DNA of 46,568 nucleotides. Origin: a virus. Its lineage: Duplodnaviria; Caudoviricetes. Below are positions 1 through 46,568 of the stretch, one piece after another (position 1 is the first letter of the stretch; each line of letters begins with the position of its first letter). Made by a program: the position numbers and the translations under genes. The stretch is taken from IMG/VR virus record IMGVR_UViG_3300010362_000032, positions 1 through 46,568 of that record; one strand, given 5' to 3'. Below the pieces are notes generated by a model, which saw only the letters and a list, made by a program, of their open reading frames with translations, did no database searches and was not told the DNA's origin.

Positions 1-57
1 GTCCGCCTTGGTCGAGGTCTTCCACTATTGCATCCGTGTTTGTTTTTGCTCTATCGA

Positions 58-567
58 TTAGGCCTTAAGTTTAGCCCTCTGTTTGATAAACGCTGTTTCT
101 TGTTTTTGTAGCCGATTGAAGTCCTCAACGCTAACAGCGCCCAACGACATACTAGGCGGCGATTGCTTAGTTTGTTGAGTCAATAATTGCGCCATCTGCC
201 GCTCAAAATCGCTTAGAACGCTTTGGGAGTAGTTCATATCTAGCGATTCGATCGGGTGCTTCCAAACCCCACTTTTGACATAGCTATCAGTAATCTCCTG
301 TGCCTCCTCGTCGATCGGCGCCATATCGGGAGTAGGTGGCCCAGTGAATACATGGTCACGAGGATAAGACCGATCAAATTTGTTACTAACAACCACCCTC
401 TCGTTGACCCTATCGTTCCAATCAGCTTGCTCATTTGGGTTGAGATAAAGTGGGACCTCAAAGACCTTCCTAACCTGCCGTTGGGTTTCACGGTCAGTCT
501 CCTTGTATTCCCATTCTGTCCCAGGCACAGAAAGATAGTGCGGTTGAGTTAGATACCATCTAGCCAT
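58..567 (-). CDS. Hypothetical late-operon phage protein (3' end possibly affected by poor contig-end sequence)
   Basis: 169 aa ORF, AGGAG SD upstream, coiled-coil-like C-terminus. Confidence 0.75.
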   Translation of the reverse strand: MARWYLTQPHYLSVPGTEWEYKETDRETQRQVRKVFEVPLYLNPNEQADWNDRVNERVVVSNKFDRSYPRDHVFTGPPTPDMAPIDEEAQEITDSYVKSGVWKHPIESLDMNYSQSVLSDFERQMAQLLTQQTKQSPPSMSLGAVSVEDFNRLQKQETAFIKQRAKLKA

Positions 568-717
568 CTTTCGACTCCTCTCCTACTCGCCAAACTACAT
601 GCCTAAGATGATGTGACAACGAATGCCATAACTCCTCATTGCCACGGTTACGTTCTAGCTCCTCGAAATCCTCGAGGGCATGAACGGCATGCCTACGCAT
701 ATGTCGCAGGTTCTCGG

Positions 718-963
718 TCATGCATCTATCGAGTTAGCACCAGTGATAGTGCACGGCCTTGGCGCAGCTGAATGAACGCTGGCGTTCTTGATCGTCGTGG
801 CGCCAGCGTCGAGACAATCAAGCATAGGCGAGTAGTTTGCTGACGTGATAACCCAAACCACGTCACCAGCTTGAGCTACGCCTTGTGAGTCAGCGTAAGC
901 TTGGCCTGCTTTGTAGCGCTTACCACCTACAACGAAAGCGCCAAGACCTCTAAACCTTGCCAT
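718..963 (-). CDS. Hypothetical head-region protein
   Basis: 81 aa ORF with AGGAGG SD (969-974). Confidence 0.75.
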   Translation of the reverse strand: MARFRGLGAFVVGGKRYKAGQAYADSQGVAQAGDVVWVITSANYSPMLDCLDAGATTIKNASVHSAAPRPCTITGANSIDA

Positions 964-972
964 GTATTCCTC

Positions 973-1404
973 CTATTGGAAGTATTGAACTGCTGCTGCC
1001 ATCGGTCCAGTACCAGTGATGACGTAGCATAGCGCTGCACCACTTGCAGCAGAGAAGAAGGCTCGACCAGGAGCGAACGACAAGTTCCCATTGATACCTA
1101 GCGAGAACACAGGCGTTATCGCTACCTGACCAGTGTTGCAGTTAGTGCCTGTGCCAGATACTATTTGGATAGTAGCTGCCGCTGCACCTGCGTTGAAGGT
1201 ATAGCCACACACACTGATCGATTGACCAGAGATGCCAGCTACAACCTGTGTCATAGAAGTGGCGCCAGCGGAGACGATGAACTGCTTATTGCAGATAACC
1301 TCCGTGGCGCCAGTTTGTTGGGCTGGTGCTAACTTCGGGGAAAGCACCAGCCCCGCCAGCGCAAGACCGGCTACGCTGAGGAGGCTCAAAGTGATCTTGC
1401 GCAT
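973..1404 (-). CDS. Beta-rich hypothetical protein with signal-peptide-like N-terminus
   Basis: Start reassigned to MRKITLSLL.. (ATG 1404, AGGAGA SD); basic-hydrophobic-APA|QQ leader; 143 aa. Confidence 0.75.
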   Translation of the reverse strand: MRKITLSLLSVAGLALAGLVLSPKLAPAQQTGATEVICNKQFIVSAGATSMTQVVAGISGQSISVCGYTFNAGAAAATIQIVSGTGTNCNTGQVAITPVFSLGINGNLSFAPGRAFFSAASGAALCYVITGTGPMAAAVQYFQ

Positions 1405-1414
1405 GACGTTTCTC

Positions 1415-1936
1415 CTAGTTCGCCACTGTAACGCCAGCGGGATACCCGCCAAGGACGTTGTTAGCGGATGCGTTGTACATCTGGTCGTGACGGTCAAGGA
1501 CTATGAACGCCTTGAGCGTTCCGCCTGTGCCGGTTCCGGCAATGACGAAGTTCAGCCGGACGAACCTAGGGACAGGAACTCCGGCTGGAGGCCGAGGGAA
1601 GTCCATGTCGTACAGCCGAGCGCCTGCGGTAAGGCTGGCCAACAGAGTAGCTGGACCAGTCCACCAAGTAGTAAAGGCACCGGGGTTGCCGGTACCGTCG
1701 TCTTGAGCGCCCTGAAGGGCTACCTGAAGGCTGGTCAGGCCTGTGAAAGCTGTGGTTACTTGAACCAACAGCTTAAGGGCCGGATCGTCGCCGATGCCCA
1801 TATCTCTGGCGCCTTGGCCTGAGGCAAGGACTGGGATGCCAGCCATGTGGAAGTCGATGACGTTAGTCGATACAGCTGTAGCCGTTGGGCTATCGCCTGC
1901 GGCAGCTGTGAATTGGAGTAGACCGTCGAGGATCAT
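1415..1936 (-). CDS. Capsid cement/decoration protein (Bbp16-like)
   Basis: MILDGLLQF..TATAVSTNVID..DMGIG pattern, directly after the capsid gene. Confidence 0.8.
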   Translation of the reverse strand: MILDGLLQFTAAAGDSPTATAVSTNVIDFHMAGIPVLASGQGARDMGIGDDPALKLLVQVTTAFTGLTSLQVALQGAQDDGTGNPGAFTTWWTGPATLLASLTAGARLYDMDFPRPPAGVPVPRFVRLNFVIAGTGTGGTLKAFIVLDRHDQMYNASANNVLGGYPAGVTVAN

Positions 1937-1937
1937 G

Positions 1938-2981
1938 TTACACCACCTGTGCTTCGTTGTTGAGGATCGCATCGCAGGTCCTAACCGGGATGCTCCTAAA
2001 CGTGGTTACCGGCTTACCGTCGAACTCCTCGATCCTGAGCAAGACGTTGGTCTTGTTCATCGCTTGGAGATCGAGATAGGTCCTAATAACGCGGTTACAG
2101 TAGATAACCGTACGTCCCATGTTGGCACGTACCTCCGGAGTATCCGACGTTTGGATAGTGGTAGCTCCAGCCGGTGCCGTAGGTAGTCGGTATAGTCCAC
2201 GTACGAGAAGATTGATAAGGTTGGCTGCATTGACACCAGAGAGCTGGGTAATGTCAACGTTTGCGACACGGACGGCGTAACGCCAGTCTCTTGCGACAAG
2301 GCCTATCTCCCATTTGAAGTGGTCTCGGTAGGCTTGGTAAGTATTTCCAGCACCATCTTGTACTGGCCATTCTCCCATGTCCCGATGCTGTAGCCCTGTA
2401 ACCTTGCCCTTGGGAAAAGTTGCGTGCCAGGTATCGGGGCCCCACACCACGATCCACAGACTGGTGTTCGTGCTTGCAACTCCACCGCCGTTAAGGACGT
2501 TGACCGCAGTTTGACTATTAGCAACGTTGAGAGTGGAGTATCTTGGGGCAAGTCCAGTGAACCTCTCTGGGTTGATGAACTGGTTCCCGTAGATCAGCGT
2601 GGCGGCGACTTGCTGAGACATTCCCTCCAGAAACGCCTTAACCTCCGAAAGTCGGAAGTCTGCCGTGTTTCCGTTAAGATCAGCAACGTCTTTATCGATA
2701 ACTGCGTACGTTTCGAGGTTCCCGCAGGTATCGACAATTTGAGCAGTCGTTGACTTGGCGTTAGGTACTCCAGTGTTGAGCAAACGCCATGTCGCTTGAG
2801 GGAGGCCAGTGCGGACTGTAGTCTTGTGTCCGGTGGGCAGGTTACCCTCAACGACAAGCATATCATCGAGAATCTCATTCGTCTGCGAGAGAAGTTCGAT
2901 AATGACAGCTACATGGTAGCCATCATCCATACGCTTTGCCCAATCCCCATAGGTTAGGGCTGTTGCACCAATTGTGGCCAT
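1938..2981 (-). CDS. Major capsid protein (BPP-1 Bbp17-like)
   Basis: ELLSQTNEILDDM..EGNLPTGHKTTVRTGLP..WRLLN..LETYA.IDK..ADLNGN..FRLSE closely resembles BPP-1 capsid; AGGAGG SD. Confidence 0.95.
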   Translation of the reverse strand: MATIGATALTYGDWAKRMDDGYHVAVIIELLSQTNEILDDMLVVEGNLPTGHKTTVRTGLPQATWRLLNTGVPNAKSTTAQIVDTCGNLETYAVIDKDVADLNGNTADFRLSEVKAFLEGMSQQVAATLIYGNQFINPERFTGLAPRYSTLNVANSQTAVNVLNGGGVASTNTSLWIVVWGPDTWHATFPKGKVTGLQHRDMGEWPVQDGAGNTYQAYRDHFKWEIGLVARDWRYAVRVANVDITQLSGVNAANLINLLVRGLYRLPTAPAGATTIQTSDTPEVRANMGRTVIYCNRVIRTYLDLQAMNKTNVLLRIEEFDGKPVTTFRSIPVRTCDAILNNEAQVV

Positions 2982-3056
2982 TACGGCCTCCTATCCTAAG
3001 TGTTTCTCCTTTCGCTGATCTGGGCCCATCTCCGTTCATCCTCATCTGAGGCAGGG

Positions 3057-3776
3057 CTATCCAGGTAAGTTAGGATACATAGCCTGCGCTGCGGTAGGCA
3101 TAGTACCCTGGCGGCGTTGAGAGGCTGCGCTTGGACCATTTCCGGATACATGTCCGCCTTCGGTCATATGCTGAGCCATCTCATAGAACATGCGGATAAA
3201 GTGAGGGTTATTACCAGCACCTGTGAAGTCCATCGCTTGGCGGAAGCCTTCAGCAAGATTTGGGTTAGTACGAGCAATTTGATCAATCGCCTTGCTGATC
3301 GTGCTGGTAACCTGATTAAGTCTTGGACCAAGAAAGGGGTCTTTCTTAACTTCTTTGACCCAATCTTCTTGCATTGTTCGCCAAGTGTCGTATGGAGCTT
3401 GCTGAGCATTATTGGTCTTAGCAATGTACATATCGATAAGTTTTTGAGCCTGATCCTGATTCAGGTTAAGCTCCTTGAAAAGCGTATTGGCTTCCTTGGC
3501 ATCATTTGGGTCAAGGATATAGCCTTCTGGAACTTTATAGTCTGTGTAAGCCTCAGGCGCCCCGGTAACTTCTTGTGGCTTCTGGTTCGCTAGTGAGGTC
3601 CCAGAGTCACGGTTAATTAGGCTCTTGGGCTCGGTCTGGTCCGAAGGCTCGATCGTCGTAGAGGTCTGTGCTGTCGTCGCCTCCGGTGTCGTCGTCTGCG
3701 TCTGCGACGCTATCGCTCCGGTCGACGTTCGATCGATTCCGCTGGGATCGGGCGTCGTTGCTGCTGGCTCGGCCAT
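3057..3776 (-). CDS. Capsid scaffolding protein
   Basis: Between portal and MCP; low-complexity N-terminus, APEAY..VPEG, TGAGNNP, C-terminal AAQAMYPNL. Confidence 0.8.
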   Translation of the reverse strand: MAEPAATTPDPSGIDRTSTGAIASQTQTTTPEATTAQTSTTIEPSDQTEPKSLINRDSGTSLANQKPQEVTGAPEAYTDYKVPEGYILDPNDAKEANTLFKELNLNQDQAQKLIDMYIAKTNNAQQAPYDTWRTMQEDWVKEVKKDPFLGPRLNQVTSTISKAIDQIARTNPNLAEGFRQAMDFTGAGNNPHFIRMFYEMAQHMTEGGHVSGNGPSAASQRRQGTMPTAAQAMYPNLPG

Positions 3777-4062
3777 TTGCTTCCCTCATCATTTGAATGT
3801 ACTGATCTGGGCAGGCTCCCATAATATCTGTAAGGAGCCTAATTCCGACTTCACGCTGACCTTCCATGAAAGCCATCCGCAGGCCAACATCTGAGAAGCT
3901 GGTGGAGAAGATATGACATGCTGTGAGAATGTCATGCATCCATCTTCTACCAGGCTCGACAGACATAATTCCGGTGACAATTTCACGTCTCTGCTGGTCT
4001 GCAAGTTTCGCCTGCTTCTCTAGAGCTCTCACATCCCGTCGATTGCCGGCATCGTACGCCAT
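3613..4062 (-). CDS. Bbp19-like head protein
   Basis: GRRWMHDIL..C..F....MAFMEGQREVG motif; acidic tail overlaps scaffold start. Confidence 0.8.
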   Translation of the reverse strand: MAYDAGNRRDVRALEKQAKLADQQRREIVTGIMSVEPGRRWMHDILTACHIFSTSFSDVGLRMAFMEGQREVGIRLLTDIMGACPDQYIQMMREANGRASSNDARSQRNRSNVDRSDSVADADDDTGGDDSTDLYDDRAFGPDRAQEPN

Positions 4063-4198
4063 TGTGGTCCTCATCTACTAAAGCATCAACCACTATGCTG
4101 TGAAGTAGCTGGCTTGCACTAAGGTTATGATGCCCCATAACTCGCTGGTAAGCTTCCCATTCATCGTCTGTTAACCGCGTTGTTATTACATGGCTCAT
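3983..4198 (-). CDS. Small protein, possible ribbon-helix-helix DNA-binding
   Basis: VITTRLTDDEWEAY..LSASQLLHSIV; ATGA-coupled to portal stop. Confidence 0.5.
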   Translation of the reverse strand: MSHVITTRLTDDEWEAYQRVMGHHNLSASQLLHSIVVDALVDEDHNGVRCRQSTGCESSREAGETCRPAET

Positions 4199-5955
4199 GG
4201 CCCGCCACCCCCTGGCCCACCACCAAGCATAGCACCAAGAGCACTCTGTCCACCGCCAACGTCTGTTTCAGATAGCGTTTTAGCACCAGCAGCAAGCTTA
4301 GCCGCACGTTCAGTTGCCATTGCTTGTTCTTGTTGTTGCTGCTGTTGCTGTCTAGCCTGACGAATTTGTTGTAGCTCTCCCGGAGAACGGATCATACGTG
4401 GATGATTGTTCATTAAGCTCGAATAGATTTCAATAGTGGCGTCTAGGTCGAGGTTATCCATTACAGAGGGATCGACCCCAACGAGCCCTCCGGCAAGCTG
4501 GAGGGTACGCTCAATTCCTGAAGTAGCTGCTGCTTGCTGAGCCTGCGACAGCATAGAGACGTATTCGATGTCGATATTCTGTCCAGATATTTCAGGAGGG
4601 GGCTCTGGCAGAATTCCGGACCTAGACATAACTGCAAAGGTTCGCTCGATTGTGGGCGAGAGTAGTTCATATTGGATCCTTTCCAGAACTGGACCCAGCA
4701 TAATGAGAGCTTCGCTGCGTCTAGCATCGATCTCTGTGGCGGACACATTGCTTCTAGTCTGAAACTGAGAGATGACTTGGAAAAGATCGTTATAGAAGGT
4801 CGTCCTGATCCGCTGGCGGATTTCATTAAGGTCCTCCGAGATTGCACCTATATCCGGCCGCCAGTTGCCATAGGCTGGAGTAAAGCCTGCGTTAGCCGAT
4901 TGCATCATTCCGCTAATGTAGGTCGTACCGCCTGGAAGCAGGGATGCGGGTTGGTTCTTAAGCTGGATGTCAGCAACCATCGGAGGGTTAACTGATTTAT
5001 CGATTGCTTGTGCCTTTCTACGCACTTCCTGCTGGAGTTGCTTAATATCGGGGAGTGCATCCATGCCAGGGGATCGACCGTAAGCGTCATTTGAAACAAG
5101 GTCCCAGCGCACAGAAACGTGAGGGGCTTCATAGAAGCCACGCTTGCGTAGGAACCCTGGGGCATAAGAAATACCTCCCTGTGGTGAGGCTGACCCACCC
5201 CATTCCCAATAAACTTCACGATATTTAAAGTGTGGCGGTATGCCAAACTCTTGTGGCTTGTCGTTTGGCTCGATAGCATGGGCTACGATAATCTCTCGCG
5301 TTAGGCCAGCTTTACCTTCATCGTAAAGCATCTTCACTTGTGCTGAGCAATTCTCGTAACCGAACTGGTCCACAACTTGGGCTGAGGTTAACGTGAACTC
5401 GCGGAAGAAGATCAGCGGTCGGAACTTACCATCGTTATCGATGTAGTATTCACCAAAGCATGGATTATAACAGTGGATGACATTTTCAAAATCCTCGTAA
5501 ATCAACATCACGGCTGTACCGAACACAACAAGATCGAAATACACAATCGCTATAGAATTGTAGAAGTTCGATTCTTGGAACACGAGCATCATCAAACGCT
5601 CGCACTCGGCTAACCACAAAGATGCAGGAGAGGTCTCTGTGGAATCGATACGGCCAATCTTTAATTTGAACCACGGTCGGGTCGGAGATGAGATACCTGA
5701 CATCATCCCGCTGGCTAAGTTCCTCGCTGCAAGTGTGCCAGTTGAATCCAGGATGTGTTGATTGATAGGGCTCCCACGAGTCATCTGGTTCGGAGTGATT
5801 AGCCACTTGTACCGCCTAGGTAGTATGAAATCTGCAAGCTCACGAGCATGCACCCACCAGCTGTACCGGTTAACGCGAAGACCAAGCAATCGCTCGTTAA
5901 CGTGGCGATGCAAAGCTAGGTCAACTGAAGGTACAATCCTATTTGCGCCTGCCAC
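4195..5955 (-). CDS. Portal (head-tail connector) protein, Bbp21/T7 gp8 family
   Basis: DSTG..A..LASG...SP.RPWF, YGRSPGMDALPDIKQLQ, SATEI..R..E...LGPVLER. Confidence 0.95.
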   Translation of the reverse strand: MAGANRIVPSVDLALHRHVNERLLGLRVNRYSWWVHARELADFILPRRYKWLITPNQMTRGSPINQHILDSTGTLAARNLASGMMSGISSPTRPWFKLKIGRIDSTETSPASLWLAECERLMMLVFQESNFYNSIAIVYFDLVVFGTAVMLIYEDFENVIHCYNPCFGEYYIDNDGKFRPLIFFREFTLTSAQVVDQFGYENCSAQVKMLYDEGKAGLTREIIVAHAIEPNDKPQEFGIPPHFKYREVYWEWGGSASPQGGISYAPGFLRKRGFYEAPHVSVRWDLVSNDAYGRSPGMDALPDIKQLQQEVRRKAQAIDKSVNPPMVADIQLKNQPASLLPGGTTYISGMMQSANAGFTPAYGNWRPDIGAISEDLNEIRQRIRTTFYNDLFQVISQFQTRSNVSATEIDARRSEALIMLGPVLERIQYELLSPTIERTFAVMSRSGILPEPPPEISGQNIDIEYVSMLSQAQQAAATSGIERTLQLAGGLVGVDPSVMDNLDLDATIEIYSSLMNNHPRMIRSPGELQQIRQARQQQQQQQEQAMATERAAKLAAGAKTLSETDVGGGQSALGAMLGGGPGGGGP

Positions 5956-6169
5956 GGCTGCTATTCCTTGGATGTGGAACGTTTGCTGGCTTGCCTGGGA
6001 GCTTTAAGCTCTTGTTGGGGTTCATTGAGGATGTAGCACCTTTGTCGATCAATCTGCCATGGTCATGCATATCCATTGCAGCCATAAGCAGATGCTCTGG
6101 CGAAGGTTGAACTTGGCCACCAGTCATACTTTCTAACACCGATGGATCAATGTCCGGAACTTTTGGCAT
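5939..6169 (-). CDS. Hypothetical protein
   Basis: 76 aa, TAATG-coupled to upstream gene. Confidence 0.65.
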   Translation of the reverse strand: MPKVPDIDPSVLESMTGGQVQPSPEHLLMAAMDMHDHGRLIDKGATSSMNPNKSLKLPGKPANVPHPRNSSRGRRK

Positions 6170-6543
6170 TATTGTGGTCCTGCATTGTGAGTGTTACCTT
6201 CAGGATCGGTGAACTGATTGTTCTTCTCATCATGGGTCCAGCCGAGCTTGTTTAGAAGCTTCTTGAAAGCTCCCATGGTTATATCGCCCGTTTGAACGCC
6301 TTGGAGATGATCTCTGAGTTGGGATAGGGCATCAGCACCTTGAGTAGCTGCTTGTTCCAAGCCTTTGCTTGCTGTCTGCGGTGCGGCTGGCAATTGCATA
6401 ACACCACCGCCTTGTAAGCCCTTGCCTCGCGTTGGATCGAGGATGCCATAGTTGTCAACATCTGGCATCATTGCAAGCTTTTCCCCACGCTTGCGCATCC
6501 TGCCAGTAGACCAACCTTTTTCTGGATATTGATATTGTACCAT
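6169..6543 (-). CDS. Hypothetical protein
   Basis: 124 aa, coupled at both ends. Confidence 0.65.
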   Translation of the reverse strand: MVQYQYPEKGWSTGRMRKRGEKLAMMPDVDNYGILDPTRGKGLQGGGVMQLPAAPQTASKGLEQAATQGADALSQLRDHLQGVQTGDITMGAFKKLLNKLGWTHDEKNNQFTDPEGNTHNAGPQ

Positions 6544-6833
6544 TATCCTAACACCGATTTCTTAGCTGTCTGACCAGAAACGGCAGCACTACCTAAAATA
6601 CTCGAAGCAGACTTCTGACCTAGGATTTGGCGTTGGCCTGCTGCTGTAGCTGGTGCAAACGGTGGTGGAGGGGCAGGAGGGGCTGGTGTTGCGGGTGGAG
6701 CCGGTGCTGCCGCAGTCTTAGCCGCTTGTGCTGCTCTAGCTGCATCAGTTGCTGCTTGCTCTGCTGCCGCTTCAGCACCACCAGTCCCAGGTGGAGTGAA
6801 GATTCGACCGATGGCTTTGCCCACGTTACCCAT
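6543..6833 (-). CDS. Ala/Pro-rich small virion-associated protein
   Basis: 96 aa ending KKSVLG, typical of the small gene preceding podovirus portals. Confidence 0.7.
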   Translation of the reverse strand: MGNVGKAIGRIFTPPGTGGAEAAAEQAATDAARAAQAAKTAAAPAPPATPAPPAPPPPFAPATAAGQRQILGQKSASSILGSAAVSGQTAKKSVLG

Positions 6834-8362
6834 TATGCTATCTTTCTCTCTTCGAGTTCTGGATCAACCATTTCGCCATAAATATGCTTGGTTGCGAAAG
6901 GGTTATACTCAGACTGGACCAACTGTTTGCCAGGTTCTGGTCTGTAGTGAGCAGCTACTGGCATTGCAAAGGTCAAAGCTAAGGCGTCAGCAAGGTCAGG
7001 CGAATCCAGACCTCGCTTCATCATATCTTCTTTCTTTTCAAGAAGGATTTCGCTCTTAAGGTTATAGGTGTAAGTTGGTCCAATCAGTTGTGCCTTAAGG
7101 TCAGCATCGTTAGGGATACAGCCGGACTTTAGCCAAGAGCGCATACAACCCCACATCTCGGCTCGTTTGTTAGCGTAGCGCTCCCCTTCGTTACCCCAAG
7201 CCCAGCCTACTGACTCGGACTTACTCCCGAACTGGACATCGAATACATGAACATGAAGAGCCCGGCAATTGTCAACAACACCACCGCCAACCCCGCCACC
7301 ATCCACGAATACCCCATCGACACGATGTCTCTGTACAACTTCCGACACCTTACCAGCCACTTCGACAGTGCTGGCTCCCCTGAGACGGATCGGCGGTATC
7401 GAGCGAGCGTCTCTTCCCTTTCGGAACCAGATGACTGTTTCGTTTGATCCGTATCTGGCAACGTCAACTCCTATCACAAGCGAATCGTTGGATTGAGAGG
7501 TAAGCTCTGAGAACGTTGCGGCTTCGACGATTTCGGCTGATATAAATTCCATCTCACCCGTACGGGGGAACACGCCTCGAACACGTATTCTAACGAAGTC
7601 GGAGTCTTCACCGTACGAGTTAATCCAGCTTTGGATTTGGTCCTTATTGGTAAGCGAGACTTCACGACTATCGACCTGCTTCGTCTTCCACTCCTTTGAA
7701 TGCCGTTGACCAGGAAAGCATTCACGGAACCTTCCGGTGTTGCGAGTCGGATTACCGAACACGCACCAGAGGATTTCAGTGTCAGAATCGGTAAGAGCAC
7801 CTTCGGTAGTTTCCCATATAATATCTGGGATAGCCGATGCCTCGTCGAATACGACCAATATGCGGCGTCCCTTGTTATGCAACCCAGCAAACGCTTCAGT
7901 GTTACGCTCAGACCACGGCACCATATCAATCCGCCACGTGCGCTCATGGGCACTATCCTTTGCCATTAAAGCGGTTGCGGTAAGGCTAAAGAAATCCTTC
8001 GCGAGAAACATATGAAACCACTTGCCTAGCTCTGCCCAGGTCTTAGTTTTCAGTTGCGTTTCAGTGTTGGCGGTGACGACACCGCGGGTATCAGGCTTGG
8101 TACTGATGGCCCACAGAATGATCCACGACACTAGGGCGGTCTTGCCTATGCCGTGACCGCTCGCCACCGCCAACTGAATAGCTCGGTTAATGTCAATCAA
8201 ACCGAGCCTTATGTTCTCTAAAATCTCACGTTGCCATGGTTCTGGACCATGAGGAAACCCTGCTAGTCTGGTGTCAGCATCACCCCACGGGAATGCACCC
8301 ATGACGAACGCAAGAGGATTTCTGCTAACAGATGCCAACCATTCTAGCAGGGCAGGGGTCAT
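6833..8362 (-). CDS. terL: Terminase large subunit
   Basis: Walker A SGHGIGKT, Walker B VVFDEAS, GNPTRNTG, nuclease GVDVARYG, SPDLADALALTF. Confidence 0.97.
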   Translation of the reverse strand: MTPALLEWLASVSRNPLAFVMGAFPWGDADTRLAGFPHGPEPWQREILENIRLGLIDINRAIQLAVASGHGIGKTALVSWIILWAISTKPDTRGVVTANTETQLKTKTWAELGKWFHMFLAKDFFSLTATALMAKDSAHERTWRIDMVPWSERNTEAFAGLHNKGRRILVVFDEASAIPDIIWETTEGALTDSDTEILWCVFGNPTRNTGRFRECFPGQRHSKEWKTKQVDSREVSLTNKDQIQSWINSYGEDSDFVRIRVRGVFPRTGEMEFISAEIVEAATFSELTSQSNDSLVIGVDVARYGSNETVIWFRKGRDARSIPPIRLRGASTVEVAGKVSEVVQRHRVDGVFVDGGGVGGGVVDNCRALHVHVFDVQFGSKSESVGWAWGNEGERYANKRAEMWGCMRSWLKSGCIPNDADLKAQLIGPTYTYNLKSEILLEKKEDMMKRGLDSPDLADALALTFAMPVAAHYRPEPGKQLVQSEYNPFATKHIYGEMVDPELEERKIA

Positions 8363-8922
8363 TGTGTTGCCATGCCTATCGGGCTTTTAGGATTAGTCAT
8401 ATCTTCCATCATCTTCTGATGCACATCCTCATACATCTTTTCGGCTCTGTCTCGCCTCTTATCGGATATGAAACTGTCAAGCCCAACCTCTTTAGCTCGC
8501 TTTACAGCTTCTTTGTTAGAAACTTGTTTGCCATCCCATATAGTAGGTAACATGTAATACTTTCCCCCAATATCTACGCCGATAGCTCTAAAGGTTGAAG
8601 TCGAGTCGTCCTTCTGTTTAACGCCGCCTTTCAACAGATTATTATAATGGTGCTGGTATGTATACCGCTGATCACTGGCCCAGTTAGCCATTAATTCTCC
8701 GGGTTCGCGAGTATAAGTTTGGCCTCGTCGATCTTCGATATTGGTTGACTGCGGGAACTTCTCCCAGCGAGAATAATCTTCACCGCCACCCTTAGCCTGA
8801 CCGCCCATCCTTATGATATCCATAGGAGGCAGTTGCTTAGCGCCCCATTGCGCTCTAGAACCGTTATCTTGGCCTAGCCGCATCATCCAATCTTCCTTAG
8901 GATATTCAGGTACCTGGGGCAT
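8359..8922 (-). CDS. Hypothetical protein (possible internal virion protein)
   Basis: 187 aa, coupled at both ends; STNIEDRR and LPTIWDGK motifs. Confidence 0.7.
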   Translation of the reverse strand: MPQVPEYPKEDWMMRLGQDNGSRAQWGAKQLPPMDIIRMGGQAKGGGEDYSRWEKFPQSTNIEDRRGQTYTREPGELMANWASDQRYTYQHHYNNLLKGGVKQKDDSTSTFRAIGVDIGGKYYMLPTIWDGKQVSNKEAVKRAKEVGLDSFISDKRRDRAEKMYEDVHQKMMEDMTNPKSPIGMATQ

Positions 8923-9641
8923 TATCTACCTATGTCTATCTTGGGTGGCGATACACTGGCTTCGAACGCGAATGGGTGGAATGTAGGAGTGAATGGTTCC
9001 TCTTTACGTTTGGGTTCAGTTGAACCTTTTTCTACTTCGGTCTGACCTTCCTCTGATCCTCGACTGCGATGCCACTTACCACGATACTCGCCTGTACCGC
9101 TACCACGAGCTTGGCCTGCGGTACCCTCCATCTTCGCTCCCCAAACGTCTTCGGTGAATTGGCGACTGGTGATATTGTCCACAGAGCCATATTTAGCTTT
9201 AAGGCTGTCTGGCACGTTACCCCAAATTGCTTTTTTGGCCCAAGCTTCGCCTTTAGCCCTGCCTTCGGCGGTAGAGAACATAGACTTCCAAGCAGGTTGA
9301 TCCGGATTAGCCATATGGGCTGCGTAGCCCCCAGCACCTTGTTGATGGATCATATAAAGGTCTTTTAACGTGGGTTCACGACCGTATTTCTGGCTAAATT
9401 GCAATTTCTCGCGAGCCAGCTTGTTAGCCGCAGCCATAGTGTTCTGTTCGGGATCGTATGGATTGTTAGTTCCACCATGAGCTTGAAATTCTTGGTCGCT
9501 TAACTGGAACAGGCCCTTATACCTGCCGGTTCGGTTAGATGAATTAAATCCGGATTCTACACGAGCAATTTTGGTTAGCCAAGCTGGGTCTATACCAACT
9601 CGACGTGCATGTTTCTCGAATAGGTCAGTATAGTCAGGCAC
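8922..9641 (-). CDS. Lytic transglycosylase (SLT-like) domain protein
   Basis: IARVESGFN (catalytic Glu), GLFQL, YDPEQN..AA, LYMIHQQGAGG. Confidence 0.85.
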   Translation of the reverse strand: MPDYTDLFEKHARRVGIDPAWLTKIARVESGFNSSNRTGRYKGLFQLSDQEFQAHGGTNNPYDPEQNTMAAANKLAREKLQFSQKYGREPTLKDLYMIHQQGAGGYAAHMANPDQPAWKSMFSTAEGRAKGEAWAKKAIWGNVPDSLKAKYGSVDNITSRQFTEDVWGAKMEGTAGQARGSGTGEYRGKWHRSRGSEEGQTEVEKGSTEPKRKEEPFTPTFHPFAFEASVSPPKIDIGR

Positions 9642-9802
9642 TAGCCCACCAGCTTAGTAACGCCACCCACGATTAGCGATAGCAGGAAGAACGCAAGCGC
9701 ACCCCAGCCGAAGTGCCACCTGCCACTACTTTCCATGATACAAGCGGCTATCACTGCGAAGACGAAGGCGAACACCAATAACACGAGTCCGAGATGTGCC
9801 AT
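9641..9802 (-). CDS. 53-aa two-TM membrane protein (holin-like), not in ORF track
   Basis: MAHLGLVLLVFAFVFAVIAACIMESSGRWHFGWGALAFFLLSLIVGGVTKLVG; GGAGG SD; stop overlaps next start. Confidence 0.75.
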   Translation of the reverse strand: MAHLGLVLLVFAFVFAVIAACIMESSGRWHFGWGALAFFLLSLIVGGVTKLVG

Positions 9803-9803
9803 G

Positions 9804-10355
9804 TTAAGCCTCCGACACCTCTATTATTGCAGATACCTGCCCCAACATGAACCCTTGCGCTGTTATGTACATAAAGTCAGGTGCTATTGATTGGTCGAGT
9901 TTAACGCAGATATCATTACCCTGCGTTGCCATTAGCCCTGGCTCAAACATGACCTCTTTGGATGTCTTAGGTCCACAGCTGGTGAACCCTATAACGTTTG
10001 CAGCAACTGGGCCGTCTAAGAACGATAACACTACTGCATCGTGAGTGGACGCGTTAAGCAGCTGGCACGATTTCATGACAACGCTATCCGTAATCGACCC
10101 TGGGGTCAGCGTTAACAGCGGTATAACTGTTTGGTCTTGTAACGCCAGTGCTCCATGAAGGTATTGGTCAGATAGCTGTGCTCCTTCTCGCCTATATTGC
10201 CCACACCAATCGTTTGCTTTGACTGTTCTCCAAGTGTTAGTTTGTGGCGTTATGATAGATGGGTCCCAGTGGCATTCGTAGTAATAGTTAGGATCAGTTC
10301 CAGCCTGGACTACGTACTTACAAGTCTGACAGCTTTGTCCAGGTGGAGCCGGCAT
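9804..10355 (-). CDS. Hypothetical protein with N-terminal Cys motif
   Basis: CQTC..ECHWDP..W..V...DWCGQY followed by a beta-rich domain. Confidence 0.7.
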   Translation of the reverse strand: MPAPPGQSCQTCKYVVQAGTDPNYYYECHWDPSIITPQTNTWRTVKANDWCGQYRREGAQLSDQYLHGALALQDQTVIPLLTLTPGSITDSVVMKSCQLLNASTHDAVVLSFLDGPVAANVIGFTSCGPKTSKEVMFEPGLMATQGNDICVKLDQSIAPDFMYITAQGFMLGQVSAIIEVSEA

Positions 10356-11011
10356 TAAAACCTCCGCTTAAAAGTTCCCCGATCCCCAGACCCAACCACA
10401 GTCCCAGTTGTCTGGTACGTTGTCAGGTCTGCTGATCGGGGCAAGGCGGGCGTTAAGGGAGGCTCTAAAGCTGCTGCGAATTGCTCGGTAGTGATAACCT
10501 TACCAGACCGTTCAATTGCTTTGTCTAGCATAGCCGCAAAGTCAACGCTGATATTGGTCTGTAGGCTTCGCTTAGACAAGCCAACGCGATCTGCTGCATC
10601 TCGGGTTATGCTTAGCAGTTCTCGGATACTCAGTTCATCGTTTTCGTCATCATCGAGTTTATCTGCTATCTTGCGTTCGGCTTTCATGCCATTGGACAGG
10701 ATAAGGGCGTTGTAGGCAGTTATTTGGTCTCGCGTTAGGTCATCTTTAACCTTGGTGTAACCAGCAATGAGCTCTTTAAAGGTTGGGTTATTATAATGAA
10801 CGCTAACCCTGCTAATCGAGTAGCCCATTGTCTCGGCTACCTGACCCACACGCATCCCCATGGCAAATAACCTTGCCATTTCGTGGTGAGAGTCCCTATA
10901 TCTCTTTATAGGCGGATCACGACCTTGCCTGAATGACGATAGGTCATCAGGAGTCAATTCACGAACATGCGTGATTGATGGCCGTTTAGTTGGTCGACCA
11001 GGGCCTGGCAT
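10355..11011 (-). CDS. HTH protein, probable terminase small subunit
   Basis: First gene of late operon; ARLFAMGMRVGQVAETMGYSISRVS HTH-like segment, helical body. Confidence 0.6.
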   Translation of the reverse strand: MPGPGRPTKRPSITHVRELTPDDLSSFRQGRDPPIKRYRDSHHEMARLFAMGMRVGQVAETMGYSISRVSVHYNNPTFKELIAGYTKVKDDLTRDQITAYNALILSNGMKAERKIADKLDDDENDELSIRELLSITRDAADRVGLSKRSLQTNISVDFAAMLDKAIERSGKVITTEQFAAALEPPLTPALPRSADLTTYQTTGTVVGSGDRGTFKRRF

Positions 11012-11038
11012 GGGGGACTGTTCCAGGCTGAAGGTAGT

Positions 11039-11067
11039 ATTATAGCACGTCCTGGGTTGATTGTCAA
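11039..11067 (-). promoter_or_regulatory. Consensus sigma70 promoter of late operon
   Basis: TTGACA-N17-TATAAT with extended TG, 27 nt upstream of ATG 11011. Confidence 0.9.
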
Positions 11068-11447
11068 GGTTGCGTTAACGATATGTATACAACTGTGACC
11101 GGTATATGACAGGGGATTTGATGTGGGGTTAGGTATGGGTGCTTGAAATCACACAAAATATGGGGAGGATATCTGGCCACGATCGAGCCAGCGCCTTTGG
11201 GCCCCCGGGGGTGGCGTGGGGGTCACGAAGCGTGGGCTCGAAGCCCGTGCGTGCGTGGGCGTGTGCGTGCGAGGCACAGACCCGAGGCACACATGCGTGC
11301 GAGGCTAAGGCTAAGGGGGATCACGCAACCGTGATAGTTGTTCACGATCTCGTGATCGAAATGCCTTGAAAAAGCCACAATCGGGGCGCCCAATGGCGTG
11401 GTCGGCCAGCCACAGGGCTAGGCCATAACCCGAGAGGTAGGACTACG

Positions 11448-11702
11448 ATGACCGTCCATGTCGATCTCCAAGCTGAAATCGCACGGCTTAAGGCTGAGAA
11501 CCAGGCCCTTAAGGATGCCAAGGCCAAGACTGGGATGAAGGTATCGGAGAAGGGTGCTCTGTCAGTCTATGGCGTTGGGAAGTTCCCGGTAACCCTGTAC
11601 AAATCCCAATGGTTAGCCCTGCTAGATCGCAAGCAGGATATCCTAGACTTCATCGAAGCCCATCCCAATCTGAAGTCTAAGCCGGTGAAGGATGGCGAGT
11701 GA
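11448..11702 (+). CDS. Conserved small phage protein of unknown function
   Basis: Coiled coil plus KVSEKGALSVYGVGKFPVTLYKSQW motif, which I recall from other phage proteins; SD present. Confidence 0.85.
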   Translation: MTVHVDLQAEIARLKAENQALKDAKAKTGMKVSEKGALSVYGVGKFPVTLYKSQWLALLDRKQDILDFIEAHPNLKSKPVKDGE

Positions 11703-11785
11703 TGGATAGCCTTCACCCAGGATGGCTGCTGCTAAAGCTCAGCCTGATAGCCTTGGCGATAACGCTGACTATCATCTACGCCTAA
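11702..11785 (+). CDS. 27-aa single-TM peptide
   Basis: MDSLHPGWLLLKLSLIALAITLTIIYA; TGATG-coupled. Confidence 0.55.
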   Translation: MDSLHPGWLLLKLSLIALAITLTIIYA

Positions 11786-11808
11786 TCTAACCCCAACACA
11801 AGGCAATC

Positions 11809-11834
11809 AGCCCCGGCATAGTCCGGGGCTTTTT
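11809..11834 (+). terminator. Rho-independent terminator
   Basis: AGCCCCGG-catagt-CCGGGGCT followed by T tract. Confidence 0.85.
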
Positions 11835-12013
11835 GTTGCGTTGCAGCATAGCGTTCACGGTTTAGTCCAAATCGCCCAGAGACGGGCAAGGGCTGGCTAT
11901 TGGCGATCGGCCGCTACCCCTACCGCAGCCCTGCCCGTTAATCCGCTGTACGGGCTTCGCTGCTCGATTGTGAGGCAATCCATATCGCGGCGATACCCCC
12001 AATTCCCTAGTAT

Positions 12014-12178
12014 TCCCTAGTCAACTATCACGGTCCCTAACTCGCTAGTGTGGAGACCCCCCTGGCACCCTGAAAATGGTCTATTCTCCAAATTTTTTTT
12101 TTTCACATTATAGGGGGATGACATGCCTACCCCCCCCCCTACACTAGCGAGCTAGGCTGTACCAGCGTTGACTAGGGA
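12014..12178. repeat. Nested imperfect inverted repeat around poly-T/poly-C spacer
   Basis: TCCCTAGTCAAC (12014-25)/GTTGACTAGGGA (12167-78); CCTAACTCGCTAGTGT (12036-51)/ACACTAGCGAGCTAGG (12141-56, one mismatch). Confidence 0.9.
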
Positions 12179-12371
12179 TAACCATCACCAGGGCAGGATA
12201 ATGGCATGGGTTATTCACAGAATGCATACCTAACATGGTCTATTGGCGAATAACGCAGACAAAACCAATAACCCCAACACAAGTTATATCGGGGTCTAAT
12301 CACGTAGTAAGCAAACACAAGTTGCATAACGCTAACCATACCTGACCCCAATACTAGCCCAAACATAGCAA

Positions 12372-12399
12372 TAGGGCATCACAATCAAGTGATGCCCTA
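12372..12399 (-). terminator. Hairpin terminator of leftward early operon
   Basis: Perfect 11-bp stem TAGGGCATCAC-aatcaa-GTGATGCCCTA; T-rich downstream on minus strand. Confidence 0.65.
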
Positions 12400-12437
12400 A
12401 CGCATTCCCAAACCAGCAATGACCACAGGCTAACGCT

Positions 12438-12530
12438 TCATGTTAATCTCCCTGCTAACGCAGACACCATAACCATGATGCCAAGGATTAACGCGAGCAA
12501 CACCATATCAGACAGGATATCAGGCCTCAC
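12438..12530 (-). CDS. 30-aa single-TM peptide
   Basis: GTG start after GAGGA; MRPDILSDMVLLALILGIMVMVSALAGRLT. Confidence 0.45.
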   Translation of the reverse strand: MRPDILSDMVLLALILGIMVMVSALAGRLT

Positions 12531-12735
12531 TGGTATCCTCCCTAGCTAACGCTGACCTATACATATGCTGTATCTTGGTCTGCATAACCTTATGCACCCT
12601 TGATATAGCCATGTATAGGCTATAATCGAAGTCATCCATATCGACTATAACGCTGTCCTTATCAGCGTTATAATCCTCCAGTGAATAGGCCTTATACACT
12701 GGATAAGCCTCGTCAACTTCAAGTGCTACTTTCAT
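12520..12735 (-). CDS. Hypothetical early protein
   Basis: 71 aa in a tightly packed operon, SD present. Confidence 0.65.
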   Translation of the reverse strand: MKVALEVDEAYPVYKAYSLEDYNADKDSVIVDMDDFDYSLYMAISRVHKVMQTKIQHMYRSALAREDTSEA

Positions 12736-12907
12736 TGCTATCCCTCACGAAGATAAGCTGTATGCTGGTTAGATCAGGATGCATAGCCTTAACTGCATCT
12801 AACGCAGCCTCAGGGGTCTTACAATGCGATAGCTCAGGGCTATCACCACTGTATTCTTTCTCATAGCCAATTTCATTGACTATGATATAGGTTAGCGTTA
12901 GTTGCAT
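12719..12907 (-). CDS. Hypothetical early protein
   Basis: 62 aa, GGAGG SD. Confidence 0.65.
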   Translation of the reverse strand: MQLTLTYIIVNEIGYEKEYSGDSPELSHCKTPEAALDAVKAMHPDLTSIQLIFVRDSNESST

Positions 12908-13140
12908 GTATCCTCCCTAGGCCAAGTGATACCGTGACCATAACGCCACTCAGCCACTATCTCATCAAGGTTATTAGTCATGATAACCCTGACTGTAAAG
13001 CCCATCTTAGCACAGACATTGTTGGTGTGATGGATAAACCATTGCTTAGCCTTATCAGCATCAGCATGGCTAACCTCACATTCGGTTATACTGCCCAAAC
13101 TTTCGTTTGAGGTATAATAGACACTGAATGTATCAGACAT
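12898..13140 (-). CDS. Hypothetical early protein
   Basis: 80 aa, ends EWRYGHGITWP. Confidence 0.7.
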   Translation of the reverse strand: MSDTFSVYYTSNESLGSITECEVSHADADKAKQWFIHHTNNVCAKMGFTVRVIMTNNLDEIVAEWRYGHGITWPREDTCN

Positions 13141-13216
13141 GACACACCAATGCCACGAGCATAACGCAAGCCCAGGCCAAGAATAGGCTTATCGTTAAGC
13201 TAACTGTGCTATCCAT
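13133..13216 (-). CDS. 27-aa single-TM peptide
   Basis: MDSTVSLTISLFLAWACVMLVALVCHV; TGATG-coupled with AGGAGG SD. Confidence 0.55.
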   Translation of the reverse strand: MDSTVSLTISLFLAWACVMLVALVCHV

Positions 13217-13428
13217 CACCGCCTCCTATCCCAGTTCTTCATTACATCCATGAGCCTAGCCTCTAGCATCTCAAGGATATGCTGTGATACCTGAACAGCA
13301 CTATCCTCGTCCTTAAAGGTAGCCTCGCTAGTCCATACAGCATGGCCACGATAGTCAATGCAAGCCTTGAACCTATTGCCTTCATTGACTGTGGTTGCGA
13401 TAAGCACTATCTCGCTGGGTCTTGCCAT
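13216..13428 (-). CDS. Hypothetical early protein
   Basis: Start MARPSEIV, coupled, GGAGG SD. Confidence 0.65.
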   Translation of the reverse strand: MARPSEIVLIATTVNEGNRFKACIDYRGHAVWTSEATFKDEDSAVQVSQHILEMLEARLMDVMKNWDRRR

Positions 13429-13616
13429 CACATTTCCTCCCAACAATGAATGTGATAACGCTTGGTAACGCGTTGCTTATGCGTACCATAGACAACCCTA
13501 ACATGCTTCTGACCCGCAGGGATTGTCTCGCCACACCATGAGCATTCATGGTCTAGAACACCCGTAGGCTCAGTGCGGGATATCATGTTGCGTTGAACTT
13601 TCTCAGCTTCGGTCAT
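13428..13616 (-). CDS. Small zinc-finger protein
   Basis: CSWCGETI..G...RYHIHC (CxxC..HxxC). Confidence 0.7.
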   Translation of the reverse strand: MTEAEKVQRNMISRTEPTGVLDHECSWCGETIPAGQKHVRVVYGTHKQRVTKRYHIHCWEEM

Positions 13617-13776
13617 GTCTATCTCCTATAACCCTGACCTCGATATTGTCTACTTCGCGATCAGCATACTCTGAGTAACGCTGATATGTGATAGGCTTGC
13701 GTTTGCTTAACCAAAAGCTAAACCCAAACCTACCGAACGTGATAAACCTGATACTACCTCTACGCTTGTATGTCAT
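13603..13776 (-). CDS. 57-aa basic hypothetical protein, not in ORF track
   Basis: MTYKRRGSIRFITFGRFGFSFWLSKRK..; AGGAGGTAGAC-ATG. Confidence 0.65.
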   Translation of the reverse strand: MTYKRRGSIRFITFGRFGFSFWLSKRKPITYQRYSEYADREVDNIEVRVIGDRHDRS

Positions 13777-13960
13777 GTCTACCTCCTACTAGCCTTATAG
13801 CTGTGCGAATGATGCTAGGCTCAGCAGCTAACAACTCATTAGCTAACCGAGTGATATCCTTCGCTCGCACAGCGTTAGCCTTGACACCTTTAGACTTAAG
13901 CTCTAGCCTAATCAGCAACCTAGCTATACACAGGGCTGCTGTTTTAACCTCTTGGGTCAT
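13760..13960 (-). CDS. Hypothetical protein, paralogue family member
   Basis: 66 aa; aligns by eye with 14965-15600 and 15738-16022. Confidence 0.7.
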   Translation of the reverse strand: MTQEVKTAALCIARLLIRLELKSKGVKANAVRAKDITRLANELLAAEPSIIRTAIRLVGGRHDIQA

Positions 13961-14160
13961 GACCGCACCCTATGGGCTATATGATTGCTGTCTATCGTTA
14001 TCAGACCCATAGCCATAAGTCTGTTAACGCCATACACGTAATGAGCGAATGGCATATTCTGACAGAATACCTTTCGGCATTCGTCGAGGTTAACGCCATC
14101 AGGGCTTTCGTCTACTGCATCTAGCAGTAAACTCATGAGATGGTCTATCTTGCGGCTCAT
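13957..14160 (-). CDS. Hypothetical protein, possible winged helix
   Basis: MSRKID.. start; VNRLMAMGLITID wing-like pattern; coupled at both ends. Confidence 0.55.
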   Translation of the reverse strand: MSRKIDHLMSLLLDAVDESPDGVNLDECRKVFCQNMPFAHYVYGVNRLMAMGLITIDSNHIAHRVRS

Positions 14161-14240
14161 GACATACACCACAAGATTAGCGTTGCCATAGCGTTAACCG
14201 CTACAAGCCACACAACGCACATTTCAGCTATCTGTTTCAT
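14157..14240 (-). CDS. 27-aa hydrophobic peptide
   Basis: MKQIAEMCVVWLVAVNAMATLILWCMS; AGGAGG SD; ATGA overlap with next gene. Confidence 0.6.
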   Translation of the reverse strand: MKQIAEMCVVWLVAVNAMATLILWCMS

Positions 14241-14259
14241 GTCTACCTCCTGATACAGT

Positions 14260-14293
14260 AAAGCCCCTAGAGAGCGTCCTCCATAGGGGCTTT
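14260..14293 (-). terminator. Intergenic hairpin, probable terminator
   Basis: AAAGCCCCTA..TAGGGGCTTT 10-bp stem after the coiled-coil gene. Confidence 0.65.
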
Positions 14294-14301
14294 GACACTG
14301 A

Positions 14302-14868
14302 CTAGCCAACGTTAAGCTGACCACTGGGAACGCTAGGGTTAAGCACAGCCCTCAGCCTATCAGCCTGAGACTGAAGCTCGTTAGCCCTACTCTCGTTCTC
14401 AACGGCTCGTCTACGCCATTCATCGCGTTCAGCGATAACGCTATTCAGCGTATCCCTGGTGTTGTTGTAGTTCTGTTCCCATTCCTGGGTACTTCTACGG
14501 CTATCCTCCAGGTCAGCCTTAGTGATACGATGACTATCGATCTCAGACCTAACCTGATCGCTAAGGTCTGCGACCGCTTGGTCACGTTGCACGATAGTAT
14601 CCCGCAATGACTGGGCATCATTACGAGAGTAATCAAGCTGACCCTGAACCTCTGTGTTGGTCCGGTTAAGCTGCTCAACGCGGCCATTGGCATCGTTAAG
14701 CTGGGCTTGCAGGTTATAGTTCTGCTGCTCAAGGCTAGTGATCCGCTCTCGCAGATCATTAACTTGCTGTTGGAGGCCACTAACCAGACCAGCCTGAGCC
14801 GACAGGTTATTAACCGTATCAACCACGTTCGCGAAGAACTGGCGCATATCATCTACCTCGATATTCAT
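14302..14868 (-). CDS. Long coiled-coil protein (start uncertain)
   Basis: Heptad-rich Q/N/R/E sequence over about 170 aa. Confidence 0.8.
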   Translation of the reverse strand: MNIEVDDMRQFFANVVDTVNNLSAQAGLVSGLQQQVNDLRERITSLEQQNYNLQAQLNDANGRVEQLNRTNTEVQGQLDYSRNDAQSLRDTIVQRDQAVADLSDQVRSEIDSHRITKADLEDSRRSTQEWEQNYNNTRDTLNSVIAERDEWRRRAVENESRANELQSQADRLRAVLNPSVPSGQLNVG

Positions 14869-14964
14869 GACTAGGTTTCCTTGGATGTGGTGGGGCCGCA
14901 ACACAGGCGGGTTCGCTATGGTGGACTACCCGCTTTAATGGCTATGCCACGGCCCCTGGTTTAC

Positions 14965-15600
14965 TTAGGCATTCAGCCCACGACGGCCACTGGCAACCTT
15001 GCCAGCCTTAGCCGCAGACAACTGCTTTGCAGCCTTAGCCGCCGCAGCCTTAGCCTTAAGCTCAGTATCCTCGGAGATATCCCCAAGGTCCAAGCCTCCA
15101 GCTTCCTCAACCTCAGCCTCATTAGCCTCGATCTGAGCCTTCGCCTTAGCGACCAACTCAGGACGAGCCAGAAGCAGAGCATTCGCGTGCTTGGTGATTA
15201 CCGCAGACTTGATAAGGCTGACCTTGAAGCCCTTCTTCTTGATTTCAGCCTTAACGATAGTCCGGGCGAACTCCCGTGCCAACTTCATGACCTCCGGCGC
15301 AACCTTATCGCCCTTGGCCTTGCTGCCACGGATAACCATCGTACCAGCGTACATGGCTGCAAGGTTTTCATTTGCCTTAGCCATGACCGCAGCCTGGAAC
15401 TCACCCAGGGTCTTATAGTCTTCCTTCTTGAGCTTCGCCATACCCTTGTTAACGTGGGTCTTGGCGCCTTCCTTGAGCATATTGATGTAGATATACTCAG
15501 CAACCCTGCCAGTATCTACCTCAATCTCGCCACTCCTGCCCTTGCTAACAGCAACGGTAAGAATGGTAGAGGGATTGCCTTCAGTCTGCACATCAGTCAT
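14965..15600 (-). CDS. Lys/Ala-rich basic protein, possible DNA-binding; contains paralogue domain
   Basis: Start MTDVQ with CAGGAGA SD; strong codon bias; KAKAAAAKAAK tail. Confidence 0.8.
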   Translation of the reverse strand: MTDVQTEGNPSTILTVAVSKGRSGEIEVDTGRVAEYIYINMLKEGAKTHVNKGMAKLKKEDYKTLGEFQAAVMAKANENLAAMYAGTMVIRGSKAKGDKVAPEVMKLAREFARTIVKAEIKKKGFKVSLIKSAVITKHANALLLARPELVAKAKAQIEANEAEVEEAGGLDLGDISEDTELKAKAAAAKAAKQLSAAKAGKVASGRRGLNA

Positions 15601-15737
15601 TGTAGTCTCCTGAATGTTAGAAGTAGCTACCTCTAAGTCCAAGCCATCCTGACTATACGTGGCCACGTTGGTCATTGCTGGTCTTGGTCCGGTTGGCCTA
15701 GTACCGCAAGCAAGGCCCGTAAGCCTTGCTGACTGCA

Positions 15738-16022
15738 CTAGCTTAATGCTTCCTTAGCTTTGTTAAGGAAGAACTCACCAGAGTTAAACAATAGCACCGT
15801 AACGCCATTCTCCAACTCTCTCTGGCTTATATCCTCGATACGCTTACCCTTAGCCCTAAGCTCACGCTTAAACTGTGCCAGTGCTATAGTCCTAGCCATT
15901 GTCTGCACAGGCCCAGGCACCCATAACTCACGATGATACGTGGTCTTAATTTCCTCTCGCTTAGGCTCACGACGCTTTAATCGCTCAACCTTAACGAGCT
16001 TACCATTCTGCCTGCGGTACAT
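15738..16022 (-). CDS. Basic hypothetical protein, paralogue family member
   Basis: 94 aa, coupled, AGGAGG SD. Confidence 0.7.
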   Translation of the reverse strand: MYRRQNGKLVKVERLKRREPKREEIKTTYHRELWVPGPVQTMARTIALAQFKRELRAKGKRIEDISQRELENGVTVLLFNSGEFFLNKAKEALS

Positions 16023-16243
16023 CAGACCCTCCTAAGCTTAGCTGTAGGAGTATTCCAGACCTGCAAGTCATCCAGATTACCTTCATCCGTGTCATACCTT
16101 ACAGGCGTACAGTCATCAGGGCACGGAAAGTCTGGATGATCGAACTCTGCAACAGTACCAAGCTCCAATGTCCCGGTATGCTGTACCCTATCGCCTGGCT
16201 GTGGTGGCCAATGCTTTAGCCTTGGTCCGATCATCTTTGTCAT
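16022..16243 (-). CDS. Hypothetical protein, SH3/KOW-like pattern
   Basis: PGDRVQH...GTV...VRYD....LRRV. Confidence 0.6.
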   Translation of the reverse strand: MTKMIGPRLKHWPPQPGDRVQHTGTLELGTVAEFDHPDFPCPDDCTPVRYDTDEGNLDDLQVWNTPTAKLRRV

Positions 16244-16434
16244 GACTGCACCCGATCAAGCTCACGAGCGTTATCTTCGAAGCTACGGGCAGAGACACTA
16301 GCCATCTCTGGCCTATGGCTATCATAGACCAGCCTACCATTTAGCCATGATAACGTAGCCAAATAGCCCATATCCTTGGTATACACGATATAGGCTACCC
16401 TCGTATGACCTTCAACGCGTTCCATGCGATACAT
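16240..16434 (-). CDS. Hypothetical early protein
   Basis: 64 aa, coupled. Confidence 0.6.
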   Translation of the reverse strand: MYRMERVEGHTRVAYIVYTKDMGYLATLSWLNGRLVYDSHRPEMASVSARSFEDNARELDRVQS

Positions 16435-16640
16435 TATAGCCTCCCCAAGTCTAACACGAGATGAGTATTGAGGATGGCTTGCCTACGGCGGGCTAGTTTC
16501 AGGTTACGGTACGTAGCGATAACTTCGCCATCAGGTTCACGCAAGTCAAATATCCCAGTGCCCCGAGGCATTGCCTGTGCCTTGGGATCATCGGGTCTAG
16601 CATAGTCAGGGCTTAGGCGTTCTGTGAGATGGTATGCCAT
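16434..16640 (-). CDS. First gene of leftward early operon, hypothetical
   Basis: 68 aa, GGAGG SD. Confidence 0.7.
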   Translation of the reverse strand: MAYHLTERLSPDYARPDDPKAQAMPRGTGIFDLREPDGEVIATYRNLKLARRRQAILNTHLVLDLGRL

Positions 16641-16782
16641 TGACTACCTCCATAGCGTTGGCATAGTTCTGACTGACACCCATAGCCTAGCACAACATTG
16701 TGGCCAAATTGTGGCGGCCGGCGGTATTTGAGTACCGTTAGCCATGTTTGTTTGCATGGCTGCTATGCGCTGGACGCATACC

Positions 16783-16819
16783 GTACCCGTTTTGTTCCCC
16801 ATCCGTTCCGCTTTTGTTC
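16783..16819. promoter_or_regulatory. Tandem alphaproteobacterial-type LexA (SOS) boxes
   Basis: GTAC-N7-GTTC-N7-GTTC-N7-GTTC (half sites at 16783, 16794, 16805, 16816). Confidence 0.75.
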
Positions 16820-16983
16820 CACATTTAGCCAAAAATGAACATTTTGAGAGCACAATCTGTTTCGATTGACCTACAGACGCACAGATAATCCATATCGAGG
16901 TCCGATTATGCGTTCCGCTTGTTTTCCCTAGTAAATCCTTTCGCTTTACTAGGGTTTACTAGGCGAACTGACACCGAAAGTTG

Positions 16984-16998
16984 GAACAAAACAAGAAC
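16984..16998. promoter_or_regulatory. Alphaproteobacterial-type LexA box
   Basis: GAACAAAACAAGAAC = GAAC-N7-GAAC, 16 nt upstream of the -35. Confidence 0.8.
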
Positions 16999-17014
16999 CT
17001 TTTCAATTTTAAGC

Positions 17015-17043
17015 TTGACAATCACGCCAAGACCTGCTATAAT
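17015..17043 (+). promoter_or_regulatory. Consensus sigma70 promoter of replication operon
   Basis: TTGACA-N17-TATAAT with extended TG. Confidence 0.9.
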
Positions 17044-17069
17044 AGTGGGTAGAATGGGAGAAGTGTGCC

Positions 17070-17447
17070 ATGGACGATCTTGCCAACTTAGGCTTCAAGA
17101 ACGTCAGTTACTTGAATGGCCCAGGTGTATATGTGCTCTGCTATAAGCGCAGGGTCATGTATGTTGGCAAAACCATGAATGGATTTCAAAGGGTTGGGCT
17201 GCACGTTAATAATATTACATTCGATCAAGTATACTTCGTTAGACATGATCCAGATGGATTAGACACATTTGAGAAGCAAATGATCGCTCAACTGGAGCCA
17301 TCTCTAAATCTAAACATATACATGACTGGGACGGAAAGCAGAGCATTTGGATCGATATTCCATGATAATTGGGCTGAAGAGTATACGGAAACAGAAAAAG
17401 ACTTGAGAGAAGCACTTGGCATATCAAAGTTTCCTAGGAGATTTTAA
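17070..17447 (+). CDS. GIY-YIG nuclease-domain protein
   Basis: PGVYVL..VMYVGKT..RV..H..E..MI..LEPSLN. Confidence 0.8.
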   Translation: MDDLANLGFKNVSYLNGPGVYVLCYKRRVMYVGKTMNGFQRVGLHVNNITFDQVYFVRHDPDGLDTFEKQMIAQLEPSLNLNIYMTGTESRAFGSIFHDNWAEEYTETEKDLREALGISKFPRRF

Positions 17448-17755
17448 TGGCTGAAACCCTCAATGAGATTATTCAGTCATTGGCTAAACAAGCCTCTGAC
17501 CAGATCGAGCGTGCTTATGCCATCTTAGGAGCCCGCCCAGGCCCAGGTACCGACCTCCTAATCTATCCAGTAACGCCAATCTGCGGTAGATGGATGGTTG
17601 GTGGCCTTACAGACGCAGGTAGAGCATTCGTCGATAAGTTCTGGCAAGCCCAACCAATTCCATCTAACACCGAGATGGCTCGCCTTAAACGTGAAGCTGA
17701 TGATTGGCAACTCAAATACCGTATCGACTATCCAGTGGAACCATTGGAGGGATAA
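17447..17755 (+). CDS. Hypothetical protein
   Basis: 102 aa, coupled. Confidence 0.7.
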   Translation: MAETLNEIIQSLAKQASDQIERAYAILGARPGPGTDLLIYPVTPICGRWMVGGLTDAGRAFVDKFWQAQPIPSNTEMARLKREADDWQLKYRIDYPVEPLEG

Positions 17756-18079
17756 ATGGACAAACTAATCGACAAAGAGTTCCTAGCTAAAATAGACGCT
17801 CAACTCTCTGCACCGCTCCCAACTCACAACCAAGAAGACCTCGGCGATAGTTTTACCCTGTTGGTCGACAAGCTAGTCGAGATGAGAATGGAAACAGCCA
17901 AGCAACTGTTAACCATGGCAGAGAACAATCTTCACAAGGTCGAGCAAGAATGTAACCAGCTTAAGCTCGACGCTAAACGCAAATGGGAGGAATACCAGCG
18001 AATGCTTGGAATGCTGCAAGAAGCTGGATCAGCTACAGCTGATATCGGTAGAAAGATCAGCAATGGGTTTAGCAAATGA
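17756..18079 (+). CDS. Coiled-coil hypothetical protein
   Basis: 107 aa, GGAGG SD. Confidence 0.7.
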   Translation: MDKLIDKEFLAKIDAQLSAPLPTHNQEDLGDSFTLLVDKLVEMRMETAKQLLTMAENNLHKVEQECNQLKLDAKRKWEEYQRMLGMLQEAGSATADIGRKISNGFSK

Positions 18080-18294
18080 CACACGAGTCCACGTTCGAAT
18101 ACCTCAAGCCAGCCGAAGGACAGATCGTGCACATGGCCATCGTTAGGGAGGCATTCGCTGATATGGCCAAGATCATTGATAAACATGTCCCTGATGGTCC
18201 AGACAAAACCCACACTATCCGATTGCTACGCACCGCTGGTATGTGGGCCAACGTTGCGATAACCCGTCAACCAGACGGTTCCCCACGAGAATAG
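18076..18294 (+). CDS. Acb2/Tad1-like helical-hairpin protein (candidate signalling-nucleotide sponge)
   Basis: FEYLKP..Q..M..VREAF..A..I..VPDGPDK....L...MWANVAITR matches the family pattern as I recall it. Confidence 0.6.
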   Translation: MTHESTFEYLKPAEGQIVHMAIVREAFADMAKIIDKHVPDGPDKTHTIRLLRTAGMWANVAITRQPDGSPRE

Positions 18295-18302
18295 GTGTCA
18301 AA

Positions 18303-18605
18303 ATGAAAGAGGTAGTCTACTACAACTGCAAATCGAACGGCTCCGGTTATCACCTGACCAAGTTCGATGAAGACCTTAACCCAATCTCTGAACAATACGA
18401 TACATCGCTTGCTGAGTGTACGTGTAAAGCCGGTGTTAGACCAACCTGTAGGCATCGACAGATGCTTCCCTTGTTCCAGCATCTTGGTCGAGTTAACACC
18501 GGCTGGTTCTTCGAGTTTGATAGCCAGCGATGGTATTATTTAGACCAGATGTCTGGGGGTCTGGTTGCCGAGAAACGCGTTAAGGGCTGGTGGAGGCGAG
18601 CATGA
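18303..18605 (+). CDS. SWIM-type zinc finger protein
   Basis: ECTCKAG..TCRH (CxC..CxH). Confidence 0.7.
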   Translation: MKEVVYYNCKSNGSGYHLTKFDEDLNPISEQYDTSLAECTCKAGVRPTCRHRQMLPLFQHLGRVNTGWFFEFDSQRWYYLDQMSGGLVAEKRVKGWWRRA

Positions 18606-18844
18606 CCAGAAATGAGCTTCGAAGCGAACTCTACTATCTCGTCAAGGACTGGCATAAGGTCGACAAGATATTCATGCTGTTCGGCAAACTGGCTCCTGAA
18701 CCCCCTCCGAAGAAAGAGGTTCCACAGTATGACCTCAAGCTCGTCCGTAGAGTTGGAACTTTGCTCCAAAGGGAAAAGTTCAGCCCAGAACTCCATGAAG
18801 CAGCCAGAGCCCTGCTCGCCAACCTTGAACTGGACCTTGAGTGA
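18602..18844 (+). CDS. Hypothetical protein
   Basis: Coupled ORF MTRNEL.. Confidence 0.65.
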   Translation: MTRNELRSELYYLVKDWHKVDKIFMLFGKLAPEPPPKKEVPQYDLKLVRRVGTLLQREKFSPELHEAARALLANLELDLE

Positions 18845-19119
18845 TGACCCAATACCTAATCCTGCACAAAGTCAGAGGCGAGCCTAGCTTCGACTGTGCC
18901 GTCGAGATCGAACCCGATATGTGGATAACCAACTCGGGTTATCGGGCTTATCCCTACAAGAAATGGTCGTTGGACGATCTATTTACCAACGACCGTTTCG
19001 ATGTTGTTGTGCCCGATGATTGGCCCGACCACTTCGAGGTTCGAAAAGAACCTAAGATGGAAATCAATCTTGGAGATATCCTATCCGGTTTAATTGGCAA
19101 ATTCCCACGGAGAGCGTAA
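18844..19119 (+). CDS. Hypothetical protein
   Basis: YLILHKVRGEPSFD..WI...GYRAYPY..WPDHF; coupled. Confidence 0.7.
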   Translation: MTQYLILHKVRGEPSFDCAVEIEPDMWITNSGYRAYPYKKWSLDDLFTNDRFDVVVPDDWPDHFEVRKEPKMEINLGDILSGLIGKFPRRA

Positions 19120-19319
19120 TGTCTGTCCCAACCGAAGGCGAAACCTATGCAAAGCTCTTGGAGTATCTAATCAAATGCGAAGAACAATCCGCAATAATGG
19201 CCCATCTAAACAACGCAAACGATCAACGGAACCGAGCGATCCAATGGCTGGGGATCAGCGAGATGTTCAAGAAGATGCAGATCAAAGTAACCCACCTAGC
19301 CACAGGAAGACTGAGCTAG
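19119..19319 (+). CDS. Hypothetical helical protein
   Basis: 66 aa, coupled. Confidence 0.7.
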   Translation: MSVPTEGETYAKLLEYLIKCEEQSAIMAHLNNANDQRNRAIQWLGISEMFKKMQIKVTHLATGRLS

Positions 19320-19461
19320 ACCGGCTGTGTGATCTTATCATGATGGTTCAAGCTCGCATAGATTGGGCAGAGCAGTACAACATCGCTAAGGTTCGCTTTG
19401 AACAGATCGCGTTAGAAGACGCTAGATGGATACTGACCCTCTTGAAGCGGGAGCAACACAA

Positions 19462-19851
19462 ATGGCGATAAAGCTTAAGCGTGATACGTTTTTGTACCTT
19501 AGCCCAACCACCTACCACTTCGCCCAATGCTACACCTGTAGAGACTGGATAGAAGACGATGATAGATGTCATATTCACGGCCCGAACGTTAACGTACTTG
19601 AAACGATGTCATGTGGACTTTACGTACAGGGAGCCTCCATGCCAGCAGGCTCCGCAGCCTTCGATATTGTTACGCCTACCGAGTCTGGTCTGGTCGACCG
19701 TGAAGTCCGTTGTGAGAACTGCAAATGGCTAGATGGCACCGATTGTACATTCTTTGCTATGCTTAATCGAGAACTTCCAGATGTCTTTGATCTAGAAGTC
19801 GAGGTAGAACCTAAAGGATGCTGTAATGCCCAACAATCTAAAACCGACTGA
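19462..19851 (+). CDS. Cys-rich protein with two CxxC..C..C units
   Basis: QCYTC..RC..SCG and RCENC..DC..GCC; start MAIKL with GGGAG SD. Confidence 0.7.
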   Translation: MAIKLKRDTFLYLSPTTYHFAQCYTCRDWIEDDDRCHIHGPNVNVLETMSCGLYVQGASMPAGSAAFDIVTPTESGLVDREVRCENCKWLDGTDCTFFAMLNRELPDVFDLEVEVEPKGCCNAQQSKTD

Positions 19852-21325
19852 CGAACAACAAGCAATCCTAGATGCCCTTCGCAACACAGGAGACAACATA
19901 GCAATCGAAGCTTCTCCAGGCTCAGGCAAGTCCGAAACCCTACTTATGGCTCAAGCAGAGGTTAAAGAGCCATGTCTTTATGTTGCCTTTGCCAAAGCAG
20001 ATGCTCAAGGCTTTGGCATGGAGAAGGACGAGTTTGGTATCCCAACCAAGAAGCCAAAACCAATTCTCAAATCCACAACCAAAGCTCAAACTCTCAACTC
20101 TCTTGGTCATGGGGTTTGGGGTACAGTGGTAAGCAAACTTGTGTTCATGGATGGCCGTACTAACGACAAGAACAAGCTCTTCCAAATTCTCTCTAATATG
20201 TTTAACGAACTTAAGGGAAAGGACCGCAAGGATGCCTGGGACCAATACTCGGAAATCCGTGAAGCAGTCTCGATGGCCCGCCATCTCGGATACATCCCAA
20301 CTGGAGCTAGAGCTTTTGCGCCATATGCCAAGTCCATCTGTAATCGCGAACAACTCGAAGTTCGCCTCGAAAACAAGCCAACACAGTTCGCGTGGTCGCT
20401 CATCGATAATGCCCTCATCACTTCAATCAAAGCTGCTTACACTGGGGTCATTGATTACGACGATCAAATATACATGTCCGGCTTGTTCGGAGGTACATTT
20501 CCTAGATTTCCCTATGTTCTGGTCGACGAACGCCAAGACCTCGACCCCGTTAACCATGCGATGCTCGACAAACTCTGCCGTAACAGTCGGTTGGTTGGGG
20601 TGGGCGACAAGTGGCAATCGATTTACTATTTCCGGGGGGCTGAAACCAATGGCTCGGAGAAGATGAACAAGAAGTTTTCTATGGTTGAGTATCCTCTAAG
20701 CGTTAGCTTTCGGTGCCCCAAAGCCATAGTCGAAGCTGCACGCTGGCGTAACCCAACCTTCAAGTGGGTCAAAGATGGTGGGCGTTATGAAACCTTGTCA
20801 ACTTTTGCTGCATCCGACATCCCCGAGGGAGCGGCTGTGGTATGTCGAAATAATGCTCCATTGCTTCGAGCAGCCTTTAGCCTGTTGTCAGGGAAAAGGT
20901 CGGTGCAAGTTGTTGGAAGTGACATCAGCGCTAAGATCGTCAAGCTTCTTGAGAAAATTGGCGATCCTAGGGACAGCAAAGACACCCTCCTACTCAAAAT
21001 CGATGCATGGCGAGACGAGAAGCTCAAAACATCGAACAACCCAGCAACAACCCACGACACAGCCGAGTGTCTCAAAGTCTTCGCCTCGTGGGGCAACGAT
21101 GTTAGCCAAGCAGTTGCCTACGCAAAGCACATATTCAGGCAGCAGGGCGCTATCACGCTCACAACGGGCCACAAAGCCAAAGGCAAAGAGTGGGAGATAG
21201 TATACCATCTAGATCGCCAGCTTCTCGGCCAAGACGATCAAGACCTTAATCTGCGTTACGTCATCCAAACCCGCTCAAAGGATGCCATGTATGAGATCAC
21301 TACCGGAGAAACAGTATGGCAATAA
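19826..21325 (+). CDS. Superfamily 1 (UvrD/Rep-like) helicase
   Basis: ASPGSGKS, VDERQD, VGDKWQSIY.FRGA, SFRCP, TGHKAKGKEW, YVIQTR. Confidence 0.92.
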   Translation: MPNNLKPTDEQQAILDALRNTGDNIAIEASPGSGKSETLLMAQAEVKEPCLYVAFAKADAQGFGMEKDEFGIPTKKPKPILKSTTKAQTLNSLGHGVWGTVVSKLVFMDGRTNDKNKLFQILSNMFNELKGKDRKDAWDQYSEIREAVSMARHLGYIPTGARAFAPYAKSICNREQLEVRLENKPTQFAWSLIDNALITSIKAAYTGVIDYDDQIYMSGLFGGTFPRFPYVLVDERQDLDPVNHAMLDKLCRNSRLVGVGDKWQSIYYFRGAETNGSEKMNKKFSMVEYPLSVSFRCPKAIVEAARWRNPTFKWVKDGGRYETLSTFAASDIPEGAAVVCRNNAPLLRAAFSLLSGKRSVQVVGSDISAKIVKLLEKIGDPRDSKDTLLLKIDAWRDEKLKTSNNPATTHDTAECLKVFASWGNDVSQAVAYAKHIFRQQGAITLTTGHKAKGKEWEIVYHLDRQLLGQDDQDLNLRYVIQTRSKDAMYEITTGETVWQ

Positions 21326-21762
21326 ACCTATCTCGCCTAGCCTATGGGGACTGCTACGACCTCTTAGAGAAGGCGATCAGTAGCGATTATCCGACTGGCC
21401 TACGCGTTAAGTTCGCCAATCGTAACGAAGCTATCCATTTCCGGCAACGGTTACACAATGCTCGTTATGTCGATCGGCTTGATAACACGAAGGTTTATCC
21501 AGACACTCATCCTATGTATGGGCGATCGGTATATGATATTGTTAACATTCGCGTTCGTGATCTGGTTGATGGCTGGTGGCTTCGTCTTGAACGCGTTGAT
21601 GCTAGGCAGTTTACAATAGTGGCCCTGGAAGACGATATCGAAGTTAACGCTTTGGTCATCGAAACGCCAAAGCCAACAGAGGCTTCTGTTGTAACCAATG
21701 GTGGTAACCCAGTCACTGTCCCTGTTGAACCCATTCGCGTTAAATTCAAACGGAGGTTCTAA
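21316..21762 (+). CDS. Hypothetical protein
   Basis: 148 aa, GGAG SD. Confidence 0.75.
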   Translation: MAINLSRLAYGDCYDLLEKAISSDYPTGLRVKFANRNEAIHFRQRLHNARYVDRLDNTKVYPDTHPMYGRSVYDIVNIRVRDLVDGWWLRLERVDARQFTIVALEDDIEVNALVIETPKPTEASVVTNGGNPVTVPVEPIRVKFKRRF

Positions 21763-21968
21763 TGCCCAAGTGGAAACTCTATCGTAAGACCGCTATCACC
21801 AGAATTCGTCCATATGAACCCGGCGAAGACCTTAACGAGGTCAGTATAGATAAAGGCTACGATCCTCATCCAGGCGATATGATAGCCACCGATGGTAGAA
21901 CCACATGGCTCATGAACGAGGACTTCTTCAATGCTAACTATGTGGAGGTTGAAGATGGGAACGACTGA
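21762..21968 (+). CDS. Small PGDYG-like protein, possible anti-defence
   Basis: LYRK..PGDMIA..W....FF..NY pattern. Confidence 0.55.
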   Translation: MPKWKLYRKTAITRIRPYEPGEDLNEVSIDKGYDPHPGDMIATDGRTTWLMNEDFFNANYVEVEDGND

Positions 21969-22110
21969 CCCTGTAGTCGCGATTGTCGAACGCATGATGG
22001 AGCAACTTCAAAAAGATAACCCCGGAGTTGACTTCAAGCGCAAAGTCAAACCTAAGATCGAGAAGCCCAAGCCTACCAAGCTTAAGAAACCCAAGCTCGG
22101 CTTACACTAA
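21955..22110 (+). CDS. 51-aa Lys/Pro-rich protein, not in ORF track
   Basis: MGTTDPVVAIVERMM..KPKIEKPKPTKLKKPKLGLH; GGAGG SD; TAATG-coupled. Confidence 0.6.
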   Translation: MGTTDPVVAIVERMMEQLQKDNPGVDFKRKVKPKIEKPKPTKLKKPKLGLH

Positions 22111-22349
22111 TGCAGCTTATCGACCTATGGATAGCCGCCGCTAACGCTAAGCTTGGCATATCTATAACCACTGATGATCGAATGCTGCTACGCCAGCACT
22201 TATATCGTGCTCGGATGGAGGCCACTAATCGAGCAGACCTAGACGATATAGTGATGGTTCTCCCTGAACAAGCAGATCAAATATGGTTGGTGCACCGTGA
22301 GGGTAGTCTCGGAACCAATAACCAAAGTAACTTTGAACCTCTTTTCTAA
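22110..22349 (+). CDS. Hypothetical protein
   Basis: 79 aa, coupled. Confidence 0.7.
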   Translation: MQLIDLWIAAANAKLGISITTDDRMLLRQHLYRARMEATNRADLDDIVMVLPEQADQIWLVHREGSLGTNNQSNFEPLF

Positions 22350-22500
22350 AGACGTAGAGTGGTTCAAGCAGAACTTTCCTATGGGCTACACAGAGGCCAT
22401 CCGTGACGCCTTGCGCAAACACATCCGACAAACAGAGCTAATGGAAGATGAACTTAGATATGGGTCTTCAAATTTCACATTTCGTGGAGAAAATGAATGA
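22297..22500 (+). CDS. Probable ribbon-helix-helix DNA-binding protein
   Basis: KVTLNLFSKDVEWFK...GYTEAIRDALRKHI. Confidence 0.6.
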   Translation: MRVVSEPITKVTLNLFSKDVEWFKQNFPMGYTEAIRDALRKHIRQTELMEDELRYGSSNFTFRGENE

Positions 22501-22718
22501 GCAAAGAACTCGATGAAGCTATGGATGCGATCCCAAACATTTCGGAAGAACAAATCGAACTGTTGATACAGTTCCAGCTTGAAGAACTTGCTGCATACTC
22601 TGGCAAGAAAGCCCGTGCCAAGAAAGACCAGTCAGAAGAAGAAGTTGAAGCCGCACTATCAGCAATCACACAGTCAGCACCAGCTAAACCAGCAGGCAAG
22701 TTTGTTAGGAGGTTCTGA
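22497..22718 (+). CDS. Hypothetical protein
   Basis: 73 aa, coupled at both ends. Confidence 0.7.
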   Translation: MSKELDEAMDAIPNISEEQIELLIQFQLEELAAYSGKKARAKKDQSEEEVEAALSAITQSAPAKPAGKFVRRF

Positions 22719-23650
22719 TGCAGGAGCTAATAGAAGTTGATGACTTCCCAATGCCTAGTCCGTTCATCAACGGCGTTCAATATGCATGGGACTCGACCGC
22801 GTTAGAATACCTCAAACGCTGCAAGTACCTGCACAAGTTCAAGAAGGATGGCTGGGAACCTAAAGAAGAAGCCATCGCCTTACGCTTCGGGCGTGAATAC
22901 CATAAGTGTCTACAAGACTATGAAATCCTGAAGGCATTGGGCCGTAAGCATAAGGACTGTGTGTTCGATGTTGTCCGTAATCTCCTGTTTAGGCTAGTCG
23001 ACTGGAACCCTGATGATAAGAAACGCAACCGAGATACTCTAGTCCGCACAGTTGTCTGGTATCTTGAGAAGTTCAAAGACGATAACGCCAAGACCTTAAT
23101 CCTGACTAACGGTGACCCAGCAGTAGAGATAACCTTCAGCTTCGAGTTAGACTTCGGGCCTAAGAACTCAACCCAACCCTACGTTCTCTGCGGTAAGCTC
23201 GACCGCGTAGTAGATTTCAATGAGGACCTTTTTGTTATGGACCGCAAGACTACCACATGGGGGCTTGGTGCTACCTACCAGAGAATGTGGACACCACATA
23301 ATCAAATGTCCCTCTATACATTGGCAGGTAAGCGTGTGTTTATGACAGAAATTAAGGGCGTTATAATTGACGCCGCCCAACTGCTGATCGGCAGTACCAA
23401 CTACGATCGCTTCTTCATCTATCGCACCCAAGAACAACTCGATGAATGGCTACACGATCTTGAAGCCCACTTGCGTTGGTATGAGCATTGCCTTGAGTTT
23501 GATCGCTGGCCTCAAGACGATACCAGTTGTGATAAGTATGGTGGCTGTACCTATCGAGAAGTTTGTAGCAAACCAAAATCAGTTCGTCAACGCTTCCTCC
23601 GCTCTAGCTTTGAACAGGTAGAACCATGGAACCCGCTTGCACCAAGATGA
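22718..23650 (+). CDS. PD-(D/E)XK exonuclease, RecB/Cas4-like with probable Fe-S cysteines
   Basis: N-terminal C, G..YH, GKLDRVV..VMDRKTT, Q..LY, C-terminal C..C..C. Confidence 0.88.
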   Translation: MQELIEVDDFPMPSPFINGVQYAWDSTALEYLKRCKYLHKFKKDGWEPKEEAIALRFGREYHKCLQDYEILKALGRKHKDCVFDVVRNLLFRLVDWNPDDKKRNRDTLVRTVVWYLEKFKDDNAKTLILTNGDPAVEITFSFELDFGPKNSTQPYVLCGKLDRVVDFNEDLFVMDRKTTTWGLGATYQRMWTPHNQMSLYTLAGKRVFMTEIKGVIIDAAQLLIGSTNYDRFFIYRTQEQLDEWLHDLEAHLRWYEHCLEFDRWPQDDTSCDKYGGCTYREVCSKPKSVRQRFLRSSFEQVEPWNPLAPR

Positions 23651-23778
23651 GTGACGAAGACCTGATCCATGAAATCAGGAAAGCATGCTACATACACTTT
23701 GGTAAGAATAACATCCTCATGATCGAAGAGCTACTTAGGAGATACAAAAATGCCCTTGCTAAGTCAGCATCAGTCTAA
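23647..23778 (+). CDS. 43-aa hypothetical protein
   Basis: ATGA-coupled ORF MSDEDLIHEIRK.. filling the gap. Confidence 0.45.
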   Translation: MSDEDLIHEIRKACYIHFGKNNILMIEELLRRYKNALAKSASV

Positions 23779-24583
23779 CGAGTTCACAAAGATGATAGTG
23801 CTGGGTGACCCAGGCACAGGCAAGACAGGAGGCTTAGCATCTCTGGTTAAGGCTGGCTATAAGTTGGCCATTCTAGATTACGATAACGGCCTAGACATTC
23901 TCCGCTTGTTCATCGAACACGAGTGCCCCGATAAGATCGATAACGTGATCTTCAAGTCCCTTCGCGATAAGTATAAGATGATCAATACCCAGCTTATCGT
24001 TGATGGCCCACCGAAAGCATTCACCGACGGTCTCAAACTTCTAGACGAATGGCCTGACTATGGTAAACCCTCAGAGTGGGGACCGGAGTGGGTACTCGTG
24101 GTCGACTCATTAACTCATTGTGGCAGGGCATCATTCGATTGGGCTAAGGTAGCAATGCCTAAGAACCCCGATCCTAGAGCAGCTTACTTCTTTGCTCAGA
24201 CCGGCATTGAAGCTATGCTTGCTGACCTAACCAGCGAATACTTCCGTACCAATGTCATCGTTATAACTCACGTTAACTATGTTGATACGGAAGATGGCAA
24301 GCGGAAGGGCTATCCGAACGCTATCGGTTCAGCCCTCTCGCCCAAGATTGGGTCATGGTTTAACTCCATGGCTTTGTGCACCATGAAAGGAAAGGAACGC
24401 GTTATCCAGACAGCACCCACAGGACAGATCGACCTTAAGAACCCAGCACCGTTTGCTATGCTGCCTGAGTATCCAATCTCAACTGGCTTAGCAGAATTCT
24501 TCAAGGTTCTTAAGAAACCAGAGACAAACAAACCAACGCCTACCAAACCCACAGCAATGAGACCCACAATTGTACGGAGGTAA
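23750..24583 (+). CDS. AAA_24/Sak4-like ATPase (recombination)
   Basis: GDPGTGKT, ILDYDNG, VVDSLT, VIVITH; lies between exonuclease and SSB. Confidence 0.85.
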   Translation: MPLLSQHQSNEFTKMIVLGDPGTGKTGGLASLVKAGYKLAILDYDNGLDILRLFIEHECPDKIDNVIFKSLRDKYKMINTQLIVDGPPKAFTDGLKLLDEWPDYGKPSEWGPEWVLVVDSLTHCGRASFDWAKVAMPKNPDPRAAYFFAQTGIEAMLADLTSEYFRTNVIVITHVNYVDTEDGKRKGYPNAIGSALSPKIGSWFNSMALCTMKGKERVIQTAPTGQIDLKNPAPFAMLPEYPISTGLAEFFKVLKKPETNKPTPTKPTAMRPTIVRR

Positions 24584-24589
24584 TAGAAG

Positions 24590-25063
24590 ATGGCTATCAA
24601 ACCGAAGACTGCTCCGAACTTTTCTGCCATTGGTGACATGCCGATGGATGACATCCCGCCACCCAAGCCAATGCCTGCTGGTGATTACTTGGTTATGGCG
24701 GTAGGTCATGCTGAACCCGGTCAAGCCTCGACCGGCACTCCGTTTATCACTATCACCTTCCAATATCTGGAAGCCTTGGACAGCGTTAACTCAGAAGACC
24801 TCAAGGCTGCGTTAGAGAAGATCGACGGTACGGTATCGACCTTGAGTGACAAGACAATCCAGACCCGCTTGTACCTCACCGACGGTGCTGCCTATCGCAA
24901 CTCGCAGTTCCTCAAGAACCTCGGGATTGAAGGCTCGCTCTCGATCAACGAAGCGATCCAGGAAATACCTGGACATCAGTGCTACATTACGGTAACACAT
25001 CGAGCCAATCGTGCTGGCGATGGTGTGTTCGCTGAAGTTTCTGGAAACGCCAAGGTAGAATAG
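24590..25063 (+). CDS. Probable ssDNA-binding protein (DUF669-like)
   Basis: PKPMPAGDY..STGTPFITITF..FLKNLGI; synteny with Sak4-like gene. Confidence 0.7.
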   Translation: MAIKPKTAPNFSAIGDMPMDDIPPPKPMPAGDYLVMAVGHAEPGQASTGTPFITITFQYLEALDSVNSEDLKAALEKIDGTVSTLSDKTIQTRLYLTDGAAYRNSQFLKNLGIEGSLSINEAIQEIPGHQCYITVTHRANRAGDGVFAEVSGNAKVE

Positions 25064-25152
25064 CGAACACGCACTGGCTGTCACTACCTCCGGCCGGTGC
25101 GTTAGGGACCAGGGAAAGGCTTGACACACCTGCCCTGGTCCCGCCCTGCACA

Positions 25153-26157
25153 ATGACTGACATGATGTTCATAGGTGAAGCCTGGGGCGAGCAGGAGGCT
25201 CGACAACGGACTGCGTTTGTCGGACCAACAGGGCGATTGTTAACCAGCTTGATGATCGAAGCAGGCATTCGCAGAGCAGACTGCTTCTTAACCAACGTGT
25301 TCAACATTAAGCCATTTCAAAACAAGATAGAGAACCTTTGTGGTTCGAGAGAGGAAGGTATCCCTGGTCGACCAGCGTTACTCCCAGGTAAGTACGTTAA
25401 GAAAATGTATGCTGGGGAACTCAAACGATTGTATAGTGAACTCAAATTGCACAAACCCAACATCGTGGTCTGCTTAGGCAACACAGCTATGTGGGCCATG
25501 CTAGACAAAACCCGAGTAGGTAAAGGCCGTGGCGTTGTTCAGATGTCTCCCGGCGGTCACAAGTGTATCGCCACGTTCCATCCCGCAGCTATCTTCCGCC
25601 AGTGGGGCTTGCGCCCAGTCACTATCCTAGACTTAATGAAAGCTAAACGCGAGTCAGAGCATCCTGACATTCGCCGCCCTCAACGTCATATCTTTATAGA
25701 ACCTAGCTTGGAGGATATCTATGAGTTCGACAAAAGATACATACAACCCTGTGAAAGACTTAGCGTTGACATTGAAACTGCTGGACAAATTATTACGTGC
25801 ATCGGCTTTGCCCCATCTCCCGATGTTGCTATCGTTATTCCGTTCTATGACCCCCGAAAGCCAGGAAGAAATTATTGGAGCAACATCGAAAGCTATCGTC
25901 AAGCTTACAATATTGTCAAAGCTATTCTATCAAGACCAACTCCGAAAACCTTCCAGAACGGGCTCTACGACATCACATTCATTTACAGAGCCTGGGGAAT
26001 AAAGACCTATGGAGCAACAGACGACACAATGCTAGCTCACCACGCGTTACAACCAGAGCTACTCAAAGGCTTAGAGTTTCTTGGTAGTGTCTATACAGAC
26101 GAAGGCCCATGGAAACAGATGCGAAAGCACAAGACCACTATCAAGCGTGAAGACTAA
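25153..26157 (+). CDS. Family-4 uracil-DNA glycosylase fused to N-terminal part of PolA 3'-5' exonuclease
   Basis: IGEAWG..E...FVGPTG, LTNV, VCLGNTA, TFHPA; ExoI VDIET, ExoII QNGLYD, DTML. Confidence 0.9.
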   Translation: MTDMMFIGEAWGEQEARQRTAFVGPTGRLLTSLMIEAGIRRADCFLTNVFNIKPFQNKIENLCGSREEGIPGRPALLPGKYVKKMYAGELKRLYSELKLHKPNIVVCLGNTAMWAMLDKTRVGKGRGVVQMSPGGHKCIATFHPAAIFRQWGLRPVTILDLMKAKRESEHPDIRRPQRHIFIEPSLEDIYEFDKRYIQPCERLSVDIETAGQIITCIGFAPSPDVAIVIPFYDPRKPGRNYWSNIESYRQAYNIVKAILSRPTPKTFQNGLYDITFIYRAWGIKTYGATDDTMLAHHALQPELLKGLEFLGSVYTDEGPWKQMRKHKTTIKRED

Positions 26158-27614
26158 TGAAGATCATCGACACCAGCAAGACTCCAAGACTGTCTAACAT
26201 TGACAGCGAGTGGGTCTACAACGGCCTCGATTGCTGCGTTACCGCAGAGATTATGGAAACTCTGGTCGAGCAATTCGACAGCGTTACCACTGCAACCTAT
26301 GACTTCTCACGTGCGTTACAAGGACCCGTATTCGACATGCGTGTCCGTGGCGTTCTCATAGATCAGGAACGCCGTAAGCAAGTCCTTGATGAATACGCTG
26401 GCTTCGTAGATCAATGGGAAGAAATCCTCGAGCGGCTAGTCCGTGAGGGTACAGGCTTCCATGGCTTTAACTGGCGTTCATGGCAAGACCTGCACAAGCT
26501 TCTCTACGATATCTATCTCATCCCACCAATCCGAACCAAGGAAGGTAAGCGTACTGCTAACCGTGATGCACTAGAGAAGATGGAGTTCTATCGCATAGCA
26601 CGCCCTGTAATCCGCTTCATGGAATACCTGCGTGACCTCGACAAGAAGATGGATGTACTAGCACAGGAGTTAGACAATGACGGACGTATACGAACTAGCT
26701 ACAATATTGCTGGCACTAACACTGGTCGTTTTAGCTCTAGCTTTAGCGAGTACGGCACTGGCGGTAACCTACAAAATATTGAAGAGTCTCTCCGGTCGGT
26801 CTTCATAGCTGACCCAGGTATGAAGCTAGCCAACTTCGATGCAGAGCAAGGTGAATCTCGCATAGTCGGAGCCATCGAGTGGAACCTATTCCATAAAGGT
26901 GAGTATCTAGATGCATGCGAGAGTGGCGATCTGCACACAGTAGTATCCCGCTTGTGTGAACCTAGTATGCCTTGGACTGGTGACATGTCTAAAGATCGCG
27001 AGATAGCCGAACGACCATATTATCGCCATCACGATCTACGCAAGCTATGCAAATCAATAGGCCATGGCACCAACTACCTCGGCGGTCCAGATACACTCAG
27101 CCGTCAATACAAGATAGATGTCCCAGCTATAGTGCAATTCCAAGAACGATACTTCGGGGTCTTCCCAGCCCATCAGATGTGGCATAGGTGGGTCAATGAA
27201 AGGGTCAGATCATATGGCTATCTAGTTTCCTTTATGGGCCGTAAGCGTACCTTCTTCGGTAGGCGAGACGATGATAAAGTAATCCGAGAGGCTATAGCTT
27301 ACGATCCACAAGGGTCTCTATCCGACATAGTAAACCAAGGCATGCTTCGAGTATGGCATGCAAGAGACTGTGAACTGCTAATGCAGAACCATGACTCGAT
27401 CTTAGTCCAATACCCACAGGAGCAAGAAGATGAAATCATCCCCAAGCTCCAATCTCAACTGCACCATATAATCCCACTGAAGCATGACCGAACGCTGACC
27501 ATACCATACGGATGCCAGACTGGCTGGAATTGGGGCAAGCATAAAGAGAGCAATCCAGATGGCCTTAAAGCGTACCACCCCGGCGATCAACGGACCCGGC
27601 AAGCGAGCGTGTGA
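26157..27614 (+). CDS. polA: Family A DNA polymerase (ExoIII plus polymerase domain)
   Basis: YNGLD, TGRFSS, NLQNI, motif A DAEQGESR, motif B RKLCKSIGHGTNY, motif C HDS. Confidence 0.95.
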   Translation: MKIIDTSKTPRLSNIDSEWVYNGLDCCVTAEIMETLVEQFDSVTTATYDFSRALQGPVFDMRVRGVLIDQERRKQVLDEYAGFVDQWEEILERLVREGTGFHGFNWRSWQDLHKLLYDIYLIPPIRTKEGKRTANRDALEKMEFYRIARPVIRFMEYLRDLDKKMDVLAQELDNDGRIRTSYNIAGTNTGRFSSSFSEYGTGGNLQNIEESLRSVFIADPGMKLANFDAEQGESRIVGAIEWNLFHKGEYLDACESGDLHTVVSRLCEPSMPWTGDMSKDREIAERPYYRHHDLRKLCKSIGHGTNYLGGPDTLSRQYKIDVPAIVQFQERYFGVFPAHQMWHRWVNERVRSYGYLVSFMGRKRTFFGRRDDDKVIREAIAYDPQGSLSDIVNQGMLRVWHARDCELLMQNHDSILVQYPQEQEDEIIPKLQSQLHHIIPLKHDRTLTIPYGCQTGWNWGKHKESNPDGLKAYHPGDQRTRQASV

Positions 27615-28767
27615 AAGTTGGATAGAATCGTTTGTCAAGTATACCGAGAACCTGGAGTCAGCGCCGATCTTCCGGACGTGGTCTGCGATCACCATGATCG
27701 CTGCAACACTGGAGCAGAAAGTATGGACGAACCTGAGCACCCCACTGTATCCAAACTTGTATACATTTTTGATTGGTCAGCCGGGAATTGGGAAGTCTCG
27801 TGCCATTATGGCTGCAAGCGGCATTGCAAGAGAAGCCCTTCCAGAAATGTTCTTTGGCTCCACATCAATGACAAGGGCATCATTGTCAGACCATATGAAC
27901 GAGGCCAAACGGTTTATCGCGAATATCCCATTTGCCCCAATAGAATATCATTCGCTAGTTATAGTCGCAGATGAATTCTCTGTGCTAATGGATCAGTATG
28001 ATACAGCGTTAACCGCAGCCTTCGTAGAGTTCTACGACTGTAACCCTTATTCCGAAGGTCGACGAGTAGCTAACATCCGGATCAAGGTAGCTAAGCCACA
28101 ACTAACTATGCTCTGTGGCTCCACTCCCAGTAACTTAATGCATACGCTTAAAGATTATGTTTGGGATCAAGGTCTCATGAGCCGTGTCATATTGGTTTAT
28201 TCCGATGACAAACCTGTTATTGATGTGTTCGAAAAGCCTCCGATGGACAAGCCAGAGGAACTCATTCACGACCTTAAGATCATCAATACGATAATAGGTG
28301 AGTTCACGTATACCCCAGGCTTCCGTGATGTCATGAGCAAATGGCGTAACACCGGACAGATACCTGTTCCCGATCATCCTAAGCTTCGACATTATTGTAC
28401 CCGCAGATGGGCTCACCTGTGCAAGCTTACGATGGTAAGCTGCGTAGACCGCGACGGGGGATTGAAGCTCGACGTAGTGGACTTCAATCGAGCAATGAAC
28501 TGGCTCGTCGAGGCTGAGATGGCAATGTCTGCTATATTCCAAGTTGGTACTGTCAGTCCTGACAGTCGTATCATGGACGAAATTGTCTACTTCATTAAGC
28601 AATATCCCAATGGTATTGGGGAGCATCAGGTTGTTAACTTTGCTAGGACCAAGGTACAGGCCTATGCTATTCGACCGCTGATAGAAGCCATGCAACAATC
28701 TAGACAGATTATTGCCAGTGGTATAGGTAAGAATGGCTTGAGGATATTTACTGTACCTAAGGGCTAA
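27559..28767 (+). CDS. DUF3987-like P-loop ATPase, probable replicative helicase
   Basis: LYPNLY..LIGQPGIGKS, VADEF, GLMSR. Confidence 0.75.
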   Translation: MALKRTTPAINGPGKRACESWIESFVKYTENLESAPIFRTWSAITMIAATLEQKVWTNLSTPLYPNLYTFLIGQPGIGKSRAIMAASGIAREALPEMFFGSTSMTRASLSDHMNEAKRFIANIPFAPIEYHSLVIVADEFSVLMDQYDTALTAAFVEFYDCNPYSEGRRVANIRIKVAKPQLTMLCGSTPSNLMHTLKDYVWDQGLMSRVILVYSDDKPVIDVFEKPPMDKPEELIHDLKIINTIIGEFTYTPGFRDVMSKWRNTGQIPVPDHPKLRHYCTRRWAHLCKLTMVSCVDRDGGLKLDVVDFNRAMNWLVEAEMAMSAIFQVGTVSPDSRIMDEIVYFIKQYPNGIGEHQVVNFARTKVQAYAIRPLIEAMQQSRQIIASGIGKNGLRIFTVPKG

Positions 28768-28975
28768 CCTTGACTGGCTGACAGTAGTTGATAGTCCTTT
28801 CAACTGTACGTTCCCAACGCTCACCGTTAGTGTGCTCGAAGTAAGCCACGAAGGCCATGAACGCTATATTGAAGATCAACACGCCTAGGATGACAGGCGT
28901 TGACTTCAACGCATCGACTGCCGATACAGCTACCTTGCCTGCTTCTTCGCCTACACCTGGGTTCATGGTATCCAT
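28757..28975 (-). CDS. Single-TM protein, holin-like
   Basis: PVILGVLIFNIAFMAFVAYF; adjacent to endolysin. Confidence 0.6.
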   Translation of the reverse strand: MDTMNPGVGEEAGKVAVSAVDALKSTPVILGVLIFNIAFMAFVAYFEHTNGERWERTVERTINYCQPVKVSP

Positions 28976-30540
28976 TCCTCACCATTAACCGTTACATATA
29001 CATCACCTTTGATTGTGATATCGTCGATCTCTCCTGCTGTAATGATATCAACCTTGTTAGCAGGCTCTGGTGCAGGCTCTGGCCCAGGACTATATGTGTC
29101 CACCGCCGTTTGCACCGCCATAAGCATCGAGTCAGCACCCTGTCGAAGCTCAACTTCCTTACGATTGATAGGGCCCCAGTGGTTGCATAGGTTCCTCAAA
29201 CCAACCGCACTGACCAGGGCATGAAAAGCCGGAGCATACTTGCTGAGGAACTGATACTGCGCTCCACCACCAGAACCAAAGTTTCCTAAATCGCTTGATT
29301 TCAGCGTCACTCCCTCCTTGAACTGGGCCCTGAATCCACATGGGTTGGACCAGTATTCGGGGAGTAGTGGCGGTAGTGTAGATGAGCATGATCGTATGTT
29401 CCAGCTGGTTTGGAGGAAGCTGGCCTCTGCTGTGTCGGCTGAGGTATTGCTAGCCGACATATCCCTACCTTCGGAATACCGGCCAGATGACTCTCTCATC
29501 CCCAGGCCTAAGATAAAAGCGAATAGATGACGGAGACGATCAACAGGGTGAGCAGCTGCGCTGTTATCCATACCCAGGTTTCGATACTCAGTAGCATAGA
29601 CCGTAAACACATCCTTGCTGTCCCCCGTAGCAGCCTTAGCCATCTGCTGTGCCGCAGCGTCGTCAGAGTTGAGTCGCTGATAGGCCAGAGCAAAGCTCAG
29701 CGCTACACCAACCGTATGCCCATATGGGGCCCTACCCCTGCCACTCCAATTATAGTTGGCAATGGGGTCGGTCTTAGCGATGTCAATGATGATGCCAATC
29801 AACTCCGTATCTAACCCGTCGTCACCAGCAGCTACCTTAGCATCTAGTTCATCTAGCTTACCCCAAGTAGTAGGCCCAACTACCCCGTCCTGTGCGATCG
29901 AACAAGCCGCCTGATAGCCTCTGACTGCCCCATCAGTGATTGGACCGAAATCACCATCGGCTGGGTACACGCCCAGTGTAGTCTGGCAAGCAACAACGTC
30001 CGGTCCCCTAGAGCCTTGCCGAATGGTCGACCTGGGTACCGCTGGCATAGGAGCATTCTTGGGCCACATGATCCCGGTCACGTTAGACTTAGGGAACGAT
30101 GTAACATTCACGCTATCGCTTTGGTTCCCGCCTCGACAGTTGATGTTCGACCCACTCTCACTCTCGAAGAATGTCACATGGTTACCGCCGGAGCGAGTCA
30201 TTACGACAATAGCACCAGGAACGTAGCTAGAGAGTTCTACAAAGTCCGGGGACGTTCGGAAGCTATCCGCCCAGCCGAACCTTGTGGTGTCAGTATTGCC
30301 GAAAGGGGGCATGTAGCCAGCCTCACTAACGCAGTATCCAGCAGCAACTCCGCACCATGCTGTCTCGTCACTATTCCAAGCTGGCTGGTCGCAGTACGCT
30401 GCCATTCCGGGAACGTCTGGCCATGCTCGCTTGATTTCATCTGTCATTCCTGTGATAACTGGGTTAGCCTCGGGACCAGCAATTTCCCTTGTTCCGGTTA
30501 AAGTCCGCATAACGTTAAGCCACGGGGGTACATCACTCAT
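28963..30540 (-). CDS. Modular endolysin: TIGR02594/NlpC-P60-like + PG-binding + C-terminal domain
   Basis: PPW..DETAWCG..HV.F..GGNQS; GSRGPDV..Q..DGDFGP.T..AV..YQ..DGVVGPTTW; GMRESSG. Confidence 0.85.
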   Translation of the reverse strand: MSDVPPWLNVMRTLTGTREIAGPEANPVITGMTDEIKRAWPDVPGMAAYCDQPAWNSDETAWCGVAAGYCVSEAGYMPPFGNTDTTRFGWADSFRTSPDFVELSSYVPGAIVVMTRSGGNHVTFFESESGSNINCRGGNQSDSVNVTSFPKSNVTGIMWPKNAPMPAVPRSTIRQGSRGPDVVACQTTLGVYPADGDFGPITDGAVRGYQAACSIAQDGVVGPTTWGKLDELDAKVAAGDDGLDTELIGIIIDIAKTDPIANYNWSGRGRAPYGHTVGVALSFALAYQRLNSDDAAAQQMAKAATGDSKDVFTVYATEYRNLGMDNSAAAHPVDRLRHLFAFILGLGMRESSGRYSEGRDMSASNTSADTAEASFLQTSWNIRSCSSTLPPLLPEYWSNPCGFRAQFKEGVTLKSSDLGNFGSGGGAQYQFLSKYAPAFHALVSAVGLRNLCNHWGPINRKEVELRQGADSMLMAVQTAVDTYSPGPEPAPEPANKVDIITAGEIDDITIKGDVYVTVNGEEWIP

Positions 30541-30549
30541 TTTAGCCTC

Positions 30550-30918
30550 CTATCCTGGGCAGTCAGGTGGTGCCCAATTTGATACACCTTGGCCAGCTTT
30601 GATATAGGCATTGATACCATTGATAGTTCCATTCCTGGCCCTATCCGGTTGGCCTCGATCGTCCTTCATCCAGACTTCGAACATATGGACGATGTGTTGT
30701 TTAAGTGCTTCATCTAGTGCGTCCAGCATTATACCTTTGAGCTTCTCTCGTGTCGCTGCATCAGTACACTGAACTGGCTGAGCCGAAGCACTCTCTAACA
30801 TAAATGGCATCTGAACTTGTTCTGTTGTCTCCCAATAATCTTTACCGCAGAACGCGAGTGCAAGCAAAATAACTATAACCAGAAATAAGACTATCGCTGC
30901 TCTATGGGCTGCTTTCAC
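30550..30918 (-). CDS. Membrane-anchored protein in lysis region
   Basis: N-terminal TM AAIVLFLVIVILLALAFC. Confidence 0.6.
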   Translation of the reverse strand: MKAAHRAAIVLFLVIVILLALAFCGKDYWETTEQVQMPFMLESASAQPVQCTDAATREKLKGIMLDALDEALKQHIVHMFEVWMKDDRGQPDRARNGTINGINAYIKAGQGVSNWAPPDCPG

Positions 30919-33900
30919 TGGAATATCCTTTGCAACAGTGGTTTAGCATGTTTTTCTTCATGCTCAGTTGGTTCTGTTCTGCCCCACCTTGCAACTCTAA
31001 TCATCTCACTTGGGCTTTCTGGTAGCCGCTCTTCGCCTTCATGTAGTTTATATATATAGTTAAGCCATGTCCCAGGCTTAGCCATTGGCGTAGCCGCTAC
31101 CAAGCCCATCAACTCCATTGAGTGTTGCGTTAGATTACCGTAGTTCCAGTCATCCTCGTTAAGGCCTTTAGCAACATCATGACCGATATTGTATATGAAC
31201 TTGAAACCATTCCACACAAATCCAAAGTTTCTCTCTGACCCAGTTATCCAATAGTGCATTGCATCGCGAACAATCGGTATAGGTGCAGCCACACCCTGAG
31301 CTATGTACTTCGCACCACAAAGCATAACATCATCGTCTTCCTTACATATGGGGTCAGCTAAGTCTTCAAGTAATGTTGGTAACGCGAAGTACACAAACAT
31401 GTCAGCTGCGATCGCCCTTAGGTCATGGAACGCACCCCTAGGCGATTGACCCGTAAGCATATCCTTAGTCATAGCCATCATACGATATCTGCGTACAAGC
31501 ACGTTAGTCATGAAGTTCAGAGCACGAGACATAGTAAAGGTTAACGAGTCTTGTTGCCTCAATAGAGTAGACTTAGACGTTATAGCGGTTGATCCGTGTG
31601 AGCCTCTAACTGCATGGTCAGCTATATCAACAGCATCTAAGTGTGCTTCCCATAGAGCGTCATTGAACTCAGCTGGACTTAGCCCAGCCTTGTCTTGTAC
31701 CTCCTTAGTTCTTAGGTCCATTTCTTTATGATAACGCGTATCCCAAGTTAACAAAGATGCCTCGTTATCAACCGTAGCCAGCATATAAGTGGCTATACGG
31801 TTATTGTACTGCCTTGCCCTCCCCATAGTATTACCCATCAAGCTCAGCTTACCAAGCGCTTCGCTAGCAGTCAGCGATAGGTCATCTTTCCAATAGGGTT
31901 GTCGTATCTGTAACTCCCCTGATCCAGGCCATTGTCGACCAGCAACCCAACCACCTCTTAATGCGAAGTCTCTAGCCTCTCGTCTAGTAGCCCTATTGGT
32001 TGTAAATATGCGTCTAACCCCTTCTAGCACAGTCTTCGGATTACCTATCTGCCTTAAGGCTTGCATTACTGCCTGCGGCCCATGCTTCTCAAATGTCCCA
32101 ACGTTATATCCAATTGCGTTGGTTAATCCTCTACCAGATACTTCATTAAGAAGGCGTCGCGTTGCATTTGCGAATTCACCCGGTACTCCATCATGGCGAG
32201 CCATATCATTAAATAGCTGGCGAAGCATCGAATTATACTCGTCACCAAACTTGCGATAGATCGCGTTACTAACAGACTCATGTTGAAGTATCTTATTAAA
32301 GATATCCCTTACAGGCTCCATATGGATATATCTAAGCCTATTGTTTATCTCATTAGTAACCCAACCCAGGCTCAGATCGACTGGATAGACCTGCCCAGTT
32401 CTTGGCTCTGCCCACCCATGCTCGATCTTCACCCTTCTAGGCGATGGATTTTCAGTAATATTCTGTCTACCTTTATCTAAGACCCTATCTCGTACTCTAG
32501 GCCAATACCAGCCATCGCGTTCACCGAACGGCGTCCATACTTTTCCAGGTACATCCTTCTCTAATATTGTACCACTTCGCTGCATAGTCATTGCATTTTC
32601 GCGATCTAATAGTTCAACAAAAAGATCACTATATACCTTAGCTATTTCGTAGTGCACAGGCTTTAAGACCTTGCTAGCAAAGAACTTAAGCTCATCTGGC
32701 GTTAGGTTGTATCCAGGCGCTGTATGAGCTATAGCCTCTTCGCTGCCCATACTCAATGCTAACCCAACCAGATGCTCGTTCCTTACATCTAGCAGGTCCT
32801 TCTGTGTCCCTACAAACTTCTTGCTTCCGTCTGCGTTCCTAACCCACCACTGTGGATGGCTTAGAGTATCGTTCTCAACCTTCTTCTGCATCCAACCTCT
32901 AGTCAGTCCAGCTTTCTTCAATACTGGCTCAAGGCCCTCACGCAGCATCCTAGCCAATTCTTTTTGAGATCGCTTCATCGATAGGGCTGCTTCATTAGCC
33001 CTATTGAAGAACAGTCTCTGCCACACATTCTTCTCATCGTATCTAGCCAACCTTTCCGCAAACGCTTCTGGTGTCTTTAAGTTGGCTGAAGTCATCCGCC
33101 AGCCCCACACGAGACCTCTGGCTATAGGGCCTTTAGGATGCATTGCATCGCCAAATGTTTCTACTGCATGTGCAAATAGTGGAGCGAGTTCATCGATATG
33201 ATAATCCTTTCCTCTGATATTGATTAGGTTCTGGCCACTGTCTGTTCCTATCTTCTTTAAAGCCCTAAGAGAATTGGTCAACGCATTGCGTTGCCTAACA
33301 GTCATCTCACCCCATTGCAGAGTCTGCCCATCGTTATTCAATAACTCATTTGGTTTAAACAAATCCTCCCATATGGGCATGTTTGGATTGTAAGTTGTTC
33401 CATAGTCCTCCCAACCCTTGGGCAACCCAACCGCTCCTGGGTCTTGTGGATCGATTGGCATTTCATGGCTATTAGAGAAATCCTCAAGTGTCTTATGCTG
33501 TACTTCTGGCCTAGCCAGCGTTTCCTCCAGATGCTCTCTACTCCTGTTGGTCGGTACTCCATGGTTAAGCATTATCCAGTGTGCCCAATCATAATACCGT
33601 GGACCAACGCCAGGTGGTTCAGCCTTGCGGAATGGCTTCAATACCGTTCGATCATCGCTCCTAAACCGCCTTTCTGCCTCTTTAACATATCTAGCTTTAG
33701 CTAACTGATGCACCATCTTCTGCCTACCTATGTAGGCTCCCATAACGTCGCCTTTACCCAAAGCTATAAATGCTTCCTTCCCAGCACGGCCAAGTTCTTT
33801 AGTAGTATCGTATAAACTGATATCCTTCCATGGTGTCTTTAGAACTGACTCTTGAGCCATCTTATTGATAGCTGCCCTATCATGTGGAGGCTCTAAACCA

Positions 33901-35972
33901 AGAGTATGTCCTAGTGCTACATACTCAGCCCAAATCAAATCCTCAGCTTTAAGGTCTGTTATATGTTCGCGAGCCATTGCAGTTGTTAGCTGATCCCTAT
34001 CTCCGAACTGCAAGTCAAGCCTACGCTGAGCCTCCGCTGCTGCAACCTTAGCCCTAAGCTGCTGATAAGTCCCTTTACCCTTCTGGTTGCGGAAGTTAAT
34101 CATCCCCTGGATAAACTCATCGCCATTCTTAAATCCCATCTCACCAGCAACCAAGTCAGGGTTAAGCCCATTCTTTGCTTGCCAGTGCTCTGGAAACGCC
34201 TTGCGTTGTTCCGGAGTGAGAAACTGTGGATCGATCTTAGGTATCAATCCAATCTTCTCACCATGCCATTCGCCTAGGTTCATAAACCTCCAAGCTTTAA
34301 AGTCGGGTCTATCCTCTACATCCTTTAACGATTGTTCGAGATGCTCTGCTCCAGCCTTGTTATACTCTTGGCTAATCTTAGTTTCAGCTTTAGCCTTTTC
34401 AACCTTCATAACCTTGGCATCGTCTTTTGCCTTTAACGCCAATATTGCCTTAATGATCCGATCTTCATCCTTTCCAGGCAATACAGTCCCAGGAGTAAAC
34501 ACTATAGTTCCGTCTTCCTTAATATCAGCTAGGATCGAGTCTAGTCCACCTGCTCTTCTAATCTCGTTAATCATTTGCTGCGTCTCGTTATCCGCAGCTG
34601 GTAGATCGCGTTCTGGCCCAGGCTCTTTCATTTCCTCTTTGGTATATAGATCAGGTCGTACCCTAACGTGATCCGCAAGCTCTTTCTCAACCTTAGGATC
34701 AACCTTGCTCCAATCATCAAACGATATCTTTAAGTCCTCACCATCAAACAACATCTTCCTCCACTTCTCCTGTATACCTGGGACATCGCCTAGCAACCCA
34801 TCTCCAGGCTCAGGAGACTTACCCTCTGGATACATCTTCTTAACCATATCCGACTTTAATCCGATGGGGACTTTGCTGTTTAAGAACGCAGACCAACTCT
34901 CAGGGCTAATCTCTTTAGTCTCAGACTTACCTGCGTCCTTAATCGCCTGCTTGTATGCTTCAATTGCAGCTTTGGATTCATCTTCCGCTACCTTATCCCA
35001 AGCTCTATATGCACCTGTTGGTGGCATTTCTCCATTCTCGAGATGTCGCGTTACAAACCTACCAGTGGTTATCATCTTGCCTAACGCAACCGGTTCGCCT
35101 ACAAACAGTGCACCACCAACCATAGCAGCAGTCATAGTCTTAGCGTCAAGTTCTCCTTTCATTAGCATTTCTTGTGTGCCTTCAAGGGCAGCACCAGCTA
35201 CAGCCATGCCTAGCCGTAACGGCATTTGTGCCTTTATTGCAGCCTTAGTAAATCCACCAATGCCAAAGAACGGTGCAGCAGCCGCAGTTTCACCTATAAC
35301 TGCTGCATATGGATGTTCTTCTCTACCTTGCTCTAACCTGTGATATTCCTCAGGCCACCATTTCTGCGTTGCCAATGATTGCAGCCATGACTCGGCTATA
35401 CCGCCAGCTATGCCTGCACCACCAACAGCGGCTATAGCTCCAATCGGTATACCAGCAACAGTGCCAAGCCCTGGCGCTACCACCGTTCCAGCGAGAGCCC
35501 CTGCTCCAGCACCAGCTGCCATAGCTGGTAACGAGTGCAGAAAATGCCTCCCACCAACCGCTACGAAGCTCTCCGGATCATGCTCGATCTGTCTAAGTAA
35601 TAGTGGTGCCAAGCCAAGGAATGGATTAGGGTTAATGAACGGTAACAGGTTCTTCCAAGAGTAACTAAACTTATGTAGGTTCGGTATATCATCCTGGCTA
35701 ACTGCACTAGCCAATGGATGATTGACCATATAATCCCGTATCATGGGATTGTCAGCTGTAACGGTCTGCGTTAAGTCTGACTTATAGGCTCGTTCTGCCA
35801 TATCGTAATGGCTTAAAATGTACTCTGCGTCACCGCCGAGCCTTCTAGCCATGTCAAGAGATTTCGCAGCGTTATCCTTATTAAGGCCCTGCCCCTTAAT
35901 AACGTTAGCCTGAGCCCGCTCGTTCTCAAGCCCTTGCCAAATACTAAAATAATCTGGTACAGGTTCGGCCAT
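30915..35972 (-). CDS. Large internal virion (DNA ejection) protein
   Basis: 1685 aa, third gene of ejection cluster, Gly/Ala-rich hydrophobic segment near N-terminus. Confidence 0.8.
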   Translation of the reverse strand: MAEPVPDYFSIWQGLENERAQANVIKGQGLNKDNAAKSLDMARRLGGDAEYILSHYDMAERAYKSDLTQTVTADNPMIRDYMVNHPLASAVSQDDIPNLHKFSYSWKNLLPFINPNPFLGLAPLLLRQIEHDPESFVAVGGRHFLHSLPAMAAGAGAGALAGTVVAPGLGTVAGIPIGAIAAVGGAGIAGGIAESWLQSLATQKWWPEEYHRLEQGREEHPYAAVIGETAAAAPFFGIGGFTKAAIKAQMPLRLGMAVAGAALEGTQEMLMKGELDAKTMTAAMVGGALFVGEPVALGKMITTGRFVTRHLENGEMPPTGAYRAWDKVAEDESKAAIEAYKQAIKDAGKSETKEISPESWSAFLNSKVPIGLKSDMVKKMYPEGKSPEPGDGLLGDVPGIQEKWRKMLFDGEDLKISFDDWSKVDPKVEKELADHVRVRPDLYTKEEMKEPGPERDLPAADNETQQMINEIRRAGGLDSILADIKEDGTIVFTPGTVLPGKDEDRIIKAILALKAKDDAKVMKVEKAKAETKISQEYNKAGAEHLEQSLKDVEDRPDFKAWRFMNLGEWHGEKIGLIPKIDPQFLTPEQRKAFPEHWQAKNGLNPDLVAGEMGFKNGDEFIQGMINFRNQKGKGTYQQLRAKVAAAEAQRRLDLQFGDRDQLTTAMAREHITDLKAEDLIWAEYVALGHTLGLEPPHDRAAINKMAQESVLKTPWKDISLYDTTKELGRAGKEAFIALGKGDVMGAYIGRQKMVHQLAKARYVKEAERRFRSDDRTVLKPFRKAEPPGVGPRYYDWAHWIMLNHGVPTNRSREHLEETLARPEVQHKTLEDFSNSHEMPIDPQDPGAVGLPKGWEDYGTTYNPNMPIWEDLFKPNELLNNDGQTLQWGEMTVRQRNALTNSLRALKKIGTDSGQNLINIRGKDYHIDELAPLFAHAVETFGDAMHPKGPIARGLVWGWRMTSANLKTPEAFAERLARYDEKNVWQRLFFNRANEAALSMKRSQKELARMLREGLEPVLKKAGLTRGWMQKKVENDTLSHPQWWVRNADGSKKFVGTQKDLLDVRNEHLVGLALSMGSEEAIAHTAPGYNLTPDELKFFASKVLKPVHYEIAKVYSDLFVELLDRENAMTMQRSGTILEKDVPGKVWTPFGERDGWYWPRVRDRVLDKGRQNITENPSPRRVKIEHGWAEPRTGQVYPVDLSLGWVTNEINNRLRYIHMEPVRDIFNKILQHESVSNAIYRKFGDEYNSMLRQLFNDMARHDGVPGEFANATRRLLNEVSGRGLTNAIGYNVGTFEKHGPQAVMQALRQIGNPKTVLEGVRRIFTTNRATRREARDFALRGGWVAGRQWPGSGELQIRQPYWKDDLSLTASEALGKLSLMGNTMGRARQYNNRIATYMLATVDNEASLLTWDTRYHKEMDLRTKEVQDKAGLSPAEFNDALWEAHLDAVDIADHAVRGSHGSTAITSKSTLLRQQDSLTFTMSRALNFMTNVLVRRYRMMAMTKDMLTGQSPRGAFHDLRAIAADMFVYFALPTLLEDLADPICKEDDDVMLCGAKYIAQGVAAPIPIVRDAMHYWITGSERNFGFVWNGFKFIYNIGHDVAKGLNEDDWNYGNLTQHSMELMGLVAATPMAKPGTWLNYIYKLHEGEERLPESPSEMIRVARWGRTEPTEHEEKHAKPLLQRIFQ

Positions 35973-37852
35973 TATGGCGTTACCCTAATTGTCTTTACTT
36001 TCTTCTTCGTGAGAGCTTCAAGATCACCAATTATCTTGGACTGCATAAATGCTGCATCTATTTGCTTCTGCCCAGCAAGAGGCTGAACTCTCTTAAACTG
36101 CTCCGCAAATTCTTTATACCCAGGCAAGCTAGATATCTTTGGACCGAACTGTTCAAAGTACCTGCCTTCACCGCCCTTATACCAAGGTCTGCCTGGATGA
36201 AGTATTCCCAAAGCCTGGTCAGCAGCTTCTTTCCACTGTGCATCGTTTAGTGGCTTCTTCTGATCTTTCTCCATCTTTTCTGCTATATCGCCAAGGACAG
36301 CCTTAAACTGTGGTGTTCTAACCTTGGGGCTGTTAATGATATCTTTTGGTATATAGTCAGCATTCTTCAATACACCCCATCCACGTTCAACTCTGGTATG
36401 AGCTTCGGACTTACCCTCCCTAACGCGTTCCTGCTCATATATGTTATACAGTATATCCCGCTCCTGTCGCGGTATTTGCAACTTGCTAATTAATGATGGA
36501 TCAGCTGTTATCTCCGCAGCTGCCTGTTGCGGGTCGCCATACAGCAGTCTGCCTCTCCACGTGCGATATATCGCATCTGACTCATCTGAACGCAGAATAT
36601 CATGCTCATTATTACTCTGAATGATCTTGTCTATCGCATCTCTATGATCTGGCGTTAGCTTCCAGTAAGCTTCCTTAAACCCAGGTTCGGTCAAAGCGTC
36701 TTCTATCCTCTTAGGCTTCTTACCAGATTGTGTCTTGTAGCCATGAGCAACATCTAGCGTCTTATACAAGGTTTGCCTTTGCTGTTCTTCGTGCTCTCGC
36801 CTAGCAATGTTCAGCCTATTCTCAGCTGCATCTTCTGCCTTCTTGCTATATGTAGCATCTCCTGGCCGTTCCCTCTCAGCTTTATCACGTGCTTGCTTTA
36901 TTACCTCTTCTCTACTTATCTCTGTTGCAGCCTTCTTACCACCTTCCGATAGGTCATCATACACTTTATCTGCAATATTCCTAGACCCTGCATTATCGCG
37001 TTCGCCCTTAACCCGATTGTACACAGGAACATAATGCTCTGGAAGAAGCTTATCCTTGTTCGCTTCAAGCATCTGTAAAGCTTCACTTGGCCTCTTTTCG
37101 GATAAGAGCGTTATCTTATCAGCAAGCATCTTACTCGTCTTTGTCTGAATGTAATATTGCTCTTGTGGGCTACCAGGAGCCCAACCCTTGGCTGGCGATA
37201 TCGAGTCTCTAACTGTCTGCTCAATAGCATCTAGGGACTTCTTATAGTCTTCTTCGCTGTCTGACTTAGAGCCACTAGAGATTAGCATATTAACTCTAGC
37301 TTCAGCAGCAGCTACAAATGAGTTCTTAGTCTCAGTTGCGCTATGCCTACCTGACTCTCTAGCAGCCTGAACAAACGAATGCGTTGTCTGTGCATCAAAT
37401 GCCTTCTGCTGCATAGGATTGGTTAGCTTAGACTTGTAGTCTTGTCTAAGCTTCTCTAAGCTATCCAGATGTGTTCGTAACGCAGCTGGACTAGCTGCAT
37501 CTCCTGCTTGCGATAGAAAGTCAGTTTGCTTTGCCTCTTTATCCAACTCATAACTAATCGTAGATTGATTAACTACCTTCTCATTCTCCAGGTCCTGTAG
37601 GGCCATAGCCCTATTGAACATCTCATCGCCAGCATGATCGAATGCTTTACCTAGACTAGAGATTGCGGCACCAACTGTATTCATGCTGGAGCCAAGCGTT
37701 TGGAACCCAAGGCGACCAACATTCTCTAGTGCTTGGCCTGTAGCGCCAGATATCTGCACATGTGGAAAGTCCACATGCAGCGATGGGATAGCCGCAGTTC
37801 TGCGTGCTTCCTCTGGCTTTACGGTTGGTACTGGATCATATTTGACTGGCAT
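35972..37852 (-). CDS. Internal virion (ejection) protein
   Basis: 626 aa helical; synteny. Confidence 0.75.
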   Translation of the reverse strand: MPVKYDPVPTVKPEEARRTAAIPSLHVDFPHVQISGATGQALENVGRLGFQTLGSSMNTVGAAISSLGKAFDHAGDEMFNRAMALQDLENEKVVNQSTISYELDKEAKQTDFLSQAGDAASPAALRTHLDSLEKLRQDYKSKLTNPMQQKAFDAQTTHSFVQAARESGRHSATETKNSFVAAAEARVNMLISSGSKSDSEEDYKKSLDAIEQTVRDSISPAKGWAPGSPQEQYYIQTKTSKMLADKITLLSEKRPSEALQMLEANKDKLLPEHYVPVYNRVKGERDNAGSRNIADKVYDDLSEGGKKAATEISREEVIKQARDKAERERPGDATYSKKAEDAAENRLNIARREHEEQQRQTLYKTLDVAHGYKTQSGKKPKRIEDALTEPGFKEAYWKLTPDHRDAIDKIIQSNNEHDILRSDESDAIYRTWRGRLLYGDPQQAAAEITADPSLISKLQIPRQERDILYNIYEQERVREGKSEAHTRVERGWGVLKNADYIPKDIINSPKVRTPQFKAVLGDIAEKMEKDQKKPLNDAQWKEAADQALGILHPGRPWYKGGEGRYFEQFGPKISSLPGYKEFAEQFKRVQPLAGQKQIDAAFMQSKIIGDLEALTKKKVKTIRVTP

Positions 37853-38565
37853 TATGCTGCCTTCGACCCAAATAGACCTGACATATTACCACTAGTCCAC
37901 TTACTGGCTACCGATCCGGCTGTGTTAACCAGCGAGCCGAAAGCGTTAATATTACCTGCGGTCCCAGCTAGTGACATAGCCTGCTGCTGCAACGGCAACG
38001 CCTTCTCTGTTATGCCAGCAGCAGTCATCGCATTAGCAGCTTGTGCTGTATTCATAGTTGCTGTGTAGCGATACACATCCGCCTGTGCTGATGCATTAGC
38101 CGCTTCAACTGTATATCCATATGCCCTACGGGCTGCACTGGCTTTGTTCAGGGCCTGATCCCACTGGCCCATCTCAACCATGCTTTCGCGAACTTCAACA
38201 CTCGAACCAGAATTAACGTCAATACCAGATGCACCTTGGGCAGCTTTAGCTGTGCCCAGATCGTGCCTATACTTCATTCCAATCTGTTCACCTGTAATCT
38301 CCCCAACATCAAGCTCATAGTCTGCGTTCTGCTCAGCAATCTTTTTGTTCATATCAGCTACAGCAGCTTGGTATTGATTTATGTTAGATTGATATTCGTA
38401 CTGCTGTGCTTGCGCTTTAAACCCAAATGCCTGCCCAATAGTCTGCAACATCGACCCAGCAATACCGATCTGCTGACCAGCTGCTTGAGTCTTGGCCCCC
38501 ATTGCTCCTGTGATACCGCCGAGGATCGAGCTACCGATCCCCACCATTCCCATTGCGCCTGCCAT
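37852..38565 (-). CDS. Internal virion protein (T7 gp14-like)
   Basis: Ala/Gly/Gln-rich; GASGIDVNSGS motif. Confidence 0.8.
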   Translation of the reverse strand: MAGAMGMVGIGSSILGGITGAMGAKTQAAGQQIGIAGSMLQTIGQAFGFKAQAQQYEYQSNINQYQAAVADMNKKIAEQNADYELDVGEITGEQIGMKYRHDLGTAKAAQGASGIDVNSGSSVEVRESMVEMGQWDQALNKASAARRAYGYTVEAANASAQADVYRYTATMNTAQAANAMTAAGITEKALPLQQQAMSLAGTAGNINAFGSLVNTAGSVASKWTSGNMSGLFGSKAA

Positions 38566-38971
38566 CTCGCGTTATCCTAAATGGTATGCCTGTATGGGCT
38601 GGTGTACCGAACTTAGCCCCCAACCACTTTAGCCATCTAATTGACTTAGGAGCATTGGCGTTAACGTGACCACAGATTGACGGATACAACTCTAACGCTT
38701 GTTCTATAACCAGCTGTGAATGCCTAACCAGAATAAACGGATGATCTTTCATTAGATCAGTTGTCTGTAGCCAGAAGTAAGCTTGGTTAGACATCAGCGT
38801 AGGTGGGATCAAACCCCACATGCAGCATAGGTCACTATCAACATGACCCACCCACATTATCGAACTCCACTTAAGACAAAAGTTCATACCATATCTTTCA
38901 TCTTCAGTAAGCAATAGGTCTTCGATATAGGCCTTAGCTTCGTCCGGGCTCATAGGCTGAATTCTTGTCAT
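38531..38971 (-). CDS. GNAT-like protein (T7 gp13/DUF2833-like)
   Basis: V.....SIRWLKWLGAKF; follows tail tubular B. Confidence 0.8.
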   Translation of the reverse strand: MTRIQPMSPDEAKAYIEDLLLTEDERYGMNFCLKWSSIMWVGHVDSDLCCMWGLIPPTLMSNQAYFWLQTTDLMKDHPFILVRHSQLVIEQALELYPSICGHVNANAPKSIRWLKWLGAKFGTPAHTGIPFRITRDGRRNGNGGDR

Positions 38972-41574
38972 TTGGATGTGTCTCCCACCATTATCTCTGG
39001 GATAACACCAAGAATTGTAGCCGGTAGTGGATCATCAACCTGTAGACAGATTTGCCCAGGAACATCCCATAGTGGGTCCATAACAATGCGTTCGTCACCG
39101 GTAACTAACGCTACTGGCTGTCCCATCTGCGTTACACGGTTCATCTCTTTAATCGGCGTTAGGGTCTGGAACGTCCTGCCAGCTTTAACGCCACGGCTAT
39201 CCTTAACCCTAACCGTCAATGCAGAGACTTTCTTGCGCTTGCCTTGAACAGTTTGCTGCTCGTTACCCAAGTCCAAGGGCATAGTCTGTAGCTGCATCTG
39301 ATAGCCCAGCCCTATCGTTACATTAGATGCTGGGGCTGGTAATGTGATAGAACCACCCTGAACCGTCAGATCGCGAACAACACCACCATCTGCTAGAACT
39401 GATACTTGCTGGCCTTCCAGATGGTCTAGTCCATGTACCACAGTAATCGGTGGATCAACTGCCCAAGTCCCAGGGATACCTATATCTGGGCGCTTCTGTG
39501 GGTCATTGGGGATTAACGCAGTTATGGGCTGGATCATTTTACCCTTAACCTGGGTAGGGCTAATGTACTGCGTTACCTCAGCCTTACCACCACCAACTCT
39601 GATGATCCAGCCTACCATATTAGAACCGAATACAGCTGCGTTGGCGGTAAACGTAGCTATACCCACTGGATCAGGTAGGGTAGATATTAACACAGCTGTT
39701 GGAGTGTTGTGTACAGTAGACACACCACAATCTACGCTCCAAGCATCTTCTGCACCGAACGTAAATATTCGATCAGTAATACGTTCGATATATAGCCTAA
39801 AATCACCTGTGATCGGATTAGGCCTAGACACAGCCACATAAGTAGCATCGACACTACCCTCCGTTACCGTACAGACAGACTCAAAGTTTCCAAAGGTATC
39901 GTGGCGAGCCCAGCCGTACATGTCTTGTTCTTTAACCAAGGTTAGGGATAGCATAACGCCATCTTCGCGAACCACCCAAATCATCTTAAATGGTTCCTCA
40001 GCGTAAGCCCATTCCTTTATCTGATGCCCATAGAACAGGTGGCTGCTGAGAATAGAGATATCGTTACCTGTGTAAATATTAGCGTAGATATTGTAAGTAA
40101 GATCACGTACAATTGAACCTTTTTGTTGCACGTAGAAGATATCGTAGTTAACAAGGATTGGTGGTACATCGTTAGCTCCAATATAAGCTTGTGCAGTCGC
40201 AGTTAGCGTTGCTGGCGTTATAGGCCCACCTTGCGTTGCAACGCCACCTGCACCGCCTGATACCTGCCATGCGCCTTTAGTTGTTAGCATCACCAAGCCA
40301 GAAGGCATTGGTATCATAGATTTGATTTCGTTAACTTCAAGGCTAACTAATTCTGCATCAACTGAGTCATCATCCTGAATTGGATTGCTTGTGTCGAAGT
40401 TATAATAAGATGCCACTTTCGACATCCAGAACCTATCAACTTCATTACCGCCAGCGTTAGCGTACACAAGCCGCTGTTGGAAATAGCTAGACACTTGCAC
40501 ATGTCTAGCACCAGTAAACGGGTCTCGGTGTATAGGTGGCACTTGTGCAAAGTCTGGCGTTATGTTGGCATCAGTGAATGCACCATCCGTAGAAGTGCCT
40601 ATATAGCCAACTTCTTGCCCAGCACTAGGATTACCAGTCGTAGATACCATTGACTTATAAAAGTTATAAGCAATCGCACCAGCAGAACCTGCCGTCACAC
40701 CCATGTTTACCGTTCCGGTAGTGGTCCGCATATCCACAACACCAGAAGCGTACGCTACAGGAGCGGCTGGAGACTCCTGTCCATTAATATCAACAGCAGT
40801 TGCTGTGTACATAATAAATGCAGGCCCAGAGGCACTAGCAGATATACTGAGCGTTCCAGGTGGTGCAACACTAGCACCAATAGTAGCTTGGACTAAACTC
40901 CAGTTGGTTGCACTAACTAACGTTAACACATTCGCAAAGTGTGCTGGATGCGTTATATTCATCTGCGAGCCCTTCTGTGAGAACTTTAGAAGAGCTAGCT
41001 CAGATGCAAGATAAGGAGTACCTATAGTGTAGACCCGCTGAGATGTCCCAGCACTAACAAAAGGTGGCCATGCAGATGAGTTAACAGGAAGGCTGGTTAC
41101 ATCGTCAAGTATGGTAACGTTAGCACCACTAACAGCACCAACAACAAAAAACCTGCCATTTATCTGCGGTACTCCAGCAACTCCTTGTACGAAGATTAGT
41201 TGCCCGATAGCATAGTTATTCCCAGGTATATTCAGTATAGTAGATGTACCCTGAGTAATACCACCAACAGGAAAGCTAGTTTCAACAACTGCACCACCTT
41301 GCGTTATAAATCTAAGATACTGATTACCAAACACAAGCACATAAGTTACATCAACAGACTGCTGAAATCTAACGAGCCGGACAGGCCCATTAAGTTGGAT
41401 AGGCGCCATAATAAATTCAGTACCAGCCCTGGTTGAAGCACCGCTACGATAGTCAACAAAAAAATTGCGCATAGTAGCAGCACCACTATGATATTTAGCA
41501 AAGTCAACTCTGGCGAACAGGCTCGGAGAAAGTTCGCCAGAAGCAAACGAAGTCTGGATAACATTGTCACTCAT
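38968..41574 (-). CDS. Tail tubular protein B (nozzle)
   Basis: QTSFASGELSP, NF.V..G..R.G, YFQQRL, GWARH, HLEGQ.V.VLADG, PLPATIL. Confidence 0.93.
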   Translation of the reverse strand: MSDNVIQTSFASGELSPSLFARVDFAKYHSGAATMRNFFVDYRSGASTRAGTEFIMAPIQLNGPVRLVRFQQSVDVTYVLVFGNQYLRFITQGGAVVETSFPVGGITQGTSTILNIPGNNYAIGQLIFVQGVAGVPQINGRFFVVGAVSGANVTILDDVTSLPVNSSAWPPFVSAGTSQRVYTIGTPYLASELALLKFSQKGSQMNITHPAHFANVLTLVSATNWSLVQATIGASVAPPGTLSISASASGPAFIMYTATAVDINGQESPAAPVAYASGVVDMRTTTGTVNMGVTAGSAGAIAYNFYKSMVSTTGNPSAGQEVGYIGTSTDGAFTDANITPDFAQVPPIHRDPFTGARHVQVSSYFQQRLVYANAGGNEVDRFWMSKVASYYNFDTSNPIQDDDSVDAELVSLEVNEIKSMIPMPSGLVMLTTKGAWQVSGGAGGVATQGGPITPATLTATAQAYIGANDVPPILVNYDIFYVQQKGSIVRDLTYNIYANIYTGNDISILSSHLFYGHQIKEWAYAEEPFKMIWVVREDGVMLSLTLVKEQDMYGWARHDTFGNFESVCTVTEGSVDATYVAVSRPNPITGDFRLYIERITDRIFTFGAEDAWSVDCGVSTVHNTPTAVLISTLPDPVGIATFTANAAVFGSNMVGWIIRVGGGKAEVTQYISPTQVKGKMIQPITALIPNDPQKRPDIGIPGTWAVDPPITVVHGLDHLEGQQVSVLADGGVVRDLTVQGGSITLPAPASNVTIGLGYQMQLQTMPLDLGNEQQTVQGKRKKVSALTVRVKDSRGVKAGRTFQTLTPIKEMNRVTQMGQPVALVTGDERIVMDPLWDVPGQICLQVDDPLPATILGVIPEIMVGDTSK

Positions 41575-41645
41575 CTAAGGCCCTGGAATAGAATGGCTAT
41601 CGCCAGGAAGATTACACACAACGATAGTAGAGTTGTGTTGCTCAT
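41571..41645 (-). CDS. 24-aa single-TM peptide between tail A and tail B
   Basis: MSNTTLLSLCVIFLAIAILFQGLR; start overlaps tail A stop, stop overlaps tail B start. Confidence 0.65.
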   Translation of the reverse strand: MSNTTLLSLCVIFLAIAILFQGLR

Positions 41646-42454
41646 CAGTACATCGTCAGCATCGGGCCCCAATCGAACATGATGTTCGGTGAAAACTCCC
41701 AGGCCTGATAGCTGATGCCCCTGACTCTGATCCAATCTGGCGTTACATCATTGATGGTTAACCCTTCATTACCATCTCCAACCCGAGCTACTTGAATAAA
41801 CTGATTGGCCTCTTGGACCTTAAGCTGAGCCAAGCCTTTATCGCCAGTTAATGCAATAACCAGCCTTGATCCTAATGCTGCTACCAAAGCCTGCTGAAAG
41901 CCATCATCCCATACCTCAGGATTGGTTACACGCTTGACATACGCCAGGATAGCTTGTTCTTGATTAGTCCATATAACTTTCTGATCCGTGCCTTTGGGAT
42001 CAGGTTTACCACTCTGACCAATCTGATCGACACCAACCTTGTACCTAACCGGCGGCCCATTCCAAAAGGCAGGTGCACCACCCGTTACCGCAGTGGTAAT
42101 TGGCACGCCAGAAGTGAAACCAGTAGTAAACTGAGGCACAACAAATACAGGACGTAAACAATCGATGGGATACGCATACTCATAACTCCACGGCGGCGGT
42201 GGTATACCCTTTTCCCAAACATTTGCACCTGCCGTTGGGTTCTCAGGCGTCCCCGGTGCTGCACATATTAACGCAAGATTGGCATAGTTAAATGCACAGT
42301 TCCAAGGAGCCATGCGTAGAAGCTCGTCTCGCAAAGGATCAAACAACAGCTTGACCGCACGAGCCTCATTTGAGTCTTCATCAAAGGAAGCTATCTGCGA
42401 CCGAGTGCCGATCGCAGATAACGACCTGTTCGCTATGTCGACGGGGCTAGTCAT
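41645..42454 (-). CDS. Tail tubular protein A (adaptor)
   Basis: VDIANRSLSAIG..EAR..RDELLR..PWNCA..W.Y.YAYP.DCLR..F..AL...L. Confidence 0.9.
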   Translation of the reverse strand: MTSPVDIANRSLSAIGTRSQIASFDEDSNEARAVKLLFDPLRDELLRMAPWNCAFNYANLALICAAPGTPENPTAGANVWEKGIPPPPWSYEYAYPIDCLRPVFVVPQFTTGFTSGVPITTAVTGGAPAFWNGPPVRYKVGVDQIGQSGKPDPKGTDQKVIWTNQEQAILAYVKRVTNPEVWDDGFQQALVAALGSRLVIALTGDKGLAQLKVQEANQFIQVARVGDGNEGLTINDVTPDWIRVRGISYQAWEFSPNIMFDWGPMLTMY

Positions 42455-42711
42455 CCCCGTTGACTCCCGCCGCTATGAGTGCGACCACCAGAGCCAGGGC
42501 TACCAGAACCACGATCAGCCACGGGGCAACGAGCGTTTCCGTGGTTGTGGGCATGTAGACCTGGGCCTTGATGGTGCTGGTTAAGCGGACCCTGTGGTGG
42601 GCTATAAGTGGTAGGCTTAGCCTCCTTAATCCCACCCGTAGTTGCTCTAGCCGCCTGCGGCTTCGAGATGTCCTTCCCGTACTCGCTTAGAATATCTCTG
42701 CCACCTTTCAT
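42451..42711 (-). CDS. Gly/His-rich hypothetical protein
   Basis: MKGGRDILSEYGKD..; coupled at both ends. Confidence 0.6.
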   Translation of the reverse strand: MKGGRDILSEYGKDISKPQAARATTGGIKEAKPTTYSPPQGPLNQHHQGPGLHAHNHGNARCPVADRGSGSPGSGGRTHSGGSQRG

Positions 42712-43025
42712 CATACTCTCCTTTCATATGTGGCCGGCTTAGGAGTAGCTGGCCTTTCATCCATAGCCTGTGCTTTCTGTTCGTCTTCCTTAGCTCTCTT
42801 GATCCGCTCTTCCTCAGCCTTCTTAATCTCTTCCTCTTTCTCCTTCTTAGCTTTGGCTTCCTCCGGATAGAGTTCTTCCCAAAGCTCAAGATCAATCTCT
42901 GACAGCTTCATCTGAGAAGCCTGCCTAATGCTTGGGTACACTTCTTTGATAAGGTCGAGGATTGTCAGAAGCTGCTCGACCTTTTCGCTATCGTAGTCTG
43001 GTGCCTTCTTAGGTTCGTCAGCCAT
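42711..43025 (-). CDS. Charged hypothetical protein
   Basis: 104 aa, coupled. Confidence 0.65.
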   Translation of the reverse strand: MADEPKKAPDYDSEKVEQLLTILDLIKEVYPSIRQASQMKLSEIDLELWEELYPEEAKAKKEKEEEIKKAEEERIKRAKEDEQKAQAMDERPATPKPATYERRV

Positions 43026-43252
43026 TAGTGTCTCCCTTGTGTTCCGCTACGATGAATGGTTCGTCCACCACCAGGACCGGCTGTAGCTGGCTTAGGGCCA
43101 GGTGGATTGTAGCCCTTACCCTCAATAATGGGTTCCCTTTTGAACTGTGTAGCCAAGCCTTGCTGCGCTACACCAGCCTCAGAGGCGCCTTTTGAATGGG
43201 GTTCCCGCTTCCACGACTCGTGTCCGCTTTTGTCCGCTCTGCCTTGCTTCAT
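43025..43252 (-). CDS. Small basic hypothetical protein
   Basis: MKQGRA..GPGGGRTIHRSGTQGRH; SD present. Confidence 0.7.
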   Translation of the reverse strand: MKQGRADKSGHESWKREPHSKGASEAGVAQQGLATQFKREPIIEGKGYNPPGPKPATAGPGGGRTIHRSGTQGRH

Positions 43253-43496
43253 CCTGCATCTCCCTTAATCGACCACCCTGGCCGTGTTCACGTTCGAGTT
43301 CCAGTTGAAGAGCCGTATCTGCTCTAGTCATCTCCTTCTTAGTCCACTCTGGTGGCTGCTGCCCAATACTCTCAAAGAAGTATCGGATGTAAATAAGGTT
43401 GTGAAAGTGCTGTGCCAGCCGCATGATCTTAGGTGGAACAAGCTTATCGATATCGCGATCAGTAAGGTCCTCTGCTGGTCCTATAGGATCGGTCAT
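43179..43496 (-). CDS. Hypothetical protein
   Basis: 105 aa, AGGAG SD, ATGA-coupled. Confidence 0.65.
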   Translation of the reverse strand: MTDPIGPAEDLTDRDIDKLVPPKIMRLAQHFHNLIYIRYFFESIGQQPPEWTKKEMTRADTALQLELEREHGQGGRLREMQDEARQSGQKRTRVVEAGTPFKRRL

Positions 43497-43672
43497 GAAG
43501 TGCTATCTCCTGTTTTAGCTTGGTGCTTCTTCTTTCGAAGAATACCAGTCTTCTTGTCAGCTTGGTTAAACTCTTTGGCGACGCCCTGCGGTATACCCAT
43601 CTTCTTAGCAAAAGCTGGGTTATGTGCCGCTCCCGCCATGGTTCGGGCCATCTTGGGGGTTGAGCTAGGCAT
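43493..43672 (-). CDS. 59-aa conserved basic phage protein, not in ORF track
   Basis: MPSSTPKMARTMAGAAHNPAFAKKMGIPQGVAKEFNQADK..; coupled at both ends. Confidence 0.8.
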   Translation of the reverse strand: MPSSTPKMARTMAGAAHNPAFAKKMGIPQGVAKEFNQADKKTGILRKKKHQAKTGDSTS

Positions 43673-45336
43673 TAGAAGAAGAATCCTCCTGGTCCAACTT
43701 CGGCTGCTATGGTGCCAGGAATGTTAGCACCACCAGCGTTGACGACAGCATTGTAGTACACTATAGCTTTGGTTCCACTAACGAATCCGGCGCCCGGGTA
43801 AGTCAATGTAGCTATGCTAACTATGGTAGAGTTAAGCTGACATTGGTAGTAGTAGGTATATGCAGCCCCACCGTTGACGGTTATTGCAATAGCTGGACCC
43901 TGGAACTTACCAATTACCACTACGCTATTATAGAAGGCACCTATATGGCTAAAGGCCGAAGCACCAGCAGCTATATGGTAACCTGCATCAATGTTGAGGT
44001 AACCAGCGTGCATTACAATATTATATCCACCTACATTTTGTCCAAATATACAATCCCCTACAATGTTGAGAACCCCACCACGGTTTATCCAAATACTGCT
44101 AGAGCTATTACCACCTGAGAATGTTATGCCAGCCACACTTAAAATAGCACCATCCGCTACTACAATTCCGTTAGTAGATGCGGTCGCAAAGATGTTAACT
44201 AGACTTGGATTACTAACATTTCCTACCAACTTGTAGGCATTGCCACCAGGAAGCCGCTTGTTAAGCAAAAGCCCACCAGCAGGCATATTATGGAAAGCGT
44301 TGGACAAGTTAATAGTGAAGTCACCGTCAAGATCAGTTTCTTGAACGCTAGTGGCCCTAGCAACAGTCTGAAAGGCCCCAGCACCAGGAGCTAACCCATC
44401 GGCTACCCCAACAACGTCTGAGCCAAGGGAAGGATCAACATAGAGATTGGTTGGGGTTCTAGGCGCCCATCGTGGCGGCCTAGATATTACCCAACCGGAC
44501 TGGCTACGATTGACAACAACCTGCTGATCCGGATAAACCTTAAACTGAACTGGATAGCCAAAGATATTCATTAGCTTAGCACGGGTGTCGTTATTGACAA
44601 TCTGAACCCTAAAGTCTATAGGATATGTAGTTGGATTGCCAGCGCTAATCAGATAGTAAGCGCTACCCTGAGCGACTATCAGCCTGTTGTTATCATCCGG
44701 AATGAGCACGTATCCAGCAGTAATCAGCTTCGGGTCAGGATAGCCTCCCAATAGAGCTAAGGCCTCAGTGGTCGTAGCTGCTTGGACAACCGGCTGCATA
44801 GCCGCCGATACCATGATAGTGTTGTCTAGTGGCGTACCAGCAACAAGGTCACCGTTATCGTTAAAGAACGCAGTCTGATTCTTTCTAGCTGCCTGTGGCG
44901 GTAGATCAGCTGGCGGTGGATCGGCTACCGGTACTTTAATAGCTCGATCAAAGTCTAGAACGCCCTGCTGGATCAGCATAGTCAGATAGTCAAATTCCCT
45001 TTCGACTATAGGTGGATATATGATCGACTGATTAGCAATTGATGTACTTTGTACAGGCTCTAGGTTCCTTACAATGGTTATAGTCCACCCGGACGGTAAT
45101 GGCGAGCCGCCTGGGTTATAGGTAACTATACCACCCTGCGGAGTTGGGTTGGTTCCAGTAAGTGGAGATATAACTACAGAAAACTCTAACGTCGTCAGCT
45201 GCCGGATAACGCCAGTGTCGTCAGTTATGAACACATCAATCGCAGAAGCAGATGGCACTCCCATAGCGAAGGGCCAGTTGATGGTAACGCCATTACCATC
45301 GTAGACAATCCTTGAGTTTATATTCGTGACGGTCAT
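43672..45336 (-). CDS. Tail fibre/tailspike
   Basis: T7 gp17-like N-terminus (YDGNGVT..WPF..ITIVR..Q....N..E.EFDYLTMLIQQ); beta-helix-like C-terminus. Confidence 0.85.
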   Translation of the reverse strand: MTVTNINSRIVYDGNGVTINWPFAMGVPSASAIDVFITDDTGVIRQLTTLEFSVVISPLTGTNPTPQGGIVTYNPGGSPLPSGWTITIVRNLEPVQSTSIANQSIIYPPIVEREFDYLTMLIQQGVLDFDRAIKVPVADPPPADLPPQAARKNQTAFFNDNGDLVAGTPLDNTIMVSAAMQPVVQAATTTEALALLGGYPDPKLITAGYVLIPDDNNRLIVAQGSAYYLISAGNPTTYPIDFRVQIVNNDTRAKLMNIFGYPVQFKVYPDQQVVVNRSQSGWVISRPPRWAPRTPTNLYVDPSLGSDVVGVADGLAPGAGAFQTVARATSVQETDLDGDFTINLSNAFHNMPAGGLLLNKRLPGGNAYKLVGNVSNPSLVNIFATASTNGIVVADGAILSVAGITFSGGNSSSSIWINRGGVLNIVGDCIFGQNVGGYNIVMHAGYLNIDAGYHIAAGASAFSHIGAFYNSVVVIGKFQGPAIAITVNGGAAYTYYYQCQLNSTIVSIATLTYPGAGFVSGTKAIVYYNAVVNAGGANIPGTIAAEVGPGGFFF

Positions 45337-45680
45337 TTCATAAAGCTCCCCAACATATCTAGAACACTAGGAGGGATTGGGTTATCATCCAGATTGAAGC
45401 TGGCTACTGGCAGCGGTTCAATGTCGACCTCAACTTCACCCTTAAGCATTTCGTTGAGTGTCTTAGTAAGCTCATCGCCGGACATCTTATCTATCAGGCC
45501 GTTTCTAGTATCTAAAAAATCCTCTTGGACAGCCCTAAGCTTCCGTCGTGCAATAGCGATCTTTAGCCGAACATCTCCTGGATACTTATAGAGCGTTAGC
45601 TTATCTGAACCGTTCTGGTAGCCATCAAGATTGCCAATAGCCTGAAATATCTCAAGGGCTTCTTTAAGTGTGAGTTTCAT
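45333..45680 (-). CDS. Hypothetical protein between fibre genes
   Basis: 115 aa, coupled at both ends. Confidence 0.7.
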   Translation of the reverse strand: MKLTLKEALEIFQAIGNLDGYQNGSDKLTLYKYPGDVRLKIAIARRKLRAVQEDFLDTRNGLIDKMSGDELTKTLNEMLKGEVEVDIEPLPVASFNLDDNPIPPSVLDMLGSFMK

Positions 45681-46568
45681 CGTACTCTCCTTGCAAAGAT
45701 GGCGCCAGTATAGGCGACACTGTTTGTTGTGGCCCTGGCCATAAAGAAGGCATTGCCCGAAGCACTAAGCGATATTCGCATTCTACAACTTAATGGCTGG
45801 TTTTGACCAACATTTAGCACAGCTGTAACTACAAAGCCATTAGCAAGATTAAGTGTAGCAGATGAATTTAGACAAACCTCCGAAGTAGCACCACCAGAAG
45901 AGTTCTGTTGAGTTCCCTGTATCCATACATCCCAATCACCAGCAGTAAGGGCCATGCTAGCGACGGCAGTTGTATTACCTGCCGATACAGTTGACGAGAA
46001 GCCAACTGGCGTTGGATACTCACCAACGAACCCGGCAGCAGCATTATTACCGACAGACGTACCTAAAAGATCAACACCACCTGCCGCATTAAAGTTAGCG
46101 ACAACTACTGGCCCAAGAACGCTATGGTACTGATATATCTGCATCGTGTTATCGATGCCAGTAGCGGTAGCATTACCATTCATGGTCCATCGGAATAGTC
46201 CAGCGGTAGCCCATCCAGCTCCATATGCAGCACGAACAATAATCTGCGCAAGCATATCACCAGTTTGTACAGTAGTAAATGTATTCGATGTAGTCCCTCG
46301 GCTCTTGCCAAGAGTCAGTTCCATAGCAAGTGCGTCATTGCTCCATTTGCTCCAGTAAACTCCTTGGGCCGCCATAGCGGCTTCGTTATTGATCTCAAAA
46401 ACCCCTCCACTCAAAGCAAACGGCATTGGCCCAATAACAACGGTTTGATTGGAGTTAAACGTGATCGACCGCTTAGAGCCACCAGCAACAGGAACAACGT
46501 TCATCCCAAAGCCTGCCGGAACAATGGAACCAGACGGCGTGCCTTGAACGCTGCCAACTAGTGAACAA
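45677..46568 (-). CDS. Tail fibre-like protein, 5'-truncated by window end
   Basis: Frame stays open to the window edge upstream of MNVV; NAAAGFVGEY..LTAGDWDV..ARRVR C-terminal domain. Confidence 0.7.
   Translation of the reverse strand, partial: CSLVGSVQGTPSGSIVPAGFGMNVVPVAGGSKRSITFNSNQTVVIGPMPFALSGGVFEINNEAAMAAQGVYWSKWSNDALAMELTLGKSRGTTSNTFTTVQTGDMLAQIIVRAAYGAGWATAGLFRWTMNGNATATGIDNTMQIYQYHSVLGPVVVANFNAAGGVDLLGTSVGNNAAAGFVGEYPTPVGFSSTVSAGNTTAVASMALTAGDWDVWIQGTQQNSSGGATSEVCLNSSATLNLANGFVVTAVLNVGQNQPLSCRMRISLSASGNAFFMARATTNSVAYTGAIFARRVR

Follow-up and report, generated by a model that had tools for sequence, protein, structure and literature searches.

The window, i.e. the whole analysed stretch of 46,568 nucleotides of a virus of the Caudoviricetes (IMG/VR record IMGVR_UViG_3300010362_000032), contains 72 called genes, eight of which (about one in nine) end in [FMILVWY]-x-R-R-[FLIVAM]-stop, compared with a rate of 0.038% for internal pentamers. 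Phage-wide, we define the tag as the five residues hydrophobic-x-R-R-hydrophobic followed by the stop. All six C-termini that the first-pass annotation had singled out were located at the stops it gave (TFKRRF at 10355, minus strand; KFPRRF at 17447; KFPRRA at 19119; KFKRRF at 21762; KFVRRF at 22718; PFKRRL at 43179, minus strand), and its looser ends TYERRV (42711), KLRRV (16022), GWWRRA (18605) and TIVRR (24583) are present as well, together with two further loose ends, FARRVR (45677) and WDRRR (13216). Both TTT and TTC and both AAA and AAG are used at the tag, as claimed, and a near-identical independent assembly (L001) has identical early-gene ends. The proposed consensus [KTP]-F-x-R-R-[FAL] holds as the variant of this lineage, K-F-x-R-R-F, but is too narrow for the clade, in which position -5 is F, I, L, M or V and position -1 is F, I, V, L or A.

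Table 1 C-terminal tags and related features in the window.
Protein	C-terminal end	Positions	Strand	ORF	Remark
TerS-like HTH protein	F-K-R-R-F-stop	10355..10372	-	11011-10355	
Protein with loose variant	K-L-R-R-V-stop	16022..16039	-	16243-16022	
GIY-YIG-like protein	F-P-R-R-F-stop	17430..17447	+	17070-17447	
SWIM-like CxC..CxH protein	W-W-R-R-A-stop	18588..18605	+	18303-18605	
91-aa unknown protein	F-P-R-R-A-stop	19102..19119	+	18844-19119	
148-aa unknown alpha/beta protein	F-K-R-R-F-stop	21745..21762	+	21316-21762	
73-aa protein, upstream of exonuclease	F-V-R-R-F-stop	22701..22718	+	22497-22718	
PD-(D/E)XK exonuclease		22718..23650	+		untagged, candidate partner; 0/89 family members tagged
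Sak4-like AAA_24 ATPase, Pro/Lys tail	I-V-R-R-stop	24569..24583	+	23750-24583	variant
Late-region protein	Y-E-R-R-V-stop	42711..42728	-	43025-42711	variant
Doubtful member	F-K-R-R-L-stop	43179..43196	-	43496-43179	within gene overlap

The carriers belong to at least eight unrelated families (TerS-like, GIY-YIG-like, SWIM-like, Sak4 and unknowns), many of them small proteins without known function, and the tag sits at the tip of variable Pro/Lys-rich linkers. The description of these tails as Pro-rich and disordered was borne out (15% vs 6% Pro), and the tag thus forms a conserved island within stretches of unrelated proteins that are disordered and vary in length, as expected of a short linear motif. 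In the TerS-like protein the linker is predicted to be disordered (pLDDT<50 at 184-188 and 190-211), and Arg216, downstream of this unalignable linker, is conserved to at least 90%; the family carries the strict tag in 29/45 and R-R-hydrophobic in 33/45 members, and its assignment as a probable TerS is supported by the best BFVD match (TerS, E=7e-4) and by synteny. The GIY-YIG-like family has the strict tag in 7/11 members, and the assignment as a nuclease of this type stands weakly, on a Pfam GIY-YIG match under the cut-off (E=0.009); a search with the protein returned the query as its sole match. In the SWIM-like protein, which has an ATGA overlap, the second Arg is a non-SD codon; 11/24 members are strictly and 15/24 loosely tagged, the Cys/His residues are invariant and a SWIM match was obtained for 2/21 homologues. 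The 91-aa family is strictly tagged in 18/23 members, and a helix of the L-x-x-L-G-L type precedes the tag, a type present in 11/23 members. Strict tags close 21/61 members of the 148-aa family, most others having acidic tails; the confident model of this protein, in which the linker is predicted to be partly ordered, gave no match in a fold search. The 73-aa protein ends in F-x-R-R-F in 12/12 matches (the query itself counted), its family has 37/75 strict and 52/75 loose tags, and RR lies within the last six residues in 137 of the best 150 50%-cluster representatives, found with a profile that includes the tail. The Sak4-like family is strictly tagged in 6/62 members and has many variants of the form L-R-[KR]-[VI], and in tag-less lineages these proteins have their C-terminus directly after the domain. 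Among relatives of the late-region protein at the same position, some ORFs end in [IVY]-[ED]-R-R-[VIFT] and others have no tag. Membership of the ORF ending at 43179 is doubtful, because its R-R-L-stop is the other-frame reading of a conserved S-K-G-[AV]-S-E-type stretch of the next gene. Its homologues end in R-R-[LVIF] only where the ORF enters that gene, and several close ones terminate earlier without the tail; the case, previously cited as an SD-independent example, is therefore confounded by the overlap and is weak evidence.

AGG AGG encodes Arg-Arg, and the tag could result merely from overlapping Shine-Dalgarno (SD) sequences and the U-rich bases beside them, or from DNA being copied from one junction to another, without any function of the protein end. 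Where an SD hexamer lies in frame as R-R-x-stop, positions -5 and -1 are both hydrophobic in 80/101 cases, compared with 31/422 control hexamers (13/155 intergenic, 16/204 in other frames and 2/63 in frame at other distances), all of these counts including homologues, so that Fisher p-values are overstated. TTY occupies -5 in 30/101 of these in-frame hexamers vs 24/422 controls. For the eight window ends with an in-frame hexamer, compiled by hand, the respective numbers are 6/8 for both hydrophobic positions (p=3.9e-6 against 31/422) and 5/8 for TTY (p=2.9e-5 against 24/422). The SD-overlap null model, proposed by the first-pass annotation as a check on the enrichment at -5 and -1, thus fails. 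The information is concentrated at codon position 2 (0.87 and 1.28 bits; 0.07-0.19 at positions 1 and 3), i.e. the amino acids are conserved, the synonymous sites are free and the pattern is frame-specific, again as in a short linear motif.

RR at -3/-2 is found in the tag families at 95/111 TRATG and 42/76 ATGA junctions, compared with 14/367 and 8/620 in other families, and 18/24 of the ATGA tags have CGN at -2. Within the tag families, the tag is commoner when genes are coupled (119/141) than when they are uncoupled (19/37), and the SD core lies within the Arg codons of 75/81 TRATG-coupled tags vs 8/17 start-less tags, which agrees with the earlier proposal that Arg-Arg is partly SD-derived and the tag possibly co-opted from it; most tags still use SD codons. 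The tag is nevertheless retained where its codons are not those of an SD and where no coupled start is present, for example in the 73-aa protein of L003, L004 and L008, where no start follows, and 9/708 uncoupled ends match it, compared with 0.27 expected. Neither mark of a by-product was found: the flanks differ from those in other frames, and the tag is retained in uncoupled genes and in homologues. When the collection was scanned for F-K-R-R-F-stop with Arg codons unlike those of an SD, 113 matches were obtained; almost all of them are in short or antisense frames, and none is clearly in the clade. From the SD null, the conservation among homologues and the uncoupled genes we conclude that the tag is a short linear motif at the protein level, located on flexible tails and independent of SD and coupling. 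A by-product is accordingly extremely improbable: the 75/81 coupled tags with an SD core, the overlap artefact at 43179 and two within-genome pairs that appear copied (one each in L187 and L075, resembling DNA-level copies) fit it, but it is contradicted by the frame-controlled SD test as well as by the in-step change across genes and the sister-lineage controls described below.

The tag is family-specific and absent from the exonuclease, SSB, helicase, polymerase and primase families. It is found on 1/1367 ends of sister lineages with 162 TRATG junctions and on 1/615 ends of 11 isolate genomes, which differ from this phage in that none is tagged genome-wide. The nearest isolate for the replication module is Caulobacter phage Kuura (OQ067476.1; exonuclease, Sak4 and polymerase 31-36%), and head-tail structural PHROGs are common to this phage and podoviruses of the epsilon15/phiV10 type. 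Sister phages with similar coupling bear different tails, likewise genome-wide, on the families that are tagged here, some of these tails being acidic (L-L-G-D-D, L-E-G-L-E), others of the form L-D-I-[KRQ]-L (L461, L473).

Beyond what the first-pass annotation could see, a new observation is that unrelated genes of one genome change their tag variant in step. In 23 lineages hand-picked from a quick tree, the last residue is identical in 66/127 cross-family within-genome pairs vs 25.2±4.5 expected after stratification by junction type, and excess identity within genomes is confined to -5 (0.39 vs 0.16) and -1 (0.52 vs 0.18), with none at -8 to -12. The same string follows RR in 57/156 pairs vs 11.3±2.5% permuted, for 22 lineages delimited at a 65% threshold (55% merged all into one group). 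Codon likeness is not raised within genomes (58/147 vs 516/1357). Two unrelated proteins of G003 share nine identical terminal residues with most synonymous sites differing, and three proteins of G010 end in R-R-P-L, some lineages having two to three residues between RR and the stop. G009 has no RR tags and five acidic ends of the D-x-L-D-[LI] type, and the tails of sister lineages also co-vary (score 1.44 vs -2.11±0.68; 25 lineages). Of all the observations, this in-step change speaks most strongly for one partner; a point against a single co-evolving partner is that G004 has R-R-F on early and R-R-V on late genes, and that early and late genes of G001 and G002 also differ.

The reading to which we tentatively lean is that the tag serves for docking on a single partner, which would co-evolve with it and would probably be phage-encoded. 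The tag would dock many unrelated phage proteins on this partner, which would offer an acidic surface and a pair of hydrophobic pockets, and the partner would most likely belong to the machinery of DNA replication/recombination and packaging and co-evolve with the tag; we infer both that there is a single receptor and that the phage encodes it. The tag probably arose by read-through into the SD of the next gene, and in some families an L-x-x-L-G-L tail may have been there first, with the Arg-Arg tail added after it. The annotated genes include neither a clamp nor another known hub (55 proteins by PHROGs, 30 by Pfam; many small genes are unannotated), and the untagged universal proteins (exonuclease, SSB-like protein and the 79-aa protein at 22110-22349) are candidate receptors only. 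Four columns of the exonuclease are acidic solely in the tagged lineage (E60, D95, D272, E281), a lead rather than a result, since this charge-swap scan of tagged vs sister lineages is confounded by a single origin. Column-wise co-variation of the tag variant with 14 protein families yielded no convincing receptor; its top signal, position 29 of the 79-aa protein (z=5.3), is weak and uncorrected for the tree and about 2,700 columns, and was not accepted. One family that occurs in 21/25 tagged loci and in 0/3 of those without the tag was rejected as a hub, having no homologue in the window. On a broader and distinctly speculative reading, a large group of uncultured podophages would run a private, switchable addressing system of a co-evolving phage receptor and a C-terminal tag, in which lineages swap the tag chemistry (acidic helix, alternating beta-strand or Arg-Arg), new genes adopt the resident variant and the SD was exapted here.

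Many carriers are small and without known function, which fits a generic fate such as degradation equally well. A close rival, possible although rather doubtful, is that the tail would serve a host AAA+ protease (ClpXP or Lon) as a C-degron or tether, by which early, packaging and nuclease proteins would be short-lived or remodelled off DNA and the variants would track host protease preference. Like the ClpXP C-motif 2 degrons given in Table 1 of PMC8138137 and in PMC12723719, which include those of the phage protein MuA (RRKKAI) and of the FtsZ tail (..FLRKQAD), the tag is a basic cluster followed by a hydrophobic, non-acidic free C-terminus on a linker predicted to be unstructured, and D/E is never the last residue of 207 RR tails; it differs from these degrons, as given there, in its fixed Arg-Arg, its hydrophobic -5 anchor, its mostly F/I/L/V last residue and its genome-wide, co-varying occurrence. 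The sister tails L-D-I-[KRQ]-L are near-identical to the Caulobacter FliK Lon degron LDIRI as described in PMC8545394, likewise five C-terminal residues with hydrophobic -5 and -1, whereas position -3 is Arg in the tag of the window and Ile in FliK. Some late proteins have -AA/-VA ends, and the depletion of GANTC in the phage (O/E 0.36) suggests an alphaproteobacterial host. Conserved host proteases would, however, be unlikely to produce a tight two-anchor in-step change among related phages, the acidic sister tails on the same families are unlike degrons, the C-terminal Lon His degron (x-L/I-L/I/V-H; PMC11986505) is unmatched, with one His among the 207 tails, and the literature found holds no precedent for a genome-wide degron on TerS and Sak4. 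That the tail docks, in host-specific variants, on a host hub other than a protease (sliding clamp, RNA polymerase or polar organiser) is improbable: neither a clamp nor an RNA polymerase was found among the annotated phage genes, the known carriers act on DNA and two perfect sigma-70 promoters indicate use of host machinery, but the tag is rapidly replaced, in contrast to the conserved host hubs, and the bacterial clamp motif, of the Gln..Leu-Phe type, is unmatched. A search of the genome collection gave three MAG-binned contigs of mixed taxa without an informative prophage; lysin and tail-spike searches found no close host clue, and no excess of CtrA boxes was seen.

We give little credence to an action of the tail in cis, in the ribosome exit tunnel, where it would slow termination and tune re-initiation at the overlapping start. 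Most tags, except in lineages with two to three residues after RR, share with apidaecin, a Type II proline-rich peptide, the Pro-richness, the penultimate Arg and the hydrophobic last residue (R17-L18, as described in PMC11347161), the register is bound to the stop and the tag is enriched at coupled junctions. Unlike the peptide as described there, the tag is located on folded phage proteins in a variable register, broken in the lineages just named, and is retained without coupling, i.e. at start-less ends with a decayed SD and where the next gene begins some 150 nt further upstream; nor would an action in cis account for the acidic tails that these families bear in sister lineages. Very improbable, too, is that the tail, being basic and aromatic, anchors its carriers non-specifically to DNA, RNA or anionic membrane, since identity in step at -5 and -1 would not be expected of such an anchor and the tag is probably shorter than a membrane helix needs, although carriers often act on DNA and a 211-aa early protein has a basic extension (median net charge +11.5 vs -4). 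The docking reading has a parallel in T4/RB69, where C-terminal epitopes of gp43, gp55 and gp33 on variable linkers bind gp45 (PMC2988020), i.e. one short epitope on unrelated proteins of one phage. As described there, those epitopes are hydrophobic-acidic, restricted to three proteins and directed at a known phage clamp, whereas the present tag is basic, occurs in at least eight families and switches between lineages; the polymerase subunits end otherwise. In Tat signals the RR motif is N-terminal and precedes a hydrophobic h-region; here, Arg-Arg is C-terminal and there is no h-region.

A literature search of titles and abstracts found no phage tag of this kind. About a tenth of a small phage proteome bears one signal, and its reader, once found, would place many "hypothetical" phage proteins in one pathway, possibly one of assembly where replication and packaging take place, or one of destruction at a set time. 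The tag also offers a clear case, open to statistical testing, in which a translation signal has been recruited to serve as a protein motif, as well as an example of co-ordinated motif turnover across unrelated genes, and its five residues can be examined on GFP without phage culture. As a separate observation, the 211-aa early protein, for which an atlas search returned viral clusters without names and nothing else, gained its basic extension in the tagged lineage, where its median net charge is +11.5.

Every C-terminal end listed in the first-pass annotation, which had proposed a shared docking tag or degron, was found in the window, where 8 of the 72 genes end in a strict-type tail (hydrophobic-x-R-R-hydrophobic-stop) and 11 in R-R-x when genes are called per genome. 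In 11 genomes of isolates with a common terminase or polymerase, the strict motif, [FMILVWY]-x-R-R-[FLIVAM]-stop, matched 1 of 615 called genes. Gene calling in 248 related loci (the clade set) gave 3261 distinct ends, or 2887 at 85% identity, including 244 R-R-x ends and 165 strict matches spread over 36 families. The tag is family-specific: it occurs in its strict form in the TerS-like (29/45), 73-aa (37/75), 148-aa (21/61), 91-aa (18/23), SWIM-like (11/24), GIY-YIG-like (7/11) and Sak4 families (6/62, plus L-R-[KR]-[VI] variants) and in a late 169-aa family (strict 4/16, loose 11/16), whose window member is untagged. No tags were found in the exonuclease, helicase, polymerase, primase and SSB-like families of this set, the last being labelled by gene position. 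In the TerS-like alignment the tag arginine is at least 90% conserved, following an unalignable linker of highly variable length that is predicted to be disordered. An independent library search with the 73-aa family placed R-R within the last six residues in 137 of the best 150 representatives (strict in 84), with a bias from the tail being part of the profile.

TAATG and ATGA gene overlaps place the Shine-Dalgarno (SD) sequence in frame as Arg-Arg, and therefore we compared one hexamer, MGGAGR upstream of ATG, across the reading frames of the upstream gene (genes scoring < 3 excluded). Where it is read as R-R-x-stop, hydrophobic codons stand at both -5 and -1 in 80/101 cases, as against 13/155 intergenic, 16/204 in the other frame and 2/63 in frame at other distances; at spacer 5 only, TTY occupies -5 in 29/86 versus 6/122. 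Since homologues are among these counts, the p-values (1e-10 to 1e-29) exaggerate how independent the cases are. Conservation of the tag codons is confined to codon position 2, ATGA tags carry CGN at -2 in 18/24, and the R-R register is set by the stop rather than the start (tag families 95/111 TRATG and 42/76 ATGA; other families 14/367 and 8/620).

The best control for a mere by-product is provided by the sister lineages, in which 76 further loci sharing the gene module, with 162 TRATG junctions, yielded 8 R-R-x and 1 strict end in 1367. Among uncoupled ends the strict motif was matched in 9/708 (0.27 expected). Tags are commoner in coupled (119/141) than in uncoupled (19/37) members of tag families, which counts against independence from the SD. 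Of 17 R-R-x ends in these families without a nearby start codon, 15 end hydrophobic and 10 are strict, with the SD core kept in 8/17 compared to 75/81 coupled ends. In three loci (L003, L004, L008) the tail is retained although the exonuclease start lies upstream; here the exonuclease ATG derives from a Trp codon of the 73-aa gene, and an acidic dual-coded leader replaces the TAATG coupling. The PFKRRL end at 43179, put forward earlier as SD-independent, is an artefact of the gene overlap, or serves two purposes at most. We conclude that the SD is the likely origin of the tag, as the first-pass annotation had considered possible, but leaves its maintenance unexplained.

Mapped on an exonuclease tree built by a quick method, unrelated families of one genome have a common tag variant. 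Identical post-RR strings were found in 57/156 cross-family pairs versus 11.3+/-2.5% after within-family permutation (p=2e-4, the lowest value attainable; 22 lineages, split at 65% exonuclease identity), and identical last residues in 66/127 pairs versus 25.2+/-4.5 permuted within junction type (23 hand-picked lineages). The within-genome excess is located at -5 and -1 and is absent at -8 to -12; codons of matching residues are no more alike within genomes (58/147) than between them (516/1357), and two within-genome pairs (L187, L075) appear copied. Ten whole records confirm this sharing: G003-G007 hold 4-7 strict tags each, G001, G002 and G010 longer variants, and G008 and G009 no strict tags, while early and late genes of one genome differ at times.

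Features of the window and related loci, with tail variants
Feature	Location	Strand
Tail K-F-x-R-R-F	window
Tail F-x-R-R-V	L238, L239, L068
Tail R-R-K-L	L182
Tail V-K-R-R-x-I-P	L211, L089
Tail R-R-S-W	L187
Tail R-R-P-x-L	L051
Tail R-R-P-L	L075
Tail R-R-G-L	L214
Sister tails D-L-D-[LI]; K-I-[SN]-I; L-D-I-[KRQ]-L; L-x-[DE]-L-G-L; L-A-D-L-L-G-D-D	L450-L525, L014, L252
Perfect sigma-70 promoter (TTGACA-17-TATAAT, extended TG) before TerS-like gene	11067-11039	-
Same, before GIY-YIG-like gene	17015-17043	+
Conserved 211-aa early protein, in no known family	14965-15600	-
phrog_1454 protein	18076-18294	+
Neighbours resembling distant paralogue families by eye	21316-21762, 22110-22349	+
Family-A polymerase, two coupled ORFs, first fused to uracil-DNA glycosylase domain	25153-27614	+
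Two small Gly-rich late proteins; relatives end in conserved H-x-x-G-[ST]-Q-[GR] type	42451-42714, 43025-43252	-
Exonuclease frame open ~150 nt back into 73-aa gene	L003 3243-3420, L004 1470-1629, L008 1359-1524
T7 gp5.9-like RecBCD inhibitor (PF25708, E=7e-15), carried by some relatives	L251 6493-6675	+

The tag is a real form of shared C-terminal docking or degradation epitope, undescribed in the open-licence literature searched. What sets it apart is the breadth of its distribution, the way whole lineages switch it, and its likely SD origin. We tentatively favor docking on a single phage-encoded receptor, without giving it even chances. The free C-terminus with two co-varying hydrophobic anchors flanking a fixed Arg pair would fit one receptor with two pockets that differ between lineages, and phage encoding is preferred since it would most simply account for fast, co-ordinated turnover, with the T4 clamp epitopes as a precedent (PMC2988020). 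Family presence, column-wise co-variation and charge comparison of tagged and sister loci identified no receptor protein. Close behind ranks a signal for a host AAA+ protease, which we consider somewhat less likely. In its favor, the tag ends resemble the MuA and FtsZ ClpX degrons (PMC8138137, PMC12723719), and the FliK Lon degron (PMC8545394) is almost equalled by some sister tails. Against it, acidic ends occur on other sister tails, and the tag does not fit the Lon His class (PMC11986505). The remainder is shared by docking on a host hub, in-cis termination control (PMC11347161), a non-specific anchor and a by-product.

Sister lineages carry other recurrent genome-wide tails on families that bear the tag elsewhere, and these co-vary as well (25 lineages, p=2e-4). 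Because an L-x-x-L-G-L-type helix is kept upstream of the RR tail in the 73-aa (29/75) and 91-aa (11/23) families, the RR tail looks as if appended to an older one.

With 46.6 kb, the window represents a near-complete (96%) podophage. Its structural genes are of the epsilon15/phiV10 type, and its own replication module comprises SF1 helicase, PD-(D/E)XK exonuclease, Sak4-like ATPase, SSB-like protein, split family-A polymerase with uracil-glycosylase domain and primase. No close isolate was found for the window; the replication proteins are nearest to those of Caulobacter phage Kuura (31-36%). GANTC, the CcrM site, is the most strongly depleted of 16 spaced palindromes (O/E 0.54 in 56 long clade loci, 0.36 in the window, 0.25 in Kuura), a hint that the host is an alphaproteobacterium. 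TTAA-N8-TTAA is in excess across the clade loci (28 versus about 8), N7 spacing is not. The first gene after each perfect sigma-70 promoter is a tag carrier. The 148-aa protein gave a confident model without a fold match. The phrog_1454 protein is likely an anti-defence sponge, judging from family matches: a clade protein of similar size weakly matches the Acb2/Tad1 nucleotide-sponge hairpin (PF24729, E=1.3e-4) and another does so strongly (E=1e-10). The 211-aa early protein is ~50 residues longer in the tagged lineage, with a Lys/Ala-rich end and a median charge of +11.5 versus -4 in the sisters.
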